Assembly: GCA_963709505.1 (NCBI GenBank)
Contig: CAVPXC010000010.1
Coordinates: 1-64,000 of the forward strand
Length of the DNA: 64,000 nucleotides
Direction: 5' to 3'
Source of the DNA: an uncultured Chloroflexia bacterium
GTDB lineage: Bacteria > Chloroflexota > Anaerolineae > JAAEKA01
Of the stretch, positions 1-64,000 are shown piece by piece; within the stretch, counting starts at the first letter, position 1, and every line of letters begins with the position of its first letter. The translations under genes and the position numbers were made by a program. The notes beneath the pieces were generated by a model. The model was not told where the DNA came from, did no database searches, and saw only the letters and a list, made by a program, of their open reading frames with translations.

Positions 1-80
1 CCTTTGTTCAAAGTGTGCCAGAGTCATTCTGGCTGTCAGACATTAACAATTGTCAATTGTCAATTGTCAATTGACAATTG

Positions 81-710
81 TTAATGATCGAGCGTATCGG
101 CAGCGCAGCGTATCATCAGTGTTGATGATGTTGCGCCGGGATCTTGATGGCCGATGCTGCGTTCGCCCAGGTAGCTGGCGCGGCCTTTTGTCGCCAGCAT
201 GGGAATCGTCGCCTTCATGCCCTGTTCGGCGGCGGCGGCTCCGGCTTCCAGGATCTCGTGCAGGCTGGCGCCGCCGTCTACCTTGCTGCGCATGGCCTGG
301 CATGCGGGGGTCAAGGCATCAACCATCGTCTTTTCACCGGTGGTCGCCTTGCCGCGTTGCTGAACGCCGGCCAGGCCGGCCTCGAAGGCCGCCACCAGAT
401 CAGCGTCAGCCAACTCGCTTTTGCCGTCGACCGTCATGCCGGCGCGCATGAAAAACGTACCGTAGAGCGGCCCGCCGGCCCCGCCCACTGTCGAGACGAG
501 GGTCATCCCTGCCGTCTTGAGGATCGTGCCAATGTCCTTGTCGGCGACCGTCGGCAGCTTCTCGACGACAGCGGCAAACCCGCGGTCCATGTTAGCGCCG
601 TGGTCGGCGTCGCCAATGGCCGAGTCCAGCCTGGTCAGGTAGTCTTTGTTCTCTGCAAGCACCTGGCGATAGCAGCGTAGCCAGGACAGGATTGCGTCTC
701 GTGTGATCAC
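81..710 (-). CDS. dhaL: dihydroxyacetone kinase, ADP-binding subunit DhaL
   Basis: 209 aa ORF with a typical DhaL helical domain (LTRLDSAIGDADHGANM motif), immediately downstream of dhaK in the same orientation. Confidence 0.8.
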   Translation of the reverse strand: MITRDAILSWLRCYRQVLAENKDYLTRLDSAIGDADHGANMDRGFAAVVEKLPTVADKDIGTILKTAGMTLVSTVGGAGGPLYGTFFMRAGMTVDGKSELADADLVAAFEAGLAGVQQRGKATTGEKTMVDALTPACQAMRSKVDGGASLHEILEAGAAAAEQGMKATIPMLATKGRASYLGERSIGHQDPGATSSTLMIRCAADTLDH

Positions 711-764
711 TGGTTGCCTCTTTAATTGTCAATTGACAATTGTCAATTGACAATTGTCAATTAC

Positions 765-1766
765 TCAGATGCCCCAGCGCAAGCCAGGCGTCTTCACCGG
801 CGCATCCCACAGGCTGAGCAGGTCGTCGTCGGCCTTGAGCAGGGTGATGGAGCAGCCAGCCATTTCGAGGGAGGTGATGTAGTTGCCGACCAGGCAGCGC
901 ACGATGCTGACGCCGTGGGCCATGCAGATCTCGGCCAGCTTGCGGTAGACGATGTAGAGCTCGATCTGCGGCGTGCCGCCCATGCCGTTGACCATGGCAA
1001 TGACCCGGTCGCCCTTTTCGAAGGGCAAGTCCGCCAGGATGGGCAGGGTCAACATTTCGGTGATCTCGTCCGCGCTCTTCAGCTCCATGCGGGTGCGGCC
1101 AGGCTCGCCGTGGATGCCAACGCCAATCTCCATCTGGTCTTCGGGCAGGTCGAACGTCGGTTGGCCGGCGTGTGGCACGGTGCAGGAGGTGAGCGCCATG
1201 CCCATGCTGCGGCCCCAGCCGTTGACCTTGCGGCACAGATCGGCCACTTCCTGCAGGTTGCGGCCTTGCTCGGCGGCCGCTCCGCAGATCTTTTCGGCCA
1301 ACACCGTGGTGCCTACACCGCGGCGTCCGGCCGTCCAGGTGCTGTTCTGCACGGCAACGTCGTCGTCGATCACGACCGCGACCACGTCGATGCCCTCGGC
1401 CATGGCCATATCGGCCGCCATCTCGAAGTTCATCACGTCGCCGGTGTAGTTCTTGACGATATGCAGCACGCCCGCGCCGCCGTTGACGGCCTTGGTGGCC
1501 TCCAGCATCTGGTCAGGCGTCGGCGACGTGAAGACGGCGCCGGGGCAGGCGCCGTCGAGCATGCCCATACCGACAAAGCCGCCGTGCATCGGCTCATGGC
1601 CGCTGCCGCCGCCGGAGATCACGGCCACCTTGCCCTGCACCGGCGCATCTGCGCGCACGACGTAGGCGGGGTCGAAATGGACGCGAACCAGGTCCCCGTG
1701 AGCCAGGGCGATGCCCATCAGCTCTTCTTTGACGACATCGGCAGGATTGTTGATCAGTTTTTTCAT
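765..1766 (-). CDS. dhaK: dihydroxyacetone kinase, DhaK subunit
   Basis: 333 aa with the DhaK signature (GGGSGHEP, active-site His region), co-oriented with glpF and dhaL. Confidence 0.85.
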
Positions 1767-1854
1767 GACATTCTCTCCAGACTTAACATTACGACCTGTT
1801 AAAGACAGATAGCAGCCCCAGCCAAAACGCTGGGGCTGCTCAAGACTAGTGCTA

Positions 1855-2565
1855 TTACGCAGCGGGAATTACGGCTCCGGCCAACAGTGCGGCGATTACG
1901 GCGCCGATGATGGGGCCGACTACCGGGATCCAGGAGTAACCCCAGTCGCTGCTGCCTTTACCCGGGATGGGCAGGATGGCATGCGCGATGCGGGGGCTGA
2001 GGTCACGGGCCGGGTTGATGGCATAGCCCGTGGTACCGCCTAGGGCCAAGCCGATCACCAACACGGCCAGCGCTACGGTGTAAGGGCCGGGCAGGGACCA
2101 AACGGCGGGGATCGCCAGGATGGCGAACATCAGCACAAAGGTGCCGATGATTTCAGAGATCAGGTTCATGAGCGTGTTGCGGATGGCCGGGCCGGTGGAG
2201 AAGACAGCCAGCTTGAGGCCGGGGTCTGAGGTTGCCGCCCAGTGAGGCTGATAGTGCAGCCAAACCAGGACAGCGCCGAGGAACGCGCCGACGAACTCGC
2301 CGACCAGGTAATAGGGAACTTCCGCCAAAGGCGTCTTGCCGGCGACGAGGAGACCAATCGTGACGGCGGGGTTCAGGTGTGCGCCGCTGCCCATTGCGAC
2401 AGCTGAGTATGCACCCACGAACACCGCAAAAGCCCATGCCGTGGTGATAACGATCCAGCCGGAGTTGTTGCCCTTGGTCTTGCCGAGCAACACGTTGGCG
2501 ACGACGCCGTCGCCCAACAGGATCAGCAACATCGTGCCGATAGTCTCGGCGATGAGAATCTGCAT
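1855..2565 (-). CDS. glpF: glycerol uptake facilitator (MIP/aquaporin family)
   Basis: 236 aa, six predicted TM helices, two NPA boxes (HLNPAVT and NPARD). Confidence 0.85.
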
Positions 2566-3113
2566 GTTCTATTCCTCCTTGAATAGATCGTCTTGCAAGC
2601 AAGAGGTGTTGAAATACGACAATGATGCGGTCGGACGTTAGATGAATGGGACGAAAGCGGTTGGGCGAGACACCTCCTTTCATTAGCCGCAAATGCCAAC
2701 GGCAACGAGTTACGTTCGCCGACGAGATGCCCGAAGAGCGAGAATGAAGAAGCAGTACTATTCGAAGTTGAAGAGCTGTCGCTGGGAAGGGGAGCGCCTG
2801 GTTGCCACCCAGGCGAGCGGCATGTACCATTCAACTTTGAATGAAGCCCGCTGCGATTATAGAACTTTACCACAAAGTTCACAAACTTGCAAATACAATC
2901 ACTGCGCAATTATGGCGCAAATTGATTGGCTTGTTTGCTTGTTTAGCACCGTGGCGTTGCTCGCTCAGAGCAGTGCGTGTTATCGTTCTCAGGTACGCAC
3001 ACCATTGCATTATACTCTGAAGTGCGCCGTCTGGACATGATTTAAATCATATTGTGCAAGGCAAAACAAACTTTCTTGGCATTTCTGCCGAAACTCGGCA
3101 TGGCTTCCCGGGG

Positions 3114-3512
3114 TTATTCGAAGCTGGGCATGAGCTTGATGGCGGCTTCCATCGTAGCGATGCCGGCTTGCGAGCCCTTCAGCGCATTGAGCAACGGCTG
3201 ACCCTGTTGTCTGACCTTCGGGCTGGTGCTCTCGCTGATGACGATGGTAGCGCCTTTGCGCAGCACAATGTCGTTGTCCGCCTGGGCAAGAGCCTGCAAC
3301 AGGGCCGGCATCGCTACATCGCCAACGTGGGCCAGCGTATGGGCAGCCGCGAAGCGCACGCCGTGGTCATTATCCCGCAAAGCCTCTACCAGCACATCGA
3401 TCCCTTGGGCTGACGGCGCCTCGCGCACGAAGTGAATGCCTTCCTCGCGCTCGGCCTCCGAAAGCCGGGTGTTCTGAATAACGGCAATAGCTTGTTCGGT
3501 GGTTTGAATCAT
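3114..3512 (-). CDS. HEAT-repeat (PBS-lyase-like) protein
   Basis: 132 aa with repeated DxxVRxxAAxALgxiG-like HEAT motifs; divergent from manC. Confidence 0.5.
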   Translation of the reverse strand: MIQTTEQAIAVIQNTRLSEAEREEGIHFVREAPSAQGIDVLVEALRDNDHGVRFAAAHTLAHVGDVAMPALLQALAQADNDIVLRKGATIVISESTSPKVRQQGQPLLNALKGSQAGIATMEAAIKLMPSFE

Positions 3513-3958
3513 GGGAGTGCCTTTCTGTGTGTCGCCTGTATGGGGTAAGCGGTCTGGAAACTGCTTGAAAAGGTTGCATCCATCTCACGCACCAGGTCCC
3601 GCAGTTCCGGACTTCGGGGCTGCCGCTGGTGTGCGCTGGACTTCTTGTGGCTTTGCGTAAGCTTCGTGAACTTTTTCTTGCACCGTATTATACCCAAGGC
3701 ACGGTGGGAAAGAAGAATCGCGCGTGCTCAGATGGAGTTACTTGGTAACAATCCAGGTCCAAAAACAGGGTACATTCAATTTCGGTGGCAGCAAACCCTT
3801 CGAATATCGGACCCTTCGGGTTTCCCTGGTCGAACCCGCTACTTGATAAAGTGCGACATCTGCTCGAACCGGCAACTGGGTTAAGGACGAGAAACCCGAA
3901 GGGTCTGCAAAACACCCTATTCTTGCTCGCATGTTCCTGTTGCGTTATACTAGCCTAC

Positions 3959-5071
3959 ATGAGCACGAACGATCGCCTCGTCATTGTCATCCTAGCCGGT
4001 GGCAGCGGTACCCGTCTGTGGCCGCGCAGCCGGCAGTCCCTCCCCAAGCAGTTCCTCGACCTGACCGGTCAGGGGACCATGCTGCAGGAAACCTTCCGTC
4101 GGTTGACGCCGCTTGTCCCGCCTGAGCGCATCCTGGTTATCACCAACGCGCACTACGTCGATCTGGCGTGCGAGCAGTTGCCCGAGCTGCCGGCCGGCCA
4201 TATCGTCGGCGAGCCGATGCCGCGCGGCACGGCGGCGGCCGTCGGCCTGGGCGCGATTCTGGCCAGACACGTGCAGCCTGGCGCCATCATGGCCTCCGTT
4301 CACGCCGACCACCTGATTCTCAAACCGGACCGCTTTCGCGATGCTTTGACCGCTGCCGCCGAAGTGGCCGAGCGCGGCTCGCTTGTCACCCTGGGCATTA
4401 ACCCATCTTTTGCCCACACCGGGCTGGGCTATGTGGAGCAAGGCGAAGCGCTGCCCTCGGTGAATGGACACCAGGTCTACCGGGTCGTTCGCTTCACCGA
4501 GAAGCCTGACTTCCCAACGGCCGAGCGTTTCGTCGCCGGAGGTAAACACAGCTGGAATTCCGGCCTGTTTGCCTGGCGAGTGGACCGCATCATAGAAGAA
4601 TTTGGCTTACACATGCCGGAGTTGTACGCTGGCCTCGAGCAGATTGCGGCTGCGCTGGGTACGTCCGCTCAGGAAGAAACTTTAACCCGGGTGTTCCCTA
4701 CCCTTCCGCACCAGACGATTGATTACGGCATCATGGAGATGGCCAAAGACATTGCCGTGCTGCCGGTGGACATCGGCTGGACCGATATCGGCAGCTGGGC
4801 GACGTTGCTGGAGGTGCTCGAGGCCGATAAGGCCGGCAACGTGGTGCGCGGGCCGATGGAAGCGGTCACGCTGGACACCACGAACTCCCTGATCTACACA
4901 TCCAAGCGCCTGATCACCACCATCGGCGTCGAGGATTTGATCATCGTCGACACCGAGGACGCATTGCTGGTCTGCCCAAGGGACCGGGCCGAAGGCGTGC
5001 GCCAGATTGTAGATTGGCTCAAGCAATCGGGCCTCAGTGACTACCTGGTCGATTTCACCCCCAAGGAATAA
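3959..5071 (+). CDS. manC: mannose-1-phosphate guanylyltransferase
   Basis: Conserved N-terminus MSTNDRLVIVILAGGSGTRLWPRSRQSLPKQFL after the internal Met. The 5' extension of the track ORF (3785) has no homology and overlaps a structured intergenic region. Confidence 0.8.
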   Translation: MSTNDRLVIVILAGGSGTRLWPRSRQSLPKQFLDLTGQGTMLQETFRRLTPLVPPERILVITNAHYVDLACEQLPELPAGHIVGEPMPRGTAAAVGLGAILARHVQPGAIMASVHADHLILKPDRFRDALTAAAEVAERGSLVTLGINPSFAHTGLGYVEQGEALPSVNGHQVYRVVRFTEKPDFPTAERFVAGGKHSWNSGLFAWRVDRIIEEFGLHMPELYAGLEQIAAALGTSAQEETLTRVFPTLPHQTIDYGIMEMAKDIAVLPVDIGWTDIGSWATLLEVLEADKAGNVVRGPMEAVTLDTTNSLIYTSKRLITTIGVEDLIIVDTEDALLVCPRDRAEGVRQIVDWLKQSGLSDYLVDFTPKE

Positions 5072-5096
5072 CTCTATCCAACTGTGCTGGGCGTCG

Positions 5097-5168
5097 TAGG
5101 GGCGGGCCTTGCGTCCGCCCGCGTGTGTTACGCGCGTCGCACGGGCGGACGCAAGGCCCGCCCCTACA
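5097..5168. repeat. REP doublet (inverted pair of GTAGGGGCGGGCCTTGCGTCCGCCC-type palindromic units)
   Basis: Two inverted copies of a ~25-nt imperfect palindrome. The same family recurs at 5399, 11597 and 46903. Confidence 0.7.
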
Positions 5169-5224
5169 AGAGATGTGAAACATCTTCGAGGTAATCCTCG
5201 ATTCTGTGTGGGGAGTGGTAGGTG

Positions 5225-5374
5225 GACGATGTTGGTCGGGTTGTCTCGATCAAGAAGCCAGTTCTCGGGGTTGGCGCGAATGTAGCGGCGGATAGCGTTC
5301 AGCTCACGGACATCTCGAACGATGTGCTCGTAATAGTTGCGCTGCCAGAACTTCGCCCGGCGCATACGCGACAT
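5225..5374 (-). pseudogene. REP-associated tyrosine transposase (RAYT/IS200-like) C-terminal remnant
   Basis: Only ~45 aa remain (FWQRNYYEHIVRDVRELNAIRRYIRANPENW). The HUH/Tyr catalytic N-terminal part is absent. Flanked by REP hairpins on both sides. The rest of the 230-aa track ORF is antisense to manC and has no homology. Confidence 0.65.
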
Positions 5375-5398
5375 AGAACATCCCCTCCTTTACGAGAC

Positions 5399-5425
5399 GT
5401 AGGGGCAGGTCTTGCACCTGCCCGC
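5399..5425. repeat. REP unit (GTAGGGGCAGGTCTTGCACCTGCCC)
   Basis: Imperfect palindrome of the same family as 5097-5168. Confidence 0.65.
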
Positions 5426-5483
5426 ACGGTAACCTCCGTGACACCTCACCCGCCGGGCAACCGCAAGGGTTGCTCCTACGGGA

Positions 5484-5804
5484 TCAGGACGCTGAGATTA
5501 GCTCGTTTTGTTCCTCAGCGCATTGAGGGCAGGTCTGTCCGTCCTTGAGCTCGATCATGTGCTTCGTGCACACGGCGAAAATCTCCATGCGTTCCGAGAA
5601 GAGCTTCTTACGGATCGTGCCCTCTAACGCCAAGTGGGCGCAATTGGTCTCGCGCAGGATGTCCGGTACCGGGCAACTGTCGCAGATACCGCGCTGCCAC
5701 CGCAGCGAGTCACGGCTCTTCGGCAGCCGGCATTCCAGTGTCTCGCGGCCGCGGTGATAGTCCTCGTAGTAGAATCGACAGTTGGGGCGGGGTTTTTCAG
5801 GCAT
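5484..5804 (-). CDS. hypothetical Cys-rich (zinc-ribbon-like) protein
   Basis: 106 aa with CDSCP ... CPQC pairs; no recognisable family; lies between REP and GTGGAG repeats. Confidence 0.4.
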   Translation of the reverse strand: MPEKPRPNCRFYYEDYHRGRETLECRLPKSRDSLRWQRGICDSCPVPDILRETNCAHLALEGTIRKKLFSERMEIFAVCTKHMIELKDGQTCPQCAEEQNELISAS

Positions 5805-5907
5805 GGTTGGGTTTGGTGGAGGGTGAAGGGTGGAGAGTGGAGAGTGAAGAGTGGAGAGAAAACGACGGACTGTGTTTACTGTTAACTGCCTACTGTCTAC
5901 TGCCCAC

Positions 5908-6831
5908 TCAACGTAAGACCAGAGCGATCCCTAGCAACGTCACCAGTGCGCCGGCGATTTCGTTGGACTGCGGGATCTCGCCGAGAAATACCACACCCAG
6001 CAGGATGCCCAGCGTGACCTCCTGCGTTGCGATCAGGTTCGCCGTGGTGGCATGAGTATGGCGCAGAGCGGCGTTGTAGAGCGTGTGACCGATGCCCAAA
6101 GGGATGACGCCGAGGGCGATGACCGCCAGGATCGGCACGAGCGTGTAGCCCTCAGGCGTAAAGTTGGCGACCGCTGTGGGCAGGGCCCACAGCGCAGCCA
6201 GAGCATAGACCGCCACGGCGTAGGTAAAGAGCGGATAGCGGGATCGCTGCCCGCGTCCGGCCACCGAGTACAGGCCGAAGGTGATCGCCGAGACCAATGC
6301 CAGGAGGTCGCCCAAGGCCATCGCACTGTTCCAACGCGGCTCGAAGCCGGCCAGGATGGCAACGCCCAGCACAGCGACTAGCACGCCGCCCCATTTGCGC
6401 CGGGGGATCGGCTCTTTCAGAAACCAGGCCGAGAACAGGGTGACGAAGATGGGCGCGGTGTAGACGATAGCCAGCGAGTGGGCAATGGTCGTGTAGCTGA
6501 GCGACGCGATATAGGTCAGAAAATGCAGCGCGGCGATCAGGCCAAAAACCAGGAAGAGGGGACCGCTCTGGCGGGAGAGCTTGAACGGTTCCTTGCGCAG
6601 CCGCATCAGCGCGAAGATAAAGAGTGCTGCCACCGCCAGCCGGCCGGCCGTCTTCTCGTAAGGGCTAAGCGGATCGGCCCAGCGCACCAATACCGGGCTG
6701 GTGGCAAAGAATAGCACTGCCAGCGCGGCTAGCCACGTCCCGCGCTGCTGCTCGTGCCTCGATCCGCCCGGTGCTTCGACCGCAGGGGTGCTCTCGCTGT
6801 CAGCTGTATTGCTTAAGCCATCGCCGCTCAA
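5908..6831 (-). CDS. EamA/DMT-family transporter
   Basis: 307 aa, ten predicted TM helices, duplicated EamA-like halves. Confidence 0.7.
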   Translation of the reverse strand: MSGDGLSNTADSESTPAVEAPGGSRHEQQRGTWLAALAVLFFATSPVLVRWADPLSPYEKTAGRLAVAALFIFALMRLRKEPFKLSRQSGPLFLVFGLIAALHFLTYIASLSYTTIAHSLAIVYTAPIFVTLFSAWFLKEPIPRRKWGGVLVAVLGVAILAGFEPRWNSAMALGDLLALVSAITFGLYSVAGRGQRSRYPLFTYAVAVYALAALWALPTAVANFTPEGYTLVPILAVIALGVIPLGIGHTLYNAALRHTHATTANLIATQEVTLGILLGVVFLGEIPQSNEIAGALVTLLGIALVLR

Positions 6832-7084
6832 GGCTTATGGAGCCGCAGGGGGCGGCGCAAACGCCACCGCCAGGCTGATCGCCATGCTCAGCACGATGAT
6901 AATGCTAATGATAAGGAAAACTGTTCTGCGCCAGTCGCGCCGATTTCGCCGTTGTGATGACCTTGCCATCGGAATTCAAGCCTCCATTTCCAAACTAGTC
7001 GGCCAAGATTATACCATATAGCGTAAGAGGCCGGCAACATCGGCGGCTGCACGGGTGCGAAATGCGCCGCGGCTGCGTCCTGTG

Positions 7085-7113
7085 TTGACCTGAACACGGT
7101 TGCCAGGTATAAT
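7085..7113 (+). promoter_or_regulatory. sigma70-type promoter (TTGACC-17-TATAAT) for nfeD-flotillin
   Basis: Exact TTGACC and TATAAT hexamers with a 17-nt spacer, ~75 nt upstream of the nfeD GTG start. Confidence 0.55.
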
Positions 7114-7188
7114 CAAGACAGATGACTGTCGCATCAGACCACTCCTTTTGGAGATCCGATTCGTTCAGCCTGAAAACAGGAGGCGATA

Positions 7189-7806
7189 GTGTCTGGCTTG
7201 CTCGATAACCTCAACGTAAGCGCTCTTAATTGCTTCTATTTTGGCATGCTGGCGGGTGGTCTTGTTTTTGCGTTGGGAACGTTACTGCTTAGCGGCCTGA
7301 GCGACGGTGGTGATGGTGGTGGGGATGGCGCTGACGCGGGCGGCGATGGCGGGAATGGAGGAGACGGAGGTGGCGACGGCGACGGGAGTGGCGGTGATCT
7401 CAAGATTTTCAGCCCCGTCACCTTGGCTACGTTCATGGCTGTCTTCGGCGCCCTGGGCCTGATTTGTACCGTGGGACTGGAACTGGACGCACGTCTGAGC
7501 CTGTTGATCGCCGGCCTGGTGGCAGCGGCCGTCAGCCTGGCGGTAGCTGTTCTTTATGGCCGCCTGCTGGTGGCCTTGCACGGCAGCACCAACATCCGCG
7601 AGGCGGACATGGTGGGCATCGAAGCCATGGTGACCACGCCAATCCCGGTCGATGGTCTCGGCACGGTGCTTTTCGAGATGAGCCAAGAGCGTATGAGCCG
7701 GCCGGCCCGTTCAGTCGACAACACCGCGATCGCGGGCGGTACAACCGTTGTGATCCAACAAGCATCCGGAGGCAACGTGCTCATCGTCCGGCCGCACCAA
7801 CCCTGA
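7189..7806 (+). CDS. NfeD-family membrane protein (flotillin-associated)
   Basis: N-terminal TM region, Gly/Asp-rich linker, C-terminal NfeD OB-fold-like domain; directly upstream of the SPFH/flotillin gene. RBS AGGAGG before the GTG start. Confidence 0.7.
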   Translation: MSGLLDNLNVSALNCFYFGMLAGGLVFALGTLLLSGLSDGGDGGGDGADAGGDGGNGGDGGGDGDGSGGDLKIFSPVTLATFMAVFGALGLICTVGLELDARLSLLIAGLVAAAVSLAVAVLYGRLLVALHGSTNIREADMVGIEAMVTTPIPVDGLGTVLFEMSQERMSRPARSVDNTAIAGGTTVVIQQASGGNVLIVRPHQP

Positions 7807-7861
7807 ATTCTGATCGCTCGGATCCCTGAGGTAAGCCCGGCTATCCTGGCAAGGAGATCTA

Positions 7862-9340
7862 TTGATGAACAACTACATTTTGCTTGCCTGCATCCCCATC
7901 GCCTTGGTCGTCGTATTTCTGGCGTTCGGGGTCGTCTTTTCCAACCGATATCGCAAGGTCGGCCCGAACGAGGTGTTGGTGATCTCGGGTGGCCGGAGAA
8001 AAAAGGATGGCCAGGCCTACCGCATCGTGCGCGGCGGCGGCACGTTTGTTTGGCCGGCCATCGAGCGCATCGACTCGCTGTTGATGGAGGTCATGACCAT
8101 CGACGTCGTGACGCACCGCGTGTATACAAGCGAGGGTGTGCCGGTCACTGTGGATGGCGTGGCGCAGGTTTCGATCGACCCGAGCGACACGGCTATTCGC
8201 ACCGCAGCCCAGCTCTTCCTCTCTAAGGCCGAAGATGAAATCCGCAACGTGGCCTTGCAGACTTTGGAAGGCCACCTGCGCGCCATTCTTGGCACCATGA
8301 CCGTCGAGGATATCTATCGCGACCGCGACGCCTTTGCCCAGCAGGTGCAGCAGGTATCGTCGGGCGACATGGCCGCGATGGGGCTGCGCATCATCTCTTT
8401 CACCATCAAGGATATCCAGGACGATCAAGGCTACCTGGATGCTTTGGGCCAGAAGCGTACCGCCGAGGTCAAGCGCGACGCGGCCATTGGCCAGGCCGAG
8501 GCCGCGCGCGATGCTACCATCAAGAGCGCGCAGGCTCGCCAGGAGGGCGAGACAGCCAAATTCCTGGCCGAAACACGTATCGCCGAGTCGCAGAAGAACT
8601 ACGCCGTGCAGAAGGCGGCGTACGATCTGGAAACCAACATGCGGCGCGCGGAAGCCGACCTTTCCTACAAGCTTCAGGAGACCAAGACCAACCAGCTTGT
8701 GAAGGAGCAGGAGATCCAAATCGAGGTGGTAGCCAAGCAGAAGCAGATCGAGGTACAGCAGCAGGAGGCCTTGCGTAAGGAGAAGGAGCTGGAGGCCACG
8801 GTGCGCAAGCCGGCCAATTCCGAGCGCTACCGCATCGAAACCTTGGCCGACGCAGAGAAGTTCAAGCGACTGGCCGAGGCGCAGGGTCTGTCGGCGGCCA
8901 CGCAGGCCATCGGCGAGGGCGACGCTGCGGCCATCAAGGTCAAGGGCCTGGCTGAGGCGCAGATCACCCAGGCCAAGGGACTGGCCGGGGCCGAGGTGGT
9001 TCAGGCGACCGGTTTTGCCGAAGCGCAGGCCATGGAGAAGAAGGCCGCCGCCTGGAAGAACTACAACCAGGCGGCCATCATCCAGCAGCTCATCGAGGCC
9101 CTGCCGCAGGTCGCTACCGCCATCGCCATGCCGCTGTCTCAAACCGATCGGATCGTCGTCATCAGCAGCGGTGGCGACGGTCAAACGGGTGCAGGCGCCT
9201 CAAAAATCACAGCCGACATCGCCAACATCGTCGCTCAGGTGCCGGCCACCGTCGAGGCGCTGACCGGAATCGATCTGATCAACGCGCTGCGCCAGCTTCC
9301 CGGCATCGGCGACACCGACGGCGAAGCTCAGAAAAGCTAG
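7862..9340 (+). CDS. flotillin (SPFH/band-7 family, FloT/YqiK-like)
   Basis: 492 aa: N-terminal TM, SPFH domain, long Ala/Glu/Gln-rich coiled-coil, C-terminal flotillin tail. Confidence 0.85.
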   Translation: MMNNYILLACIPIALVVVFLAFGVVFSNRYRKVGPNEVLVISGGRRKKDGQAYRIVRGGGTFVWPAIERIDSLLMEVMTIDVVTHRVYTSEGVPVTVDGVAQVSIDPSDTAIRTAAQLFLSKAEDEIRNVALQTLEGHLRAILGTMTVEDIYRDRDAFAQQVQQVSSGDMAAMGLRIISFTIKDIQDDQGYLDALGQKRTAEVKRDAAIGQAEAARDATIKSAQARQEGETAKFLAETRIAESQKNYAVQKAAYDLETNMRRAEADLSYKLQETKTNQLVKEQEIQIEVVAKQKQIEVQQQEALRKEKELEATVRKPANSERYRIETLADAEKFKRLAEAQGLSAATQAIGEGDAAAIKVKGLAEAQITQAKGLAGAEVVQATGFAEAQAMEKKAAAWKNYNQAAIIQQLIEALPQVATAIAMPLSQTDRIVVISSGGDGQTGAGASKITADIANIVAQVPATVEALTGIDLINALRQLPGIGDTDGEAQKS

Positions 9341-9377
9341 GCTAACCTTGCCGGCTCGCAGGTACCACTTCGACCTT

Positions 9378-9417
9378 CGAGGTCTTCTGAGACCTCGAAG
9401 GTCTGCTTTTTGGGGCG
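9378..9417 (+). terminator. rho-independent terminator after flotillin
   Basis: GACCTTCGAGGTC-loop-GACCTCGAAGGTC perfect stem followed by a TGCTTTTTGGGG U-tract. Confidence 0.7.
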
Positions 9418-9548
9418 CGTCATCCTTGCGCAAACCGCCCGATGGGTTCCCGCTTGCGTGGGAACGACGAGGTGAGGCTTTCGCGGGAATGATGGTATGC
9501 GCGGGGTGATGGGCGGAACAGTTCCTTTGCGTTTTTCGGATCGGTGGA

Positions 9549-9572
9549 TATAATCGTATGGAACTTACGTTC
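9549..9572 (+). promoter_or_regulatory. -10 box TATAAT followed by a Cheo-box-like LexA site GAAC-N4-GTTC
   Basis: TATAAT at ~9549-9554 and GAACTTACGTTC at ~9561-9572, immediately upstream of imuA. The track ORF start at 9544 would overlap this promoter, so the true start is probably downstream. Confidence 0.55.
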
Positions 9573-9597
9573 TATTCCTTTCTTTCAGGAACTCCTC

Positions 9598-10386
9598 TTG
9601 AGCCACTCGCACAAGAAGAGACGCCTGGAGGCAGCCGTCCAGGCTGTCCAGCAGAAGTGGGGCCAACAGGCCCTCCACAAGGGAACGCTCTCCACCGCCA
9701 CTTCGTCACCCCCTTGCCTGTCTACCGGCCTCCCGACGCTCGACCGCGTTCTGCGCATCGGCGGGCTGCCTCTTGGCCACATCTCAGAGCTGATCGGACA
9801 ACCGACCTCCGGCAAGCGCACGCTGGCCCTGCATATCCTGGCCCAGTCGCAGCATTGCTATCCATGTCTTTACCTTGACCTGGCCCAGACCTTCGACCCT
9901 GCTTACGCCGCTGCTTGTCACGTCGACCTCTCGCGGTTAGTGATTGCCGCGCCTGCCAGCCCGGCCGAGGCGCTCGATCTGGTCTGCGACCTGGCAAGCG
10001 GCGGCCATTTTGGCCTGATCGTCTTCGACTCGACTGCGGAACTGCGAGGTGGAGCATTGCCTGCCGCACCTGCCGCACCTGCCGCAGCCGCGCTGCGGCG
10101 GCTGCGGCAGGCCCTAAACGGCAAAGGCTGTGCGCTGCTCTTTTTGACCACCCCCCGGCCCGAGGCATCAGAGTTGTCCAACCCGTATCCGCCCGGTTTT
10201 GACCTGGCTCAGGCGGCCGCGCTGCGGCTGGAGGTGAGCCGGCAGCGCTGGCTGCGGCAGCGTGGCACGATGCGTGGCTACGAAGCGCGGGTCACAGTGA
10301 TGCGCAGCCGTTGGAGCGAGCCAGGTGGTCAAGCGACCGTGCGCATTATGCTCGATGGTTTGATTGACGACTCTCATGCCCGCTAG
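9598..10386 (+). CDS. imuA: ImuA (RecA-like SOS-mutagenesis protein); start uncertain
   Basis: GLPTLDRVLRIGGLPLGHISELIG ... GKRTLALHIL RecA-fold core typical of ImuA. A TTG at 9598 with an AGGA upstream is proposed as the start because 9544 overlaps the promoter. 23-nt overlap with imuB. Confidence 0.6.
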   Translation: MSHSHKKRRLEAAVQAVQQKWGQQALHKGTLSTATSSPPCLSTGLPTLDRVLRIGGLPLGHISELIGQPTSGKRTLALHILAQSQHCYPCLYLDLAQTFDPAYAAACHVDLSRLVIAAPASPAEALDLVCDLASGGHFGLIVFDSTAELRGGALPAAPAAPAAAALRRLRQALNGKGCALLFLTTPRPEASELSNPYPPGFDLAQAAALRLEVSRQRWLRQRGTMRGYEARVTVMRSRWSEPGGQATVRIMLDGLIDDSHAR

Positions 10387-11578
10387 AATCGCTTATCTCG
10401 TCATCCCCCACCTGCCTGTCGCCGTCGAGCGCCGTGAGCGGCCGCGGTTGGCAGGGCAGCCGGTAGTGATCGCCGCCGCGCACCACCTGGCCGGCGCTAC
10501 TCAGGTGTTGGACTGTTCGGCCGAGGCCCTGGCCGAAGGTGTGTATCCTGGCATGTCTATCGGCCAGGCCGAGCGCCTTTGCCCGGAGGGGGCGTTTCTC
10601 TCCCCGCGGCTCGATCTCTATCGCGCCGCGGCGGCCGGTCTGTTCGACCTGCTGCGCAGCCAGGCGCCGGCGGTGGAACAGGCGCAGCCGGGCGGGCTTT
10701 ATCTCGGGTTGGCCGGGCTGGAACAGCGGGACGAAGACGCGCTTATCTTGTGTTGCCAGCAGAGCGAGATGATCCAGCGCGAGCTGCGGCTGGCAACCAC
10801 CGCGGGCGTCGCCGTCAATAAGTTCACTGCTGAGGTGGCCTCGCTTTGCATCGGCCTCAACCGGGTGCTGGTTCTATCGGCTGGTACGGAGCGAGAGTTT
10901 CTGGGCGACTTCCCGGTCACCCTGCTCCCTGTGGAGGAGGAGACCCGGCGGCGCTTGCAGCTCTTCGGGCTGCGCCGGCTGGACCAGTTTGCTCGCCTGC
11001 CGCCGTCTGCCGTGCTGGCCCAGTTCGGTTGGGAGGGACAGCGCGCACACCGGCTGGCGCGCGGGCAGGATGACCGTCCGCTGATCGCGGGGTATAGCGA
11101 ACGCTTTGAGACGGGGCATCGTGAATTCGAGCCGCCGCTGGACGACCTGGAGCACCTGATCGCCGCAGCTAGCCGGCTGGTGACGGATTTGGCCGGCCGG
11201 CTAGCGCCAGCGCTGTTGCGCGGAGGCCAGTTCGACGTGCAAATGATCTGTGCCGACGGCACGCCGCTCGACGCCCATCGCATCCTGGCGGAACCTACCG
11301 CCGATGCGAGCCGGCTGGCAAGACTGGCCGAGGCCTTGTTACGTCCCCTAAGCTATCCCGATCGGGTGAGCGATCTCACGCTGACGCTCAGCGGGTTGAG
11401 CGTGCCTTCAGTGCATCAACTCAGCATCTGGCATAACTCACGGGAGGATGCAGCCGAAGCCCACCTGGCGCGCCTGGCCAAACGCTATGGCCCCCACTGC
11501 TTTCAACGAGCCGCCCTGGTCGACCCGGAGCACCGGCTCGCCGCGCGGCGCTTTATTCAGGTTGACTTTGCAAAATAG
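10364..11578 (+). CDS. imuB: ImuB (Y-family polymerase-like, DinB-fold) mutagenesis protein
   Basis: 404 aa with a Y-family polymerase fold (N-terminal AYLVIPHLPV ... AGVAVNKFTA), translationally coupled to imuA. No dnaE2 adjacent. Confidence 0.7.
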   Translation: MTTLMPARIAYLVIPHLPVAVERRERPRLAGQPVVIAAAHHLAGATQVLDCSAEALAEGVYPGMSIGQAERLCPEGAFLSPRLDLYRAAAAGLFDLLRSQAPAVEQAQPGGLYLGLAGLEQRDEDALILCCQQSEMIQRELRLATTAGVAVNKFTAEVASLCIGLNRVLVLSAGTEREFLGDFPVTLLPVEEETRRRLQLFGLRRLDQFARLPPSAVLAQFGWEGQRAHRLARGQDDRPLIAGYSERFETGHREFEPPLDDLEHLIAAASRLVTDLAGRLAPALLRGGQFDVQMICADGTPLDAHRILAEPTADASRLARLAEALLRPLSYPDRVSDLTLTLSGLSVPSVHQLSIWHNSREDAAEAHLARLAKRYGPHCFQRAALVDPEHRLAARRFIQVDFAK

Positions 11579-11596
11579 GGATTGCTTAGCGTCCAT

Positions 11597-11630
11597 CCAC
11601 CCAGGGCAGGTGCAAGACCTGCCCCTACCC
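11597..11630. repeat. REP unit (GGGCAGGTGCAAGACCTGCCCCTACC)
   Basis: Same palindromic family as 5097 and 46903. Confidence 0.6.
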
Positions 11631-11635
11631 GGCGT

Positions 11636-12402
11636 CTACCCTATTTGACCGTGATCGTCTTGAACCCATTGCACGTGTGCCTGGGCTTGGGCCGCTTCGT
11701 AGACCAGCACGCCCAGCGTCGTGGTCTCGCGCAGGATAAGGTCGGCTAGGCTGGCTTCCAAATCGAGAGGCGCCAGGGCGCTGAGAATGATCGCAGGCCG
11801 CCCCTTTTTCATCTGGATCGGGTGTGAGCCACACGACACGGGCGCCTGCGGCAAAAAGGCGCTGGCTGACTGACAGATATAGCTCCGGGTTCATGTCGTC
11901 GATGTTGGTGTCGATCTGGACCATGCTCGCGGCGTGGTGCACTTGTCGTCGTGCGGCTGTCGCCGGCCTCGCCGAGCCACAGGCGGGCCAGGTTCGGCCA
12001 GGTAAACTCGCGCTGCCCGGCGCCGTAGCCAATACGTTGCAGGCGCATAGCAGGCTGGCGGAAGGTTGCGTACTGAGCCAGCAGCGCCGCGCCGGTTGGA
12101 GTGATCAGCTCGCCGGGGCCGGGCGCCGGATAAATGGGCGCCTGGACGCTGGCCAACAGCTCCAGCGTAGCCGGCGCGGGCAAAGGCAGCGCGCCGTGGG
12201 CTGATTGGGTCCAGCCGGAGCCGAGTGGCACGGATGAAGCATAAAGCTCGGTAATTCCAAGTGCGTGCAGTCCGGCGGCCACGCCTACAACATCTACGAT
12301 GGCATCCAGCGCCCCCACCTCGTGGAAGTGGATTTGCTCCACCGGCACCCCGTGTACCTTGGCCTCGACCTGGGCCAGGCGCGTGGTCGAGGAGTTCGGC
12401 AT
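11636..12402 (-). pseudogene. larC: larC (nickel-pincer cofactor nickel-insertion protein) remnant
   Basis: Central LarC motifs ([27 protein letters not shown] ... TPTGAALL) and the C-terminal MKKGRP segment lie in two frames. The N-terminal ~100 aa and ~50 internal aa are missing. Confidence 0.65.
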
Positions 12403-12425
12403 AGCTACCGGACTCCTGAACTTGT

Positions 12426-12788
12426 TCAGGCATCTTCAAACCAGTTTGACGCTGGGAGATCCCGCAGAGCTATCGGGGAGACAGCGTGGCCGTTGGCCTG
12501 GCCGGTGACGCTGAGGGAACCGCTACGAAACCCGGCCAAGTCCAAAGCAACGAAGCGATAGCCGGCGCCGGTGACGCCTTCGACGATAGACAAACGCTGT
12601 TCAATGACCTGGAGCAAGTCTTCGGCGGACAGCTCGATGCGAGCGACGTCGCCGTGATGGCGCACACGGAACTGTTGAAAGCCGAGCGCCACGAGCACAT
12701 CCTCGGCGGCCTCGATCTGGCGCAGCAAGTCGGGCGTGATGGGTGTGCCCTGGGGAACGCGCGAGGACAGACTGTTCCTTGCTGGCAC
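12426..12788 (-). pseudogene. larE: larE (ATP-dependent sulfur transferase) C-terminal fragment
   Basis: Only the C-terminal ~110 aa (FRVRHHGDVARIEL...) are present; the PP-loop N-domain is absent. Confidence 0.6.
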
Positions 12789-12789
12789 G

Positions 12790-13032
12790 TGTGCCCAAGA
12801 CCTGAGAGCTGCGCGTGGCTAGTCGTGCCATGATCTGCGCCACCTGCTCGCTGGTCTTGCCGGGGCAGTACACCACTTCGGGGAATCCCCAACGCAGTGC
12901 GCGATGGTTGTCCAGCATGGCGAAGCCGAGCTCCTCGTAGGGCAAGGCGCGCAGGGCTTGCAGCGCCTGGTCCACTGGTGTGTGGCCACTGGCAACCGCT
13001 TCGAGTAGTTTTCGAATGGTGGCTTCGTCCAT
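12790..13032 (-). pseudogene. larB: larB (PurE-like carboxylase/hydrolase) N-terminal fragment
   Basis: LarB N-terminal motif HRALRWGFPEVVYCPGKTSEQVAQI ... VLGTRA, then loss of homology. Confidence 0.6.
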
Positions 13033-13093
13033 GGGTGCTTAGGATAGCTGACGTGGCCCGGATTGTCAAAGCGGATCGAACGCCAGACCCGCT

Positions 13094-13867
13094 TCATTGT
13101 GCCGGCCACGTCCGGGCGCAGCGGAATCCAACGCGCGAGTTGGGCCGGGCCGAGTGAGAAGAATCGCGCACAAAGGTCTGCGCGTATTCGAACGTTGCAG
13201 CCCACGAGCCGCCTCGTAGCCCATGGTCTAGGACCTTGTCAGTGCCGAGAGGGTTGTGGTCGGGCGCCTGGCGGTAGTAGCCAAAGTCGAAGTAATCGGC
13301 CACCCATTCGGCGACGTTGCCGGCCATATCAAGCGCGCCGTATGGGCTGGCGCCGGTCGGGAAACTGCCTACAGGCATCGGCCCTCCCTGTCCGCTTTCG
13401 GAGGTGTTAGCGCGCTGGTCATCCCAGTCGTTGCCCCAGGGGTAGAGACGTCCATCTGTGCCGCGCGCGGCCTTCTCCCATTCGGCCTCGGTGGGAAGAC
13501 GGAGGCCAGCCCAGCGGCAGTATGCAGCGGCCTCGCGCCAGAGGATCCCAACCACCGGCTCAGCGGCGTGCTCTGCCAGCACGTTGGCGTTCCATCCCGC
13601 CGGCTGATGGCCAGTGTTCTCCACGAACCTAGCAAAGGCTGCGTTGGTCACCTCCGTGCGGTCGATGGCGAACGCGTCCAGGTAGACGCGGCGTTGCGGC
13701 CGGTTCGACGCGCGCCCGTCGTCTTGGCCCATGAGAAACCAGCCTGCGGGTACGAAGGCCATGGAGTTGGGAGGTTTCGGGATGAGTGGTGGGGGAAGAG
13801 GGGAACAGGCAGTGAGCAGCGCCAGGAATATAAGACTTACGATGAGAAAATGACGGACGGTGATCAC
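13094..13867 (-). CDS. formylglycine-generating enzyme (SUMF1/FGE) family lipoprotein
   Basis: Lipoprotein signal (LLTAC) and FGE motifs (RGGSW ... RVGFRCA). Confidence 0.8.
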   Translation of the reverse strand: MITVRHFLIVSLIFLALLTACSPLPPPLIPKPPNSMAFVPAGWFLMGQDDGRASNRPQRRVYLDAFAIDRTEVTNAAFARFVENTGHQPAGWNANVLAEHAAEPVVGILWREAAAYCRWAGLRLPTEAEWEKAARGTDGRLYPWGNDWDDQRANTSESGQGGPMPVGSFPTGASPYGALDMAGNVAEWVADYFDFGYYRQAPDHNPLGTDKVLDHGLRGGSWAATFEYAQTFVRDSSHSARPNSRVGFRCARTWPAQ

Positions 13868-14058
13868 GTTCTTGAACCGTCGTAGATTGGACCTCTCTTC
13901 TGAAAGAGGTCCCGTCTACTCTACGTGGTCGTTTTTTACAACAGACACTCAGGTGCGGGGCACACACCAGGGGTGAAAACAGCGGGGCTCGGTCGGAGAC
14001 CGGCCCGAGCAACTGGGACGCAACCGCCGGGCTCGGCGGAGACCGGCCCGAGCAACTC

Positions 14059-15124
14059 TTAGGATAGGGGATACCGTCCGAACTCTTCCACGGCATCGGC
14101 CATGGCCAGGATATTTGCTGCCGGCACATCGTTCATGATCGTGTGCACCGACGCCACCATGTACCCGCCGCCTGGCCCGAGGGCGTTCATCACGCGGCGC
14201 AGTTCCTGGCGCACGTCGTCGGGCGTGCCGTAGGGCAGAACCCGGTGCGTGTCGACGGCGCCGCAAAAGGCCATGTTCTGGCCAAAACGCCGCTTCAGTT
14301 CCGCCAGGTTCGACATCCGGCCCGCCGAGGTCTGGATGGGGTTCAGGATGTCGATGCCCATCTCGATGAAGTCGGGGATGAGGTCGAAGACGTCGCCGTC
14401 GGTGTGGAAGAAAACCTTGGCCTGCGTGCGTGCTTTGATAAAGGCGATGAACTCCGCGTGCAGCGGCTTGAGAAACTGCCGGTACATCTTCGGCGAGATC
14501 ATCAAGCTGTTTTGGGTGCCCAGGTCGTCGCCGATCTTGATGATGTCGATCAGATCGCCGCACTCGTCCAGAAAATGGCCCATCAGCGTCTTGCACAGGT
14601 CGGTGATCTTGCGCAACAACGCCAGGGCAAAGTCCGGCGCCATGATCAAGTTGATCAGGAACTTGTCCATGCCCTGCATGGCATGCGCTCGCTCGAAGGG
14701 GAACAGCAGCCAGGGAGTGGCGACGATAGCATATTCGCCGGCATCGCGCAGCCGTTGCGCCTGGTCGCGCACGTGCGCCACGCGCGAGGGATCGTTCATG
14801 TCCGGCCAGGGGTAGTGCTCGATCTCCTCAAGGGTCGTAGCGTCGGCCATCGGGTGTACGCCAGGGAACCAGACGTCGTCGGCGAGTTCGACCTGCCCGC
14901 TGCCCCACGAGTTCGATCCAGGGGGTGTGCGGGGGGCGCTGGTGATTGCGTACCAGCACGTCGGCCGGCTCCAGGTCCAGCACTGCCCGCACATCACTGT
15001 GCAGTCGCCGCATCGTCTGCTCGTCGACCGCGGCCGTGCCCAGCTCCGGCCAATCGTAGATGTACTGATCCGGCGCATCGATACCGAGCAGTTGTTTCAG
15101 CTCGCGATAGGGTTTCATCTTCAT
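14059..15124 (-). CDS. uroporphyrinogen decarboxylase (URO-D/MtaA-like) family protein, apparent frameshift
   Basis: N-terminal 60 aa (MKMKPYRELKQLLG...) and the remaining URO-D fold lie in different frames, joined at a poly-G run near 14905-14935. Confidence 0.6.
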
Positions 15125-15231
15125 GCCGGTGGCGTTGCTGACGCCGATGCAGAGAGGAACCCGGTCGGGCTCCTCGTGGTTGATGGCTGCCAGGAACTCG
15201 ATCGCGTGACTTCATTGCGGTTCTCCCAAAT

Positions 15232-15271
15232 GTAGGGCAAATCCCGTCCGGGATTTGCCCTACATTTAATC
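15232..15271. repeat. perfect 17-bp-stem palindrome AAATGTAGGGCAAATCCCGTCCGGGATTTGCCCTACATTT
   Basis: Sits between the permease stop and the URO-D start. The core GCAAATCCCGTCCGGGATTTGC recurs at 19715-19792. Confidence 0.7.
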
Positions 15272-16558
15272 CTTCGTATACGGCTTGCCGTCGGCGGCAG
15301 GCGCCACCGTCTTGCCGACGACACCCGCCAGCACGATCATCGTCACCACGTAGGGCAGGATCAGTAGCCACTCGGTGGGGATGGGCACCTGGGTCTTGCC
15401 CAGCACCTGCAGCTTGGCTTGCAGCGCATCCGAGAAGCCGAAAATCAGCGATGCGCCGTAGGCGCCAAACGGTGTCCACCGTCCGAAGATCATAGCGGCC
15501 AGGCCGATGAAGCCCTTGCCGGCCGTGATGGACTCGTCGAAGCGCCCGACCGAGCCGATCGTGAAGTAGGCGCCGCCAAGGCCGGCAACCATGCCGCCGA
15601 TGATCACGTTGATATAGCGAATCTTGAAGACGTTGACGCCCAGCGTATCCGCCGCGCGTGGGTGCTCGCCGACAGCGCGGGTTCGCAGGCCCCAGCGAGT
15701 GTAGAACAGCATAAAGTGAATCGCAAAGATCGTGATGAAAAGCAAGTAGACAAGAGGTGTTTGGTTGAAGAAAATCGGCCCAAGGATGGGGATTTGCGAC
15801 AGGCCAGGTATCGCAATCTTTTGGAAGACGCCCCCCGAGTTCAGAGCGGAATTGGTTTGCAGAAAACGCTGGCTGATAAAGCTCGTGATGCCCAGGGCAA
15901 AGATGTTGATGGCCGTGCCAGCGATGATTTGGTCCACGCGAAATCGAATCGCCAGGATGGCGAGGAAGAGGCCGAGAATGCCGCTGGCGATGATTGCGGC
16001 CAGCAGACCGAGCCAAAGGCTACCCGTGATGCTCGAGAAAATGACCGCAATCATAGACGCAGTCAACATCATGCCCTCGATGGCGATGTTGATCACTCCT
16101 GAGCGCTCGCACATGATACCGCTCATGGCGGCGAAAGCAATAGGCGTCGCTGCGGCCACGGCAAAGGTGAAGATGCCCAGCAAGTTGATCGACTTGTCGC
16201 GCACGGACCACACCAGGAAGGCGAAGACGAAGGCCAGCGACACGACGCCCAACACCAACACCACGTGCTTGAAGCCCCGGAGGATCTGGTACAGACCCAG
16301 CGCGCCTACGATGGCTGCCAGTGCGATCAATAGGGCGCGCGTCGGCAGCACCAGATCAGGCACTTTGATGATCTTCTCTTTGGTCACGGGGTTGAGCTTG
16401 AAGGTGCTCTCCATGGCCGGCGTGCTGTTCATCACGAAAAAAGCCAGGATGGCAGCAGCCACGACCAGGAAGAAGACGCCATAGGCAATGGCCTTACGCC
16501 GCTCGCGACGAGCAGCATAGGAGCCAACGGATATTGTGGGGGCGGTTGTTGCAGTCAT
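15266..16558 (-). CDS. ABC transporter permease (BMP/nucleoside-type system, YufQ/NupQ-like)
   Basis: 430 aa multi-TM permease of the branched BMP-type importer family; operon with the next three genes. Confidence 0.75.
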   Translation of the reverse strand: MTATTAPTISVGSYAARRERRKAIAYGVFFLVVAAAILAFFVMNSTPAMESTFKLNPVTKEKIIKVPDLVLPTRALLIALAAIVGALGLYQILRGFKHVVLVLGVVSLAFVFAFLVWSVRDKSINLLGIFTFAVAAATPIAFAAMSGIMCERSGVINIAIEGMMLTASMIAVIFSSITGSLWLGLLAAIIASGILGLFLAILAIRFRVDQIIAGTAINIFALGITSFISQRFLQTNSALNSGGVFQKIAIPGLSQIPILGPIFFNQTPLVYLLFITIFAIHFMLFYTRWGLRTRAVGEHPRAADTLGVNVFKIRYINVIIGGMVAGLGGAYFTIGSVGRFDESITAGKGFIGLAAMIFGRWTPFGAYGASLIFGFSDALQAKLQVLGKTQVPIPTEWLLILPYVVTMIVLAGVVGKTVAPAADGKPYTKD

Positions 16559-16603
16559 ATCGAGTCACCTCATTCGCAATTGACAATTGACAATTGACAA
16601 TTG

Positions 16604-17908
16604 TTACGATCCCCATCCTTTGGTAAACACCGGCCCCTCTTGGGCGGCAGGCTTGCGCAGCCGATAAATCCAGCGGATGATCTCCGGCGCGGCGATGAAG
16701 ACGATCACCAAGGCGATCACGATCGTGACGATGTCCACCGGGATCCGCGCGACCGATTGCATGCGGGTGGCGCCGTTTTTCAACGTGCCAAACAGCAGGG
16801 CGGCGAACAGCACGCCCACGGGATGGTTCTTACCCAGCAGCGCCAGGGCAATGGCGTCGAAGCCCATGCCGGCGGAAAAGCCCACGCCTACCCAGCGGTC
16901 CACCGCGAGCGTCTGCACCATCCCGGCCGTGCCCGCCAGCCCACCGCTGATGAGCATGATGACAATCCACAGTCGCTTTACATTTATACCGCTATACCTG
17001 GCGGCCTTGGGATTGGCGCCGACCATGCGGATTTGAAAACCCAGCGTGGATCGATACAAGATCCACCAGATCAGCCATACCGTGAAAAGCGCCAGAAAGA
17101 AGCCGGCATGGAAACGGTTGCCTGGCGTGGTGAAGAACCTTGGAATCCAGGCTGTAGCCAGGACAGGCGGGGTGACTGGCACATCGGGCCGAGCCATGGG
17201 ACCGCCCACTTTGAGCAGCCAGGCACTCAGGCTGATGGCGATCCAGTTCATCATGATGGAGTTGATGACCTCGTGCGCACCCGTGTAGGCTTTTAGCGCG
17301 CCCACGATCCCTGCCCAAATAGCGCCGCCAGCGATCCCCGCCAGCATCGCCAGCGGCAGATGGATGATCCACGGCAAGCCGGTGACCTTGAAGCCCACGT
17401 AGACCGCGCAGAGCGCCCCGACCAGCATCTGGCCCTCGCCGCCGATATTAAACAGCCCCCCTTGGAATGCGAACGCGACCGCCAGGCCGGCAAAAATATA
17501 GGGTACGGACTGGGTCAAGCTTTCGGATAAGGGGACCAAGGCAATGGCCAACTGCTGGGTGCCTTCACCGCTCAGCATAGCGCCGATGCCTCGAATGATG
17601 CCGCCGATGTTCAGCGATCCGTTGAGCATGGCGCCATAGGCCGTGGCCACCGTCTGTACCGTGATCTTCAACGCACCCATAGGGTCGTCGAAGAAGTGCA
17701 GCCAGGCGTTGACGACGTCTTTATCGGTCACCAGAATCAGAATGGCGCCGATGACCAAGGCGGTGAAGACGGCCAAGACTGGATAGAGGATCGCATCGAG
17801 CACCCGTGAACGCTTGGGTTTCGACTGGCCGCTGGCGGCTTGAGGAGTGGCAACAGGTACGGTCGATTCGGACATCCTAGTCCTCCTGGTTGATAAAAAC
17901 CTGAGCAA
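16604..17908 (-). CDS. ABC transporter permease (YufP/NupP-like)
   Basis: 434 aa multi-TM permease. Confidence 0.75.
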   Translation of the reverse strand: MLRFLSTRRTRMSESTVPVATPQAASGQSKPKRSRVLDAILYPVLAVFTALVIGAILILVTDKDVVNAWLHFFDDPMGALKITVQTVATAYGAMLNGSLNIGGIIRGIGAMLSGEGTQQLAIALVPLSESLTQSVPYIFAGLAVAFAFQGGLFNIGGEGQMLVGALCAVYVGFKVTGLPWIIHLPLAMLAGIAGGAIWAGIVGALKAYTGAHEVINSIMMNWIAISLSAWLLKVGGPMARPDVPVTPPVLATAWIPRFFTTPGNRFHAGFFLALFTVWLIWWILYRSTLGFQIRMVGANPKAARYSGINVKRLWIVIMLISGGLAGTAGMVQTLAVDRWVGVGFSAGMGFDAIALALLGKNHPVGVLFAALLFGTLKNGATRMQSVARIPVDIVTIVIALVIVFIAAPEIIRWIYRLRKPAAQEGPVFTKGWGS

Positions 17909-17976
17909 GTACCGGACTCCCCGACTTGTCGGGGTCCGGTGATCCCGAACAAGTTCGGGAGTCCGCGACTTGTCTG

Positions 17977-19548
17977 TCAGGTGACGATTTGTCTTTCCTT
18001 CGTGTCAGGCCTGGGTGCATGGGCCAAGGCCTCTTCCAGACTGTTGCCCGCCATCATCAGACCCACCTGCTCTTTTGACACGTCATCGGCGTCGACGACC
18101 GCAGTAAACTTGCCCTTGAAAATCACGGCGATGCGGTCAGATAGCCCCATGATCTCGTCCAACTCGGCGGACACCAGCAGCACGGCGGCGCCGCTGTCGC
18201 GCTTCTCGACCAGCCGGCGGTGGATGAATTCAATGGAACCGACATCCAATCCGCGCGTAGGTTGGTTGGCGATCAAGAGCCGGATCGGGCGGTTGAGCTC
18301 GCGCGCCACGATGACCTTTTGCTGGTTGCCGCCCGAGAGGTTGGAAACCGGCACGTCTGCGCTGGGAGTGCGGATGTCGAACTCCTTGATCAGGCCGTCG
18401 GCCTGGCCTTGGATCGCTTTCTCGTTGACGACCATGCCTTTGGAGAAAGGCTCGCGGTAGTAGGTGTTGATGACGAGGTTGTCGTGCACCGGAAACGACA
18501 ATACCAGCCCGTCCTCCTGGCGGTCCTCGGGGATGTGCGACACGCCGCATTCGGTGATCTTGCGCGGGCTGGCATTGGTGACGTCCTGGCCGTCGATGTG
18601 CACGGTGCCTTCCTGCACGGTGCGCAGGCCGGTCAGCGCCTCCACCAGCTCCGTCTGCCCGTTGCCCTGCACGCCGGCCACGCCCAGGATCTCGCCCGCG
18701 TGCACGTCGAGGCTGGCGCCGTTGACGGTCAGCTGCAGGCGGTTATCCAGCACTTTCAGGTTCTCGACCGCAAGCACTTGCTCGTCAGGGTGTGACGGTG
18801 TCTTATCGACCGTCAAGTCCACCTGCCGGCCGACCATCAACTCAGCCAACGTGGCCTGGCTGGCGCCCTGGGTTTTGGTCTCGCCCACCACCTGGCCGCG
18901 GCGGATGACCGTCACCCGATCGGCAAGATCCAGCACCTCGCGCAGCTTATGGCTGATGAAGATGATGCTCACGCCCTGATCCCGCAGGGAGCGCAGAATT
19001 CCGAAGAGGTCGTCGGCTTCTTGAGGCGTTAGCACAGCCGTTGGCTCATCCAAAATCAGGATGGTAGCGTGCCGGTAGAGCACTTTGATGATCTCGACGC
19101 GCTGGCGCACGCCAACCGAGATGTTCTCGACTTTGACCTCAGGATCGACGTGCAGGCCATGTTTTTGCGACAACTCGCGGATGCGATCGGCCACGGCCTT
19201 GCGGTTGAGCACCAGCCCTTTGGTGGGCTCGTCTCCCAGCATGACATTTTCGGTCACGGTGAGCACGGGGATGAGCATAAAATGCTGGTGAACCATGCCG
19301 ATACCCTGGCGGATGGCATCGGTCGGTCCGTTGATGTCTGTGCGCTGGCCGCGGATGAAGATCTCGCCCTCGTCGGGACGATACAGCCCGTAGAGGATGT
19401 TCATCAGCGTGCTTTTGCCGGCGCCGTTTTCTCCCAACAGGGCGTGGATCTCCCCTTCTTCCAAGGTTAGATTGATGTGATCATTTGCCAGCACGCCGGG
19501 AAACTGCTTGGTGATGTTGCGTAGCTCGAGAACTGGGGTCATGGGCAT
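17977..19548 (-). CDS. ABC transporter ATP-binding protein, duplicated ABC domains
   Basis: 523 aa with two Walker A/B and signature motifs (GENGAGKST; LSGGNQQKV). Confidence 0.85.
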   Translation of the reverse strand: MPMTPVLELRNITKQFPGVLANDHINLTLEEGEIHALLGENGAGKSTLMNILYGLYRPDEGEIFIRGQRTDINGPTDAIRQGIGMVHQHFMLIPVLTVTENVMLGDEPTKGLVLNRKAVADRIRELSQKHGLHVDPEVKVENISVGVRQRVEIIKVLYRHATILILDEPTAVLTPQEADDLFGILRSLRDQGVSIIFISHKLREVLDLADRVTVIRRGQVVGETKTQGASQATLAELMVGRQVDLTVDKTPSHPDEQVLAVENLKVLDNRLQLTVNGASLDVHAGEILGVAGVQGNGQTELVEALTGLRTVQEGTVHIDGQDVTNASPRKITECGVSHIPEDRQEDGLVLSFPVHDNLVINTYYREPFSKGMVVNEKAIQGQADGLIKEFDIRTPSADVPVSNLSGGNQQKVIVARELNRPIRLLIANQPTRGLDVGSIEFIHRRLVEKRDSGAAVLLVSAELDEIMGLSDRIAVIFKGKFTAVVDADDVSKEQVGLMMAGNSLEEALAHAPRPDTKERQIVT

Positions 19549-19657
19549 CTCCAGCCGGGGTGTGAGGAGCTTGGCTTTTCAAGGGGTAACGCAAACCGCG
19601 AAACCAGCCTCATGCGAGATGTCTTCACGGCTCTTGTCTGAAAAACCTACGTTGGTG

Positions 19658-19698
19658 CGGAACGGGGGCGGTCCCGCACCAACGTAGATGGGGTCATG
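19658..19698 (-). other. intercistronic hairpin between the substrate-binding-protein gene and the ATPase gene
   Basis: CTACGTTGGTGCGG-loop-CCGCACCAACGTAG perfect 14-bp stem; a second long-loop hairpin (GCAAATCCC family) at 19715-19792. Confidence 0.5.
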
Positions 19699-19821
19699 GT
19701 AGGCAAATCCCATCCGGGACTCACGTTGCCAATTTGCCCGCCGGATCTCCGGAACGCACATCCGCGACATGGAACCCGGACGGGATTTGCGCTTCAGCTT
19801 TAGGTATAGAAGAGATTGGCC

Positions 19822-21741
19822 TTAGGAGCCAGTCGCCAGGGTATCGATCTTACCGGCGGCGATATCCTTGGCGATCTGATCGAGCTCGGTCTTGAGCTCG
19901 GCTGGCACCTTGCTGTCGAAGGTGTGGAACGGCGCCAGGCCGACGCCGCCATTGGCGAAGGTGCCCATGTAGTCGTCGCCCAGAGTCAGGGTGCCGTCCT
20001 GCAGCGCCTGGATGGTGTCGTAGACAGCCTTGTCCATGTTCTTCAAGATGGAGGTTAGCCAGGTATCGGCGAAATCAGGCGCTAAGACGAACTGGTCGCC
20101 GTCCACGCCGATCATCATCAGGCCGCGCTCCTTGGCAGCTGCTGCGCTGCCCAGGCCGACCGGGCCGGCCACCGGCATGATCACGTCGCAGCCCTCGTCG
20201 AACAAGTTCTCGGCGAAGCGGCGACCATCGTCCGTCGACTCGAAGTTGCCGGTGAACATGCCGTCGTTGGTGGCGTTGTCCCAGCCGAGCACCTTGACCT
20301 CAGCGCTCTTCTGGGTGTTGTAGTAGTCGACGCCGTTCTGGAAGCCGACCATGAAGACGGTCACCGGCGGGATGTTGATGCCGCCAAAGGTGCAGACCGT
20401 GCCGGTCTCGCTCATGCCCGCTGCCAAATAGCCGGCCAGGAACGAAGGCTGGCTGGTGTCGAACTGCAAGCCCTTGACGTTCGGAGCGCTACTGGCCGAG
20501 TCGATGATCGCAAACTTGGCGTCCGGGTTGGCCTCAGCCGCCGCCTTGGTCGCATCCGCCAACAGGAAGCCGACCGTGACGATCAGGTCCTTCTTCTGCG
20601 AGAGGAATTCGTTGATGTTCTTCTCGTAGTCGGTCTGCTGTTGGCTCTCCAGATAGACCCCGTCGACGCCCAGGTCTTTCATGGCGTCCTCGACACCCTT
20701 CCACGCCGTCGCGTTGAAGGACTTGTCGTCGATGCCGCCCGTGTCCGTCACCTGCCCGATCATCAACTGCGGTCCGGCGGCTTTGACTTCACCCGTCATC
20801 GTGTTAACCTTACCGGCGGCGATATCCTTGGCGATCTGATCGAGCTCGGTCTTGAGCTCGGCTGGCACCTTGCTGTCGAAGGTGTGGAACGGCGCCAGGC
20901 CGACGCCGCCATTGGCGAAGGTGCCCATGTAGTCGTCGCCCAGAGTCAGGGTGCCGTCCTGCAGCGCCTGGATGGTGTCGTAGACAGCCTTGTCCATGTT
21001 CTTCAAGATGGAGGTTAGCCAGGTATCGGCGAAATCAGGCGCTAAGACGAACTGGTCGCCGTCCACGCCGATCATCATCAGGCCGCGCTCCTTGGCAGCT
21101 GCTGCGCTGCCCAGGCCGACCGGGCCGGCCACCGGCATGATCACGTCGCAGCCCTCGTCGAACAAGTTCTCGGCGAAGCGGCGACCATCGTCCGTCGACT
21201 CGAAGTTGCCGGTGAACATGCCGTCGTTGGTGGCGTTGTCCCAGCCGAGCACCTTGACCTCAGCGCTCTTCTGGGTGTTGTAGTAGTCGACGCCGTTCTG
21301 GAAGCCGACCATGAAGACGGTCACCGGCGGGATGTTGATGCCGCCAAAGGTGCAGACCGTGCCGGTCTCGCTCATGCCCGCTGCCAAATAGCCGGCCAGG
21401 AACGAAGGCTGGCTGGTGTCGAACTGCAAGCCCTTGACGTTCGGAGCGCTACTGGCCGAGTCGATGATCGCAAACTTGGCGTCCGGGTTGGCCTCAGCCG
21501 CCGCCTGGGTCGCATCCGCCAACAGGAAGCCGACCGTGACGATCAGGTCCTTCTTCTGCGAGAGAAATTCGTTGATGTTCTTCTCGTAGTCGGTCTGCTG
21601 TTGGCTCTCCAGATAGACCCCGTTGACGCCCAGGTCTTTCATGGCGTCCTCGACACCCTTCCACGCCGTCGCGTTGAAGGACTTGTCGTCGATGCCGCCC
21701 GTGTCCGTCACCTGCCCGATTGCCAACTTGGCCGCTTTGGT
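19822..21741. repeat. 960-bp direct tandem duplication (2 copies, ~3 mismatches)
   Basis: Segments 19822-20781 and 20782-21741 are identical except at ~3 positions. The track ORFs 20030-20323 and 20990-21283 are identical. Confidence 0.85.
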
Positions 21742-21948
21742 CGGTTCAGTGGCTTTGGTCGGCTCAGGAGCCTTGGTCGGTTCGGGAGCCTTGGTCGGCT
21801 CAGGGGCTTTAGTCGGCTCGGGAGCCTTTGTTGGTTCTACCGCGGCCGCAGGGACCTCGGTGGGTGTCGCTTCTTGTGACGGACAAGCCGCCAGGACCAT
21901 AGCAGCGACGACGAGAACGGCCAGTAGTAAGTACAGGCGCTTTTGCAT
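19822..21948 (-). CDS. BMP-family (PnrA/Med-like) ABC substrate-binding lipoprotein with two tandem near-identical BMP domains
   Basis: Signal/lipobox (LAACPS), (PTKAPE)n linker from 18-bp tandem repeats at ~21725-21830, then two BMP domains encoded by a 960-bp direct duplication. Confidence 0.8.
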   Translation of the reverse strand: MQKRLYLLLAVLVVAAMVLAACPSQEATPTEVPAAAVEPTKAPEPTKAPEPTKAPEPTKAPEPTKATEPTKAAKLAIGQVTDTGGIDDKSFNATAWKGVEDAMKDLGVNGVYLESQQQTDYEKNINEFLSQKKDLIVTVGFLLADATQAAAEANPDAKFAIIDSASSAPNVKGLQFDTSQPSFLAGYLAAGMSETGTVCTFGGINIPPVTVFMVGFQNGVDYYNTQKSAEVKVLGWDNATNDGMFTGNFESTDDGRRFAENLFDEGCDVIMPVAGPVGLGSAAAAKERGLMMIGVDGDQFVLAPDFADTWLTSILKNMDKAVYDTIQALQDGTLTLGDDYMGTFANGGVGLAPFHTFDSKVPAELKTELDQIAKDIAAGKVNTMTGEVKAAGPQLMIGQVTDTGGIDDKSFNATAWKGVEDAMKDLGVDGVYLESQQQTDYEKNINEFLSQKKDLIVTVGFLLADATKAAAEANPDAKFAIIDSASSAPNVKGLQFDTSQPSFLAGYLAAGMSETGTVCTFGGINIPPVTVFMVGFQNGVDYYNTQKSAEVKVLGWDNATNDGMFTGNFESTDDGRRFAENLFDEGCDVIMPVAGPVGLGSAAAAKERGLMMIGVDGDQFVLAPDFADTWLTSILKNMDKAVYDTIQALQDGTLTLGDDYMGTFANGGVGLAPFHTFDSKVPAELKTELDQIAKDIAAGKIDTLATGS

Positions 21949-22322
21949 AGGTGATTCTCCTCCTATTGGGAATCCAAAAAACAGATGGTTAGATGGTCAA
22001 AGATGTGGGACTGCACGCCAACGCAGACCGGCCCAGGGAAACCAGGGGAAAGGGATGTTTGTCCGAGATGGGAGAGATTGGTTCAGGAGCCGGTCATAGG
22101 CAGCGTGTCCGTCCGATCTAAGTGACAGACAGAGAGCTAGCTCGCTTCGTTGCGATCACCTCCTTATGCCGGGTGAGGAGTTCAAAGATGCAGGATAGGG
22201 TTTTATCCTGCACGAGGTAGTTGATTAGTGACAGAAGCCATTATAGCGCATGTGTTACGGGTAGGCAAGCGAACGACAGCTTTGCCTTCAAAAAAACACT
22301 CGGTGTGATGTTATAATAGTCG

Positions 22323-24357
22323 TCATGGCGCCATAGGTTCGGTAAGTGGCAGGTTTGTCAAGAGACAGTCGCCAGGCAGAGGCGCCTCCTCAGCCGTCAT
22401 TTCACCTGTCACCGGGTCAACTCCGGTCACCAATGTGCCTTGTGCCAGCCTGGCTTCGATTTCCTCCAGTGTGGCCTTGACATCGTCCGGGACCTGAGCC
22501 TCGGTATCGTGAAATGGGGCCAAGCCAATGCCGTTGTTTGCGACCTCATACATTGCCGTGCCATTCGTGAACGAGCCGCCTACCAGGCTTTTGATCGCGT
22601 CATACACGGCCTCGTCGGCGCGTTTCACCGCGCTGCTGAGCAGGTTCTTGGCGCCCTCTGTTCGACCCCGGTCGAAAGCCGTTACATATTGATCCAGATC
22701 TGCACCAATGGCCCAAACACCCTCTTGAGCTGCGCCTTGGATCGCGCTCACACTGGACGGGCCGCCGATGCCGGTCACCACGTCCGCGCCCCTTTCTGTT
22801 AGGCCTAGTGCGGATGCCCTGCCTTCCATTTCGCTAGCCATAGAATTGACATAAAAGAAAACGACGTTGCACTTTGGGCAAATACAGGTCACTCCAGTTT
22901 TGTAGCCAGAACGAAACGGTCTGAAAGCAGGATCTCCCTTGGTGGAGACGAGTCCGACGATCCTGCTCTTGACTCATCGAACCGGCCAGCACTCCGGCGA
23001 GAAAGCCCGCCTGATCCTCACGAAAGGCCAGTCCCTTCAGATTGGCTGGATAGGTCTCGTAGACGTGGTCAACGATGACGAACCGGGTGGCTGGGTGTTT
23101 CTCTGCAGCCGCCAGGGAGGCCTCGCTCATCCCGGGGCCCACAGCAATGACAAGATCAAACCCTTGGCCGGCAAACAGTTCGATGTTTCTTTCGTAGTCA
23201 CTTTGTCGGATCGTCTCGAGGATAGCCGTCTCGACGTTGAAATCGCCGGCGGCGCGCATCATGCCTTCATAGGCTGACTGGTTCAACGTGCCGTCTTCCA
23301 CGGTGCCACCATCGGTCACCAAGCCAATCCGATAGGGGCTGCTCACGCCTCTCCAGTTCTGTAGATCGATGTTCAATGTTAGAGCGGCCTGGCGCACCGG
23401 GTCGAACAGAGTGTCATCAGCCTCGGCAACGCCTTCCCACCCGTACATCGTAGAGAGCGCCTGCTTGCCCTTTGCGCGGGATGCCACGTCCTTCAGTGCC
23501 TTCTTGTAGGCGTCGGCGACCTCAGGCGGCACGTTAGGCCCGGCGACGATGGTGTCGTTAGGGATATCCTCTGTTTTGGCAAGAACCGCCGTCCTCTGGC
23601 TGATATCAGCTAGATCCTTCTCGAGATCGGCACGGATGTCGGCGGCGGTCGCAGCCGCATCCGCTTCACCGCGGTATACCGCAAGCGCTGCGGCAAAATG
23701 CGAGCCAGCGAAGTAACTTCTGCCCAGCTTGACACCGTTTTGCTCCAATAAGGCGACCGGGTAGAGATAGCCCGAGGCGCTGGCCGGATCGGTGAAGGCG
23801 AAGGTCTTGCCGTTCAGGTCGGCCACGGTTTCGATCCCCGAGTCAGCGCCTACAAGGATCTGGCCGTTGTAGAACTGGCTGCCAAAGCGGATCGACGTCA
23901 GCAATAGCTTGGCGTCCGGGCATTTGTCCTTGGCAATGACGTAGCTTAGGGTGGCCAGCCAGACGATATCCGCCTTGCCGGCGCACAAGGCTTCGATTGC
24001 AGTGGCGTAACTACTGGCGACCGAGGTGTCCAGATAGATGCCCTTTGCCTCCATCATCTCGTCCAGCTCACCTGCGCCGGCGAGGATTTTCTCGGTCTCG
24101 GCCGAGGGAACGAGGACCTGGATCAGAGGCATGGCCTCACTGCCTTTGACTGCGCTCGCGGTGGGCTGCTCAACCGGGGCGGCGCTAGGCTCAGTCGGGG
24201 TGACTGTAGGATGCTCGATAGAAAGCGTCGTCGGTTGTTCCTGCGGAACAGGCGGCGCCACAGCCGGCATTGCTTTGCTGCCGCAACCGGACACAACCAC
24301 GGCAACGACAATCAGGGCTGCCAGGAAAGAACAGAAACGCGGGTGCTTAGTCAGATT
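22323..24357 (-). CDS. fused PhnD-like (phosphonate/phosphite-type) and BMP-family substrate-binding lipoprotein, apparent frameshift
   Basis: N-terminal lipoprotein signal (start not resolved, near 24300-24360), a PhnD-like domain, then a BMP N-lobe (RIGLVTDGGTVEDG...). Frame change near 22850-22890 into the BMP C-lobe (22323-22892). Confidence 0.55.
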
Positions 24358-24469
24358 CTTCTCCTTTGGGGAATCCAGGACTTACGCCAAACGGGTCTCG
24401 ATACGGCAGCCTACTCGACCAGCGTTTTGCGTAAGTCCTGGAATCGAAGAGCAGGCAAACAACAGCCCG

Positions 24470-25732
24470 TTAGCGGCGCGCCCGGCGCCGGTGAGGCGGA
24501 TCAGGCGACTCGTCCTCGACCGGCGGGCGGGTGAGTGGATCTGACATGAGAAATTCGGTGCGGGCTTGGAGATCGTCGGGCGACGCGTCTTCGTCACGAG
24601 CGGCAGCGTCCGTCTTGATACCGTATAGCTTGGCCAAGTCGGATCGGACCTCTGTCCACGCATAGCGCTCAGCAGACAAGCGCGCGTTGTTGGCCAGGCT
24701 TTCCGCCAGGAACGGGCGACCTAACACACGCAGCGTGGCTTCAGCTAACGCCACGGCGTCCCCCTCCTGCACCAGGAGGGCATCTACGCCATCGTGCAAT
24801 AGCTCGGGCATAGACCCAACGTTGGTTCCTACTACCACGGTGCCGCTAGCAGCGGCCTCCAGCACACGCTGAGGCAGGTTATCCAGGCTGGCAGTATGCC
24901 AGAACACGCTGGCCTCGCGCAATGTGGCGAGCCAACGCTCGCCTGCGAGCTCTGGGCGGTAGGCGATCGACCTCGCAATGCCAAGCGTATGGGCCTGCGC
25001 CCCGATGGCCTGGGCGAGGGAGCCGCGGCCTATCATCATGAGCCGCGCCTGCGGCAGCGTTTGCAACACCTTGGACAGCGCGACGAGCGCCATGGAGGGA
25101 TTGGCCTCTGGCTCAAGTACGCTTGCCCACAACAACAAGGGCGGCCAGGCGCTGCGGGCCAGGAAGGGGGTGTGTTCGGGAACCAATATGTTGGGCAAGA
25201 CGGCCGGCTCCAGCCCCTCGCGCTGAAAGATTTCTTTGAGGTAGTCTGACGTCACGGCAAAGCCGTGCGCCCGTTTGACCAATGGCCGAACCAGCCGCCA
25301 GCGCCGCGCCATGAAGGTTCTCGCCACGCCGCTCGAGTAGGTAATCACCACCCGGCGGTGGAAGATCCTTCCCAAGAACAGCGCCAGGGTCACCGGCAGA
25401 TAGAACCCCCAGAAGCTAGCGGCCTGAACGTGGACGACGTCAACGCGCGGCAGGGTCGCAAGGAGGCGCCAGATGATTACGGGGATCTGCACCAGCGGTA
25501 GCAGGTGGAGGCCGATCACCGGCAGACGACGGACGGAGGGCACGTCCGTGTTGACCCTCTGCACCCAGGCGCCCTCCTGCTGCAAAAGTTGGCACAACTG
25601 TTCCGTCTGACGGCTCAGATCGCCAGTGCGAGGAGGGAACGGGCCTATGATGCAGACGGGAAATCCGCGAAAGCCTGCGCCAGCACCGTTCAGGGCAAAT
25701 CGGTCGGTCCTTGTCGTCTCCATGATTGGCAT
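24470..25732 (-). CDS. glycosyltransferase family 4 (GT-B)
   Basis: GT4 fold with the C-terminal EX7E-type region. Internal Met (MPIMETT) chosen as start because the upstream track extension has no homology. Confidence 0.65.
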   Translation of the reverse strand: MPIMETTRTDRFALNGAGAGFRGFPVCIIGPFPPRTGDLSRQTEQLCQLLQQEGAWVQRVNTDVPSVRRLPVIGLHLLPLVQIPVIIWRLLATLPRVDVVHVQAASFWGFYLPVTLALFLGRIFHRRVVITYSSGVARTFMARRWRLVRPLVKRAHGFAVTSDYLKEIFQREGLEPAVLPNILVPEHTPFLARSAWPPLLLWASVLEPEANPSMALVALSKVLQTLPQARLMMIGRGSLAQAIGAQAHTLGIARSIAYRPELAGERWLATLREASVFWHTASLDNLPQRVLEAAASGTVVVGTNVGSMPELLHDGVDALLVQEGDAVALAEATLRVLGRPFLAESLANNARLSAERYAWTEVRSDLAKLYGIKTDAAARDEDASPDDLQARTEFLMSDPLTRPPVEDESPDPPHRRRARR

Positions 25733-25913
25733 TGTACCACGGGCCGGTGGGAGTGCCAATCGTGACGTACAAATGGCCGTCGATGAAACGATGTCGATTG
25801 GCCTGCCTGCTGAGTAGGTAGACGCTGCGAGATTATGATATAATAGGGCCGTCATTCGATTGCAATCTGTCGTGACACAGAGGTTATCATCGCTGCTTCG
25901 ACAAGGGACGTCT

Positions 25914-26684
25914 ATGTCGACACTGATCACATTGTGCAACCAAAAAGGGGGCGTGGGCAAGACCACGACCGCAGTCAACCTGGGCGCGGCTCTGGCCGAG
26001 CAGGAACAACGCGTGCTGATGGTCGACCTGGATCCACAGGCGGCCCTCACAGCCTATTGGGGCTTGGAGGCGGAAAGCCCGCAGGTGACGATCTACCAGT
26101 TGCTCTTAAACGACTTGCAGCCGGCGACGGACGCTATTCGTCGCGTACGCCCACGGATCGACGTAATTCCGGCCGATATCGACCTGGCTGCGGCCGAGAT
26201 CGAGCTCTTCAGCGCACTGGGGCGAGAGCGGATCCTGAAGGAGCTGTTGACCAAAGTACAGGACGGCTATGACTACGTGCTGGTCGATTGTCCTCCCAAC
26301 CTGGGGCTGTTGACGGTTAACGCGCTCGTGGCCTGCCACGGCGTCATCATTCCCCTACAGTGCGAATACTTTGCCATGCGGGGCCTGAGCATGTTGTTGG
26401 ACACCTTGCACAAGGTCAAGCGGCGGCTCAACCCGCAATTGGACATCCTTGGTATCCTGCCGACTTTGTACAACAGCCGCACGCGCCACGGCAAGGAAGT
26501 CCTGGCGGAGGTGCAGCGCATGTTCGGCGAGCGCGTTTTCGAAACGAACATCCATAGCAGTATCCGTTTTGCCGAGTCGACCCTGGCCCGGCAACCGATT
26601 CTGGAGTATGCCCCGACGCATCCGGGCGCCCAAGCCTACCGCTCATTAGCGAAGGAGATCCTCGATGACACTAGACCAATCTAG
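25914..26684 (+). CDS. ParA/Soj-family P-loop ATPase (orphan, no parB)
   Basis: Deviant Walker A CNQKGGVGKTTT and full ParA fold. No ParB or parS-like partner in the window. Confidence 0.85.
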   Translation: MSTLITLCNQKGGVGKTTTAVNLGAALAEQEQRVLMVDLDPQAALTAYWGLEAESPQVTIYQLLLNDLQPATDAIRRVRPRIDVIPADIDLAAAEIELFSALGRERILKELLTKVQDGYDYVLVDCPPNLGLLTVNALVACHGVIIPLQCEYFAMRGLSMLLDTLHKVKRRLNPQLDILGILPTLYNSRTRHGKEVLAEVQRMFGERVFETNIHSSIRFAESTLARQPILEYAPTHPGAQAYRSLAKEILDDTRPI

Positions 26685-28194
26685 CACCCCACCAATCAAG
26701 CCGCCGGGACGGGGGCGAGACCTGTTCTTTGGCGATGAACCGGAAGTTATGGACGTCGATGCAGCCAGTACGGCGGCTGACGACGCTGTGCCAGCCCCTG
26801 AAGCGACGATGGAAAATGCCAATGCCGGCGGTGGCACGGCAGTCGTCGAGGAGGCGACAACTGCCGGCGAGACCACCACCGAGGTTACTGCGCTGATCGA
26901 AGAGCCGCAACCTTCGCCGGAGACTCCAGTGACGACGGTGGACGCACTTCCCGTCGTCGAGGCGGAAAGCCAGCCACTCAAGACCACGGCGCCTCCTCCT
27001 CCCCCGCCGCCGGCTCCGGTCGCCAAGCCGTCGAGCAACAACGGGGGATGTCTGCAAAGCTTGGCCGCCATGCTGCTGGGCGCATTGATCGGCGTGGGGT
27101 TGACGCTTGCGATTCTGTTTGCGCTCAACCAGGACCTTCGCTTTGCACCACGCACCACCGTGGAGGATGCGCAGCGCACGATCATAGCCCTGGGCACTGA
27201 CGCGGACGCGTTGAAGACCAACGTGACCGGTCTGCAAGGCGATCTGTCCACCCTCAACGATAGCGCAGGGCAGCTGCAAGACAGCGCCGCAGCGTTGCAG
27301 GATGAAGTGTCCAAGCAAGGCCAGGCGCAGTTGGCCCAGGGAGCAGCGCTGGATCAGTTGTCTGGCGCCGCGAGCGCGATGGGCGCGCAGATCACGGAGC
27401 TGCAAGCCGAGACTCAAGCATTGGCGGGACTTAAGGACCAAGTACAGGAAACGCAGGACCAGGTAGCCGGCCTGGAGACGACCGTTGGCTCAGTTCAAGA
27501 AGTCCTGGGAGTCGTTGCCAGCGAGGTGAGCACACTGACCGTGCGCGTGGACGATCTAGCGCTCAGTGCGCAGCGTTCCGATCGTTTCCTGCTGGGCATG
27601 CGTGACCTGATGGCCCTGGTATACACGGATGCGATCTCTCAGACCGCTGCGATCACCGGCACGCCACCGCTGACGGTGACGACGTTTGTTACAGCCACCG
27701 CTACGCCGACGGCCACCTTCGCCGTTACGCCGACCGCAGCGATCACGGCTACGCCTACAGTCACCGCCGCGGAGGCGATCACAGGCACTTCCGTGGTCAC
27801 GAGCACGGCTACCGTAACTAGCACGCCCACGGTGACGGCGACAGTACCCGTTACCGTTCCCACCGCACCTCCAACGCCCTCCGGCACGGGTAGCATCCAA
27901 GGTTCGGCCTATCTTGACGGCAACCGCGATGGGCGGCGAAATCCCGTGACGGAAGCGGGCCTGGCCAACGTGCGTCTGACGCTGTACGATCGGAACCGGG
28001 TAGAGTTGGCGCGGACTGTGACCGATGCGCGCGGAAACTTCAGCTTTGGCGACCTGCCGCCGGGGATTTACGTGGTAGTAGAGACTGATCCGGCCGGCTA
28101 CGTGTCCACCTCGCCCAACATCTTGACCGTGGTGCTCCGCAGCACCGCCACGGCGAGCGGTATAGACTTTGGGGACTACAAGGCGTCCCAGTAG
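26665..28194 (+). CDS. membrane-anchored coiled-coil protein with C-terminal Cna-B/SdrD-B-like domain; putative ParA partner
   Basis: Overlaps the parA stop by 20 nt. Acidic disordered N-terminus with a GRGRDLFFG motif, poly-Pro stretch, one TM helix, Q/A-rich coiled-coil, T/P-rich linker, C-terminal prealbumin-like B-type domain. Confidence 0.6.
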   Translation: MTLDQSSTPPIKPPGRGRDLFFGDEPEVMDVDAASTAADDAVPAPEATMENANAGGGTAVVEEATTAGETTTEVTALIEEPQPSPETPVTTVDALPVVEAESQPLKTTAPPPPPPPAPVAKPSSNNGGCLQSLAAMLLGALIGVGLTLAILFALNQDLRFAPRTTVEDAQRTIIALGTDADALKTNVTGLQGDLSTLNDSAGQLQDSAAALQDEVSKQGQAQLAQGAALDQLSGAASAMGAQITELQAETQALAGLKDQVQETQDQVAGLETTVGSVQEVLGVVASEVSTLTVRVDDLALSAQRSDRFLLGMRDLMALVYTDAISQTAAITGTPPLTVTTFVTATATPTATFAVTPTAAITATPTVTAAEAITGTSVVTSTATVTSTPTVTATVPVTVPTAPPTPSGTGSIQGSAYLDGNRDGRRNPVTEAGLANVRLTLYDRNRVELARTVTDARGNFSFGDLPPGIYVVVETDPAGYVSTSPNILTVVLRSTATASGIDFGDYKASQ

Positions 28195-28245
28195 AGATCG
28201 AGCGAGCGCGGCGAATCAGTCCGCGCAGGGCTCCGATGTCGCAGC

Positions 28246-28362
28246 TCAGAAGTAAGTGGCAAGTGGCAGGTGGCAGGTTGCAAGTTACAGGCTGCAAGTC
28301 TTCTGCAACCTGCCACTTGCCACTTGCCACTTGTCACCTGCCACCTGCCACCTGCCACTAAT
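28246..28362. repeat. hexamer-based palindromic repeat block (AGTGGC/AGGTGGC units, inverted halves)
   Basis: Read directly; related blocks at 39497-39580 and 50886-51000. Confidence 0.75.
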
Positions 28363-28418
28363 ACCCCTGCGAAGGCGAGTAATTGATACCAACCTCGCCA
28401 TCTGAAAGTTTGGTTGCA

Positions 28419-28447
28419 TTTGACAGGTAGATGCTTCTGTGTTACCA
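28419..28447 (+). promoter_or_regulatory. candidate promoter TTGACA-17-TACCAT for the aro leader transcript
   Basis: Consensus -35, 17-nt spacer, 4/6 -10, ~30 nt upstream of the leader RBS AAGGAAG. Confidence 0.4.
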
Positions 28448-28476
28448 TTCACACGCTGTCAAAGGAAGTGGTGGCA

Positions 28477-28653
28477 ATGAGCACCGACCCTATGAATCAT
28501 TACTCACTTTCAACACTTGCATCGGCCCCCGCCGAGAGCGTTCGCTTTGGCTTGCATCCGCGCCTGACTGAGTCCTGGCGCGGTTTCTATTTTTATTACT
28601 CTTTTGCGGGCCAACACGTCGCGCTCCACGCCTGGGCTGAGGTGGCACTTTGA
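28477..28653 (+). CDS. aromatic-amino-acid attenuator leader peptide (58 aa, contains W-R-G-F-Y-F-Y-Y-S-F)
   Basis: Strong RBS, aromatic codon cluster at ~28576-28605, stop at 28651. Followed by alternative antiterminator (28621-28631 pairs with 28685-28695) and terminator structures, and then the aro/phe operon. Confidence 0.6.
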   Translation: MSTDPMNHYSLSTLASAPAESVRFGLHPRLTESWRGFYFYYSFAGQHVALHAWAEVAL

Positions 28654-28683
28654 CGACCTAGACCACCCAACCGTGTCCGATAA

Positions 28684-28712
28684 AGCGTGGAGCGCATAGC
28701 CCACGCTTTTTT
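28684..28712 (+). terminator. attenuator terminator hairpin with a T6 run
   Basis: AGCGTGG-AGCGCATAG-CCACGCT followed by TTTTTTGTT; its 5' arm is complementary over 11 bp to 28621-28631. Confidence 0.65.
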
Positions 28713-28724
28713 GTTGCTGAAAGG

Positions 28725-28830
28725 TGATCGGTAATCAGTATTCGGTGATCGGTAATCAGGGTTGGCAGTTGCTGTTTACTACTCGTCAAATTCGAAATCA
28801 CCGATCACCGATCACCGATCACCGATCACA
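28725..28830. repeat. GATCACC/GGTAATCA tandem repeat block with inverted halves
   Basis: ggtgatcggtaatcag x2 ... atcaccgatcaccgatcaccgatcaccgatcac. Confidence 0.7.
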
Positions 28831-28845
28831 ATTCCCGGAGATTCT

Positions 28846-30163
28846 ATGCCCACTCGAGGCGTGCGCGGCGCGACGACTGTCGACGAGAATACGTCCGAAG
28901 CCATTCTCAAGGAGACCCGGCGTCTGTTGGCGCTGTTGATTCATTTCAATGGCATCCAACCAGAGGATGTTGCCAGCCTGATTTTTAGTACCACTCGCGA
29001 CCTGACGGCCGAGTATCCGGCCTTGGCTGCGCGCCAGCTGGGCTGGCTGGATACGGCCTTGCTCTGCGGCCACGAGATGGATGTGCCGGGTGGGCTGCCG
29101 CGTTGCATTCGCGTGCTGATCAATTGGAACACCGACACGAAGCCCCACGACATTGTCCACGTCTATCTGCGCGGCGCGCGCAACCTTCGGCCCGATAAGG
29201 CTGACCTGCCGCTCGCCCCGGTGGACGATTTGGAAGGCTGGATTCAGCAACAAGTCGATCATTGGCAGGACCAGAAGTCCGCCCGGAAGGAGAAGCGCAT
29301 GAAGATTGTCGCATTCCAAGGCGAACATGGCGCCTACTCGGAGCAAGCTTTGCGCCAACACTTCGGCCAGGAGGTCGGCACGCTGCCGTGTCATGCCTTC
29401 GAGGGCATCTTCGCCGCAATCGAGTTCTGGCGAGGCCGACTACGGCGTGCTGCCGGTTGAGAATTCCTCCGCCGGCTCCATCAACCGGGCGTTCGATTTG
29501 CTGTTAGACCATGATTTGCGCGTGTGGGGTGAGATTCTGTTGCGAGTCCGGCACAATTTGCTGGCGCTGCCGGGCACGACATTGGATCAGATCCACAGCG
29601 TCCGCTCCCACCCGCAGGCGTTGGCGCAGTGCGAGCGTTGGTTGAGCCAGCGCAACTTGAAGGCGGTGACTTGGTACGACACGGCCGGCAGCGCCAAGGA
29701 ACTGGCGGCCGCGCCGGAGCCCGGTGTGGCCGCCATCGCCAGCAGCCTGGCAGCCGAGACCTACGGCTTGGAGATTGTGGCCGCGGGCATCGAGGACTTG
29801 TCGTGGAACTACACCCGTTTCTTTGTCATCGGTCGCGGTGATGCACCGGTTAGCGCCAAGGCAAAGACCTCGCTGGTCTTTGCGGTTAGCCACGACCCTG
29901 GCTCGCTCTATCACTGTTTGGGCGAGTTCGCCACCCGCGGCATCAACCTGACAAAGATCGAAAGCCGGCCCCGTCGCAACCGGCCGTGGCACTATGTGTT
30001 CTACCTCGACTTTGCTGGTCACTGGCAGGATCCTACGTGCCAACAAGCGCTGGTTGGCCTGCTCGCCCGAGCCGCATTTGTCAAGCTACTGGGTTCCTAT
30101 CCGGCGGCGGAGATACCGGCGATGAACGGCGAAGGCGGGCAGAGCGAGTTGTTGCAAATATAG
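28846..30163 (+). CDS. pheA: AroH-type chorismate mutase fused to prephenate dehydratase (PDT+ACT), with an apparent +1 frameshift near 29425
   Basis: N-terminal [20 protein letters not shown] = AroH class; no stop before the PDT N-terminus ([17 protein letters not shown]). PDT continues in another frame ([14 protein letters not shown] ...) after a 1-nt insertion (gagTtctgg); C-terminal ACT domain. Confidence 0.7.
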
Positions 30164-30292
30164 CGCTGAATGCTGAATGCTGAATGAAGAAAATCTGGGC
30201 TGCCCCATCCGCCTTGCTGCCCGCTCCGCCCTCCGCACTCATCACTCCGCATTCATCACTCATCATTTTCCACTCTCCACTTTCAACAAAGA
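30160..30292. repeat. GCTGAATG x3 followed by a CACTC/CATCACT-type repeat (GTGGAG family, reverse orientation)
   Basis: Read directly between pheA and the first DAHP synthase. Confidence 0.65.
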
Positions 30293-30301
30293 GGTGCAAA
30301 A

Positions 30302-31316
30302 ATGATCGTCGTCATGAAACAAGGCGCCACCGCCTCCGAGATCGGCGCTGTAATCGCCAAGGTCCAACAGCTGGGACTGACTGCCCATCCGATCTATGGC
30401 GAATCCAGCACGGTGATCGCCATCGTCGGCGAGGCGATTACCGTCCATCCGGATTCTTTCCAGGTGTTGCCAGGAGTTCGAGGTTGTCAACCGCATTGCC
30501 AAGCCGTTCAAGCTGGCCAGCCGAATCTCCAAGCCGGAAGACACGATCGTCAGTCTCAACGGCGTCTCGATTGGCGGCAAGAAGCTGGTGGTGATGGCCG
30601 GGCCGTGCAGTGTCGAGAGCCGCAGCCAGATCTTGGAAACGGCATGGGCCGTCAAGGAGGCCGGTGCGACGATCCTGCGCGGCGGCGCGTTCAAGCCGCG
30701 CACGTCGCCCTATTCCTTTCAGGGCATGGGGTTGAAGGGGCTGGAGCTTCTAGCCGAAGCGCGCCAAGAGACAGGGCTGTATATCGTCACCGAGGTGATG
30801 ACGCCCGATGCGGTGTCCATGGTCAGCCAGTACGCCGATATCCTGCAGATCGGGGCGCGTAACATGCAGAACTATGGCCTGCTCAACGCCGTCGGCCGGA
30901 CTCAGCGTCCCGTGTTGCTCAAACGCGGTATGATGAGCACAATCGAGGAGCTGCTGATGTCGGCCGAGTACATTATGTCCAACGGCAACTATCGGGTGAT
31001 CTTATGCGAGCGCGGTATCCGTACCTTTGAGCCGATGACCCGCAACACGTTTGACCTGAACGCGGTGCCGGTGCTCAAGCAGCTGAGCCATTTGCCCGTT
31101 GTCGCGGACCCGAGCCATGGCACTGGGCGCTACGACCTGGTGGCTCCGATGGCAAAGGCCGCTATCGCCTGCGGCGCGGATGGTCTTATCATCGAGGTGC
31201 ACCCGCATCCCGAGGACGCGGTCTCCGACGGCGCGCAAAGCCTCAAGCCGGAGAAATTCGCCAGGTTGATGCGAGATTTGAAACCATTGGCGGAGGCGGT
31301 GGGGCGAGAAGTTTAG
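30302..31316 (+). CDS. aroG: DAHP synthase (class I-beta, KDO8PS-like) with N-terminal ferredoxin-like/ACT regulatory domain, paralog 1, apparent +1 frameshift near 30478
   Basis: N-terminal [25 protein letters not shown] matches the regulatory domain of paralog 2. The catalytic domain (AGPCSVES ... [11 protein letters not shown]) resumes in-frame if one base (gttCgagg) is removed. Confidence 0.7.
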
Positions 31317-31323
31317 ACGGAGA

Positions 31324-31430
31324 GAATTGTCAATTGGGAATTGGGAATTGTCAATGGTTAATGGCGGATCCGGATTCCGGAAATTCGCCATTGACAATTC
31401 TCAATTCCCAATTGACAATTCGAACGATTT
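31324..31430. repeat. ~105-bp palindromic element built from CAATTG/GAATTG heptamer repeats centred on GGATCC
   Basis: Arms gaattgtcaattgggaattgggaattgtcaatgg and its near-perfect inverse. Confidence 0.75.
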
Positions 31431-31458
31431 TTCACATATTTCTCTCTGAGGTTATGTT

Positions 31459-32472
31459 ATGATCATAGTCATGAAAGCAGGCGCAAGTGCCAGGGAAATC
31501 GGGCATGTCACCAGTCGTATCGACGAGATGGGCTTCCAGGTGCATTTGAGTAAAGGCACCGAGCGCACCATCATCGGCGTCATTGGCGATGAGCGGCCGT
31601 TGGACCCTGCGATGTTCGAGGTAATGGAGGGCGTCGAGAAGACGGTTTCTATTTTGCCGCCCTACAAGCTGGCTAGCCGCGAATTTCGGCGGGAGAATAC
31701 AGTGATTCCTGTTGGCGGCACGAGTGTCGGTGGCGAGCGGCTGGCCGTGATCGCCGGTCCGTGCAGCGTCGAGAGCCGCGGCCAATTGCTGGAAATCGCC
31801 CATGCCGTGAAAGAGGCCGGCGCTACGATGCTGCGCGGTGGCGCGTACAAGCCGCGCACATCGCCGTACGCGTTCCAAGGCATGGGGGTGCCAGGCCTGG
31901 AGCTGCTCGTCGAGGCGAGAGAAGCGACCGGTCTCCCCATCGTAACCGAAGTGATGGCGCCGGACAAGGTGGAGCTGGTGGCGGAATACGCCGACGTGCT
32001 GCAGATCGGCGCGCGGAACATGCAGAACTACCCGCTGCTGCAGGCCGCGGGCCGGGTTCAACGACCGGTGTTGCTCAAGCGCGGTATGATGAGCACGATC
32101 GAAGAGCTGCTCATGTCCGCCGAATACATCCTGGCCGCAGGCAACTACAACGTCATGTTGTGCGAGCGTGGCATCCGAACCTTCGAGACGTACACCCGCA
32201 ACACCACCGATATCAATGCCATCCCGGCGCTCAAGCATCTCAGCCATTTACCAGTGATCGGCGATCCCAGCCATGGCACCGGCAAATGGGCGCTGGTGGC
32301 GCCGGTCGCCAGGGCGCTGGTGGCAGCCGGCGTCGACGGCTTGATGATCGAGGTGCACCACGACCCCGAACACGCCCTGTCCGACGGCGCACAGAGCCTC
32401 AAGCCGGAGCGTTTTGCCGCGCTGATCCGGGAGATCCGGATGATTGCTGAGGCGGTGGGGCGGTCTGTGTAG
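31459..32472 (+). CDS. aroG: DAHP synthase (class I-beta) with N-terminal regulatory domain, paralog 2 (intact)
   Basis: 337 aa, continuous regulatory plus catalytic domains ([39 protein letters not shown]). Confidence 0.85.
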
Positions 32473-32556
32473 TGGAAGGTGGAGAGTGGAGAGTGGAGGG
32501 TGAAGAGTGGAGAGAGTCTGGAGTTCCCTCCACTCTCCACTCTCCACTTTCCACTA
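32471..32556. repeat. GTGGAGAGTGGAG-type repeat, palindromic arrangement
   Basis: gtggaaggtggagagtggagagtggagggtgaagagtggag ... ctccactctccactctccactttccac. Confidence 0.75.
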
Positions 32557-32562
32557 CGAATC

Positions 32563-33466
32563 ATGACACAATCTTCCTACGAGAAAGAACTGGTCGACTG
32601 CACAATCGCCATCGCCGGCCTGGGCCTGATGGGTGGGTCGCTGGGTCTGGCGCTGCGAGGCCGCGTTGCACGGGTGATCGGCATCGCGCGGCGGGCCGAG
32701 ACGATAGATCAGGCGTTGGTTGCAGGTGCGATCGATAAAGGCTGCTCGACACTGGCCGAGGGCATTGTCGGAGGCCGATATCATCGTGCTGGCGACACCT
32801 GTGAGCGTGATCCTGGCGCAGATCGAGGAGATCGGCCGGCTTGCGCGAGATGGCGGTGTGCGGGACGGCGTCGTACTGATCGATCTGGGCAGCACCAAGG
32901 AGCGCATCTGCAACGCGCTCGACGGCTTACCGGCGGCGATCCAGCCCGTGGGCAGCCATCCGATGTGCGGCAAAGAGACGTCGGGGCTGGACGTGGCGGA
33001 GGCCGGGCTGTATTGCGGCGCTCCGTTCGTGCTTAGCCCGCTGCCACGGACGGCGCGGCAGACGATGACGCTTGCCACGCATCTTGCTTTAGCCGTAGGC
33101 GCCTGTCCTTTCGAGCTCGACCCCGTCCGTCACGATCGCCTGGCGGCGGGGATCAGTCACGTGCCGTATCTCGTTGCACTGGCGGTGTTTGCTGCGGCCA
33201 ACGACCTGGCCCAAGAGGACGCGATGGCCTGGCAGCTGGCGGCCGGCGGTTTTCGGTCCACCACTCGTCTGGCCGGCAGCGACGACAAAATGATGGCCGA
33301 CATCCTGCTAACCAATCGCGATGCGGTATTGGCACAGCTAGACCGGTTGCAGGCAGAGCTGGGGCAGCTAGCGGCGCTAATCAGCACCAGCGACGAGGCG
33401 CGGCTGCGCGATCTCGCCGGAACTGTGCGTCAGCAACGAGCCCTGTTTTTGGAGCAGTATGGGTGA
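32563..33466 (+). CDS. tyrA: prephenate dehydrogenase, apparent +1 frameshift near 32765
   Basis: N-terminal Rossmann GxGxxG (IAGLGLMGGSLGLAL), then a frame change (gagGgcatt) into the TyrA catalytic/dimerisation part ending at 33466. Confidence 0.7.
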
Positions 33467-33560
33467 TGAAGGGTGGAGGGTGGAAAGTGGAGGGTGGAGA
33501 GGCGAAGATTCTCTGCACTCTGCACTCTCCACTCTCCACTCTGCACCCTCCACCCTCGAC
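33463..33560. repeat. GTGGAG-family palindromic repeat
   Basis: gggtggagggtggaaagtggagggtggagagg ... ctctccactctccactctgcaccctccaccc. Confidence 0.75.
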
Positions 33561-33578
33561 ATCCGAGTAGAGTATCCC

Positions 33579-34883
33579 ATGAACCTCCTAATCCATCCTA
33601 TCCAAGAGCTCTACGGCACTCTGACCGTTCCCGGCGACAAATCAATCTCGCATCGAGCCGTCATGTTTGCGTCCTTGGCTGAGGGGCAGAGCCAAGTGCG
33701 TAATTTCCTGCCTGGCGGCGATTGCCGCGCCACGCTTGGAGTCATGCGAGCGCTGGGTGTGCCGATCACGGAAGTCGACTCAACCACCTTGCAGATCGAC
33801 GGCCTGGGCCTGGCCGGCCTACAAGAGCCGGCCAGGCCGTTGGATTGCGTCAACTCCGGCACGACGATGCGGTTGATCGCGGGCTTGTTGGCGGGCCAGG
33901 ATTTCTTTAGTGTGCTGAACGGCAGCGAACAGCTGACTAAGCGACCCATGGGCCGCATCGTCGAGCCGTTGCGCCGGATGGGTGCGTCGATCCACGGCCG
34001 GCAGGGCGGCCGGCTGGCGCCGCTGGCGATCCAGGGCACGCTGTTGCAGGGGGTCGACTACACACTGCCCGTGGCCAGTGCGCAGGTCAAGTCGGCCGTG
34101 CTGCTGGCTGGGCTGTACTGCAACGGGCTGGCTATCGTGCGCGAGCCAGGCCCGGCGCGCGATCACACCGAGCGCATGCTGGCTGCGATGGGCGCCCCGA
34201 TCCGGGTGTTGGGTTCGGTGGTGATCAGCGAACGGCCCAACCGTCCGCTGCGCCCGATGGACCTGACCGTGCCGGGCGACATGTCGTCGTCGGCCTTTTT
34301 GCTGGCGGCCGGGCTGCTGGCGCCGCAAAGCTTGCTCACCATCGCCGGCGTGGGGGTCAATCCCACGCGCACCGGCTTGCTCGACGTGTTTTGCCAGATG
34401 GGCGCAGACCTGCGCCTGGAAAACGAGCGCAAGGAGGCAGGCGAACCGGTGGCCGACATCGTCGTGCAGCATAGCGATCTACGTGGAGTTGAGCTAGGAG
34501 GCGCTTTGATCCCGCGCATCATCGACGAGCTGCCTGTGCTGGCGGTCGTAGCGACTCAGGCGCACGGGAGGACGATCGTGCGTGATGCCGCCGAGCTGCG
34601 CGTCAAGGAGACCGACCGGATTGCGACGATAGCGACCGAGCTGCGCAAGATGGGCGCGCACATCGAGGAGCGCCCGGACGGCTTTGTCGTGGAGGGTCCG
34701 ACGCAATTGCAGAGTGCGCCGGTCTGGAGCCATGGCGATCATCGATTAGCGATGGCGCTATCGGTCGCGGCGCTGATTGCCGCTGGCCCGGTGCTGGTCG
34801 AGGACGTTGAGTGCATCGGCGACAGCTACCCCGGCTTCGAGGCGGCGCTGAACCGGTTAGGTGTGGAAATGGTAGAGGCCTAG
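33579..34883 (+). CDS. aroA: 3-phosphoshikimate 1-carboxyvinyltransferase (EPSP synthase)
   Basis: MNLLIHPIQELYGTLTVPGDKSISHRAVMFASLAEG ... full-length EPSPS. Confidence 0.85.
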   Translation: MNLLIHPIQELYGTLTVPGDKSISHRAVMFASLAEGQSQVRNFLPGGDCRATLGVMRALGVPITEVDSTTLQIDGLGLAGLQEPARPLDCVNSGTTMRLIAGLLAGQDFFSVLNGSEQLTKRPMGRIVEPLRRMGASIHGRQGGRLAPLAIQGTLLQGVDYTLPVASAQVKSAVLLAGLYCNGLAIVREPGPARDHTERMLAAMGAPIRVLGSVVISERPNRPLRPMDLTVPGDMSSSAFLLAAGLLAPQSLLTIAGVGVNPTRTGLLDVFCQMGADLRLENERKEAGEPVADIVVQHSDLRGVELGGALIPRIIDELPVLAVVATQAHGRTIVRDAAELRVKETDRIATIATELRKMGAHIEERPDGFVVEGPTQLQSAPVWSHGDHRLAMALSVAALIAAGPVLVEDVECIGDSYPGFEAALNRLGVEMVEA

Positions 34884-34885
34884 AT

Positions 34886-34965
34886 TGGACCTTTCTTCCG
34901 AGAAAGGTTTAATCGCGCTCGATATTGATTGGACCTTTCATCCGAGAAAGGTCCAATCTGATCCA
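34886..34965. repeat. two copies of the palindrome TTGGACCTTTCNTCCGAGAAAGGTCCAAT
   Basis: Also present at 13886-13912. Confidence 0.7.
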
Positions 34966-34995
34966 CGGAACGCGTCATCCAGGAGTAATGCTTCA

Positions 34996-35844
34996 GTGAC
35001 GATTCTCGTCGGTCTCATCGGTTGGCCGCTCGGACACAGCGTCAGCCCCGCGATGCACAATGCCGCATTCCAGACGCTGGGGCTGGACGGCCGCTATGAG
35101 GCGCTCCCTGTGCCGCCGGAGCAGGTGGGCGACCTTGTTCGTAGCCTACATGCCCGCGGTTTTCGCGGCGTCAATGTCACGATTCCGTACAAACAAGCCG
35201 TCATGCCGCTAATGGACGAGCTGAGCGAGGCCGCGCAGCGCATCGGCGCGGTCAACACGATTGTCGTCGAGCCGGATGGCCGCCTGCGCGGCGACAACAC
35301 GGACTGGTTGGGATTTCTTCATCCCCTGGACGAACGCGGCTTTGACCTGGCCGATAAGTCCGTTCTGCTGCTCGGCGCCGGCGGCGCGGCTCGTGCTGTG
35401 GTCTATGCGCTGCTGCAGCGCAATATCGCGCGTCTCACCATCTGGAACCGTAGTCTGGACCGCGCGGAAGCGCTTGCTAGGCACGCTGCGACTCTGGACT
35501 CTTTATTGACAATTGACAATTGTGAATTGTCAATTGTCAATTCCGACCTGATCGTCAATTCCACCCCTATCGGCATGTGGCCGCACATCAACGAGTCGCC
35601 GTGGCCGGCCGATTTGTCCTTTCCATCCCGCGCGCTGGTCTACGACCTGGTGTACCGGCCGGAGCAGACGCAGTTCTTACGTCAGGCTGAGGCCGCCGGT
35701 TGCTCGGTGCAGGGAGGGATGGAGATGTTGGTCGTGCAGGGAGCGGCCGCGTTCAGGCTTTGGACGGGACATTATCCGTCGTTGGGCGTGATGATGACGA
35801 CAGCCCGCTACGTAGTGGCAGGTACAGAGGAGGATGATTCATAA
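34996..35844 (+). CDS. aroE: shikimate dehydrogenase
   Basis: GTG start after AGGAG; VGLIGWPLGHSVSP and NVTIPYK motifs. Carries an in-frame CAATTG-repeat insertion at 35505-35546. Confidence 0.75.
   Translation: MTILVGLIGWPLGHSVSPAMHNAAFQTLGLDGRYEALPVPPEQVGDLVRSLHARGFRGVNVTIPYKQAVMPLMDELSEAAQRIGAVNTIVVEPDGRLRGDNTDWLGFLHPLDERGFDLADKSVLLLGAGGAARAVVYALLQRNIARLTIWNRSLDRAEALARHAATLDSLLTIDNCELSIVNSDLIVNSTPIGMWPHINESPWPADLSFPSRALVYDLVYRPEQTQFLRQAEAAGCSVQGGMEMLVVQGAAAFRLWTGHYPSLGVMMTTARYVVAGTEEDDS
35505..35546. repeat. CAATTG heptamer repeat inserted in-frame inside aroE (encodes LTIDNCELSIVNS)
   Basis: ttgacaattgacaattgtgaattgtcaattgtcaattcc within the CDS at a position where homologues have a short loop. 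Confidence 0.7.
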
Positions 35845-35944
35845 TCTACTTATTGCATTCCCGCGCTACCAAACGCCAGAACAACCGCTCAATGAAGAGA
35901 AACAGCGAGACCATCCAGAAGTACATCGCTGCCCAATCCAAACT

Positions 35945-36960
35945 ATGATCACCACGCAGACGCTTCCCTACCGGGGCAGTAAAGCCCTGGCCGATGAACT
36001 GAATAAGGAAAGCGCCAGGCACTACAACGCAACGCTTTCCAACCATTGGCGCACCTTCCGCAAGAAGGGCGTGTGGCTCTCCGAAAAGTCGGCCTACCGC
36101 TGGGAGGACTACCAGTCGGATGGCACGATCCTACACGCGCACAGTCGGGATGCGGCCCAGCAGGCGTTCTATCGGTCGTGCAAGACGGCGAGAACCCTCA
36201 AACGGAACGGGAACACGGCAGCGCGCTATCCCAAGTATCGCCGGGGCTTTAGAACCACGATCTGGAAGAATACCGGCATCCGTAAGAGCGGCAGCACCCT
36301 GCTGCTGGCTCGCGCGGGGCCTGGCTCCGATCACGGTGGCCTTCCCTGCCGCTTGGGAGACCTGTCGGGTCTTGGAAGCCCGGCTTGTGTTCGACAAGAA
36401 GTCCTACAAGTACACCTGGCACATGGTGCTCGAAGACGGTCTGGTCCCGCCAGTCGCACCGGGAGACCGGGTGCTGGCGGTGGACATGGGCGAGATCCAT
36501 CCGTCGGTCATAGCGGACACCGAGCAAGCCCTGGTGCTCTCCTGCCGAGCGCTGAGGGCTTGTAAGCAGTACGGGAACAAGCGCCGGTCGGAACTCGCTT
36601 CTTTGCGGGATCGGAAGAAGCGCGGGTCGGCCAACCGGAAGCGCATCCAGAAACGCATGAACCGCTTCAAGGCCCAACAGGAACGCCGCGAAAGGGACAT
36701 CTTGCACAAAGTCTCGCGCGCCGTGGTCGATCATGCAGTGGCCCGGCGTGCAGGCAAAATCGTCATCGGCGACGTGCGGGACGTGGCCGATGGCGTCAAC
36801 CTGGGACACCGAACGAACCAGAAGGTGTCTGGCTGGTCGCATGGGCGGCTGCGCCAGTACATCAGGTACAAGGCCGAGCATGTCGGGATCGAGGTCGTGC
36901 TGCAAGAACCATTCAAGACGCTGCCATCAGGCAGCGCGTGGAGCAGCTTGTTCGTTCCAT
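35945..36960 (+). pseudogene. tnpB: IS605/IS200-family TnpB (OrfB, RuvC-like) remnant inserted between aroE and aroC
   Basis: Split across two frames (shift near 36310). RuvC-I (VLAVDMGE) and RuvC-II (IVIGDVRDVADGVNLGHRTNQKVSGWSHGRLRQYIRYKAEHVGIEVV) are present; the C-terminal zinc finger/RuvC-III is missing. No tnpA or recognisable IS ends. Confidence 0.65.
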
Positions 36961-36975
36961 CCTGGAGGGTGTATG

Positions 36976-37320
36976 AAAAACCAGGCCGCTATTCGAGAAC
37001 GCTACCTTCGCGATCCTCTGCCGGTGCGTCTTGGTGGATTGGCTGCGAATCTGGCCCGAGTTAAGTCTATTTCCAACCACCCAAAGCATAGCGCGATAGT
37101 CGAAGGTCTTATCGATGAAAGCAAATACTTTGTCGAGTGGGCGGCTCCCGATGCAGAAGTAGATCGTCAAGCGGAGTTGGTCGCAATGCAGGTTCAACTG
37201 GCTCTCTGGCAATTGAATTGGTCAAAGATTTGGCCAGACCCGGCGGCGCGAGCTTTAGTGGCTGATCAGGCGAAAGAATGGTCGGATCAGGTACTTGCCA
37301 TGTCTGGTCTGCTGGACTAG
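36976..37320 (+). CDS. hypothetical helical protein (114 aa)
   Basis: MKNQAAIRERYLRDPLPVRLGGLAANLARV... no family recognised; 23 nt upstream of aroC. Confidence 0.35.
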   Translation, partial: KNQAAIRERYLRDPLPVRLGGLAANLARVKSISNHPKHSAIVEGLIDESKYFVEWAAPDAEVDRQAELVAMQVQLALWQLNWSKIWPDPAARALVADQAKEWSDQVLAMSGLLD

Positions 37321-37342
37321 ATAACCTCTTGACAAGGAGCGC

Positions 37343-38525
37343 ATGATGCTTCGCTTCCTAACCGCAGGTGAATCCCACGGCCCCGCGCTGACGGCCATCC
37401 TCGAAGGGATGCCGGCCGGGCTGCCGCTATCGGCGGGCGACCTCGCCAACGACCTCGCTCGACGCCAGACCTCCTACGGCGCGGGCGGGCGGATGAAGAT
37501 CGAACAGGACGGGGCGCGCATCCTGGCCGGCGTGATGGCCGGCCAGACCACGGGCGCGCCCATCGCCTTGCTGATCGAGAACAAGGACTACGCCAAGTGG
37601 CGCGACAAGGAGATCGAGCCGTTGACCACGCCGCGTCCGGGCCATGCCGATCTGACCGGCGCGGTCAAGTACGGCTATCGCGACCTCAGGTTAGCTTTGG
37701 AACGGGCCAGCGCACGCGAGACGGCGGCGCGCGTGGCGGTGGGCTCGGTCTGCCGGGCGCTGCTGGCGCAGTTTGGCGTTCGGATCGGCAGCTATGTGAC
37801 GGCGATCGGCGGTGTAGAGGCGGATCAGGCGCACCTTGACGCGCTGTCATTCGCGGATCGCTTTGCTCTCGCCGAGGGAAACGACCTGCGCTGTCCCGAT
37901 TTGGAGGTGCTCGAGGCTTTACGCAAGCGGGTATGGGACTGTATGCAAGCCAAGGACACCGTGGGTGGCGTGTTTGAGGTGGCGGTGCTTGGGCTTCCGC
38001 CCGGTCTTGGCAGCCACGTTCACTTCGATAGGCGACTGGGCGGCCGCCTGCTGGGCGCAATGGGATCGATCCATGCGATCAAGGGTGTCGAAATCGGCCA
38101 CGCGTTTGAGAACGCCGCGAAGTACGGCACTGACGTGCACGACGAGATCTTCGCAGACGAGGATGGCCGTCTGGTGCGCAAGACTAACCGGTCCGGTGGG
38201 CTAGAGGGCGGAATCACCACGGGCGAGCCGTTGATCATCCGTGCGGCGATGAAGCCGATTTCGACAACGCTCAATCCCCTGCGCAGCGTCAACTTGGCGA
38301 CCGGCGAGGCCGAGCCGACGCGTTACGAGCGCAGCGACTTCAATGCGGTGCCGCGCGGGCGTGGTGGCCGAGGCGATGGTGGCGTTTGTCCTGGCCGATG
38401 CCTTGCTGGAGAAGTTGGGCGGCGATAGTCTGGACGAGATGCGTCCCCGGTTCGAAACGTTGCGGCAGGCCCACCTCGATGATTTACCGATGGACAACGT
38501 GTTGTGGCAGTTCGGCTACGAATGA
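37343..38525 (+). CDS. aroC: chorismate synthase, apparent frameshift near 38335
   Basis: Full AroC core. The C-terminal 60 aa ([26 protein letters not shown]...) are in another frame (track ORF 38343-38525). Confidence 0.75.
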
Positions 38526-38580
38526 ATTGGATGAGCCTCAATCGCCTGGCCAGTGCCCGGCTCAGCCAGTAGCAGCTGAC

Positions 38581-39502
38581 TCAGCGACGAAGTCGTTGGG
38601 CGCGGAGTTGATCCAGGCTGGCGCTGGCCGATTTTCGAACCTTCGCCTTGGGGTCGGACAGGGCAGCCTCGAGGGCTTTCATGGCGTCGGCCCCGCCCAG
38701 GCGTCCCAGCGCCTGCGCGGCCGCCTCGCGCACCATGGCAGAATCGTCGCTCGCGAGTTCGCTTGGCGATCTCCGGAACCGCCCGTCGATCTCCCAGCTC
38801 CGCCAGGGCCAGCAACGCTGCGCTACGTGCCTGTCCCTGCCGATGGGTAAGTGCATCTAGCAGGGGCGCTAGGCCGGCAGGCCCACCAAAACGTCCCAAC
38901 CAATGGGCCGCGCGGGCGGCATCTGCAGGGTCATTGCCGTAGAGCCGCTCGATCCATGCGCTGACGTCGAGATCGATGTCGGCTCCGAAACGCACGGCGT
39001 CCTTGTCGACCTCCGCAAAACCGGCGTAGATGTCGGCGAAGGCCGGATCGCCAGGGGTTTTCTGTTCAGATTGGCCCCGGTCAGTGCCTTCGGGATGCTC
39101 TGCCAGAGCCGAACGAGGATGGGCCGCAGGCCGCGTCAGCGTGAGTGCAAACTGTGTTGCCGAGCGCACTTGGCCACCGGCGGCCCGCACCAATCCGGCC
39201 AGCCCGCGGTCATTGGTGACGACCGTGATCTGCGTGGGGGTCTCGCTCTTCTCCACCATCCGGACGATCACCTGATCCGCCTGGACGCCGGGTGGTGCGA
39301 AGCGCACGGTCACGCCGCCGCCCGAGAGATTCCACAAAGGCGCGGGGCCAGGACCGCTGTCAAAGACCACCGTTACCTGTCGTCGGCCGTCAGCGCAATA
39401 CATGCGCAGCCGCAACACCAGCTGATGTTCGTCGTCAGCCTGAGCCAAGTCGATGTCAGGCATTGCGCCGATGAGGTTGTGGCCGTCGATGAGGAGGGGC
39501 AT
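38581..39502 (-). CDS. NYN-domain (YacP-like PIN RNase fold) protein fused to C-terminal HEAT repeats, apparent frameshift near 38860
   Basis: N-terminal MPLLIDGHNLIG NYN signature; HEAT repeats continue in ORF 38581-38856. Confidence 0.55.
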
Positions 39503-39580
39503 GGGAAGTGGCAGGTGGCAAGTGGCAGAGTTGCAGGTGTCGGAGTGTCAAGGTGTCAGGTGTCGGAGTTCTGAGGTAAT
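39497..39580. repeat. hexamer repeat block (GGCAGGTGGCAAGTGGCAG ... GGTGTCGGAG units)
   Basis: Same family as 28246-28362. Confidence 0.65.
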
Positions 39581-39622
39581 GGAAAGAAGTGGGTGAAAGG
39601 ATGGATGGGGCCTTGAGATTAG

Positions 39623-40465
39623 CTAGGGACGTGCCACGGCGTAGAGAACGTTGACGGGAAGGTGGAGGCCGTCGGCGCGGAAGAGCGGGCGCATTTTGAC
39701 CAGGTAGTCTTCCTTGAACCGCGTATGGGTTTCTTTATCCATAGCCAGGACCGTGGCGCGGGTTCCGAGGGTGAGTTGAAATGCCCACCAGTCTTCCTCG
39801 TTGGTGTAGACCGCATCAGTTATCTCGCTGGTGATTTGGACGTCATGAAAGCCATTTTGGTCGAGGAGTGCCTCAAGATTGTCCGGCGAAAGCGCGGCGC
39901 GCTGCGGCAGCCGGACTGAGAAACCATACTTCATGGCCAGGTTTCCAAAGATCGACCAGCCGGGGTCGAAGGGAGGCGGTGTGCGGCCGAAGATGGACAG
40001 ACCGATCAAGCCGCCAGGTTTGCAGACGCGCGCCATCTCGCTCAGGGCTGCGTTCTGCGCCGGGAACAAGAAAATAGCGAACGCGCAGGCCACCGCGTGG
40101 AAGCTGGCGTTGGGGAAATCCAGGTGTTCGGCATCCATCTTGCGCACCGTCACTTGGCTCAGTTTTCGTGTCGCTGCATCTGCCGCGGCCTCCTCGACCA
40201 TGGCAGCCGACAGGTCAATTCCAACCACATGCCCACCTGGCCCCACGCGATGCGCTGTGGGCAGCAGCACGGCGCCGCGGCCGGTGGCTACGTCGAGCAC
40301 GTGCGCGCCCGGCTCCGGGGCCATCAGCTCGACCAGGCGGGCACCCCAACGAGCAAAGAGACTCGGTCCGGTGCGGTCGTAGGCCGCGGCCGCACCGTCG
40401 AAGAGTTGCTCGATGCTTTGTTTGGAGGCGATGATTGGCTCAGGCATGGTTGTCTCGCAGGGCAT
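39623..40465 (-). CDS. class I SAM-dependent methyltransferase
   Basis: Motif I VLDVATGRG and a typical Rossmann MTase fold. Confidence 0.7.
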   Translation of the reverse strand: MPCETTMPEPIIASKQSIEQLFDGAAAAYDRTGPSLFARWGARLVELMAPEPGAHVLDVATGRGAVLLPTAHRVGPGGHVVGIDLSAAMVEEAAADAATRKLSQVTVRKMDAEHLDFPNASFHAVACAFAIFLFPAQNAALSEMARVCKPGGLIGLSIFGRTPPPFDPGWSIFGNLAMKYGFSVRLPQRAALSPDNLEALLDQNGFHDVQITSEITDAVYTNEEDWWAFQLTLGTRATVLAMDKETHTRFKEDYLVKMRPLFRADGLHLPVNVLYAVARP

Positions 40466-40468
40466 CGC

Positions 40469-42001
40469 TCAGTGTGCGCGCAGCAGAGTGCGCAACTCCT
40501 GGCGGCCGAACGCAAAGGCGAAGAGGGCGTAGACCAGCCCGCCCACCACGATGCCGCCGCCGGCAAGCAGCCAGGGCGAGGCATCGCCGACGAGATTCAG
40601 ATACATCACCAACGCAGCCGCCATTGCCAGCGTGGCTCCCAGGCTGCGAACCAAAGTTCCTAGCAGCCGGCGGCCACCCAGGCCGCCAAGTCGAGGACGG
40701 ATCAGCCAGAGCAGAGTCAAGGTCTCGATCGTTGTCGCCAGGGTGTTGGCAAGAGCGAGGCCGCCATAGCTCAGCGGTCGTATGAGCAGCAAGCTGAACG
40801 CCAGGTTGAGCACCATCGCGCCGATACCGATGGCGACCGGCGTCTTCGTATCGTGCAACGCGTAGAAGCCGCGCGTAACTACCTCCAGCAGGCTGTGAGC
40901 CATCAGGCCGAAGGCGAAGAAGGCGAGCGCGTAGGCGGTCATCGCGGTGGATTGGGCGGTGAATTGGCCGCGCTGGAGCAAGAGCTGGATCAACGGCACG
41001 CGCAGGAGCAGCAGACCGGCGGCGGCCGGCAAAGTTAGCCAGAGCAGCGCACGCAGGGCGCCGTTGAGTGTTGCACGCAATTGGTCGATTTGCCCGCGGG
41101 CCGACAGCGCAGAAAGGGTGGGGAAAATGGCCGTGGCGATGCCCTGCGCCACGATGCCTTGCGGCAGAAGCATCATCAGCCATCCGTAGTTCAGCGCCGA
41201 CAGGCTGCCCGGGGCCAGCCGTGAGGCCAGATTGGCACTGATCAGGAAATTGATTTGCACGGCGGCCAGGCCGAGCACGCGCGGCCCCATCAGTCGTGTG
41301 ACCTCGCGCACGTCGGGATTTGACAAGCCCAAGGTCGGGAAGTACAGTGGCTTGCGGCGCAACAGGGCCGGTACTTGCACCAGCAGATGGGCCAACGCGC
41401 CCGTGACGACGCCGATAGCCAGCCCGCGCACGCCCAGAGCCGGCACCAGGAACCAGGCCGCCAGGATAATGGCCAGGTTGTAGAGCACCGGCGCCAACGC
41501 CGGCGAGAGGAAGTGCTGAAAGCTGTTGAGGACACCCATCACGATGCCGCTGAGGCCGAAGATGATCGGCGCGAACAGCATGATGCGCATCAATTGGGCG
41601 GTCAGCACCTGCTGTTCGGGCGCGAAACCGGGCGCGATCAGCGTCTTAACCAGCGGCAAAGCCAACAACGCGGCGACAATCGCCAACACGGTCGTGACGA
41701 TCAGCAGGAGGTTGCCGACGCTGCTGGCCAACCGCCAGGCGGCGAGGTGCCGCGGATCGTCCTCGCGGATGAGCGTGGCCGAGAAGGTGGGGATAAACGC
41801 CGAGCCGAGCGCACCACCCGCCACCAGATAGAAGATCATATCGGGCAGGCGGAAGGCGGCAAGGTAAGCATCAAGAGTGCCGCTGGTGCCGAACTGCGCG
41901 CCGATCACCATCTCGCGCACCAGGCCGAGCAGCCGGCTGACGGCGAAAAGTACGGAAACGAGCCCGGCCGCACGGGCGATTTGGCGGCGAGTAGCGGTCA
42001 T
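40469..42001 (-). CDS. murJ: lipid II flippase MurJ
   Basis: MATE-like 14-TM fold with conserved N-terminus VSRLLGLVREMVIGAQFGTSGTLDAY. Internal Met used; upstream extension not conserved. Confidence 0.8.
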   Translation of the reverse strand: MTATRRQIARAAGLVSVLFAVSRLLGLVREMVIGAQFGTSGTLDAYLAAFRLPDMIFYLVAGGALGSAFIPTFSATLIREDDPRHLAAWRLASSVGNLLLIVTTVLAIVAALLALPLVKTLIAPGFAPEQQVLTAQLMRIMLFAPIIFGLSGIVMGVLNSFQHFLSPALAPVLYNLAIILAAWFLVPALGVRGLAIGVVTGALAHLLVQVPALLRRKPLYFPTLGLSNPDVREVTRLMGPRVLGLAAVQINFLISANLASRLAPGSLSALNYGWLMMLLPQGIVAQGIATAIFPTLSALSARGQIDQLRATLNGALRALLWLTLPAAAGLLLLRVPLIQLLLQRGQFTAQSTAMTAYALAFFAFGLMAHSLLEVVTRGFYALHDTKTPVAIGIGAMVLNLAFSLLLIRPLSYGGLALANTLATTIETLTLLWLIRPRLGGLGGRRLLGTLVRSLGATLAMAAALVMYLNLVGDASPWLLAGGGIVVGGLVYALFAFAFGRQELRTLLRAH

Positions 42002-42058
42002 GAGATCAGGATTATAGCGTACGAGAACACTCGCGGGCAAGCTGCGAAGTGAACCGGG

Positions 42059-42139
42059 GTGTATTTCAAGTTGGGGGCAGACCCTTCGGGTTTTCCGCAA
42101 ACCCGAAGGGTCTGCCCCCAACTTGAAATACACCCCCTG
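42059..42139. repeat. ~80-bp perfect palindrome (37-bp stem) in the murJ / peptidase divergent intergenic region
   Basis: ggggtgtatttcaagttgggggcagacccttcgggttttccgcaaacccgaagggtctgcccccaacttgaaatacaccccc; the motif ACCCGAAGGGTCTGC also appears at 3889-3905 with its inverse at 3809-3823. Confidence 0.8.
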
Positions 42140-42189
42140 AACCGGTCGGGTCTGCCGGCGGTGATGGTTGATGAGATGGGATTCCACAC

Positions 42190-43842
42190 ATGTATTCTGA
42201 AGGAGCGTTTGCGATGAAAATAGTGGTGCGACTGCTGTTCGTTGTGTCAATCGCCATGTTGGCAGCCTGTCAGCCGCCGTCGGCGCAGCCGGCTGCGCCG
42301 ACGGTCACGCCGACAATCGCGCCGACGGTAGTACCGTCAACTGCTGTCGCGGAGACGCTGACTTTGCCCCTCTCCACGGCCACCGTGGCGACTCCCACCG
42401 AGTCGCCCACAACTGCTCCCACGGTCGAGGATGCTGTTCAGGGCTTGCCGGCTCCCACCCTGTTCGACGTGGCTTGGGAGGATCGGTCGCTATTTCGCAG
42501 TGGGTTGATCTCAGGCGAGCAAACGGTGCTCGACGCCCCATCTGGTGAAAGCGTCTATCACATCGATTTGCGTATCGCCGACGACCAGACCAGTGTTCAG
42601 GGCAAACAGGAAGTGCTTTATACCAACCGTGAGGCCGCGCCGCTTGCCGAGGTCGTTTTCCGATTGTTCCCCAACCTGACCGGTGGCTCGATGGCCGTCT
42701 CTGATTTGACGGTTAACGGACAACCAGCGGAAGCGCGCTATGAGCAGAGAGACAGCGCGATGATCGTGTCGCTGCCGGAGCCGCTGGCGCCCGGCCAGCA
42801 GGCCGTCTTCGCGATGGACTTCGACGTCACTGTGCCGACCGACGAGAGCAGCAACTACGGCACCTTCTCCTATCTGCGCGACGTGCTGGCCCTGGCCCAC
42901 TTCTACCCAATGATTGCGGTTTACGATTATCAAGGCTGGAACGACGAGATTGCCCCACAGGAGGGCGACATAATCTACAACGATGCGAGCCTCTATCTGG
43001 TGCGGGTGAACGCTCCGGAGAAGCTAGCGATCGTCAGCTCTGGGGTGACTTTAGACCGGCAAGAGCAGAACGGCCGGCAGGTGTTGACAGCCGCTGCAGG
43101 TCCGGCCCGCGATTTCTACCTTGCGGCCAGCGACGGGTATGAGGTTGCCAGCCAGAAGGTGGGCGAGACGACGATCCATAGTTACGCGCCGGCGACCCTG
43201 CGAAGCGGCGCCCGCAAGGTGCTCGAGACCGCCGGGAAGGCATTACAGGATTTCGAGGCTCGTTTTGGGCCTTATCCGTACACTGAATTGGATTTCGTCA
43301 GCACGGGCACCAATGCGCTGGGGGTGGAATATCCGGGGATCATCGCGATCACGGATAGAGCTTACAAAGGCGAATACGGACGCTTCTTGGAGTCGACGGT
43401 AGCACATGAGGTGGCCCATCAATGGTTCTACAACGAAGTAGGCAACGACCAGATCGACGAGCCGTGGCTGGACGAAGCGCTTGCTCAATATGCGACCCTG
43501 CTCTACTTCCAGGACGAGTACGGCCTGGCCGGTGCGGACGGCTATCGCCAGGCGCTAGAGGACCGGTGGAACCGGGCCGACCGGGTAGAAATCCCAATCG
43601 GCATGCCTGTCGCCAAATACACTGACGGGAGCTACGGCGCCATCGTCTACGGTCGCGGGCCGCTGTTCTTCGAGGCACTGGAGGAGAAGATGGGCAAACA
43701 GTCCTTCGAAGCGTTCCTGCGCGACTACGTCGAAGCTAACCGATGGGGCATCGCCACGACCGAGGGTTTGCGCGCGCTGGCCGAGCAGCACTGCGGCTGT
43801 GATTTGGCTTCGTTGTTTAGCAAATGGGTGTATGCCGAGTAG
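42190..43842 (+). CDS. secreted/lipoprotein gluzincin metallopeptidase (M1-like, HEXXH-X18-E)
   Basis: Signal/lipobox (LAACQ), HEVAHQWFYNEVGNDQIDEPWLDEALAQY zinc-binding motif. Confidence 0.6.
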   Translation: MYSEGAFAMKIVVRLLFVVSIAMLAACQPPSAQPAAPTVTPTIAPTVVPSTAVAETLTLPLSTATVATPTESPTTAPTVEDAVQGLPAPTLFDVAWEDRSLFRSGLISGEQTVLDAPSGESVYHIDLRIADDQTSVQGKQEVLYTNREAAPLAEVVFRLFPNLTGGSMAVSDLTVNGQPAEARYEQRDSAMIVSLPEPLAPGQQAVFAMDFDVTVPTDESSNYGTFSYLRDVLALAHFYPMIAVYDYQGWNDEIAPQEGDIIYNDASLYLVRVNAPEKLAIVSSGVTLDRQEQNGRQVLTAAAGPARDFYLAASDGYEVASQKVGETTIHSYAPATLRSGARKVLETAGKALQDFEARFGPYPYTELDFVSTGTNALGVEYPGIIAITDRAYKGEYGRFLESTVAHEVAHQWFYNEVGNDQIDEPWLDEALAQYATLLYFQDEYGLAGADGYRQALEDRWNRADRVEIPIGMPVAKYTDGSYGAIVYGRGPLFFEALEEKMGKQSFEAFLRDYVEANRWGIATTEGLRALAEQHCGCDLASLFSKWVYAE

Positions 43843-43976
43843 GGCGCTTTCCTGCCAAGACCGCTTGCAGATAGACGGCACAAGCGTATAATGGAGTCAC
43901 GGTAGCGGTGGAGGAGATTGGCCGAGATAGTTGTCGTATGATCGCAAGTAGTTCGCACTAAGGAGAAGGCTTTACG

Positions 43977-44864
43977 ATGTTGAAACTCATTTCGCCGGAG
44001 TTCCTCTTACCTGGGGTGGAGCTTCCGCTCATCGAATTACCGACGGAGGACGGTATTCCCTTGGAAACTAACTGGCACCGCATGCAGATGAACCTGCTCA
44101 TTGAGTCCGTTCACTATCACTGGCGGGAGCGCGAGGATTACTTTACCGGCGGCAATATGTTCATTTACTTTAGCGTTGAACAGGTACGCAACCGCGACTA
44201 TCGCGGGCCGGACTTTTTCGTTGTCAAGGGTGTGGACAGTAGTCACGACCGGGCGGCATGGATCGTGTGGGAGGAATACGGCAAGTATCCGAATGTGATC
44301 GTCGAACTCTCCTCACCCTCCACGATCGACGTCGATCTTGGCACGAAGAAGGACTTGTATGAGCGGACATTCCGCACACCTGAGTACTTCTGCTTCGACC
44401 CAACAGCAGAGGAGCTGATTGGCTGGCGATTCACTTCGGGCCATTACGAGCCGATTAATCCAAATGAACAGGGATGGCTCTGGAGCGAAGAGATGGATCT
44501 GTGGCTGGGTGTTTGGCAGGGTGAGTTCCAGCGCACCGATGCAGTTTGGCTGCGCTTCTACACTGCTGAGGGACACCCGGTGCTAATATCGGCTGAGGCC
44601 GAAGCACAGCGCGCCGAGGCGGAAGCACAGCGCGCCGAGGCGGAAGCACAGCGCGCCGAGGCGGAAGCACGCCAAGTCGAACTGGAAGCGCAGCGTGCCG
44701 ACGCGGAAGCGCAACGTGCCAATGCGGAAGCCGAGCGTGCTAACGCGGCCGCGCGACGTGCCCAAGAAGAAACTCAGCGCGCCAATGTAGCCGAGGCCGA
44801 AGTGGTTCGCTTACGCGCTCGCCTCTTTAGTCTAGGCATTGCCCTTGACGATACGTCGAGCTGA
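43977..44864 (+). CDS. Uma2-family (DUF820, PD-(D/E)xK-like) endonuclease with C-terminal (AEAQR)n coiled-coil tail
   Basis: Uma2 core (residues 1-200) followed by 7-8 AEAEAQR repeats. Confidence 0.65.
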   Translation: MLKLISPEFLLPGVELPLIELPTEDGIPLETNWHRMQMNLLIESVHYHWREREDYFTGGNMFIYFSVEQVRNRDYRGPDFFVVKGVDSSHDRAAWIVWEEYGKYPNVIVELSSPSTIDVDLGTKKDLYERTFRTPEYFCFDPTAEELIGWRFTSGHYEPINPNEQGWLWSEEMDLWLGVWQGEFQRTDAVWLRFYTAEGHPVLISAEAEAQRAEAEAQRAEAEAQRAEAEARQVELEAQRADAEAQRANAEAERANAAARRAQEETQRANVAEAEVVRLRARLFSLGIALDDTSS

Positions 44865-44906
44865 CTGCGATTGCGTCCTGGCGCCTGCGTTAAGAGCGAG
44901 CTAGCG

Positions 44907-45917
44907 TTATACGAGCAGGCAAGCCGTCTGCTGCCTATCGCCGACTAGGTGAAGTGCCGGGTCTTGCTGGCGGCAAATGGCCTGCGCCACTGGACAGCGA
45001 GGATGAAAACGGCAACCTGGCGGCAGGTCGACGGGGTTAGGTGGATCGCCCTGCAGGATGATGCGCTCGTGGCGCAGGCGGGGGTTTGGCACGGGGATAA
45101 CCGAAAGCAGCGCCTTGGTGTAGGGATGGGTGGGATGCGTCAGCACCTGCCGCGTCGGACCGATCTCCACGATGCGGCCCAAGTACATCACGGCCACCCG
45201 GTCGGTGAAGTGCGCGGCTGTGGCCAGGTCGTGGGTGATGAAGACAATTGAGATACTGCGGTTTGCACGCAACTCGGCCAAGAGGCTGAGGATCTCCGCC
45301 CGGATGCTGACGTCGAGCATGGACACCGGCTCATCAGCCAATAGAAGGACTGGCTCGAGCACCAGCGCGCCGGCAATCACCACTCGCTGGCGTTGCCCGC
45401 CCGATAGCTCGTGTGGGTACCGGTTGAGATAGATATCGGCCGGCTTGAGGCCGGCATCCTCCAGAGCGCGCCGCACGCGGCCGGCTCGCTCCTGTTTGTC
45501 GGTTGCCAACCCGTGCACCTGCAGCGGCTCGGCGATGGTCTCCCCGATGCTCATCAGCGGGTTCAACAACTCGTAGGGGTCTTGAAACACCATCTGAATG
45601 CGCCGCCGCAGCTGCTTCAGATTCTTCCCCGTCAGGTTCGTCACATCGCGGCCTTCGAAGACGACATGTCCGGAAGTGGGCGACTCCAGCCCCATCAGCG
45701 TTAACGCAAGGGTAGACTTGCCGCAGCCGCTCTCGCCCACCAGCGCCAGCACCTCGCCGCGGCCCAGGTCGAAGCTGACGTCATCCACGGCGTGCACGAA
45801 GCGCTGTGGGGATCGACCGATCCCCGATCGCTTGACCGGGAACAGCTTGCGGAGAGCTTGGACTTGCAGGATGGGAGTGTCGCTCATGGGCCGGTGATGG
45901 GCTGGAGCAAGTGGCAA
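44907..45917 (-). CDS. oligopeptide/dipeptide ABC transporter ATP-binding protein (OppF/DppF-like)
   Basis: Walker A GESGCGKST, signature LSGGQRQR, C-terminal oligopeptide ABC C-domain. Confidence 0.85.
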   Translation of the reverse strand: MPLAPAHHRPMSDTPILQVQALRKLFPVKRSGIGRSPQRFVHAVDDVSFDLGRGEVLALVGESGCGKSTLALTLMGLESPTSGHVVFEGRDVTNLTGKNLKQLRRRIQMVFQDPYELLNPLMSIGETIAEPLQVHGLATDKQERAGRVRRALEDAGLKPADIYLNRYPHELSGGQRQRVVIAGALVLEPVLLLADEPVSMLDVSIRAEILSLLAELRANRSISIVFITHDLATAAHFTDRVAVMYLGRIVEIGPTRQVLTHPTHPYTKALLSVIPVPNPRLRHERIILQGDPPNPVDLPPGCRFHPRCPVAQAICRQQDPALHLVGDRQQTACLLV

Positions 45918-46897
45918 CTCGCCCAGTGTAAGGCATCAAGCTGGAGAAGTGCCGGCGCCTGGACAAAACAACGCTCCAAAGCAACCGAACAGCGAGGGGC
46001 GAATCGACAGCCGGGCGGCAGCGCGTCCAGGCGAGGTGGATACCCAGGGATCGCCGTCAGTTTGTCATCGGGCTTAGTCAGGTCGGGAAAGGCGTTCAGC
46101 AGCCGCTGGGTGTAGGGATGTTTCGCGTCGTTGAAGATGGTGTCCACGGAGGCGTACTCGGCCGTTACGCCGCCGTACATCACCAACACCGTGTCGCATA
46201 CCTCGGCTACCACGCCCAGATCGTGGGTCACCAGGATCACCGACAGTCCGAGTTGATGGCGCAGATCATCGAGCAGCACCAGGATTTGCGCCTGGATCAT
46301 CACGTCGAGCGCGGTGGTCGGCTCATCGGCGATGACTACCTGTGGGTTGCAGGCGAGGGCCATGGCGATCATCGCCCGTTGGCGCATGCCGCCGGAATAT
46401 TGGTGCGGATACTGGTCCCTGCGGTTTACGCCGATGCCCACCAACTCCAGCAACTCGCCGACTCTGGGTGCGGCCGCCTTCTTGTTGCCGGCAATGTTGT
46501 GCCGCACCAGCGCCTCTGCTATCTGGTCGCCCACCGTACGCACGGGATTGAGAGCATTCATGGCGCCCTGGAAGACGATCGACAGGTCCTTCCAGCGCAC
46601 GGCCGTCATCTCCTTTTCTGTCAGTGACAGCAGATCACGGCCCTGGAAGAGTATCTGGCCGGCAACAACCCGGCCGGCTTCAGGCAGCAGGCGCATCAGG
46701 CTGAGCATCAACGTGGTTTTGCCGCAGCCGCTCTCACCTACCAGCCCGAGCATCTCGCCTTTGCGCAGCACGAAGCTGACTGCGTCCACAGCCCGGGCTG
46801 GCGGCTGGCCTTTGCTCATAAATTCCACCGTCACGCCCTTGACCTCCAACAACACGGGTGTAGCGGACAGGGGATTGTCTAACTGTTGATCGATCAC
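45884..46897 (-). CDS. oligopeptide/dipeptide ABC transporter ATP-binding protein (OppD/DppD-like)
   Basis: Walker A GESGCGKTT, signature YSGGMRQR. Confidence 0.85.
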   Translation of the reverse strand: MIDQQLDNPLSATPVLLEVKGVTVEFMSKGQPPARAVDAVSFVLRKGEMLGLVGESGCGKTTLMLSLMRLLPEAGRVVAGQILFQGRDLLSLTEKEMTAVRWKDLSIVFQGAMNALNPVRTVGDQIAEALVRHNIAGNKKAAAPRVGELLELVGIGVNRRDQYPHQYSGGMRQRAMIAMALACNPQVVIADEPTTALDVMIQAQILVLLDDLRHQLGLSVILVTHDLGVVAEVCDTVLVMYGGVTAEYASVDTIFNDAKHPYTQRLLNAFPDLTKPDDKLTAIPGYPPRLDALPPGCRFAPRCSVALERCFVQAPALLQLDALHWASCHLLQPITGP

Positions 46898-46902
46898 CTT
46901 TC

Positions 46903-46990
46903 CTCCAGGGCGGGTGCAAGACCCGCCCCTACGGGTTGGTTGCGTGTGAAACGGGATCCTTCGGGCGGGTGCAAGACCCGCCCCTACGCA
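46903..46990. repeat. two direct REP units (GGGCGGGTGCAAGACCCGCCCCTAC)
   Basis: Between oppD and oppC; same family as 5097, 5399 and 11597. Confidence 0.7.
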
Positions 46991-46996
46991 TGCAGG

Positions 46997-47962
46997 TTAG
47001 AACACCTGCCATTCCTCGCGTTCAGAGTCGGCCACGGCGGTGCCGCGGACTCCCGGATGGGTCACCACCTTCTTACCCACGACCAGGTGATGGCTCTCCA
47101 GCCGTGGATTCAGAACACGCTCCAGGCCATGTCCCAGCAAGGTACAACCAAGAACCACCCAGACGATGCCGAAGCCCGGCGGGACCAGCGCCCACCAGGC
47201 GCCTGCGCTCATGGCCCCGCGTGTGAAGGCAAAGTTGAGCATCTGCCCCCAGCTCAGGGTGGTGGGATCGCCCAGCCCCAGAAAACTCAGCGTGCTCTCG
47301 TTGAGGATTGCCAGAGAGATCACTAACACCGTGTTTGCCACCATCAGCGGCAGCACCAGGGGCAAGATGTGGCGGCGGACGATGGCGCCGTTGCTTGCGC
47401 CGATGGCTCGAGCCCGCAGCACGAACTTGCGCTCCTTGACCGAGAGCGTCTGAGAGCGCACCAGGCGAGCCGTGCCGGTCCAGCCGAGAATTCCGATGAC
47501 GAAAATGATGTTGAGCAGGCTCGGCCGGGTCAAGGCTACCAGCACCACAGCCAACGGCAGGTCGGGGATCACCAACATGACGTCGGTGAAGCGCATCAGG
47601 CCGGTTTCCGTCTTGCCGCCTCGGAAGCCGGCCGTAATGCCGATCAGCCCGCCGATGGCTACTGAGATGAACGCAGCGAAGAAGCCGACGGTCAGAGACA
47701 CCCGCGAGCCGTAGATGAAGTTTGATAACACGTCTTTGCCCGCGTCGTCGGTGCCCAGGAGATGCTCGCGGCTCGGTGGGGCGTAGATGTCGTCGATTGT
47801 GACTTTGACGGGGGCCTTCGGGTTATACGGCGCCAGCTCCGGCGCAAAGACGGCCATGCCGATCGCCAGTAGTAGCATGGCCAGCCCGATCACGCCCATG
47901 CGGCTGCGCCGGAAGCTGCGCCAAAAGCCACGGAAGTTGGTTACTTCAAGCTGAGGTGTCAT
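46997..47962 (-). CDS. peptide ABC transporter permease (OppC/DppC-like)
   Basis: Six TM helices, EAA-like loop. Confidence 0.8.
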   Translation of the reverse strand: MTPQLEVTNFRGFWRSFRRSRMGVIGLAMLLLAIGMAVFAPELAPYNPKAPVKVTIDDIYAPPSREHLLGTDDAGKDVLSNFIYGSRVSLTVGFFAAFISVAIGGLIGITAGFRGGKTETGLMRFTDVMLVIPDLPLAVVLVALTRPSLLNIIFVIGILGWTGTARLVRSQTLSVKERKFVLRARAIGASNGAIVRRHILPLVLPLMVANTVLVISLAILNESTLSFLGLGDPTTLSWGQMLNFAFTRGAMSAGAWWALVPPGFGIVWVVLGCTLLGHGLERVLNPRLESHHLVVGKKVVTHPGVRGTAVADSEREEWQVF

Positions 47963-48059
47963 AGTGGTCGATGGGCACGGTCGGTCCCTCTGCCCGCTCC
48001 GGGGTGCTCCGCAAGGAGGCTGCGCACAGACCGGCCCGAGCGAAGTCTAAGGTCGTACT

Positions 48060-49091
48060 CTATCCAGCCCTCACGCGAGGGTCGAGATACGAGTACAGCA
48101 GGTCGGCGACGAGGTTGGCGAAGATCACGCTGACCGCGATGATCAAGAACGCGCCCTGCAACACCGGGTAATCGCGCCGGCCTACGGCCTCGTAGATGGT
48201 CAGCCCGAGGCCGGGCCACGAGAACACGGTCTCGATCTGGATCGCGCCGGCCACGGTGAAGCCCAGGTTCAGGGCGATGATGGTGACCATTGGAAGCATC
48301 GAGTTGCGCAGCGCGTGGTCCTTGAGCACCTGAAAGGTGCTCAGCCCTTTGGCCTTGGCCGTGAGGATGTAGTCCTCAGAGAGCACATCCACCATCGTGC
48401 TGCGCATGATCAGCATATATTCGCCCACGAAGACGATCGTGAAGGTTAAGGTAGGCAGGATCATGTGCCGGAGCAGATCGACGAGCTGATCCCATGGCGA
48501 GGCGAAGGAGGCGCCCGGCGTCGTCATGCCGCCGATGGGCAGGCCCAGCCGCCGGCTGCCCAGGAACAGCAAGATGATGCCCAGCCAGAAGGTGGGCAGG
48601 CTCCATGCGACGAGGCTGCCGACCAAGGCACCGTAGTCGACCGGGCGACGCACCTTCCAGGCCGCGATCACGCCCAGGCTGATGCCGATGACGATCGCCA
48701 GGATCTGGCCAACGCCGACGAGCAACAGGGTGTTCCACAGCCGCTCCAACAGCAGGTCGATCACTGGCCGGTTGCTGTGGTAGCTGATGCCTAGCTCGCC
48801 GCGCGACAGGTTCCTGGCGTAGATGAAGAACTGGGTCTGAAAAGGGTTGACCCGGCAATCGCCCAGCTTGATCGGGTTGAGGGATTCGAAGCAGTTGACG
48901 ACCGGTTTGTCTAAGCCGAAGCGCTCCCGGATCGCCTGCTGCGCCTGCAGGGTCATGCGCGGGTCGCGTATCCCGGCCCGCGCCGGGTCGCCTGGCAGCA
49001 CCCTGAATAGGAAGAAGTTTAGGACGACGACGAATAGGACCGTCAGGATCGCCCAGCCGATTTTGGTCAGGAGATATCTTGAGCCAGACAT
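48060..49091 (-). CDS. peptide ABC transporter permease (OppB/DppB-like)
   Basis: Conserved N-terminus MSGSRYLLTKIGWAILTVLFVVVLNFFLFRVLPGDP. Confidence 0.8.
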   Translation of the reverse strand: MSGSRYLLTKIGWAILTVLFVVVLNFFLFRVLPGDPARAGIRDPRMTLQAQQAIRERFGLDKPVVNCFESLNPIKLGDCRVNPFQTQFFIYARNLSRGELGISYHSNRPVIDLLLERLWNTLLLVGVGQILAIVIGISLGVIAAWKVRRPVDYGALVGSLVAWSLPTFWLGIILLFLGSRRLGLPIGGMTTPGASFASPWDQLVDLLRHMILPTLTFTIVFVGEYMLIMRSTMVDVLSEDYILTAKAKGLSTFQVLKDHALRNSMLPMVTIIALNLGFTVAGAIQIETVFSWPGLGLTIYEAVGRRDYPVLQGAFLIIAVSVIFANLVADLLYSYLDPRVRAG

Positions 49092-49105
49092 GACTCGATG
49101 GACGC

Positions 49106-50822
49106 TTACTTTGCCGGCTCGATCACCAGCAACGAGGTCGGATCCTCCAGCGCCACCTTCGGCTGGTCGGTGATCCACCCAGTGAAGCGATCGGTGCGGT
49201 AAGCCTGGGTTGCCTGCGCGTAGAACGGGATGATGTAGGCCACATCGCGATGCAGGATTTCCTGCATCTTCCAGACGAGTTCCTTGCGCTTCGCCGGGTC
49301 AAGTGCGGTGGCCTGTTGCTTGTAAAGGTCGTCGAATTCGGGGTTGGAGTAGCCGGTTTCGTTGTTGCCGGTAGGAATCTCATCGGTGAGATGCACGCTC
49401 AGCAGGAAGCCGGGGTCGGGATCCGAACCCCAGCCCCAGATCAGGACGTCGTAGTCGAAAGTGGGGCAGCACACAGAGGTCAGCGTGTCGGGGTCGAGCG
49501 CCTGGGGCTCCAGCTTCACGCCGATTTGGGTCCAGGTTTCGGCCAACAGCTCGGCGATGCGCGGCCCGCGTACGTTGTCGCTGGGCCAGAAAAGGCGAAA
49601 GATCAGTGGATTGGATCCGTCCGGCATCTGGCGGACACCGTCGCCATCCGTGTCCTTGTAGCCGGCATCATCCAGCATGCGGTTGGCCTCGGCGATGTCG
49701 AAGGCGTAGTCCTGGATCGTGTTGTTGTACCACACGCCCAGGCCGTCGGGGATGAGGGTGAGGCCGGGCGTGCCCAGCCCTAGCAGCACCACGTCGATGA
49801 TTTTCTGTTTGTCGGTGGCATGAGCTAGAGCCTGGCGCACCGCGCGGTCACCTAGGGCTGGGTGACCAGTACATTGACCATCGGGTGGGCATTTGTCCGG
49901 TGGAACCTGGTTGAGGATGATGTCGGTGACATCCGGCGACAGCGGCGCGCCGATCACCATTTGGATGTCCTTGGCGTTGCGCAGGGTGGGCACAGCCGTC
50001 GTGGGCATCTCGGTGATCATGTCTACTTGCCCGGTCACCAGCGCCTGCACCAAGGCGTCCTGGTTCTGGAACGTTTGGAGTACCACTTCGTCCACCTTGG
50101 GTGGGGTTGCGGGATGGTCCTTGATGGCGGCCAGGTGGATGAACTCGCCCTGCTTGTACTCCAGCAGCTTGAAGGGACCACTGCCGATCATCTCTTTGTT
50201 TTCGAAAGCGGCCGCGCCCTCTGGCGTGTCGTGCTCGGCCCAGATGTGCTCGGGCAGGATGTACATGAAGTAGAGCTGGCTCTCCATGTTGGGGATCGGC
50301 TCGGTCAAGGGTGATCACCACCGTTTGGTCGTCCGGCGCTTCGACGCTCTCGAAGTACTTGGTGTACACCGGCATGTAGGGAAAGTCTTCGTGCTTCCCG
50401 TAGAAATTGTAGCTGAAGACGACATCCTTGGCCGTTACGGCCTGACCGTCGTGCCATTTGAAATCGTCGCGCAGGGTGAAGGTCCAGATCTTGCCGTCCG
50501 GGGAGACCTCCCAGCTTTTGGCCAGGTCGGGCGAGAAGGTGTTGTCGAGGTTGAGATCGAACATCGAGCTGTAGGCCAGCTCGAACGTAGAGTAGGCCTC
50601 GGCGAGGGTGGCTGAGCCGGGGTTGAGAGTATCCGGGCTACCGCCCCAGCCGATACGCACGACGGCTTTGTCTTGCGGCGGAGCGGCTGGGGGCTCGCTC
50701 GTAGCCGGGGCTTCGACCCCAGTCGCCTGGGGCGCGGGTGCGGGCGCGGCGCCTCCGCAGGCCGTCGCCAGCAGCGCCACGATCAGCAAAACGCCAACCC
50801 AAAACGGTGTGCGGGCAGTCAT
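49106..50822 (-). CDS. peptide/nickel ABC substrate-binding lipoprotein (family 5), apparent frameshift near 50300
   Basis: Signal/lipobox (LLATACGG); SBP family-5 fold split between ORFs 49848-50822 and 49106-50308. Confidence 0.7.
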
Positions 50823-50885
50823 GGTGTCCTCCTTATGAACTCCAGTTGATGGACGATGCTATCTTTATAACCCAGCTTGGTACTC

Positions 50886-51000
50886 GTGTCAATCGAGGGT
50901 GACAGGTGGGAAGTTGCAGGTGGCAAATTGCAAGTCGCAAATTCTCTCATATTCCGTACCTGCGACTTGCAACCTGCCACCTGCAACCTGCCACCTGTCA
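50886..51000. repeat. hexamer palindromic repeat block (GCAGGTGGCAAATTGCAAG ... CTTGCAACCTGCCACCTGC)
   Basis: Inverted halves; same family as 28246 and 39497. Confidence 0.7.
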
Positions 51001-51766
51001 CTGCCGGCCCAGGTCGAATTCGGCCAGCACTGGGTAGTGGTCTGACGCATGGTGCACGGCTGCCGGCTCGGTGACGACGTCGCACCGCCGCAGATGGCCG
51101 ATCAGGGAAGCGTCTGCGAAGATGTAGTCCAGACGGACGCCTGGGTCGGGTGGAGGGAGTGTATAGCCGGTGTCATTCGGGTGCAACGTCCGGTAGCAGT
51201 CTGACGAAGCCGGCGGATTGCATCTGGCGCACTGCCAGCCGCAGCTTGCCGTTGCCGTGTAGCCAGAAACGCAGGGCCGCTGCCCTGTACAGCCTTTCGA
51301 GGCGCATCGGATCGTGCGGGGCCACGGCGTTGAAATCGCCCATGACTAAACATGGTTGGCCTGAGACTGGCCGCGTCTGGCGGAGCATGGTCCACACCTC
51401 CCAGGCCCGCCAGAGCTCGCGGCCGATACTGTAGAGCGGGATCGTGTGGATGCCGAAGACGTGCAGCGGGCCCACGGTCGGATGGCGGAGCGTGGCTTCG
51501 AGGATCACATGGTGCACCGGCGGATACGGATGATGGCTGCAGGCCTCCACGATTGGCCAGCGGCTGAGCAGCGCTATGTGGCGGGTTGAGTTGCCTTCGA
51601 CGACTGCGGCCTGCAGCGACAGCCTGGCTGCCAGCCGCTCCGCCAAGCCGTTCTGATACACCTCTTGCAGCACGGCTATGTCGGGCCGGACTGTCTCGAG
51701 CACGTCGGCGATGAGTGGCTCGCGACCCACGCCGCCGTCCAGGATGTTGTAGGTGAGGACACGCAT
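50998..51766 (-). CDS. endonuclease/exonuclease/phosphatase (EEP) family protein, apparent frameshift near 51180
   Basis: N-terminal MRVLTYNILDGG ... and the C-terminal SDHYPVLAEF motif lie in two frames. Confidence 0.6.
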
Positions 51767-51769
51767 TGG

Positions 51770-52640
51770 CTATGCGCCCAGCCCAGCGGTGGCTTCACGC
51801 CAAGCTCGCTTGCTCTGGCGGAGAGTGTGCTGCTCGCGGATCTCCCGCACGGTCTCTAGTTTTTCGTCAACTGCTGCCTCCAGCCACAGCCGGCCCTTTT
51901 CTGCGGTTCCTTGACGCCCATCGCCGTAGATGCCGGTCACCGTGTCGTCGCTCCACGGCGGGTTGGCGATCAGGCGGCCGCTTTCGACCCAGTCCATGGC
52001 GTAGTTGGCCGTCGTGACGAAATCAATCTCAGTCGTGGCGCGGTCCATGTGCACTAGATCGGGCCGCAGGTGCAGCACGTAACTGGTCTCCAGCTCGCCG
52101 CCGTGCCCCATGCCGCCGAGCGCAGTCTGCCGATAGCGCTGCAAAGCCGGGCCGGTGGTGTGCAGCCATTCGGTGGCGATGAACCGGCGCGGATGCCGCT
52201 CGCCGGCCAGTTTGACGACGTTGACCAGGAAAGAGTGGTTGCCGCCGTGGCCGTTGGAGAAGAGGATCGTTTGGGCGCCCAGCGCGGCCAGCCGGTCGAC
52301 GATGGCGAGGAAGAAGTCCTCGAACACCCGACCACCCAAGTTGAGGGTGCCCGGAAACTCGCGCGTGTGAGTGCTGACGCCGTACGGCCAGGCTGGCAGG
52401 CACCACACCTCGTCCGGCGCGCGCGCCGCCAACCCATCGGCGATGGCCTGGACGATCAGGGTATCGGTGCTGAGTGGCAGGTGGTAGCCGTGTTGCTCGG
52501 TGTGGCCGGTGCTAATGACTACAACGCGCTGGGCGAGATCAGCGGGCCACCGTGGAGACAGTCGAGGTTGGCATGGTGTCTCGATGAGGACTACATTGCT
52601 TGGGCCGGTCTCCGACCGAGCCTCCGCTTCCGATCGCATT
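51770..52640 (-). CDS. creatininase-family amidohydrolase; start uncertain
   Basis: VVISTGHTEQHGYHLPLSTDT metal-binding motif and full fold. Confidence 0.6.
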
Positions 52641-52941
52641 GGTCGGTGAGGAAAAACACGCGCCGAAAGCCTTGCGCCCGCAGTTCCTTGCTTACACCAA
52701 GCAGCACTCGTCGCCATAATCCGGAGTGCAGCGCGAGGTGATCCAGCGGGTCTCCATTGGACCGATGGAAGCCGTATGGAAGCGCCGGCAGCAGGACCAC
52801 TTGGCTGACGTTGAGGTGCTGCGCAACGGACGCCAGATCGTAGTCGCCTAAGCCCAGCGGGATGAGCATGGGTAAATCCCGAGGTAGCGCAGTTACTTCG
52901 GGCCAGGTTAGATTAGCGTAGGAAGTGATCTGTAGCATCAG

Positions 52942-53110
52942 GTCACCAGGGGCACGGTCGGAGACCGGCCCGAGCAGCATGTGAAGTCACCAGGGGCACG
53001 GTCGGAGACCGGCCCGAGCAGCATGTGAGTCACCAGGGGCACGGTCGGAGACCGGCCCGAGCAGCATGTGAGTCACCAGGGGCACGGTCGGAGACCGGCC
53101 CGAGCAGTAC
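52942..53110. repeat. ~3.9 copies of a 43-bp tandem repeat (GTCACCAGGGGCACGGTCGGAGACCGGCCCGAGCAGCATGTGA)
   Basis: Read directly; the core GGTCGGAGACCGGCCCGAGCA also occurs twice at 13985-14060. Confidence 0.85.
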
Positions 53111-53132
53111 AGGACCGGCCTGAGCAGGGAGA

Positions 53133-55130
53133 TCAGAGCAGATACCAGTCCAAGAAGCGCTCCATCGTCGCATAGAAGTGCTGGAGATTGCCGATCTGCA
53201 GGAAGCCGTGGCCTTCGCCTTCGTAGACGAAAAACTCGAAGGTCTTGCCCTCGCGCTTCAGCGCTTCAACCAACTGCTCGCTCTGCTTGGGGTGGACGCG
53301 CTCGTCGTCGGCGCCGTGCAAAATCAGGAGCGGCGCCTGGATGGCGGCCACGTCGTGGATCGGCGAGCCGGCGCGGTAGCCGGCGTGGTTGGCGGCGGGG
53401 TGCCCCATCTGCCGTTCCAGGTCCTCGCGGCCGATTCGGTCACCCTGCGCCCACGAGGCCAGGATGTCGCAATCCCCGAACTTGGCCACGCCGCAGGCGA
53501 AGCGGTGCTGTGGATCGCGCGCCAGCGCTAGCAGCGCCAGGTAGCTTCCATAGCTCGCGCCGTAGATGCCCAGCCGTTGGCCGTCCACCCAATCTAAACC
53601 GGTCAGGTGATCGGCCGCGGCCAGCATGTCGTCGGTGTCCACGATGCCCCAGGCGCCGTGCAGTGCGTGTTGATGCGCTAAGCCATAGCCCGTGCTGCCG
53701 CGGAAGTTGGGCGTCAACACGGCATAGCCCTTGGCGACCAGCCACTGCACCAGGATGTCCCATGTGCGAGCGTATTCGTCGGTCGGCCCACCGTGCGGAT
53801 AGACGATGGCCGGGCAGGGTTTTTCGCTTGAGGCGGTGGGCGGACGGAACAGCAGGGCCGGGATGCTGGCACCGTGCGTGCTGGGATAGGTCACGAATTC
53901 GGGCTGAACCAGGCCGGCGCCGGCTAAGGCCGGCGGCATGGACGCCGTCAACGGCCGCGCCGCGCCCGTCGTCGCATCGACCTGGTAGATGTCGGGCGGT
54001 TCAGTAGGGCTCTCGAACTCCACGGTCAGCCAGCGCCCGTCCGGGCTCCACTGCGGCCGGCTGTGCCAGCCGGGTCCGTCCCTCAATACGGTCTCTTGGC
54101 CCGAAGCTACGTCGAGCAGACAGAGGTCGCTCGTGCCTTGGCGGTTGACGACCAAGGCGATTGTTAGGCCGTCGGGGCGCCAGGCGAAGTCTTGGATGTC
54201 GGCGTGGGTTTGGGTGAGCCCCTGAACCCCCTCCCCGGCCCTCCCCCTAGGAAGGGGAGGGGGGCTGTTGTGCATGCTGTCAAGGGGGGCACGAGCATCT
54301 TGGACCTCGCCGGCCTTTTCCTCAAGGGAGGGAGATAGAGACAGAATGTACAGCTCGCGCCAGCCGGTGCGGTTGGAGGTGAAGGCGATGGCTTTGCCGT
54401 CGGGCGACCAGCGGGGGTTTTTGTCCCAGACTGTGGCGGCGCCGGTGAGATGCGTGACCTGGCCACCGGCTGCCGGCACGATGCAAATCTCAGATCGGTT
54501 GAGATCCTCCTGCGGCTGGTAGACAAAGGCGATGAGGCTGCCGTCGGGCGACGGCTGCGGGTCGGAGACGTCGGCTTGGAAATGGGTCAGTGCTGCGGGC
54601 CAGGCGCCCTCTGGCGACGTGGCGCACAGGTTTTCGAACGTCCCCCGGCCGCTGAGGAAGTAGACGCGGCGTCCGTCCGGGCTGAAGATCGGGTTGGAAT
54701 CGCCGTGCTTGAAGTCGGTCAGCCGGCGGGCGCGGCCGGTCTCGACGTCCACTTTCCAAATGTCTTCTTGCGCCGCATAGACGAGCGATCGGCTATCCGG
54801 GCTCCAGCGCGGGGCTTCGTCCGACCAGAAGGTCTGCGCGGGGCGGTCGAAGGTCAGCCGTTGCGGCCAAGCAGCCGGCGCGCAGCCGTCGACAGGCAAA
54901 ACGTACAGATCGTTGTTGCCGTCCCGTTGCCAGACGAAGGCCACTAGCCGGCCATCCGGCGACAACGCGTGATGGATAATCAAAGGAACGCCTGTCAGCA
55001 GGTCGAGGCTCCACGGCGCGGGCATCTTTCGATCCGGCCGCGCCTGCGCCGGCCAGCCGTTGCGTTCCTCTTTCAGGATTGTTGCCTTCATGCGTTTCTC
55101 AACACCTCCTCCGGCATTAACAATTGTCAA
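53133..55130 (-). CDS. S9-family serine peptidase with N-terminal beta-propeller (TolB-like) domain
   Basis: GASYGSY nucleophile elbow, Asp/His downstream, WD40-like propeller repeats. Contains an in-frame G-rich palindromic insertion at ~54228-54272. Confidence 0.8.
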   Translation of the reverse strand: MTIVNAGGGVEKRMKATILKEERNGWPAQARPDRKMPAPWSLDLLTGVPLIIHHALSPDGRLVAFVWQRDGNNDLYVLPVDGCAPAAWPQRLTFDRPAQTFWSDEAPRWSPDSRSLVYAAQEDIWKVDVETGRARRLTDFKHGDSNPIFSPDGRRVYFLSGRGTFENLCATSPEGAWPAALTHFQADVSDPQPSPDGSLIAFVYQPQEDLNRSEICIVPAAGGQVTHLTGAATVWDKNPRWSPDGKAIAFTSNRTGWRELYILSLSPSLEEKAGEVQDARAPLDSMHNSPPPLPRGRAGEGVQGLTQTHADIQDFAWRPDGLTIALVVNRQGTSDLCLLDVASGQETVLRDGPGWHSRPQWSPDGRWLTVEFESPTEPPDIYQVDATTGAARPLTASMPPALAGAGLVQPEFVTYPSTHGASIPALLFRPPTASSEKPCPAIVYPHGGPTDEYARTWDILVQWLVAKGYAVLTPNFRGSTGYGLAHQHALHGAWGIVDTDDMLAAADHLTGLDWVDGQRLGIYGASYGSYLALLALARDPQHRFACGVAKFGDCDILASWAQGDRIGREDLERQMGHPAANHAGYRAGSPIHDVAAIQAPLLILHGADDERVHPKQSEQLVEALKREGKTFEFFVYEGEGHGFLQIGNLQHFYATMERFLDWYLL

Positions 55131-55167
55131 TTGTCAATTGTCAATTGACAATTGTTAATGCCGGAGG
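55108..55167. repeat. palindrome CCTCCGGCATTAACAATTG(TCAATTG)nACAATTGTTAATGCCGGAGG
   Basis: At the S9 start / C45 stop junction; CAATTG family. Confidence 0.75.
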
Positions 55168-56296
55168 CTTCCAGTGCATAAGAGTGGTACTGCGCCCGGC
55201 ACGGCGTGCCCCAAGCCACGTGCATCGTCTGGCTGGTCAGGTCCATCACCAGCGAGGCGATGGTCTGCTGGCGCTCCATGGGAGCGTCGGCGATCTCGAC
55301 GTGGCTGCAGATGGACTGGGGGTAGTTGACGTGGTCGGACAGGATGGTCTGGAGGGACTTGAGGCTCAGCTTGCCGGCCTGGCTGCGCAGCAGGCGAAAG
55401 GCGCGGTTGTAGCGCACGCGGGAGGAAATCAGCTCTTCGCTATCGCGCTCGACGCCCCGCATATGCGGTGAAACATAGTTGTTGGTATGAGCCAGCACGC
55501 CGTCGGCGCCGTAGATGACCTCGAAGTCCTCGGCCGAGACCTCGACATTGACCATCTCCCCGCTGACGTGGGCGATCAGGTGGTTGTAGCCGGCGGCGCG
55601 GCGGCGGTTGAGTGCAGCGCGGATGGCCTCGGATGGCGTGCGTGCGGCCAGCACCGCCCGCGAGACGAAGATGCGCGGCACGCCGATGCGCACGTCGTTG
55701 GGATAGACCGAGTCGCAGCATTGGGCGATGCCGTGTTCGTTGAAGCCGATATTGGGCAGCAGGCCGCCGTAGGTGATCGCCAGGAAGGCCGGCTCGGCCG
55801 CGGGCCGGGCGTGGACTACGTAGACCGTGTCGAAGTCGTCGGGCAGCCAGTCCTCGTTGTGCCCGACCAGCAGCGATTGGTCGGCGGTGACCTCGGGCGC
55901 AGCCGCGAGGCTGGTGCAGCCCGCGTGGAGCGCGTCCTCGGTCAGCGCCTCCATGCAGTTGAGCACCAGCAGGTCGTTGAAGTCCATCTCGGCGCCGTCG
56001 GCAATGCCGTGCAGCTCCTCGACGTATTGCGGCACGCTCTGCTCGGCGAAGGGGAGATATTTGCGCGAATGCAGGATCGCTTCGTTCCAGTCGCGCAGCT
56101 TGAGGCGCTCGCTCTCCTCCTCCAGGAGGCGCCGGTAGGTGGCCAGCATCTGGTGGATGACCTCGCGGCGATGCTGGCCGATCTGCCTGCCCATGGCCAG
56201 GGGGCTGCCCTCGGCGTAGACGATGGGAACGGGCTGGCGCGTGGCGTAGGATGCTGGGTCGCTGGCTGAGACTGAGTAAACACCGGGGTCAGGCAT
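55127..56296 (-). CDS. C45-family (acyl-CoA:6-APA acyltransferase-like) Ntn-hydrolase
   Basis: 389 aa with a C45/AAT-like fold (Cys nucleophile context GCTSLAA). Confidence 0.5.
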   Translation of the reverse strand: MPDPGVYSVSASDPASYATRQPVPIVYAEGSPLAMGRQIGQHRREVIHQMLATYRRLLEEESERLKLRDWNEAILHSRKYLPFAEQSVPQYVEELHGIADGAEMDFNDLLVLNCMEALTEDALHAGCTSLAAAPEVTADQSLLVGHNEDWLPDDFDTVYVVHARPAAEPAFLAITYGGLLPNIGFNEHGIAQCCDSVYPNDVRIGVPRIFVSRAVLAARTPSEAIRAALNRRRAAGYNHLIAHVSGEMVNVEVSAEDFEVIYGADGVLAHTNNYVSPHMRGVERDSEELISSRVRYNRAFRLLRSQAGKLSLKSLQTILSDHVNYPQSICSHVEIADAPMERQQTIASLVMDLTSQTMHVAWGTPCRAQYHSYALEASGINNCQLTIDN

Positions 56297-56326
56297 AGGT
56301 TGCTTCCATGTGAGGCGCCGGGGGAC

Positions 56327-58084
56327 TTACAGTTCTGCGCGATTTAGCTCGTCCTGCAACGCGGGCAGCCGGCGGTTCTCTTGACGGATTTGTGTAATCA
56401 GCGCGGTCCAACGTTCCGCCTGGTTCGTCTGCAGCAACAGCGCTCGAGCCCGTGCCAAGACTTGAGCCGCCTCGGCGTAACTGGTACGTCCGCGGCGATC
56501 GATGAGTTGGGTGGCGGCTTGGACATAGAGATCGATGGCGGCTTGGGGACGTTCCGCCTCGGCCGCGTGGGCAACGGCTAGCACCATATGATCCGAGGCA
56601 TAGGGGTACGCTCGCCGCAGTGTTGCCAGCGCGTCCAATGCAGAATCGATCTGGCCCTCGTGGAGGAAGATCTGTACACACACTTCATAGTGCTTGGCCT
56701 GTCGCAGTTCGTCCAGCAACGCTGGGCGAACCGTGTCCCAGTTGCCGAGCCGCTGTGCCGCCTCGCTAACTCGGACGTAAGTCTGCACATCGGGCCGTAA
56801 GGCAAAGAGCTGGCGAGACAGCCCTAGGGCCGCTTCATAGCGTTGGCCGACCATGTCGTAACTGATCAACCACTCGAACAACCGGGTATCGCGACTCTGG
56901 GGCAAACGCTCGCGGATCAAGCCCGCAACAACCTGCTCGTGGCCGGCGGCCTGAAACACGTCGACCAGGCCAAGCAAAGCATAGTCGCCAGCCTGGCGAG
57001 CTGCCTTAGTTGCCTCCTCAATCCGTTTTAGCTGCAACAGCCGCCGCACCAGATCGTTCAAGCGCCCCGTCTCGCGGCATATCCGCAGATAAGACTCGTC
57101 GTCCAGACGGTCCCCCTCAAGCTCCAGTAGGAAGCCACCGATGACGCCTCGTTTCCAGCCGCTGCTGTAACTGTCGGTATCGGACTCCGGCAGCGCGCGA
57201 CGCACCCATTCGGCGACCAGGGCTTTTTCGGTTTCGGTTGTCTCCTCGACCATAGCCGCCTGACTGCTGTCGCCGGTACCCACGCCGCCCATGGTGATGT
57301 CCCACTGCCAGATACGGAAGAGCGTCTCCAGCAAGGCGCGCCGCAGGATTGGATCGGCGGCGTGGTCCAGGCAGTCGACCAGCCCGTCCGCACACTCTGC
57401 CACGATGGCGACGAATTCGCCTTCTTCCTCGTACAGATTATGGTAGTCTTCCAGGATCACATCGGCGATGGTGGCATAGACCACGGCGGCGTTCTGCCAA
57501 TCGCCGGCCGCGGCATACTCATCGCCAGGACTGATGAGTGCCGCAACTTTTGCAGCCGCAGCGTACGACGCGCCCCATTCGCGAGGGAAGTGATCTGTCA
57601 CATGTCGCACCTGTCGTCGGATGATGTCTGCATCCAGGGGAGAAATTGCTGCGGAGCTGCCAGGCAGCGGCATCAAGACGATCAACTCGGCTTCAGGATA
57701 GGTATCGACGATCTTCACGATGATCCGGGCCAGTTCCTCCTTGCTAAGCCGAGACAGCGATTCCTCCAGATCCTTCATCTTCTGGAAACTGTCTGGGCTG
57801 GAGAGCCAGGTCAACAGCACGGCTGCGACGTGTTTGCACCGGCCGCCAGCGCCGACAGGGCACGAGCAATCGCCGAACACGATACCTTCGTCGTCGAAGG
57901 TGATCTCGACGTGGTAGGGCTGATCGGCTGATCCCCAGCACTCGGCTTTCAGAGTCGCCCCTTCCAGCCGCGGGTGCACGACCGCGCCGGATTGGGCGTA
58001 CCGTTGGCCACGGCTAAGCGACTGCGCGTCGATCCAGGAACGGATTTGCTTTTCTGTCAATTGGGGTGGAAAGCTCATGGGCAT
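56327..58084 (-). CDS. SWIM zinc-finger protein with C-terminal helical (TPR-like) region
   Basis: CxCxnCxH SWIM motif (GDCSCPVGAGGRCKHVAAVL) near the N-terminus. Confidence 0.65.
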   Translation of the reverse strand: MPMSFPPQLTEKQIRSWIDAQSLSRGQRYAQSGAVVHPRLEGATLKAECWGSADQPYHVEITFDDEGIVFGDCSCPVGAGGRCKHVAAVLLTWLSSPDSFQKMKDLEESLSRLSKEELARIIVKIVDTYPEAELIVLMPLPGSSAAISPLDADIIRRQVRHVTDHFPREWGASYAAAAKVAALISPGDEYAAAGDWQNAAVVYATIADVILEDYHNLYEEEGEFVAIVAECADGLVDCLDHAADPILRRALLETLFRIWQWDITMGGVGTGDSSQAAMVEETTETEKALVAEWVRRALPESDTDSYSSGWKRGVIGGFLLELEGDRLDDESYLRICRETGRLNDLVRRLLQLKRIEEATKAARQAGDYALLGLVDVFQAAGHEQVVAGLIRERLPQSRDTRLFEWLISYDMVGQRYEAALGLSRQLFALRPDVQTYVRVSEAAQRLGNWDTVRPALLDELRQAKHYEVCVQIFLHEGQIDSALDALATLRRAYPYASDHMVLAVAHAAEAERPQAAIDLYVQAATQLIDRRGRTSYAEAAQVLARARALLLQTNQAERWTALITQIRQENRRLPALQDELNRAEL

Positions 58085-58142
58085 AGTGACCCAACCCGTT
58101 TGGTGGCGCGACCTGATTTGTTAGGTGGCTTCAGTGTCACTG

Positions 58143-58619
58143 TTAACGCGGTCTAGCATCGCCTGGATCTCTTCGATCAGAAAAGGCAGGTTTGGCTTGG
58201 TGAAGCTCAGGCCGGGAGCGGGGATGCGGTGATGCTTGATATCGGGGGGGACATGCTTGTGGTGGGGAAGGGTAGATGCGAGTGTGGGATCGTTGGGATG
58301 CGGCTGTGAAATCGTACCAGTAGAGCTTCTCCTTTCCGCCGTAATGGACTGCACAGTAGACATCGGCTGATGGAAGTGCTTTTTGGGTGTATGGAGGGAT
58401 TGATCGCGTCACTTCGTAGCGATACGACAAGATGCATCCTTGTCGGAAGTCCAGAAGCTCATAGACACAGAGTACGATCTCTCCGCCCAAAGCCAACAGG
58501 CCTGTCAACTGCGCCAGGGAGAGGCCGGGTGGCGCTATGACCAGTGTGCTTAGTTGAATGGCGGAATAGCGAGAGGGCAGTGTGTAAACCAACTCTTCGT
58601 AGTCGGAGCGTCTCAGCAT
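58143..58619 (-). CDS. hypothetical protein (158 aa, low-complexity Pro/Arg tail)
   Basis: 10 nt downstream of the preceding small gene; region GC noticeably lower than flanks. Confidence 0.35.
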
Positions 58620-58629
58620 CGCACCCCCC

Positions 58630-58905
58630 TCAGGCTGCCATTGGCGCTGCTCGCAGTTGTTCGATCAGGGAGTGGCGTCTCAATAAATCCTGGTAGGTCT
58701 CTTGGCGCCAATGCCACGCCTTGCAGAGACCATGCCACTCCATGAAGTCATGGAAGTGCGGATCGTCGATGTCATCGAAATCAGCCAACTCCCCGGCCTC
58801 CATCGCCTTGAAGAAGTCCTCCGATCGAACCCCATATCGATCTTCGAATTTGCGCAGTTGCCACTCGATCCAATGGATTTCACGCAGAAGTTCTTTCAGT
58901 TCCAT
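58630..58905 (-). CDS. hypothetical small acidic protein (~92 aa, MELKELLREIHWIEWQLRKFEDRYGVRSEDFF...)
   Basis: Start taken at the internal Met; forms a two-gene cassette with 58143-58619. Confidence 0.4.
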   Translation of the reverse strand: MELKELLREIHWIEWQLRKFEDRYGVRSEDFFKAMEAGELADFDDIDDPHFHDFMEWHGLCKAWHWRQETYQDLLRRHSLIEQLRAAPMAA

Positions 58906-59027
58906 GACAAACTCCTTGCAAGGGTCAGAGCCAGCCTCTGTTGGACACAGTATACAGCAGGTTACGCTGAAGATCAACCGGACCGATTTGTATTAGCGAT
59001 CCTCCACCACCGCGGTCTCCTCCTCCG

Positions 59028-59498
59028 TCAGTCCCCAGGCACGCTAGCATCACCCGCGTCCGCCCGCTCTTCTTGTTCTGCAGCCAGCAGTTCAAGGCAG
59101 AAATCACGGAAACGCTCCAGGAAGACTAGATCCGCTTGCAGATAGGAGTAGATTTGCTCCACATCCACATCCCAGTACAGGTGGACCAGGCGATTGCGCA
59201 GCGAGACCATGTCGCTCATGGTGTTGGCGTAATCGGCGTCAAGGTAGCCCGCGTTCGCCAATGACTGGAACAAATCGCGCTGGGATTGCGGCTGGCCAAG
59301 GCCGTAGGTCGACACCAGGTGGCTGGAGATATCGGTGCAGGTTTCAATCGCTGCCTGCAGAGCCCTTTCGGTGGCTAGTTGCGCCGTGTAATCATCGGTG
59401 AACTCATCGAGCGTGAGATGCTGCTGTTTCTCTAACTCGCCGATGTACTGTTCTAATTTGCGCAAGCGCAGCCTGATACTCTTCTCGTTTAGCGTCAT
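59028..59498 (-). CDS. hepT: HepT (DUF86 HEPN-fold RNase toxin)
   Basis: HEPN Rx4HxY motif (LRNRLVHLYWDVD); sits downstream of and overlapping the MNT gene. Confidence 0.7.
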   Translation of the reverse strand: MTLNEKSIRLRLRKLEQYIGELEKQQHLTLDEFTDDYTAQLATERALQAAIETCTDISSHLVSTYGLGQPQSQRDLFQSLANAGYLDADYANTMSDMVSLRNRLVHLYWDVDVEQIYSYLQADLVFLERFRDFCLELLAAEQEERADAGDASVPGD

Positions 59499-59925
59499 CG
59501 CGTTGCTCCCACAGGCGTTGCACGAAGGCCTGCCAATCGCGCTCCAACACAGGCTCCAGGTCCCAATAGCGGCGGCGGATCCAGGATTTATATTCGGCCA
59601 CCCGATCCAGGGAGCGCTGCCACAGTCGCCGGCCGCTGGTGATGACCTCGAACTGGGCAGCAACAGGGGCTAGATTGAGCACGTGAAGGTCAAGCCAATC
59701 AGGCCACGACGCTGACCAACGATCCTCGAACCGCCACAGCGTTTGTGAGACGATATCTTGACGGGCGAGGACCGCGATGTCCACGTCGCTTGCCGCGTGA
59801 GTGCGTCCTTCGACCTGAGAGCCGAAGAGATACAGCGCGTCGATTTCCTGTTGATCGACCGCCCAGGCGACGAGGTGGTTCGTGAGATCGTCAAGGCCGG
59901 CGTAGGATGATGCGTGTTGGATCAT
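59404..59925 (-). CDS. mntA: MntA-type nucleotidyltransferase antitoxin
   Basis: GS-X9-SDVDIAV minimal nucleotidyltransferase motif. The track ORF has a long 3' extension overlapping hepT. Confidence 0.7.
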   Translation of the reverse strand: MIQHASSYAGLDDLTNHLVAWAVDQQEIDALYLFGSQVEGRTHAASDVDIAVLARQDIVSQTLWRFEDRWSASWPDWLDLHVLNLAPVAAQFEVITSGRRLWQRSLDRVAEYKSWIRRRYWDLEPVLERDWQAFVQRLWEQRDDAKREEYQAALAQIRTVHRRVRETAASHAR

Positions 59926-62900
59926 GGCTGCATTATAGCATAGTCGAGGTGAGATGAGCCATCCGGTTGGCTGTTTGTTCCTTCCACCACCGCGATCTCC
60001 TCCTCCGTCAGCCCGTAGAGCCGGTAGACGACTTGGTCGATCAGCCGGTCGGTGCGCTCGATCTGGGTGCGGACGGCGGCCAGCTCGCCTTGCAGCTCCT
60101 CCAGCGGCGCGAGATCGGCCGCGGGGTCGAAGACGGGGAGCTTGACGGCTTGGATCTTCTGCAAGGTGGATTTGGTCTTGCCGCCGGGGAAGGCGCCGGC
60201 ATGGGTGAACTGGTCCAGCACGGGCAGCGCATGGGTGTAGAAACGGGCCACGGACGGGTCGAGCTCGAAGCGATAGACCGGCGTCCAGGTGCGCAGGATG
60301 GTCTTGCCGTCCTCCTCGTAGAGCCAGGAAGCCCAGCCGTCGGCCGGGTTGCGGTGCTTGAGATGGGCTTGCAGCTCGACCCGCTGGCCGTCCAGCCTGA
60401 CCAACCGCAATCCCTCGACGTCGTGGCGGACGACGTCAAGACCGGAAGGGTCTGCCGAATGCACCAACTCCCCGTACTTGATCGCGTTGGCGAAGACCTT
60501 GGGCAAAGGCTGGCAGGCCGCGCCCCGATCCAGGAACTTGAAGGGGTCGAGCGCTTTCTCCAGCTTCTGGCGCTGTTTGTTCAGGTCGATCATCTGCTCG
60601 GCCAGGAAGGCCAGCAGGTCGTGGATTACGTCGGCGTGCTCCGGTTCCTGGCCGAGCTGGTGCTCGACGAAGCCCAGGACGCAGGCGTAGTCCCACTTGT
60701 CGCAGAACTGGCCGTATAGCCGCCGGCCCTTCTCGGCCAGACGTTCGCGCTCGTCGGTGGGGGTGGTGAAGACGATGCGTCTCAACGGCAAGTCCGCAAT
60801 TCGTTTACACTCACGTGATTATTCGTGCTAGTAAGACTAAATCGCCATTCGAGAAGTTGGCTATTCAAAAGCGCAAGTAGAAAATGCCCGGCCATTATAT
60901 CTGTCCCGACCACGAAGTACGAAATGCTATCGAAGCAATAGCTGGGAGTGCGGTAGGTGGAGAGAAAATCAACCTTCGCCAATTGTATCAGCGCGGCATT
61001 TCGTTGGTATCCGATTCGGTACAGCTTTGTGTGTTTGGCCCGCTCGCCTCCAACTGTCACTTAAAGCCGGCAAGATCCGGATGTTTCTCCACACCTTGAC
61101 GTGCCACGGGTTGAAACTCATAGCGCTGCACGTTTCCACCGCGCAACACCAGTGGACCTGCACTAGAAATCTCAGACAAGAGATGAACTTATAGTTGTTT
61201 CGTTGATTTCACCTTGAAAGGTCTGAAGTTGCTGCCCTAACGGCACGAACATCTCATCTGAAGTGAGCCGTAGTGCTAGAGCAAAGGACTCATTCGAGCT
61301 TAACACTGGGACAACCAAGTTGTGTGGGCTGAACCGAAGAATATCGAGCGAACTAGCCGCATACTGACCTGAAACCTCACTTAGCAGACCTCCAGGATGC
61401 GACAAAGGTGAGGCGTTTTCGAAATAATTGGCAGAAACCCGTAATACAAGTATGCAAGTAGGTAGTTTTGCTTCAGCATAATGACACGCGATCGATGGAT
61501 CGTCGTTTATTCTTCAAACACTTGATCCGTGTAATGCGTGATATGTCGCATGATGCTGACTTTCTCAGCGGAGGTATTCTCTGAATATCCGCGCAGGATC
61601 GAATCGGCAACAACTGTGACCGACGTAACTATCCTGACCGAGCCACAGCTGAAAGCGAGAACCACTGAACAGACTAATAAAGAGTCGACTACACCAGATC
61701 GGGTTGGCATAACCTGCCTTCAAGGTATCTCATACCATGGACGAGAACCTTTCACGCTCATTTTGATCAAGAACATCATACGGCGGATTCCCAATCACCG
61801 CATCGAACCCCGCCGCATCCCCTTGCAGCCGGCCGTGCGGATCGAAGAAGACCTCGGGGAACTCCAACTCCCAGTGGAAAAAGCGCCGCTCGGCCGCGAT
61901 CTGTTTGCCTTGGGCGATCAGCTCGTCCCAGCCCTGCAGGGCAAAGCCGCCGTGCAGCAGGTATTTGGCAAGCGGCTGCCACACGTCGTCGGCAATCGCC
62001 AGCCCAAAGTGGCGTGCGGTCCACAGGTCGGCCAGCAGGCGCGCCTTTTCGGTGGTCTTGCGCACGGTCTCGACGTAGATGCGCTCGGATTCGTGGACGT
62101 CGGCCAGGGTCTCGCTGCCCAGGCGCTCGATGTCGTCCATGAAACGGCTGGCGGTGCGCATCGACCCGGCGAAGGCGCTGTCGTCCAGCATGGAAAGCTG
62201 GCCGGCCTCGCGCAGCGCGGCCTCGTCGGCCTGCGCCTTGCGCGTCTTGCGCTTCTGGGCGGCGCTTGGCCCCGCGCTCGGCCCGGCAGCGTCCAACGGC
62301 AGGTCGGCGACGCGCGCGCCGATCAGCGAGTTGCCGCAGCGCAGGTGATGGTCCAGGAAGCTCAGCGGCTTGTTCTTGCTGACCGTCGCCAGCCACAGGC
62401 TCAGCTTGGCCAGCTCCACCGCCAGCGGGTTGAGGTCGACGCCGTAGATGCAGGCCTGCGCCACCCGCCGGCGCCAATAGGCGAGCTGGCTCTCGTCGCC
62501 TGCGGTCGGCCCTGCGGTGGAGGGTGGAGCGTGGAGAGTGGAGGGTGGACCCGAGGCCGGCTCCACGCTGGGTACGCCTTGCTCCACCAGGAAGCGGGCG
62601 ACGAACTCCGCGGCCGCCACCAGGAAATGGCCCGAACCCATCGCCGGATCCAGGATATTGACGTTCAGAACCGCCCGCGCCAGCTTCTCCGGGTCGCTCA
62701 CAGCGCCGCCTGCGTCGAGGAACGGCGCAGCCGCCTCGGCCAGCACCGGCCCCACCGTGTGCTCGACGATGTACTGCACGATGTAGTCGGGGGTGTAGTA
62801 GCTGCCGGTAGCCTTGCGCTCGCCTTTGTCCGTCACCAGATAAACCTGGCCAGGAAGAATGTCCGCTCCACTCTGACTCCCTCCCGCTCCGCTCTCGACT

Positions 62901-64000
62901 CCTCCCCCTCCGAGGGGGAGGGTTGGGGAGGGGGTTGGGGAAGCGGCTCAATCACTTCCTTCCCCTTAACCTTGCGCACCACCAGCGGCTCGCCCGCCAC
63001 GCGCACCTGGTATTCCAGCAGCCCCTCGTAGATGCTGCCCAGGTGGCGGATTTCCAGGTCGCGGTAGTCCACAACCTCGCGCGTGCCGGTTTTGGGATCG
63101 CGCGTGCGCGCCAGCAGGTCGATCGCCTTGCGCAGGTGCAGGTCGCCGACGCGGTGCTGCTCCAGGAAGGGATGGTTGGCCGGCTTGAACAGCCCGCCGT
63201 CGTAGGCCGGCACGCCCAGGTAGGGATCGCCGCCGTCGATCACGCGCCACAGCTCGGCCAGGCGCTGCCACAGGCTGGACATGCTGGGCGCGGCCGGTTG
63301 GCCGCTGTCGATCTCCTGGGCGATGCGCCGCTTGAGCGCCTGCAAGCTGTAGCTCTCGCGGTAGGTCGAGTTCTCCAGCACCGGCAACAGGTCGCGGTCC
63401 TCGGCGTAGAGGATGAACAGCAGCCGGTAGAGCACGATCAGGCTGTTGTCGTGGATGGCCCGCAGCGTGGTCTCGTCCGGCGTCAGGCCGTTGCCGGGGA
63501 AGTCGAGGAAGCCCTGGGCCAGGGCAGCCAACGCCTCGTAGACCTGGTCTTTCAGCCCGGCGCTGATGCCTTGCTGGTAGGCCAGGCTCTCGGCCAGCAC
63601 CAAATCCAGCCAGGCTGGCGCGCCATGGGCTGCGCTGTCGGGGAGGAAGGCCTCGCGGCGGAAGAAGAGCCAGAAATACTTGAACGCCTCGGCGTCGCCG
63701 GCCTCGATCAGCGCGGGCAGATCGACCTCGTAGTAGACGTCCAGCTTCTTGGAGGAGTCCTTGTGGTAAAGCTGCCACAGCCGGCCGTTGGTCAGCACGC
63801 CCCAGGCCAGCCCCGAATGGCGGATGTAGAAGTCGATCTGCAAGGCCGGGTTGGCGTGGAGGGTCTTGCTGCTATCGGCCGGGCCGCTGCGGTCCAGGGG
63901 CCGGTTCCACGCCTTGGCGTCGGCCACGGCCAGGGCGGCGGCCAGATCAGCCTCCGCGGCCGGGCGGTGCAGCGTCTGGATGGCGGTGCGCGTCGCCTCG
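59922..64000 (-). pseudogene. type IIG restriction-modification / PglX-like N6-adenine methyltransferase, disrupted (multiple frames), 5' end beyond window
   Basis: N-terminal/helical part (62833-64000+, open past the window edge). MTase core with GSYYTP and NPPY motifs (61730-62836). Low-GC TRD-like segment in broken frames (60792-61729; ...LLALLNSQLLEWRF...STNNHVSVNELR). C-terminal domain ending in the RLYGLTEEEIAVVEG hallmark (59922-60791). Confidence 0.6.
60792..61729 (-). other. low-GC (~48 % vs ~65 %) target-recognition-domain segment of the MTase gene
   Basis: Visible composition drop; ORF fragments 60782-61060, 61172-61405 and 61507-61710 lie in different frames. Confidence 0.6.

Follow-up and report, generated by a model that had tools for sequence, protein, structure and literature searches.

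Intergenic heptanucleotide repeat arrays, mostly in inverted pairs, in an uncultured member of the Chloroflexota

Introduction

Short oligonucleotide repeats recur between the genes of the DNA analysed here, a whole stretch of 64,000 nucleotides (the window) from an uncultured, Caldilineales-like bacterium of the Chloroflexota, a phylum to which the host belongs by aroA similarity. Are these repeats many unrelated families or one phenomenon, and how did they arise? The original prediction recognised six separate families that would saturate the intergenic space with unusual density and diversity. The repeat sequences it listed are present, where it placed them or within a few bases, and the observation is in part confirmed: it is real, yet it joins two different things. 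An intergenic excess of heptamers, including inverted pairs, has already been described in cyanobacteria, Xanthomonas and Beggiatoaceae (PMC4692102, PMC4679880), so that it is the lineage, and not the repeat class, that is new.

Results

Families 1 to 4 are tandem arrays with 7-bp units, found at approximately 15 loci with 3 to 7 copies each (TRF). In the short-period spectrum of the window, 15 strong tracts have period 7, versus none for periods 4, 5, 6, 8, 10 and 11, and 30 dinucleotide shuffles gave no strong period-7 tract. Among short tandem periods in the window, amplification is restricted to 7 bp. Family 3, previously read as a hexamer, has the heptameric unit AAGTGGC/AGGTGGC, and the four families reduce to a single heptanucleotide phenomenon, whose units grade into one another: at 6148-6330 of the relative L125, GGTGATC passes into GGAGAAT, then GGTGAAT(T), then GGTGAAC within one array. 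Additional heptamer arrays were found at 5877-5908 (TACTGYC), 30165-30186 (GCTGAAT), 39521-39569 (GGTGTCR) and 62863-62911. The arrays have three properties of the LSSR class, namely head-to-tail 7-bp copies beyond chance, an excess of period 7 over neighbouring periods, and a mainly intergenic location.

Non-coding DNA makes up 17.7% of the window and holds 418 of the 523 array bases (approximately 80%). Saturation of this space was overstated, as arrays are present in 12 of the 43 spacers that measure 40 nt or more and take up approximately 1.06 kb out of 11.3 kb of non-coding DNA, with a density of 0.23 arrays per kb in the window. All 12 array-bearing spacers are flanked by same-strand genes (P=0.036), and the expected placement at gene boundaries was verified, arrays often starting 0 to 12 nt past a stop codon. 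Intergenic location holds for most arrays, but not for 35505-35546, inside aroE, nor for 62516-62549 and 62863-62911, inside a methylase ORF. Artefactual ORFs made of repeats (...QLSIVNCQLTIVN..., WRVESGEW) were found as anticipated.

An inverted partner is present for 13 of the 17 arrays, and paired arrays fold as the long hairpins that had been proposed, with stems of 30-45 bp (-44 to -81 kcal/mol, z -6 to -12). The 5' arm is G-rich in 23 of 28 heptamer hairpins, versus 13 of 26 other hairpins, an excess that was counted against a slippage origin.

CAATTGW arrays occupy six sites in the window and GTGGAGA arrays five; the former are AT-rich (29% GC, in a window of 62% GC). At 41-86 (E1), a CAATTGW array that is itself palindromic (5.6 copies of period 7 by TRF; hairpin -25 kcal/mol, z -8) overlaps the stop codon of a dhaL-like gene (81-710, minus strand). 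Another, at 722-763 (E2), fills the spacer from the dhaK stop codon (765) to the RBS and start of dhaL (710). Between two ABC-transporter permease genes, (CAATTGA)x4 at 16572-16606 (E4) shares bases with the stop codon of the upstream gene, leaves 14 nt to the start of the downstream one, and folds weakly. Between two minus-strand genes, a palindromic CAATTGW array at 55108-55167 (E14), flanked by further palindromic sequence (CCTCCGGCAT...ATGCCGGAGG), provides the stop codon of the upstream gene; its 30-nt arms are 97% complementary and fold without a loop (-44.4 kcal/mol, z -11.9). E1 and E14 have an identical 46-nt core in common. Finally, six CAATTGW units (42 nt) at 35505-35546, plus strand (E11), lie in frame within aroE and encode ...LTIDNCELSIVNS..., a hypervariable loop of the product; in five out of five relatives the same site carries arrays with other units, its position being conserved and its sequence not.

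Several inverted array pairs lie in the aro region. Upstream of the operon promoter lies an AAGTGGC/AGGTGGC pair (28246-28362, E5), whose 45-nt arms are 82% complementary (-68.7 kcal/mol, z -7.8). A GGTGATC/GGTAATC pair in the 5' UTR (28719-28834, E6; -49.6 kcal/mol, z -5.7) follows the attenuator terminator and precedes the RBS of the chorismate mutase-prephenate dehydratase gene. At 30165-30292 (E7) the pair is decayed: (GCTGAAT)x3 begins immediately past the stop codon, CTCCGCA/CTCATCA/CTCTCCA units reach the RBS of DAHP synthase 1, and the fold is no better than that of shuffled sequence (z -0.6). Both DAHP synthase genes are separated by a GAATTGT/CAATTGG pair (31324-31421, E8; 39-nt arms, 92% complementary, -65.4 kcal/mol, z -9.9). 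A GTGGAGA pair (32469-32557, E9; 32-nt arms, 97% complementary, -70.8 kcal/mol, z -10.6) then extends from within the DAHP synthase 2 stop codon to 9 nt before the tyrA start, and a GGTGGAG pair (33470-33560, E10; -68.5 kcal/mol, z -9.1) lies between tyrA and aroA. Further on, between minus-strand genes, the 41-nt arms of a CAGGTGG/CAAGTTG pair (50899-51005, E13) are 90% complementary (-81.4 kcal/mol, z -11.6). Unit variants are mirrored between the arms of E8 (P=0.015) and E13 (P=0.016); the arms of E5, E6 and E10 evolved independently.

Other arrays are single-armed. At 5812-5908 (E3), flanked by two minus-strand genes, a GGTGGAG/AGTGAAG array (5815-5858) neighbours the TACTGYC array; the strand in mRNA sense is the C-rich one, which adjoins the start codon at 5804, and the hairpin is not significant (z -1.5). 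At 39497-39580 (E12), AAGTGGC/AGGTGGC units are followed by GGTGTCR units, again C-rich in the sense of a yacP/NYN-like gene on the minus strand; they adjoin its start codon (39502) and form no hairpin (z +0.2).

In related Caldilineales with a syntenic aro (aromatic amino-acid) operon (L121 and L123-L125), orthologous spacers carry heptamer hairpins with other units. The E6 site holds a CGTAACN hairpin in L123 and L124. In L121, a hairpin homologous to E8 has an identical loop, GGATCCGGATTCCGG, and paired changes in both arms. Contig L126, from the 92% relative, opens with the right arm of E9, which has CTCCACC units there. At the position of E1, L131 (79% relative) has a CAATTGT array; the spacer orthologous to E2 contains a GGCAGGT-type hairpin in L129 and a CGTAACN hairpin in L131, and is empty in L130. 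The suggested comparison for presence or absence was informative at E10: the site is empty in the 92% relatives L126-L128, which read TGA-AGAGTATCCC-ATG, with a 10-nt spacer. A further property of the LSSR class is a copy number that shifts by slippage. Between species, orthologous arrays vary in both their units and their length. L121 and L122 are 99.86% identical and show no change in array length, so that hypermutability is excluded on that scale. These unchanged lengths, as well as the core shared by E1 and E14, were counted against a slippage origin.

Heptamer arrays are nearly absent from Caldilinea and Litorilinea and from most homologous loci; 80 DhaL-homologue loci contain 0.016 arrays per kb. 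The exact (CAATTGT)n array (27-mer) occurs in other genomes of many phyla, in at least 120 stretches. A sample of 856 kb from other phyla contained approximately 98 distinct units and 290 period-7 tracts, against at most 31 for any other period. In this sample, arrays of unlike units adjoin one another, flanks are not conserved, and approximately 15% of arrays have an inverted partner. Period 7 dominates in related and unrelated array-bearing loci alike. The trait belongs to whole genomes, those of this subclade and scattered ones of many phyla.

Discussion

Families 1 to 4 are probably heptanucleotide simple sequence repeats of the STRR/LSSR class, which slippage and fold-back copying would have shaped and which would be co-transcribed yet dispensable. 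We infer their mutational steps, transcription and processing. Slipped-strand mispairing with a 7-nt step would create and resize arrays; unit variants would arise by point mutation and be spread by more slippage, hence the 14- and 21-bp super-periods. Frequent reverse copying of an array, by fold-back or template switching, may produce an inverted pair, whose arms would then evolve partly independently. Expansion would halt at a constraint, namely the upstream stop codon or the downstream RBS, and within a gene an array would survive only where, as in aroE, it keeps the reading frame and lies in a tolerant loop. Given their location inside operons, arrays should be transcribed, and the 30-45 bp stems would have to form in mRNA, where they probably serve as RNase III or stability elements. 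The arrays look dispensable, more like tolerated by-products than designed signals. Slippage alone does not explain the limitation of amplification to 7 bp, the AT-rich CAATTGW at six sites of a 62% GC window, nor the re-use of a unit family across spacers of one genome when orthologous spacers differ.

Alternatively, the hairpins might be under selection as RNA elements for the punctuation of polycistronic mRNAs: they could be sites of RNase III processing, stabilise 3' ends or insulate one cistron from the next. The restriction of arrays to spacers of same-strand genes, and stems stable and long enough for RNase III, are what such elements would look like; however, no stem is followed by a T-run (U-tract), array hairpins are absent from the terminator-like matches, and Rfam returned no family match for the arrays, only sub-threshold matches to generic pre-miRNA hairpins. 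Nor do the stems, at 30-45 bp and with no T-run after them, correspond to an intrinsic terminator, which is a short GC-rich stem with a U-tract immediately behind it. Hairpins are kept in the same spacers across genomes despite sequence change, with paired arm changes between E8 and its L121 counterpart, but E10 is missing in the closest relative, where the spacer has only 10 nt, E3, E7 and E12 are single-armed or decayed, and arm complementarity drifts down to 82%. The G-first asymmetry of the arms also favours a role in RNA. A search of the stems for an RNA-level signature found none: G.U mismatches favour the sense strand in three hairpins and the antisense strand in two, the rest being equal. 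Overall, we find selection for such a role rather unlikely. Long stems between cistrons of one transcript recall the RNase III hairpins of T7 early mRNA, but the analogy is one of function alone; the arrays lack a conserved internal-loop architecture, and cleavage here is putative. RNase III sites do lie between T7 early genes, and REP/BIME elements act as mRNA stabilisers in E. coli.

A further reading, which we judge unlikely, is that the hairpins are non-autonomous mobile elements of the MITE/REPIN type, spread between spacers by a transposase encoded elsewhere, the 7-bp periodicity being only a feature of their arms. Presence or absence at the spacer between tyrA and aroA is clean; yet a MITE has terminal inverted repeats and leaves a target-site duplication on insertion, and at this sole empty site no such duplication is found, the 101-nt hairpin sitting between TGA and AGAGTATCCC. 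The arrays are thus not MITEs by this comparison. Single unit families recur at several loci, as seen above for CAATTGW and GTGGAGA, and in the CGTAAC hairpins of L123-L125 a conserved loop-proximal GTAACCCGGA occurs 22 times; on the other hand, neither termini nor flanks are conserved among 131 CAATTG arrays. Orthologous spacers of different genomes hold different families, and the identity of the E1 and E14 cores would suit a mobile element, but array lengths vary continuously, many arrays are single-armed, units grade within arrays, and arrays with different units adjoin. The window has a TnpB-like pseudogene, whereas Pfam scans of 20 window ORFs detected no Y1 or RAYT transposase, and arrays are rare in viral contigs.

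That arrays are multivalent sites for a protein reading 7-nt units is very improbable; the candidates would be a cold-shock-domain or S1 protein if it binds RNA, and a nucleoid protein if it binds DNA. The strict 7-nt period is in line with it, as are the single-arm arrays directly upstream of start codons, C-rich in mRNA sense in three out of three cases (E3, E7, E12), and RNA binding has been proposed for TAACTGA repeats (PMC4679880). No single specificity, however, fits the many unrelated units per genome; most arrays in the window are locked in duplex stems, and the units show no enrichment of Shine-Dalgarno-like words.

Assembly or sequencing artefacts, for which probable indel errors in the window (single frameshifts in four aro genes with intact orthologues) could plead, are effectively refuted by equivalent arrays at orthologous positions in independent assemblies (ENA, NCBI, JGI, Logan) and by the exact 27-mer elsewhere; the repeats are neither confined to the window nor artefactual, the two findings that would have refuted the original prediction. 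At 62516-62911 (E15, minus strand), the GGTGGAG array (62516-62549) and a degenerate tract of 21-bp period (62863-62911, TRF consensus CCGCTCCACTCTCGACTCCTC) both lie within a frameshifted N6-methylase/restriction-type ORF (61730-63999), and the frame break adjoins the second tract. Repeats beside a frame break in a methylase ORF might point to phase variation, in which a repeat in the ORF or promoter of a surface or R-M gene varies in length and switches the frame; a sequencing error is equally likely, since the window contains other frameshifts that have nothing to do with repeats.

Returning to heptanucleotide simple sequence repeats, the cyanobacterial STRR heptanucleotides and 'long simple sequence repeats' (Mrazek et al. 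2007), as far as PMC4679880 and PMC4692102 describe them, similarly have 7-bp tandem intergenic units, several families per genome, an excess over other periods and a sporadic phylogeny. The units here are CAATTGW, GTGGAGA, GTGGCAR and GGTGATC, in a Caldilineales lineage of 62% GC, and the proportion of arrays with an inverted partner, 13 of 17, differs from that of the other-phyla sample. The STRR1-3 units of heterocystous cyanobacteria are CCCCAGT, TTGGTCA and CAACAGT; with other units and a host in the Chloroflexota, STRR sensu stricto are ruled out. TAACTGA direct repeats of marine Beggiatoaceae, cyanobacteria and Bacteroidetes (MacGregor 2015, PMC4679880) are likewise intergenic heptamers near start codons, with a unit common to distant phyla. 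TAACTGA is two substitutions away from CAATTGA, and intermediates such as CAACTGT and TCAGTTG adjoin CAATTGT arrays in L022 and L097; the genome with TAACTGA repeats, however, has essentially one direct-repeat heptamer and only one inverted repeat, versus many units, mostly in inverted pairs, here. The GGGAATC and GGGGAYT repeats of Xanthomonas and Nostoc (Rehm et al. 2015, PMC4692102) are also intergenic heptamers, some in inverted pairs, with the same flanking genes in relatives and variable length and sequence. They form G-quadruplexes, whereas in the units here G runs do not exceed GG or GGG, and pairing gives duplex stems instead.

REP, BIME and RAYT-mobilised REPIN elements are similar in being intergenic hairpins of genome-specific families kept at orthologous sites, possibly co-transcribed and acting on mRNA stability. 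REPs are fixed palindromes of 20-40 nt that bear a GTAG or CGTC tag and lack any tandem period inside. The heptamer arrays, of variable length and with no conserved head, are not REPs or REPINs. Families 5 and 6, which had been grouped with the arrays, are on the contrary small non-periodic palindromes; together with the core of a minisatellite they are ordinary REP-like palindromes, unrelated to the heptamer arrays. Family 5 consists of two small tandem hairpins, TGGACCTTTC-loop-GAGAAAGGTCCA, after aroA (34886-34955), with a third copy at 13886-13912; a homologous hairpin follows aroA in L121 and is found at the contig ends of L126-L128. Family 6 is a palindrome in two copies, GTAGGGCAAATCCCG-TCCGGGATTTGCCCTAC (15232-15263), with related arms at 19703-19790. 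A further GTAG...CTAC palindrome lies at 5096-5167; this one and that at 15232-15263 are the only ones with the GTAG or CGTC head of REP/REPIN palindromes. The minisatellite (52942-53107, 3.8 copies of 43 bp) is not heptameric either, and its core is a dispersed 16-mer, GGCCGGTCTCCGACCG, which occurs again at 52603 and 13990, and also in L123-L125 and L002.

Heptamer arrays in the window

Two independent methods, Tandem Repeats Finder and a lag-match scan, agreed on about 15 strong short tandem tracts in the window (62% GC), all of them with a period of 7 bp. At an equal score threshold no tract of period 4, 5, 6, 8, 10 or 11 was present in the window, and those of period 9, 12, 18 and 21/42 were for the most part either repeats within coding sequence or multiples of 7. 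No period-7 tract appeared in 30 dinucleotide-preserving shuffles. All sequences cited in the original prediction were found at their given positions. However, its first four repeat families are not separate: since every strong short tract has a 7-bp period, all four are heptamer arrays and represent one phenomenon. Their units are CAATTGW, GTGGAGA/GTGAAGA, AAGTGGC/AGGTGGC, which had been taken for an AGTGGC/AGGTGGC hexamer, and GGTGATC; GCTGAAT, TACTGYC and GGTGTCR are additional units that had not been listed.

Families 5 and 6, placed earlier in the same class, are small palindromes without periodicity, in 3 and 2 copies in the window. No exact pattern match to either was found in the other loci, although two loci of related genomes, L121 and L126, show a diverged family-5 hairpin following aroA. 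Two window palindromes (5096-5167 and 15232-15263) have the GTAG...CTAC shape of a REP element. The 43-bp minisatellite at 52942-53107 has the 16-mer GGCCGGTCTCCGACCG as its core. This 16-mer also occurs at 52603-52618 and 13990-14005, and in L123, L124, L125 and L002, often in tandem copies; it is a dispersed element, conserved in an Anaerolinea MAG as well as in Caldilineales-like genomes. A divergent spacer contains a perfect inverted repeat of 38 nt around a 5-nt loop (42056-42136, -81 kcal/mol), which is non-heptameric and single-copy within the window.

Arrays occupy spacers between co-directional genes and form hairpins

A gene map based on codon usage assigned 84% of the window to coding sequence, and the non-coding 17.7% holds 418 of the 523 array bases. 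The intergenic location proposed earlier thus stands for most array bases, but not for arrays within aroE and a methylase ORF (see below). Of the 43 spacers that measure 40 nt or more, 12 carry arrays. Same-strand gene pairs flank all 12, and none of the 9 divergent or convergent spacers is occupied (P=0.036). Typically, an array starts inside the upstream stop codon or 0-12 nt past it, and ends near the next RBS.

An inverted partner was found at 150 nt or less for 13 of the 17 arrays in the window. Folded as pairs, they form stems 30-45 bp long, at -44 to -81 kcal/mol (z-scores from -6 to -12). Three array sites, E3 (5812-5908), E7 (30165-30292) and E12 (39497-39580), are single-armed, each with its C-rich strand in the mRNA sense and abutting the start codon. 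The array-densest part of the window is the aromatic amino-acid operon (28.8-38.4 kb), encoding chorismate mutase-prephenate dehydratase, two DAHP synthases, tyrA, aroA, aroE and aroC, where nearly each intercistronic spacer holds a different heptamer hairpin.

Orthologous spacers are filled, differently filled or empty in relatives

Homologues of AroA were found in uncultured Anaerolineae/Caldilineales MAGs at 92, 84 and 78% identity, and in Caldilinea at 62%, which places the source in Chloroflexota, near these MAGs. Five independent assemblies sharing the order of the aro operon were compared. Their orthologous spacers contain heptamer-periodic inverted arrays made of other units, so that the repeats are neither an assembly artefact nor confined to the window. 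In L121, a TGAATTG hairpin is clearly homologous to E8 (31324-31421): the loop GGATCCGGATTCCGG is identical, and changes are paired across both arms. In L123-L125, the aro spacers carry CGTAACN units. GGTGAAC is a further unit in L125, where one such array, 276 bp long with 39 units, spans the aroA stop codon. Within a single L125 array the units grade from GGTGATC through GGAGAAT and GGTGAAT(T) to GGTGAAC, which makes families 2 to 4 mutational neighbours.

In the closest relative (92%, L126-L128) the tyrA-aroA site is empty and the spacer reads TGA-AGAGTATCCC-ATG. The 101-nt hairpin of the window sits precisely between the TGA and AGAGTATCCC, and comparison of filled and empty sites revealed no target-site duplication. 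L126-L128 are short-read Logan contigs that begin within the arm equivalent to E9 (32469-32557) and stop within the family-5 hairpin, which shows that such elements break up de Bruijn assemblies.

The aro-operon spacers of relatives (L123, L124, L125) are also insertion hot spots for PIN/antitoxin pairs and a hydrolase. In L125 (1141-3954), a large serine recombinase is flanked by CGTAAC half-hairpins, about 5 on the left and 6 on the right, as though a hairpin loop had been its insertion site. In the window, a TnpB/OrfB_IS605-like gene split over three frames (35834-37320) is inserted between aroE and aroC.

Similar variation was seen in the dhaK-dhaL spacer, with CAATTGW in the window, hairpins of GGCAGGT type in L129 and of CGTAACN in L131, and an empty site in L130; L131 keeps a CAATTGT array downstream of dhaL. 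Density was 0.23 tracts per kb in the window versus 0.016 per kb in 371 kb of DhaL-homologue loci. No heptamer tract was found in 21 kb of Caldilinea, and Litorilinea had one weak tract. This contrast indicates that the arrays are a trait of a subclade. With orthologous sites filled, differently filled or empty in close relatives, and outgroups nearly array-free, the situation suits a search by phylogenetic profiling for whatever factor is responsible.

Arrays inside genes

In aroE, six CAATTGW units (42 nt, 35505-35546) lie in frame. An in-frame array is present at the same aroE loop in six of six genomes, with a different unit in each (L121 5630-5648, L123 12187-12225, L124 14162-14194 and L125 12567-12585 among the relatives). 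This heptamer-derived loop is hypervariable, with peptide repeats resembling SPLTINH/SPFTINH. Two repeat tracts (62516-62549 and 62863-62911) lie within a restriction-modification-type N6-methylase ORF (61730-63999, minus strand). A frame break in this ORF adjoins one of the tracts; it could reflect phase variation driven by the repeats, or be no more than a sequencing error. The arrays do generate spurious ORFs, as had been predicted. In practice they break short-read assemblies, inflate ORF calls and can lie in frame within genes, as in aroE.

Spread across phyla

The exact 27-mer (CAATTGT)3CAATTG was found in at least 120 stretches from species-representative genomes. Among the matches listed are Bacteroidota, Anaerolineae, Caldilineae, Ardenticatenia and cyanobacteria, as well as Planctomycetota, Oscillospiraceae, Patescibacteria, Calditrichia and Geobacter relatives. 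Culturable candidate carriers among them are Bacteroides stercorirosoris DSM 26884, Haloimpatiens lingqiaonensis KCTC 15321, Citrifermentans bremense R1 and Nostoc sp. NIES-4103; Nostoc/Anabaena and the Prolixibacteraceae MAG CAYYPH01 rank as array-rich, like this clade and L125-type genomes. In 856 kb of these listed stretches, period 7 accounts for 290 tracts, versus at most 31 for each other period. Other units, about 98 distinct ones, make up about half of the tracts and frequently abut the CAATTG array. Among 131 CAATTG arrays no common flanks or termini were found, and array ends fade into one-substitution variants. Just about 15% of arrays in this other-phyla sample have an inverted partner, so that, compared with the 13 of 17 found here, the hairpin habit is much stronger in the window.

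Repeats of this kind have been described. By the accounts in PMC4679880 and PMC4692102, the first report was of three tandem heptanucleotides in the cyanobacterium Calothrix PCC 7601, and a 2007 survey by Mrazek found heptanucleotides over-represented among bacterial simple-sequence repeats (SSRs), and the most abundant long SSR in many bacteria. Strong over-representation in intergenic DNA is described for Nostoc and Xanthomonas. Such repeats are in some cases arranged as inverted pairs, and keep the same gene neighbours across related species while varying in length and sequence; the unit TAACTGA is common to Beggiatoaceae, cyanobacteria and Bacteroidetes (PMC4679880, PMC4692102). Neither source reports an established function, and their sole account of the number seven is a polymerase slippage/footprint hypothesis (PMC4679880, PMC4692102). 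The window arrays share with heptanucleotide long SSRs the head-to-tail 7-bp units, the excess of period 7 and the mainly intergenic location; in contrast, they lack the fixed-length palindrome of REP/REPIN, the target-site duplication of a MITE (at the empty tyrA-aroA site) and the U-tract of a terminator. The case comes from an undescribed lineage and has an unusually large share of hairpin-forming pairs. The window adds a GC-rich, non-cyanobacterial lineage with dense, mostly hairpin-forming arrays.

Origin of the arrays

The data fit heptanucleotide simple-sequence repeats. Slippage would let arrays lengthen, shorten and homogenise, and it is supported by 14- and 21-bp super-periods, by the graded units and by the contrast between the arms of E6 (28719-28834), the right one homogeneous and the left one diversified. 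Fold-back or template switching may sometimes mirror an array: mirrored unit order was detected in E8 and in E13 (50899-51005; P about 0.015) and was absent in E5 (28246-28362), E6 and E10 (33470-33560). Arrays would be tolerated where frame is irrelevant, with expansion reaching the stop codon and RBS.

We made one new observation on arm polarity. The G-rich arm is the 5' arm in 23 of 28 skewed heptamer-periodic hairpins (window, L121-L131 and L001-L120), versus an even 13 to 13 split in non-periodic hairpins, and the asymmetry is identical read on either strand. In addition, one unit family is re-used at several loci per genome, and orthologous spacers differ between genomes. E1 (41-86) and E14 (55108-55167) share an identical 46-nt core, and the loop-proximal GTAACCCGGA has 22 copies in L123-L125. 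Such re-use, together with the differing orthologous spacers, leaves room for copy-paste between loci or a lineage-specific activity. The arrays might be the footprint of a trans-acting activity adding 7-nt tandem and fold-back copies, gained and lost by lineages and possibly horizontally transferred; we hold this to be improbable. The activity could belong to a dedicated enzyme, or be an unusual trait of one that serves replication or repair. If true, it would explain the co-amplification of many unrelated units within the same genomes, the presence of arrays in this Caldilineales subclade and their absence in Caldilinea and Litorilinea, the strand-symmetric G-first asymmetry, and the AT-rich CAATTGW arrays within a GC-rich genome (62% GC), with identical CAATTGT arrays across many phyla.

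Returning to slippage and fold-back, arrays inside operons must be transcribed, as long stems, and are likely to affect mRNA processing or stability. Selection at the RNA level is nevertheless unsupported by the tests run. Across nine heptamer hairpins, and six palindromes of other kinds, sense and antisense strands showed no consistent asymmetry in folding or G.U pairs, and no preference for G.U was seen among sense-strand stem mismatches. Several arrays are decayed or single-armed, and one hairpin is missing in the nearest relative, which also counts against it.

A single inverted duplication behind all arm pairs was rejected, because mirroring is significant only in E8 and E13. A mobile element with defined ends was rejected, given the lack of conserved flanks (131 CAATTG arrays) and of target-site duplication (empty tyrA-aroA site). 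By eye, GGTGATC, GGAGGGT and CAGGTGG seemed complementary to the 16S 3' tail, but derivation of units from Shine-Dalgarno or anti-Shine-Dalgarno sequences was not significant against composition-matched shuffled units (window 3 of 8, 1.7 expected, P=0.23; relatives 4 of 18, 2.6 expected; other phyla 9 of 98, 10 expected). Phage origin was rejected on the 4 and 6 matches of two units tested in 2.9 million viral contigs. No hairpin qualifies as an intrinsic terminator, no Rfam family matched at gathering score (below threshold, only generic pre-miRNA hairpins appeared), and stop triplets are not enriched in units when composition is controlled for, which dismisses three-frame stop blocks.

Sequence quality and the aro leader

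Relative to intact orthologues, single frameshifts are present in four essential aro genes and in two or more further genes (29424-29429, about 30480, about 32765 and about 38300-38350; also 49106-50822 and 61730-63999). This suggests indel errors of a long-read assembly, most likely, rather than pseudogenes, so exact unit counts and single array mismatches should not be over-read.

Upstream of the aro operon, 28420-28716 is a probable leader-peptide transcription attenuator. It would comprise a promoter (TTGACA-17-TACCAT, 28420-28448), a 58-codon leader ORF containing WRGFYFYYSF (28477-28653), an 11-nt antiterminator pairing (28621-28631 with 28685-28695) and a terminator stem followed by T6 (28685-28716). 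The aromatic-rich leader is also conserved in L123, L124 and Litorilinea (L220).

Follow-up and report, generated by a model that had tools for sequence, protein, structure and literature searches.

For bacteria, ParA/MinD ATPases are the chief known means of placing large objects without cytoskeletal motors. They generally act via N-terminal peptides of partner proteins, their known cargos are few, and the rules against cross-talk of several ParAs per cell are an open question (PMC11407121). In the chromosomal ParABS system of M. xanthus, mutagenesis showed roles in ParA binding and activation for ParB residues R13, L15, L18, and I19; the Arg of the ParB peptide is needed for ATPase activation but not for ParA binding, and R238E in ParA abolishes DNA binding (PMC12462528). 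McdA/McdB, PpfA/TlpT, ParC/ParP, and PomZ/PomX/PomY combine a nucleoid-binding ATPase with an adjacent partner whose N-terminus activates it, and their cargo is protein; a single-pass envelope protein carrying its own activating peptide does not figure in that catalogue of cargos (PMC11407121). Finally, actinobacterial orphan ParAs (C. glutamicum PldP, M. tuberculosis Rv1708, M. smegmatis MSMEG_3743, and the Mycobacterium ParA-like protein of PDB 4pfs/5ihp) co-exist with canonical parAB, and PldP binds DNA while ParB gives it no stimulation (bioRxiv 10.1101/2025.07.02.662783).

Here, we analyzed an orphan parA gene in a 64,000-nucleotide stretch of DNA from an uncultured Chloroflexia bacterium (the window). 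On balance, we lean towards reading the locus as an adaptor-free two-gene ParA system without ParB, which would couple an envelope protein to the nucleoid. The genes and control elements of the locus are the following:

24470 to 25738, minus strand: divergent GT4 glycosyltransferase gene (Pfam Glycos_transf_1, 6.4e-19).
25836 to 25844, plus strand: candidate extended -10 promoter element TGATATAAT of the parA-partner operon, tentative and read from the sequence.
25914 to 26684, plus strand: parA, orphan ParA/Soj-type ATPase gene (Pfam, PDB matches, interface mapping).
26651 to 26657, plus strand: ribosome-binding site GAAGGAG of the partner gene, within the parA 3′ end and 7 nt before the ATG at 26665.
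26665 to 26684, plus strand: last 20 nt of parA, shared with the partner gene (translational coupling), from the open reading frames and the overlaps conserved in relatives.
26665 to 28194, plus strand: partner gene, encoding a 509-aa bitopic envelope protein, putatively adaptor and cargo (Pfam, AF2, Foldseek, alignments).
28255 to 28359, plus strand: long palindrome built of heptamers, probably a hairpin that ends the operon (RNA fold).

The initial annotation had described a parA that overlaps a 509-aa gene by 20 nt, with a GT4 glycosyltransferase gene transcribed divergently, and the open reading frames bear out both the coordinates and the orientation. The parA product has 256 aa. Its deviant Walker A motif KGGVGKTT, also noted at the outset, lies at residues 11–18 with the signature Lys at K11, and it is followed by DLDPQ (38–42) and Walker B VLVDCPP (122–128). 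The protein matched Pfam AAA_31 (1.3e-60) and CbiA (6e-27). Its best PDB match was the Mycobacterium ParA-like protein 4pfs (1e-61), and further matches were M. xanthus ParA (8ray, 3.4e-59), Thermus Soj (1wcv, 2.8e-56), and H. pylori Soj (6iub, 1.3e-51). Identity to M. xanthus ParA was ~43%. Both DNA-binding arginines, R189 and R218, are present, the latter aligned to R238 of the M. xanthus protein, and the C-terminus (...LAKEILDDTRPI) holds no membrane-targeting amphipathic helix. By these Walker motifs, nucleoid-binding arginines, and likeness to Soj, the protein is assigned to the ParA/Soj subfamily and is predicted to bind DNA.

The pairing of parA with its partner gene is beyond chance, since overlaps of 17–26 nt between parA and a membrane-protein gene persist from 100% down to 59% ParA identity in changing contexts (window, L001–L003, L007, L009–L011, L091, and L093–L103). 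The initial annotation had proposed gene-neighborhood conservation as a check and loss of co-conservation as the result that would count against it. At least 13 distinct loci with differing flanking genes contain the overlapping pair, and at 100 to 68% ParA identity no lineage lacks the overlap with the partner. At 59% identity, parA overlaps an unrelated polytopic partner gene, and one relative (L092) keeps a 74-codon parA relic at the same place. An adjacent, co-conserved partner is also what ParA/MinD protein-cargo systems display. The partner homologue P0006 has no parA upstream and no ParB-like peptide either, and several full-scaffold homologues are without the peptide; therefore, ParA is not required for the envelope protein to function.

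The partner starts with a long, presumably cytoplasmic tail, whose sole conserved element is G-[RK]-G-x-D-L-F-F-G-[DE], the first eight positions of which (G-[RK]-G-x-D-L-F-F) are residues 15–22. Together with the other parts of the protein, it is placed as follows:

26665 to 27045, plus strand: acidic disordered cytoplasmic tail, residues 1–127 (net charge -16; AF2 pLDDT < 40).
26704 to 26739, plus strand: predicted ParB-like ParA-binding peptide PGRGRDLFFGDE, residues 14–25 (motif, alignment).
26992 to 27012, plus strand: poly-Pro stretch PPPPPPP, residues 110–116, at the end of the tail (composition).
27046 to 27132, plus strand: G-C-L and then a single TM helix, residues 128–156 (hydropathy, AF2 helix).
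27151 to 27639, plus strand: extracytoplasmic long-helix or coiled-coil region, residues 163–325 (AF2; weak matches to coiled-coil families).
27565 to 27600, plus strand: family hallmark SAQRSDRFLLGM at the end of the coiled coil, residues 301–312, conserved out to relatives headed by a helix-hairpin-helix (HhH) domain.
27640 to 27888, plus strand: Thr/Pro/Ala-rich disordered linker, residues 326–408 (30 Thr and 11 Pro per 80 residues; pLDDT < 40).
27889 to 28185, plus strand: C-terminal beta-sandwich of SdrD-B/CnaB type (Pfam SdrD_B, AF2, Foldseek).

The initial annotation had compared GRGRDLFFG in this tail to the peptides with which ParB stimulates ParA, and our results strengthen this proposal considerably. 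The motif was found 18 times among 1.45 M six-frame residues, in all cases (18/18) at the peptide site and never elsewhere. Its alignment to the ParB motif L-G-R/K-G-L-x-x-L-I is in register: with G-[RK]-G as the anchor and 45 ParB peptides for comparison, it matches at G0, R/K1, G2, aliphatic 3, D4, the hydrophobic positions 6 and 7, and acidic 9, where the R13, L15, L18, and I19 positions of the M. xanthus mutagenesis (PMC12462528) are found. Position -1 is Leu in 44 of the 45 ParBs vs. Pro, Ala, or Ser in the partners, and position 3, aliphatic in ParB peptides, is Arg in the window. The peptide recurs (GGKGADILFGTEGE) at the head of the unrelated polytopic partner that overlaps the 59%-identical ParA, and a related one (KGRGAAIFLGED) heads a 104-aa protein adjoining another orphan ParA. 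At the level of sequence, this corresponds to the basic and hydrophobic N-terminal peptide of ParA/MinD protein-cargo systems.

One lineage (P0004/P0005) has kept the coupled parA and lost the peptide core, which counts against the proposal. The only lineage with a 7-residue partner deletion that removes GKGVDLF is also the only one with D110N and I116F in ParA, two positions at the predicted ParA interface. This correlated change would count in favor of the peptide-ParA pairing.

By mapping of the interface onto M. xanthus ParA, most of the residues that receive the ParB peptide are retained. The hydrophobic pocket retains I96, L130, L132, V135, and L172, and the Arg-receiving site retains Y61, D90, and E97; the sixth pocket position, L187 in M. 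xanthus, is K167 here. A further difference is found at the peptide-adjacent position 176 (M. xanthus numbering). Counted without regard to kinship among 83 distinct ParAs, this position is Glu in 57; the remaining 26, orphans that may be a single clade, have Arg or Lys. ParB is encoded downstream of 54 of the Glu-176 ParAs, one has another gene there and two are ended by the contig (54/55 classifiable cases are thus ParB-linked), vs. none of the 26 with Arg or Lys. This signature is empirical, derived in the present analysis and with no published definition. The window ParA carries R156 at this position, instead of the Glu of ParB-linked ParAs.

At this locus, parA has no adjoining cognate ParB. 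The absence of parB had been claimed from the beginning, and a parB near this gene or near its relatives was named as the finding that would speak against the proposal: a tblastn search with 29 ParB proteins gave no match in the window (64 kb) or in related MAG loci (~68 kb), and the gene downstream of parA has no ParB-type Pfam domain. The proposal thus survived this check as well as that of co-conservation. Compared to the chromosomal ParABS system of M. xanthus (PMC12462528), the locus shares the Walker motifs, the DNA-binding arginines, most pocket and Arg-receiving residues, the gene order of parA and then partner, the translational coupling, and a peptide motif in register. However, the partner lacks the ParB fold, CTPase, and HTH domain and is a bitopic envelope protein instead, and in the absence of a ParB no parS site is defined; in ParA, Glu-176 is charge-reversed to Arg and L187 is replaced by Lys, and the peptide has no first Leu and presents Phe-Phe and then acidic residues.

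We consider it extremely improbable that this is an ordinary chromosome-partition ParA whose parB is located elsewhere and whose adjacency to a surface protein has no functional meaning. Every Soj hallmark is present, relatives are annotated as 'chromosome partitioning protein', and binding of Rv1708 to ParB has been reported (PMC10482377). Against this, the ParA has the Arg-176 of the orphans, its overlap with the partner is conserved while the context changes, the ParB-like peptide sits on the partner itself, and the orphan PldP is not stimulated by ParB (bioRxiv 10.1101/2025.07.02.662783).

The remaining parts of the partner were also as first described: composition, AF2, Pfam, and Foldseek verified the acidic disordered tail, poly-Pro stretch, single TM, coiled-coil helices, Thr/Pro linker, and Cna-B/SdrD-B fold. 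Hydropathy reaches its maximum (2.53) at residue 136, and G128, C129, and L130 are invariant among the partner homologues aligned. AF2 modeled helices at 163–224 and 229–325 (pLDDT 70–79) and the beta-sandwich at 409–507 (pLDDT 80–90). The latter matched Pfam SdrD_B (5.8e-12) and SpaA (1.6e-9), and its top Foldseek matches were SdrD B1-B2 (5.8e-8), UafA, GBS52, and CnaB2 (1.3e-6). Thus, the last ~100 residues share the fold of the B domains of SdrD/Cna surface proteins (MSCRAMMs and Gram-positive pilins) and a similar Ca-loop, D-x-N-x-D-G-x-x-N-x-x-x-E at residues 418–430. Unlike those proteins, the partner has no signal peptide, LPxTG, or ligand-binding A domain, and its TM anchor is N-proximal; the N-terminus (MTLDQSSTPPIKPPGRG...) is hydrophilic and the protein ends in ...GDYKASQ.

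The initial annotation had placed the tail in the cytoplasm and the C-terminal domain outside the cell. Sequence features support this N-in/C-out topology because there is no signal peptide, the C-terminal domain is of an extracellular type, and paralogues carry an HhH head at the N-terminus; the charges flanking the TM helix are weakly in favor of N-in. The landmark proteins Vibrio HubP and Caulobacter TipN and the bitopic division landmark MapZ/LocZ present a similar design: they are single-pass or membrane-anchored, their cytoplasmic region is long and acidic or disordered, and an extracytoplasmic domain faces the wall. HubP and TipN recruit ParA-type ATPases. To our knowledge, none of them is homologous to the partner or operon-coupled to a dedicated ParA.

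This architecture also bears on a quite unlikely alternative, that the pair is a MinD-like regulator of the division site or septum of the PldP/Rv1708 type, with the partner as the membrane topological specifier that places septa in the filament. PldP and Rv1708/MSMEG_3743 present division phenotypes and septal enrichment (bioRxiv 10.1101/2025.07.02.662783; PMC10482377), and the Mycobacterium orphan ParA-like 4pfs, the best structure match, also has Arg at position 176. However, no FtsZ, MinC, or divisome gene is nearby, and the partner, with its SdrD-B domain and Thr/Pro linker, is mostly extracytoplasmic. The actinobacterial orphan genes, just ~50% identical to the window ParA, adjoin scpA/scpB and have no membrane partner.

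Among 86 relatives of the TM/coiled-coil scaffold, 53 carry an N-terminal DNA-binding HhH domain of the ComEA type in place of the peptide. The hhalign homology probability of the partner was 98.8% to P0236 and 98.1% to P0036, the latter annotated as 'ComEA-like helix-hairpin-helix protein'. Both share with the partner the Pro-rich segment, the TM, the post-TM motif LNGxLxFA, the coiled coil, the hallmark SAxRSDxFLxG, and the Thr/Pro tail, and all the scaffold elements are found in the window protein (with the two motifs as N-G/Q-x-L-x-F/W-A and S-A-x-R-S-D-x-F-L-x-G). The HhH proteins differ in having an HHH_3 head instead of the ParA peptide, and most are without the SdrD_B domain. We define these HhH- or peptide-headed TM-coiled-coil envelope scaffolds here as an uncharacterized family. 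The HhH-headed paralogues imply two routes from one scaffold to DNA, a direct one and one through ParA.

In the adaptor-free system that we favor, ParA-ATP dimers would coat the nucleoid. The bitopic partner, probably oligomeric via its TM helix and extracytoplasmic coiled coil, would let its long acidic disordered tail hang into the cytoplasm, with the ParB-type binding and activating peptide G-R-G-x-D-L-F-F-G-D/E at the tip. ParA dimers would bind this peptide in the same pocket where canonical ParAs receive ParB, and the Arg of the peptide would trigger ATP hydrolysis and the release of ParA from DNA. As output, a diffusion-ratchet could distribute and segregate the partner or its clusters over the length of the cell or filament, as with ParB-parS, McdB-carboxysomes, and chemoreceptor arrays, or the pair could serve as an ATP-regulated nucleoid-envelope tether.

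A related explanation, which we find unlikely, shares all these steps and differs only in its output: the pair would be a static or ATP-gated tether or landmark, where a fixed envelope anchor captures ParA and the chromosome and organizes or segregates DNA in the filamentous cell, ParA being the thing localized and not the motor. The HhH head of 53/86 scaffold relatives argues that DNA contact is the business of the family, and both DNA-binding arginines are kept in ParA. Landmark proteins at the membrane or the pole are known to bind ParA, and HubP, TipN, PopZ, and DivIVA are comparable anchors for other ParAs. However, the peptide keeps the Arg that ParB needs for activation and not for binding (PMC12462528), which implies turnover rather than a static anchor.

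Under the favored coupling of envelope protein to nucleoid by ParA, the locus would add a new class of cargo, a single-pass envelope protein with its bulk outside the cytoplasm, and it suggests that the nucleoid serves the cell to position or anchor an envelope structure. In McdA/McdB and the other protein-cargo systems (PMC11407121) the partner is likewise adjacent, whereas here the activating peptide would sit directly on the single-pass membrane protein; adaptor and cargo would be one molecule because the partner carries the peptide itself. The partner has no sequence relationship to McdB, PomX, ParP, or TlpT. With two genes and a 12-residue peptide, such a system is minimal, which makes it a good candidate for reconstitution or for placing membrane proteins synthetically.

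Moreover, position 176 provides a candidate specificity code, with Glu in ParB-linked ParAs vs. Arg or Lys in orphans, and a partner peptide that is correspondingly altered and acid-flanked. This code could guide the search for partners of orphan ParAs such as PldP. The HhH-headed paralogues add an evolutionary clue, as they would wire the same scaffold straight to DNA. We regard as possible, but doubtful, a wider scenario for filamentous Chloroflexota: a family of envelope-spanning fibrous proteins would couple envelope to nucleoid, mostly by an HhH head, and in one branch a ParB-mimic peptide would have taken the place of this head, with the gain of a dedicated ParA whose specificity pocket is charge-reversed. 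A passive tether would thus have become an ATP-driven self-organizing system that spaces an extracytoplasmic structure along the filament, or that anchors and segregates chromosomes without ParB or parS, and the same peptide-and-pocket code would identify the activators of orphan ParAs, e.g., PldP and Rv1708.

The neighborhood of the pair is recurrently, although not universally, rich in glycan genes. The gene just upstream of parA is Wzy_C in L007, L009, L010, L091, L092, and L096–L098, and divergent GT4, Alg14, and Glyco_tran_28_C genes are found in L091 and L099–L101, with part of this set, GT4 included, in the window. These last relatives hold a fuller envelope-glycan cluster (Alg14, Glyco_tran_28_C, GT4, a 509–536-aa gene, and Wzy_C); Wzy_C, Alg14, and the 509-aa gene of that cluster are absent from the window, where the GT4 gene is a remnant of it. 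Going by the neighboring glycosyltransferase and Wzy_C genes, the linker at residues 326–408 is a candidate O-glycosylation region.

Such a context would also fit a module for polysaccharide chain length or export, i.e., a Wzz-like co-polymerase and a P-loop ATPase working with Wzy_C and glycosyltransferases in a CapA/CapB- or Wzc-like manner. AAA_31 and CbiA are also matched by BY-kinases, whose activation depends on a juxtamembrane peptide from a partner with one or two TM helices. We consider this reading very unlikely, given an ATPase of the Soj type with K11 and ~43% identity to M. xanthus ParA, a window without Wzy_C, and outgroup orphan ParAs around which no glycan genes were found. As a BY-kinase/co-polymerase pair, the two proteins were rejected: the BY-kinase models scored far under their cutoffs (31 vs. 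108 bits for TIGR01007; 35 vs. 230 for TIGR03018), the last 30 ParA residues hold two Tyr and no C-terminal Tyr cluster, and Pfam gave neither a Wzz nor a GNVR match for the partner.

Finally, two control elements flank the pair. The candidate promoter element at 25836 to 25844 has no matching -35 element, so it was not listed by the consensus scanner and the call is tentative; DNA conservation with the relative L091 starts at 25833. At the other end, the palindrome at 28255 to 28359 has no U-tract and probably acts as the operon-end hairpin, with a predicted RNA fold of -73.5 kcal/mol (z = -8.1) that none of 200 shuffles equaled.

At the genomic level, the initial annotation had described an orphan parA, without parB, overlapping the gene of a membrane-anchored protein (hereafter, the partner) and divergent from a GT4 glycosyltransferase. 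The ORF positions, the KGGVGKTT motif and the 20-nt overlap were exact on checking, and the divergent gene indeed has a glycosyltransferase match:

24470-25738, divergent gene, Glycos_transf_1 (Pfam)
25914-26684, + strand, parA, 256 aa, KGGVGKTT at residues 11-18
26665-28194, + strand, partner gene, 509 aa

The 3' end of parA and the start of the partner gene have these 20 nt in common, and the partner ATG is preceded, at a distance of 7 nt, by a ribosome-binding site (GAAGGAG). In Pfam, ParA matched AAA_31 (1.3e-60) and CbiA (6e-27), and residues 415-495 of the partner matched SdrD_B (5.8e-12) and SpaA (1.6e-9). The absence of parB held as well: tblastn with 29 ParB proteins had no match in the window (64 kb) or across some 68 kb of flanks from related MAGs, and no second parA was found within the window. 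The surroundings of the pair are ordinary chromosomal genes, with nucleoside-type ABC transporter genes upstream and an aromatic amino-acid pathway downstream. Both parA and the partner gene are intact, unlike several frameshifted genes of the window. A sigma-70 scan called no promoter for parA, with a candidate extended -10 element found near it by eye only, and Rfam and tRNA scans gave no RNA gene in the window.

For the partner, we built an AlphaFold2 model from an eight-sequence family alignment, which predicts the following parts:

residues 1-127, disordered tail, pLDDT < 40
residues 128-156, TM helix
residues 163-224 and 229-325, two long helices, pLDDT 70-79
residues 326-408, disordered Thr/Pro linker
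residues 409-507, beta-sandwich, pLDDT 80-90

Sequence and model together recovered each part of the architecture first proposed: a disordered N-terminus that is acidic (net charge -16), a polyproline stretch (PPPPPPP, residues 110-116), one TM helix, a long helical region, the Thr/Pro linker and a C-terminal Cna-B/SdrD-B-type fold. For the latter, the SdrD_B match agrees with the best PDB matches of the beta-sandwich in Foldseek (SdrD B1-B2, UafA, GBS52, and CnaB2). The extracytoplasmic part looks structural or wall-contacting: a rod of helices (about 160 residues) is joined through a Thr/Pro spacer of 80 residues to a CnaB-type domain with a Ca loop. The linker may be glycosylated, since Wzy_C, GT4, and Alg13/14-like genes recur nearby. 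We ruled out membership of the MSCRAMMs, as the partner has neither a signal peptide nor LPXTG. Besides, nearly every family member of the SdrD_B type has an invariant Gly-Cys-Leu (residues 128-130, nt 27046-27054) where the TM helix meets the cytoplasm, which may serve for lipidation or for a disulfide between subunits.

Within the 127-residue tail, family alignments displayed a single conserved island, G-R-G-x-D-L-F-F-G-D/E, at residues 15-25. In Myxococcus xanthus ParB, the ParA-binding motif spans residues 11-19 (L-G-R-G-L-x-x-L-I); binding depends on L11, L15, L18, and I19, and the main role of R13 is in activating the ATPase (PMC12462528). We compared 45 distinct ParB peptides from fetched Soj-ParB loci with 18 distinct partner peptides, anchoring both sets on G-[RK]-G. 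The resemblance of GRGRDLFFG to the ParA-stimulating peptide of ParB, suggested in the initial annotation, extended in register over several positions. Both sets have Gly at positions 0 and 2 with Arg or Lys between them at 1, and a Lys precedes. Position 3 is aliphatic, namely Val, Ala, Ile or Leu in the majority of partners, with Arg in that of the window; position 4 is Asp, positions 6 and 7 are hydrophobic (both Phe in the partners), and position 9 is acidic. The two sets differed at position -1, which is Leu in 44/45 ParBs vs. Pro, Ala or Ser in the partners, and at position 5, Ala in ParB vs. Leu in the partners. In six-frame translations of the window and all 104 fetched loci (1.45 million residues), the pattern G[RK]G.[DE][LIVM][LIVMF]F had 18 matches, each at the N-terminus of a gene overlapping an orphan parA.

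That ParA would be contacted by the peptide rather than by the remainder of the partner is argued most strongly by two relative loci (L102/L103), where a ParA 59% identical to that of the window is encoded with a 26-nt overlap with the gene of a 555-aa protein. This protein combines a long tail, acidic and rich in Pro, with a helical region and, at its C-terminus, three or more TM helices, and BLAST against the window's partner found one shared region, the peptide itself (GGKGADILFGTEGE); otherwise they are unrelated. A homologue of the 555-aa protein in locus L015 starts with MAKKRASLKGKGHSILVGKEE, and a 104-aa protein in loci L032/L035 starts with MAKRTRVKGRGAAIFLGEDK, each adjoining another orphan ParA.

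The 555-aa protein and its homologue form a second family of membrane-anchored ParA partners, unrelated to that of the window (L102 4752-6419; L015 3340-end), with an N-terminal G-K-G-x-D/S-I-L-F/V-G peptide and an acidic Pro-rich tail of about 270 residues; in L102, a TMEM260_N-type GT-C gene lies upstream. The gene of the 104-aa protein (L032 810-1124; L035 1015-1329) overlaps its orphan parA, and the protein combines an N-terminal peptide (KGRGAAIFLGED) with an RHH-like segment recognized by eye (ATFYLPIDLIDNLE). It had no Pfam match and looks like a small adaptor of the ParG/omega type.

On the ParA side, we transferred the published M. xanthus interface by alignment with 8ray, a crystal form of M. 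xanthus ParA(21-274, D60A) recognized by its VDMAPQ sequence. Five of the six residues of the hydrophobic pocket are kept in the window ParA (V116 = I96, L150 = L130, L152 = L132, L155 = V135, and L192 = L172), the sixth, L187, being K167. The site that receives the Arg is also kept (Y81 = Y61, D110 = D90, and E117 = E97), and so is the DNA-binding residue R238 (R218). R189 is present too; Hester and Lutkenhaus reportedly described in 2007 the role of R189 and R218 in Bacillus subtilis Soj. The sequence has no C-terminal amphipathic helix, which points to the nucleoid rather than the membrane as the matrix of this ParA.

One interface position, residue 176 in M. xanthus numbering (Mx-176, R156 in the window ParA), undergoes chemical-shift perturbation upon binding of the ParB peptide in the published work. 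Counted over distinct ParA sequences, with a relaxed ParB-box pattern for ParB and no phylogenetic correction, it divides ParB-linked from orphan ParAs cleanly:

Glu at Mx-176: ParB downstream, 54; GRGxDLFF partner, 0; other non-ParB gene, 1; cut by contig end, 2
Arg/Lys at Mx-176: ParB downstream, 0; GRGxDLFF partner, 11; other non-ParB gene, 14; cut by contig end, 1

The best PDB match to the window ParA, the Mycobacterium ParA-like protein 4pfs (1e-61), also carries Arg there. This is the pattern we would expect of a specificity switch insulating the orphan ParA from the ParB of the same cell, and the acidic D19, D24, and E25 flanking the partner peptide are plausible counterparts of the new basic residues of ParA. 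Moreover, partners P0004/P0005 differ from P0168 (AGKGVDLFFADAEE), to which they are 47-50% identical, by a clean 7-residue deletion removing GKGVDLF. Within the clade, only the ParA of the P0004/P0005 lineage (L003, L093) carries D110N and I116F, both at interface positions. Being a single evolutionary event, this second and independent sign of co-evolution is only suggestive; in this lineage parA is still coupled after the loss of the peptide core.

Among outgroup orphan ParAs with Arg at Mx-176 (loci L012-L017), some have a second, tandem ParA-like gene about 0.8 kb upstream, 33-36% identical (for example, L014 3180-4061 and 3932-4771). In L017, L018, and L033, a 113-aa Trypco1 protein (PF19493) is encoded downstream of an orphan parA of the Arg-176 class.

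The initial annotation made its reading depend on the partner being co-conserved with parA, and the two genes do travel together. Word-indexed searches gave about 10 homologues of the partner, which the ParA search and the exhaustive HMMER search below identified as a sensitivity limit. All full-length homologues came from metagenomes or Chloroflexota MAGs labeled Anaerolineales, Caldilineales, and Chloroflexia; the organisms concerned are uncultured. Flanking genes are near-identical among the MAG loci, and the actual taxonomic range is therefore probably smaller than these labels imply. An overlapping parA was found in L001, L002, L003, L093/94, L095, L007, L009, L010, L011, and L091, and the overlap measured 17-23 nt in all homologue loci whose contig extends upstream, with two exceptions. 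In L092, just the last 74 codons of parA are left at the expected place (72% identical), and P0006, the most divergent homologue, has no parA upstream and lacks the peptide. The partner gene is broken by a frameshift in the L009, L010, and L091 assemblies. Searching from the ParA side returned a clade of about 70 clusters at 68-100% identity; sampled at 73% and 68% ParA identity, parA again overlaps a partner of the same family (L096-98, L099-101).

Flanking genes vary among loci, and thus the conserved unit is the pair itself and not its neighborhood. Many relative loci have Wzy_C upstream of the pair, and others have GT4, Alg14, and Glyco_tran_28_C divergent from it; downstream lie chorismate mutase/prephenate dehydratase, phosphoglucomutase or a large permease. 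Wzy_C is absent from the window's own locus, where it has been lost. The association with glycan genes (Wzy_C, GT4, Alg14) holds across the partner family and was not seen around the outgroup orphan ParAs; it is context, not mechanism. An IS66 transposase is inserted between Wzy_C and parA in L096 (1566-3002), and a HicAB toxin-antitoxin pair lies upstream of parA in L095 (1426-1880).

We searched partner residues 1-321 (tail, TM helix, and coiled coil, without SdrD_B) with exhaustive HMMER against 1.84 billion cluster representatives and obtained 99 matches at E <= 1e-3, 13 of them at E <= 1e-10. Further members of this scaffold family carry the peptide (P0161, P0168, P0169, and P0209), and others lack it but are otherwise complete, SdrD_B included (P0162, P0163, P0165, P0166, and P0177). 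In a large group, the N-terminus is a ComEA-type helix-hairpin-helix (HhH) domain; scanning each of the 86 full-length matches with Pfam found HHH_3 in 53 and SdrD_B in 12. The HhH-headed proteins have in common with that of the window a Pro-rich segment, the TM helix, a post-TM LNGxLxFA motif, the coiled coil, the hallmark SAxRSDxFLxG, and a Thr/Pro tail, and hhalign matched the family profile to P0236 (probability 98.8%, E 1e-16) and P0036 (probability 98.1%, E 7e-14). ComEA's own HhH domain acts outside the cytoplasm. The heads found here should be cytoplasmic, because they have no signal peptide and lie 150-250 residues ahead of the TM helix. If so, the scaffold family would be habitually connected to DNA, directly through HhH or, in the window's branch, indirectly through a nucleoid-binding ParA. 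Such a family would support the cytoplasmic-tail, extracytoplasmic-domain geometry put forward in the initial annotation, for which the charges flanking the TM helix carry little information in a positive-inside analysis, as well as a ParA-nucleoid bridge as the point of the system.

When compared to known systems, the ATPase is, judging by its sequence, a bona fide Soj-type ParA, and the absence of ParB by tblastn in the window and MAG flanks sets it apart from ParABS. At the sequence level, the pair resembles protein-cargo ParA systems, in that the partner gene adjoins parA and is conserved with it, and the partner has a putative activating peptide at its N-terminus. The ParA-cargo principle is already familiar, and cargos listed in a 2024 review of the ParA family are chromosomes, plasmids, the divisome, carboxysomes, flagella, chemoreceptor arrays, and conjugation machinery, with no bitopic extracytoplasmic structural protein among them (PMC11407121). 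The nearest characterized ATPases are the actinobacterial orphans PldP, Rv1708, and MSMEG_3743, which have division phenotypes (bioRxiv 10.1101/2025.07.02.662783; PMC10482377); ParB does not stimulate PldP, whose activator is stated as unknown (bioRxiv 10.1101/2025.07.02.662783). We also considered BY-kinase/Wzz proteins and rejected them on sequence grounds. We found no literature description of the putative cargo, the adaptor-free wiring, the Mx-176 signature or the apparent swap of an HhH head for a peptide.

Most likely, the pair would go through the usual ParA cycle, with the partner as its uncommon element. Dimers of ATP-bound ParA would sit on the nucleoid, and the tail, with about 110 disordered acidic residues and a rigid poly-Pro at the membrane, would reach them and offer its peptide to the dimer-interface pocket. 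The peptide Arg would promote hydrolysis, and ParA would leave the DNA. Efficient action of ParB needs two juxtaposed peptides (PMC12462528), which oligomerization of the partner through the TM helix and coiled coil could supply here. The cycle would either space the envelope protein or its clusters over the nucleoid in a ratchet-like manner and provide for their inheritance, or act as an ATP-gated tether between nucleoid and envelope.

Directly 3' of the partner gene, an imperfect palindrome of about 105 nt (28255-28359) is made of GGCA(A/G)GT heptamers and folds as RNA at -73.5 kcal/mol (z = -8.1). The related contig L091 has copies of its repeat at three sites, and the palindrome may be a dispersed REP-like element doubling as an operon-end hairpin. 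Further on, a promoter-like site (28420-28448) is followed some 250 nt later by a hairpin and T-run (about 28680-28712) ahead of the chorismate-mutase gene; the stretch 28420-28712 may be a leader or attenuator and matched no Rfam family.

Finally, three genes of the window look frameshifted and are either pseudogenes or the result of assembly indels:

22323-24300, - strand, Phosphonate-bd/Bmp binding protein
28762-30163, + strand, chorismate mutase-prephenate dehydratase fusion (in L096-L098, one gene of 483 aa)
30302-31316, + strand, DAHP synthase, adjoining an intact paralogue at 31459-32472

The window also contains Eco57I/MmeI-type N6-methylase genes and a SWIM zinc-finger protein (61730-63927 and 56327-58084, both on the - strand), together with MurJ (40469-42250), a flotillin (7862-9340), and a Y-family polymerase (10364-11578).

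Follow-up and report, generated by a model that had tools for sequence, protein, structure and literature searches.

The window, i.e. the whole 64-kb stretch of DNA analysed here, carries on its forward strand a cluster of genes for the synthesis of aromatic amino acids, which is preceded by a promoter, a short open reading frame (ORF) and several inverted repeats (Table 1). A preliminary description of this DNA had recognised an aro/phe/tyr supercluster, and its gene content holds for the CM_1-PDT fusion, two DAHP synthases, TyrA, AroA, AroE and AroC, but the cluster is interrupted by apparent frameshifts and by tnpB, which splits aroE from aroC. The ATG at 28846, rather than 28847, is the start codon of aroH. 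Gene order through aroA/aroE is syntenic in relatives L001-L024. The apparent +1 frameshift of aroH-pheA lies near 29427, where one nucleotide is inserted outside any homopolymer compared to three relatives; split reading frames are also seen in DAHP synthase 1 (30480-30590), tyrA (32560-32720), aroC (at its 3' end) and tnpB, the latter encoding an IS605-type OrfB. In L016-L024, what looks like an extra small ORF 3' of the terminator and ahead of aroH reads as an in-frame N-terminal extension of AroH.

Table 1. Position and description of the features at the aroH locus (window coordinates).
Feature	Position	Strand	Description	Source
Sigma-70-like promoter	28420-28448	+	-35 TTGACA (28420-25) and -10 TACCAT (28443-48), 17 nt apart, with an extended TG in the spacer	Promoter scan
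Shine-Dalgarno-like site	28463-28468	+	AGGAAG, 8 nt 5' of the leader ATG	Sequence reading
Leader peptide ORF	28477-28653	+	58 codons plus TGA	ORF list, sequence
Segment 1	28536-28556	+	1:2 helix with 28605-28626 encloses the regulatory codons	Minimum-energy fold, full-length leader, ribosome-free
Hairpin P	28558-28583	+	GC-rich, CCGCGCC (28558-64) / GGCGCGG (28577-83), -16.6 kcal/mol; U-rich Phe/Tyr codons directly 3'	
Regulatory codon run	28576-28605	+	TGG CGC GGT TTC TAT TTT TAT TAC TCT TTT (W R G F Y F Y Y S F)	
Segment 2	28621-28631	+	Antiterminator 5' arm GCGCTCCACGC	Repeat search, alignment, RNAalifold
Leader stop	28651-28653	+	TGA, 19 nt past segment 2 and 31 nt ahead of segment 3	19-nt spacing in 14/15 close-clade sequences
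Intrinsic terminator	28682-28712	+	Stem AAAGCGTGG / CCACGCTTT, -16.5 kcal/mol, T6 run 28707-12	
Segment 3	28685-28695	+	Antiterminator 3' arm GCGTGGAGCGC, overlapping terminator 5' arm and loop	
Heptamer-repeat inverted hairpin	28719-28834	+	GGTGATC / ATCACCG arrays in the 5' UTR, 3' of the attenuator and 5' of the aroH ribosome-binding site	
aroH-pheA fusion	28846-30163	+	Chorismate mutase type I, prephenate dehydratase, ACT; predicted first regulated gene; GGAG at 28836-39	
Downstream co-oriented genes	30302-35844	+	DAHP synthase 1 to aroE	Pfam
DAHP synthase 1	30302-31316	+	Frameshifted	Pfam
DAHP synthase 2	31459-32472	+	Intact	Pfam
tyrA	about 32560-33466	+	Frameshifted	Pfam
aroA	33459-34883	+	Intact	Pfam
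aroE	34885-35844	+	Intact	Pfam

Leader ORF and aromatic codon run

The leader ORF and its ribosome-binding site are present as the preliminary description had reported them, and the product, 58 amino acids long, reads MSTDPMNHYSLSTLASAPAESVRFGLHPRLTESWRGFYFYYSFAGQHVALHAWAEVAL. A translatable short ORF downstream of the operon promoter and inside the 5' leader is likewise found in 59 related loci. In relatives, a promoter of the form TTGACA-N17-TGnTAnnAT stands at a fixed position ahead of the leader ORF, and the Shine-Dalgarno position is taken by GAGGAA, AAGGGT or GAAGGT in close relatives; in some lineages the ORF is leaderless, its ATG lying 7-10 nt past the -10 box. Nearer relatives have in-frame ATG-to-stop leader ORFs of 47-59 codons, more distant Chloroflexota of 20-37 codons. 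Conservation of the peptide is limited to the aromatic run and to the residues over RNA helices (PRL, WRG, ALHA), and the N-terminal half shows none among relatives. When the leader peptide and those of three relatives were compared with the Pfam and NCBIfam HMMs, no family was found at E up to 10.

Trp, Phe or Tyr is specified by seven of the ten codons at 28576-28605 (3 Phe, 3 Tyr, 1 Trp), in agreement with the earlier count, and these amino acids match the products of the operon (PheA, TyrA, DAHP synthases, AroA, AroE). The leaders favour minor U-rich codons, with TTT at 85% and TAT at 55% versus 29% and 33%, respectively, in the long ORFs of the window. Over the six reading frames of the entire window there are just two aromatic runs (at least 6 of 8 residues), one of them being the leader run; the second (minus strand, about 63684) was rejected as a leader, for it lies within an ORF of 364 amino acids. 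The background for such runs in related loci, outside the regions upstream of aroH, amounts to 0.007 per 650 nt. The aromatic run of the leader is not a product of chance.

Terminator, antiterminator and additional helices

An independent repeat search returned the pair 28621-31 / 28685-95, i.e. two arms of 11 nt with 100% complementarity that are 53 nt apart, which supplies the partner for the 11-nt segment described before as perfectly complementary to a downstream sequence. The same search gave the terminator arms 28682-90 and 28701-09 (9 nt, 100% complementary). The hairpin had been placed at 28684-28712, with a T6 run after it; both are there, but the stem starts at 28682. This intrinsic terminator, situated 3' of the leader ORF and 134 nt ahead of aroH, the first structural gene, had been skipped by a simple terminator scan, since its loop measures 10 nt in the reading with 9-bp arms and the scan accepted at most 8. 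The antiterminator, one arm of which resides in the leader ORF, and the terminator are mutually exclusive. Both structures are predicted, the antiterminator (2:3) as part of the RNAalifold consensus, which consists of hairpin P and the antiterminator, and the terminator (3:4) in the full-length fold.

Further helices accompany this pair. A counterpart of hairpin P (-8 kcal/mol or stronger, with its end within 6 nt of the first Phe or Tyr codon) was found in 29 of 30 relatives, and its stem sequence varies from clade to clade. It probably represents a terminator-like pause site for RNA polymerase. Together with the U-rich codons, the hairpin could act as a pause or as a translation-dependent first checkpoint. 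Hairpin P is a conserved part that the preliminary description did not contain.

In 22 of the 30 relatives the antiterminator segment is paired, in the full-length minimum-energy fold, to a stretch 5' of the aromatic run. The 1:2 helix derived from the window runs out of register across relatives in an alignment of 14 sequences, and as the register varies there, this helix was judged sequence by sequence. In the window it shares just 6 nt with segment 2 (28621-26). The heptamer-repeat hairpin is missing or different in relatives, in which the distance from terminator to aroH varies as well; it is a passenger repeat outside the conserved attenuator.

Conservation and covariation across relatives

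A search for orthologous leaders ahead of aroH found the promoter, an F/Y-rich short ORF and a hairpin in 59 of 80 related loci, with the codon run conserved. A T-run follows the hairpin in 50 of these 59 loci and starts 51-78 nt past the stop codon of the leader; in 47 of them it starts at 51-62 nt. All but one of the leader-bearing loci are labelled Chloroflexota, comprising Anaerolineae, Caldilineales, Ardenticatenaceae, Chloroflexaceae and Ca. Leptofilum, and the leader is not convincingly present in those of the related loci that belong to Planctomycetota, Desulfobacterales, Holophagales or Dehalococcoidia. Three aromatic-rich stretches in these groups (L032, L037 and L042) were judged spurious on inspection. 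When a DNA profile was made from 29 relatives with the window excluded, it had a single match in the window, at 28546-28713 (E=2e-28). The leader in the window is intact with regard to promoter, ATG, frame, stop position, both helices and T-run.

In the 14-sequence alignment, 98.4% pairing was found for the terminator and 99.4% for the antiterminator; in the alignment of 30 sequences the antiterminator helix was 87.6% paired, with compensatory changes at 5 pairs in 17 cells, and the terminator helix 95.2% paired, with compensatory changes at 3 pairs in 15 cells. Neither level of compensation was reached by any of 500 shuffles (0/500 for each helix), and the covariation of both helices was also above slid controls. 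A three-way compensatory change occurs in L002 and L003, where segment 2 has U, segment 3 has A and segment 4 has U. According to these alignments, compensatory changes preserve the terminator and the antiterminator helix alike. The geometry is similarly constant, as 14 of 15 close-clade sequences have the start of segment 2 placed 18 nt on from the first position of the last Phe codon.

Folding models and ribosome position

For the naked full-length RNA, the 1:2 helix together with the terminator gives -94.2 kcal/mol, compared to -89.8 kcal/mol for the forced antiterminator fold. The terminator appears in the full-length minimum-energy fold of 27 out of 30 relatives, and the antiterminator forms in transcripts cut before segment 4 in 23 out of 30. 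Folding of the whole transcript with a masked ribosome footprint gave ambiguous results, as pairing across the ribosome is permitted by the program; a downstream-only model, restricted to the RNA that lies 3' of the ribosome, was therefore added. In this model, the antiterminator wins at P sites 28591-28603, whereas the terminator has a probability of 0.96-0.97 once the P site has reached 28606, at every position up to the stop. At P sites 28573-28588 the probability of the terminator is about 0.7, and when pairing across the ribosome is allowed, a ribosome stalled on the earliest of the aromatic codons (P site 28576-28594) still keeps the terminator 1.5-4.4 kcal/mol ahead. Hence, the thermodynamic switch is clean only at the last aromatic codons.

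The preliminary description had assumed that a stalled ribosome leaves segment 2 free and that a ribosome at the stop codon masks it. The first part agrees with the downstream-only model at P sites 28591-28603, but the second holds only in part. With its A site on the stop codon, a ribosome is expected to cover roughly 28635-28663, and segment 2 ends 19 nt before the stop codon; it would thus not be directly masked. In the pure footprint model, the transcript cut before segment 4 even forms the antiterminator without a ribosome, and also with a ribosome at the stop. Since the antiterminator forms by default in such cut transcripts, the termination branch has to rest on sterics, kinetics or the 1:2 pairing. 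According to the models, it would be the passing ribosome that masks segment 2, with its P site at or beyond 28606, and at the stop it would sit in the 53-nt antiterminator loop. As modelled, the upstream segment can also sequester 28621-26.

Proposed mechanism and alternative explanations

The ribosome-mediated attenuator architecture seen in the preliminary description is supported, in that the sequence-level hallmarks are all present and conserved. Judging from these, we regard it as highly probable that the leader is a ribosome-mediated leader-peptide transcription attenuator, which serves as a sensor of charged tRNA-Phe and tRNA-Tyr and governs the read-through into aroH-pheA and the genes for DAHP synthase, tyrA, aroA and aroE. 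From the parts, alternative pairings, conservation, covariation and spacing, all shown computationally, we infer the following course of polymerase pausing, ribosome stalling and termination in vivo. Transcription would start about 7 nt past the -10 box (28448), and a ribosome would load at the ATG 28477. RNA polymerase probably pauses at hairpin P, with the Phe/Tyr codons themselves serving as U-tract, until the ribosome draws level and opens the hairpin, by which ribosome and polymerase would become synchronised. If Phe or Tyr is scarce, the ribosome would stall on the codons 28585-28605 with its leading edge some 15 nt beyond the P site, i.e. short of 28621. It would then sever segment 2 from its upstream partner 28536-41, so that segment 2 could pair with segment 3 on emergence; with segment 3 locked in the antiterminator, no terminator stem would form and the polymerase would continue into aroH. 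If Phe and Tyr are plentiful, the ribosome would cross segment 2 to the stop at 28651 and occupy the middle of the antiterminator loop, leaving segment 3 free to pair with segment 4 (28701-09), and transcription would end at the T6 run. In a leader that carries no ribosome, the 1:2 helix plus terminator would be the most stable fold.

The frameshifts and the IS insertion raise the question whether the attenuator, though real in the lineage, is a relic at this locus, its regulatory role lost in a decaying operon. The non-homopolymer insertion in aroH-pheA, the other split frames and the OrfB gene between aroE and aroC fit with such decay. Nevertheless, every feature of the leader is intact, as are the second DAHP synthase, aroA and aroE, and the transposase is frameshifted too, a pattern expected of indel-prone sequencing. 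We consider a relic improbable. The default formation of the antiterminator in truncated transcripts resembles some ligand-controlled systems, and aromatic amino-acid genes are under T-box or protein control in other Gram-positive-type lineages. Both would suit a switch that is set by uncharged tRNA in a T-box-like manner, by a small-molecule riboswitch or by an RNA-binding protein, the ORF being incidental. But Rfam, including T-box, yielded no family at gathering score in the 64-kb window, and in 28200-28900 its leader families and T-box stayed without a match up to E = 10. Moreover, such a switch would leave unexplained the in-frame F/Y run with ATG and stop at 59 loci, the codon bias, the fixed spacings of 18 and 19 nt and the leaderless ATG of some lineages, which makes it very improbable. 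The least probable explanation, a functional aromatic-rich micro-protein with the hairpin as constitutive terminator and aroH expressed from another promoter, could draw on the 58 codons, which are long for a leader peptide, on the reasonable ribosome-binding site and on the 134 nt with a large repeat hairpin between terminator and aroH, but it is at odds with a peptide of 20 to 59 amino acids that is unconserved beyond the aromatic run and the helix-overlapping stretches and matches no Pfam or NCBIfam family, with an antiterminator that covaries with the terminator and would be needless for a plain terminator, with a promoter scan that found no promoter-like site at 28712-28846, and with a linkage to aroH that persists across Chloroflexota classes.

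Comparison with known systems

The proposed attenuator of the Chloroflexota shares features with several known systems, among which pheL-pheA of E. coli and aroR of C. glutamicum count as precedents in its favour. In E. coli trpL, the 1:2 and 3:4 helices alternate with 2:3, the early hairpin is a polymerase pause freed by the ribosome, and the leader takes the terminating fold if there is no ribosome. The four-segment logic, the early hairpin and the ribosome-free terminating fold recur in the Chloroflexota leader. However, its regulatory codons are found between segments 1 and 2 and not inside segment 1 as in trpL, the terminating ribosome would be downstream of segment 2, and the 1:2 overlap with the antiterminator arm amounts to just 6 nt in the window. 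T-box elements of Gram-positive-type lineages likewise place amino-acid genes under competing terminator and antiterminator helices, but in the Chloroflexota leader sensing would occur by translated codons and not by a specifier loop, and no T-box match was obtained.

The E. coli pheL peptide has about 15 amino acids, whereas the leader peptide in the window has 58. Phe codons alone occur in pheL, alternating Phe and Tyr codons here; the stop precedes segment 2 in pheL and follows it here, and the Chloroflexota leader has an extra hairpin with U-tract adjoining the regulatory codons. pheL-pheA combines a Phe-codon leader ORF with overlapping terminator and antiterminator, through which the chorismate mutase/prephenate dehydratase gene follows charged tRNA-Phe (PMC11802643; see also PMC3082878). 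The likeness to this system (Rfam Phe_leader) thus extends to leader ORF, terminator, overlapping antiterminator and chorismate mutase/prephenate dehydratase target, but there is no detectable homology in sequence or structure (no Rfam match, E up to 10), the host belongs to the Chloroflexota instead of the Gammaproteobacteria, and the operon adds DAHP synthases, tyrA and common-pathway genes. Mixed Phe/Tyr codons ahead of an operon with DAHP synthase are also known from C. glutamicum, where ribosome stalling at the aroR (Phe-Tyr-Phe) leader upstream of aroF controls the DAHP synthase operon and is reported to respond to limitation of Phe but not of Tyr (Neshat et al. 2014, summarised in PMC11802643). 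This likeness is one of description; aroR has three regulatory codons and an actinobacterial host, compared to 6-10 codons in the Chloroflexota leaders.

A possible attenuator family in Chloroflexota

The proposed mechanism is of the textbook type, and the family is absent from Rfam, Pfam and NCBIfam. A literature search returned no account of leader-peptide attenuation in Chloroflexi/Chloroflexota, and an earlier description may exist. We lean slightly towards the view that the leaders form an uncatalogued attenuator family across much of the Chloroflexota (Anaerolineae, Caldilineales, Ardenticatenaceae, Ca. Leptofilum, Chloroflexaceae), unusual in that the regulatory codons double as the U-tract of a hairpin and some of the ORFs are leaderless. 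Transcription-translation coupling outside the Proteobacteria is still debated. Attenuation needs a ribosome close behind RNA polymerase, so its conservation across Chloroflexota argues for coupling there, and such a family, if true, would be sequence-level evidence that this coupling is functional. It would also explain the regulation of the aromatic amino-acid pathway in a poorly studied, mostly uncultured phylum. With its covariation, its fixed geometry and about 60 examples, the family is well supported and could be used by genome annotation pipelines, and in metabolic reconstructions of wastewater and sediment Chloroflexota the aroH/DAHP synthase operon could be marked as predicted to be Phe/Tyr-responsive.

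Additional members were sought in metagenomes with a degenerate motif of 18 letters and 17 specified positions (TGGYGCGGNTTYTATTTT). Nearly all matches were due to chance, and L114 was the sole true member among the matches listed (80 loci). In three others among the matches listed (L116, L124 and L131), a DAHP synthase gene is preceded by an F/Y leader of another type.

Architecture of the leader region

The element in front of aroH is predicted computationally to be a Phe/Tyr-sensing leader-peptide transcription attenuator. We hold this interpretation, already put forward in a preliminary description made from the sequence alone, to be very probably right, and it is supported by conservation, covariation, folding and spacing; the doubt that is left is related to the termination branch, among other reasons. 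The leader region is self-contained, bounded by a 509-codon ORF (end 28194) and the chorismate mutase gene, and its promoter is the sole promoter-like site that the scan found within 27900-29200. The preliminary description was correct overall. The leader ORF and the aromatic codon run lie where it had placed them, and its 11-nt perfect complementarity to the terminator 5' arm was recovered by the repeat search. Only two coordinates had to be corrected: the terminator hairpin with T6 is present, but its stem starts at 28682, and aroH indeed follows downstream, but from another start codon. In the following, segment 2 pairs either with segment 1 (28536-56) or with segment 3 (antiterminator), and segment 3 alternatively with segment 4 (terminator).

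Features of the leader region and of the aromatic gene cluster
Feature	Position	Strand	Remarks
Sigma-70-type promoter TTGACA / 17 nt, extended TG / TACCAT	28420-48	+	promoter scan
AGGAAG	28463-68	+	8 nt 5' of ATG 28477
Leader ORF, product MSTDPMNHYSLSTLASAPAESVRFGLHPRLTESWRGFYFYYSFAGQHVALHAWAEVAL	ATG 28477 to TGA 28651-53	+	
GC hairpin CCGCGCC / GGCGCGG	28558-64 / 28577-83	+	-16.6 kcal/mol
Regulatory codons W R G F Y F Y Y S F	28576-28605	+	
Segment 2 GCGCTCCACGC / segment 3	28621-31 / 28685-95		11 nt, 100% complementary (repeat search)
Terminator stem	28682-90 / 28701-09		perfect 9 bp (repeat search)
T6 run after terminator stem	28707-12		
aroH-pheA fusion (CM_1 + PDT + ACT)	from ATG 28846	+	Pfam
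Two DAHP synthases, each with ferredoxin-like N-domain	after aroH-pheA	+	Pfam
Prephenate dehydrogenase, EPSP synthase, shikimate dehydrogenase	after DAHP synthases, in this order	+	Pfam
IS605-family OrfB/TnpB, Cas12f-like TNB domain	35834-37320	+	Pfam
Chorismate synthase	last in Pfam-assigned series	+	Pfam
Apparent frameshift, aroH-pheA	~29427		1-nt insertion vs three relatives, outside any homopolymer
Apparent frameshift, first DAHP synthase	30480-30590		
Apparent frameshift, tyrA	~32560-32720		
Apparent frameshift, tnpB	35834-37064		
Apparent frameshift, aroC 3' end	~38300-38428		
Heptamer hairpins	28254-28359, 28719-28834, 30164-30267, 31324-31421, 32471-32555, 33470-33557, 35505-35572, 39502-39569		

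Conservation among related loci

Searching genomes with the N-terminus of AroH-PDT as query gave 80 related loci; the best matches are Caldilineales/Anaerolineae MAGs with 75-83% amino-acid identity, which places the window in Chloroflexota. The preliminary description had proposed a search for orthologous leaders: an aromatic-rich short ORF upstream of aroH was found at all 24 closest loci and at 59 of the 80 overall, including most other Chloroflexota loci, while the background for at least 6 aromatic residues in 8 is 0.007 per 650 nt (regions other than aroH upstream). No convincing leader was seen at the Planctomycetota, Desulfobacterales, Holophagales and Dehalococcoidia loci among the 80. 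The aromatic-rich windows of L032, L037 and L042 were judged spurious on inspection. Locus L046, labelled Ca. Sulfomarinibacteraceae, has a leader nearly identical to those of the Chloroflexota loci L047 and L052.

Where enough upstream sequence is available, nearly all leader loci have an in-frame ATG that is preceded, at constant spacing, by a TTGAC-N-TAnnnT promoter. In 50 of the 59 a hairpin is followed by a T-run, which starts 51-78 nt past the leader stop (51-62 nt in 47). A DNA profile of 29 relatives, the window excluded, matched the window once (28546-28713, E=2.1e-28). Close relatives share the order leader, aroH(-pheA), DAHP synthase(s), tyrA and aroA, of which leader, aroH and DAHP synthase form the phylum-wide core.

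Both alternative helices are kept with compensatory changes. In the alignment of 14 close sequences the terminator is 98.4% and the antiterminator 99.4% paired, RNAalifold returns the antiterminator plus the upstream GC hairpin as consensus, and L002 and L003 show a three-way change (segment 2 C->U, segment 3 G->A, segment 4 C->U). In the alignment of 30 sequences the antiterminator is 87.6% paired, compared to 26-54% with partner columns slid, and has both-side changes in 5 pairs (17 cells); the terminator is 95.2% paired with compensatory changes in 3 pairs (15 cells). For either helix the observed values were reached by 0 of 500 shuffles.

Predicted switch behavior and ribosome geometry

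The naked full-length leader folds into the 1:2 helix (28536-56 with 28605-26) plus terminator at -94.2 kcal/mol, close to the antiterminator form at -89.8 kcal/mol. The terminator is part of the minimum-energy fold of the full-length leader in 27 of 30 relatives. In 22 of the 30, segment 2 pairs in this fold with a stretch located 5' of the aromatic codons, a classical 1:2 helix; transcripts ended just 5' of segment 4 form the antiterminator in 23.

When folding was restricted to the RNA 3' of the ribosome, the antiterminator was preferred at P sites 28591-28603, and the terminator had a probability of 0.96-0.97 at all P sites from 28606 through the stop. Hence, in this model the last Phe codon (28603) would be the last stall site leaving segment 2 free. 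The distances from this codon to segment 2 (18 nt) and from segment 2 to the stop (19 nt) are each kept in 14 of 15 close-clade sequences. The proposed alternative structures were both computed, but the terminator is also preferred with stalls at the first aromatic codons, by 1.5-4.4 kcal/mol if pairing across the ribosome is permitted; its probability is ~0.7 for P sites 28573-28588 in the downstream-only model.

The claim that a terminating ribosome masks the antiterminator segment is imprecise, because the pure footprint at the stop codon (~28635-63) leaves 28621-31 uncovered. The translating ribosome would rather cover segment 2 in transit and then rest within the 53-nt antiterminator loop, and 1:2 re-forming behind it may contribute.

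A GC hairpin before the Phe/Tyr codons

The GC hairpin (28558-83), overlooked in the preliminary description, equals the terminator in stability and is directly followed by UUCUAUUUUUAUUAC, the Phe/Tyr codons themselves. In 29 of 30 relatives, a hairpin of -8 kcal/mol or lower ends at most 6 nt from the first F/Y codon; its stem is clade-specific (CCGCGCC/GGCGCGG, ACCCACGC/GCGUGGGU, GGACCUGCGC/GCGUGGGUCC). The leaders favor U-rich minor codons (TTT 85%, TAT 55%, versus 29% and 33% in the window's long ORFs). In the trp attenuator the 1:2 hairpin is a polymerase pause site synchronizing ribosome and polymerase, and we infer a similar pausing role for the GC hairpin. Alternatively, it might be a first terminator that is relieved by translation.

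Relation to known systems and variants in other lineages

The textbook attenuators trpL and pheL-pheA belong to the same mechanism class, as does the aroR leader (Phe-Tyr-Phe) 5' of the aroF operon in C. glutamicum (PMC11802643). No Rfam family matched the whole 64 kb at gathering score or 28200-28900 at E up to 10, where only weak microRNA-like matches to flanking repeat hairpins appeared; the leader peptides matched no Pfam or NCBIfam family, and in the literature covered we found no description of such leaders in Chloroflexi/Chloroflexota. Hence, on these searches, we rate the family and the phylum as new and the principle as old. The family is not a new mechanism; it is clean, annotatable and phylogenetically broad, and bears on transcription-translation coupling in Chloroflexota.

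In Ardenticatenaceae/Ca. Leptofilum-type loci (L030, L041, L046-L049, L051, L052, L054, L056, L061, L062, L064, L065, L067-L069, L071, L077) the F/Y leader ORF has 20-37 codons and is probably translated from leaderless mRNA, because its ATG lies only 7-10 nt past the -10 box. The exceptions are nine Chloroflexaceae-type loci with no T-run behind the hairpin. Chloroflexaceae-type relatives (L053, L055, L057-L060, L063 and L066) have an F/Y leader (e.g. MAQRVHSFYRYFYYFTGPHMAWSLRTV) and a strong GC hairpin without T-run. Their aromatic codons are themselves complementary to an upstream segment, and they may use a different read-out, e.g. translational control or factor-dependent termination. In more distant clades the terminator is a different one (AAGACGCGGC...GCCGCGTCTT), and the ORF contains a GC-rich segment that matches it; this complementarity is statistically weaker. 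Among the matches listed, the metagenome contig loci L116, L124 and L131 encode another kind of aromatic leader peptide (MSINRFFNFTNFYFWCGFYFGPS...), accompanied by hairpins resembling terminators, directly 5' of an adjoining DAHP synthase.

Gene cluster and heptamer-repeat hairpins

The enzymes of the described aro/phe/tyr cluster were found by Pfam, but the cluster is broken up by the tnpB insertion between aroE and aroC, and several reading frames are split (aroH-pheA, first DAHP synthase, tyrA, aroC, tnpB). These apparent frameshifts may stem either from indels in the assembly or from decay of the genes.

Nearly all intergenic spacers of the aro operon contain a large inverted hairpin of tandem 7-nt repeats, which gave only sub-threshold microRNA-like matches in Rfam. 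The whole window holds 19 heptamer arrays, and the heptamer differs per element (e.g. AAGTGGC/TGCCACT, GGTGATC/ATCACCG, AGTGGAG/CTCCACT). The stretch from the attenuator terminator to the aroH ribosome-binding site also harbors such a hairpin. Comparable elements occupy this position in L004-L012, where they extend the distance from terminator to aroH from 79 to 513 nt.
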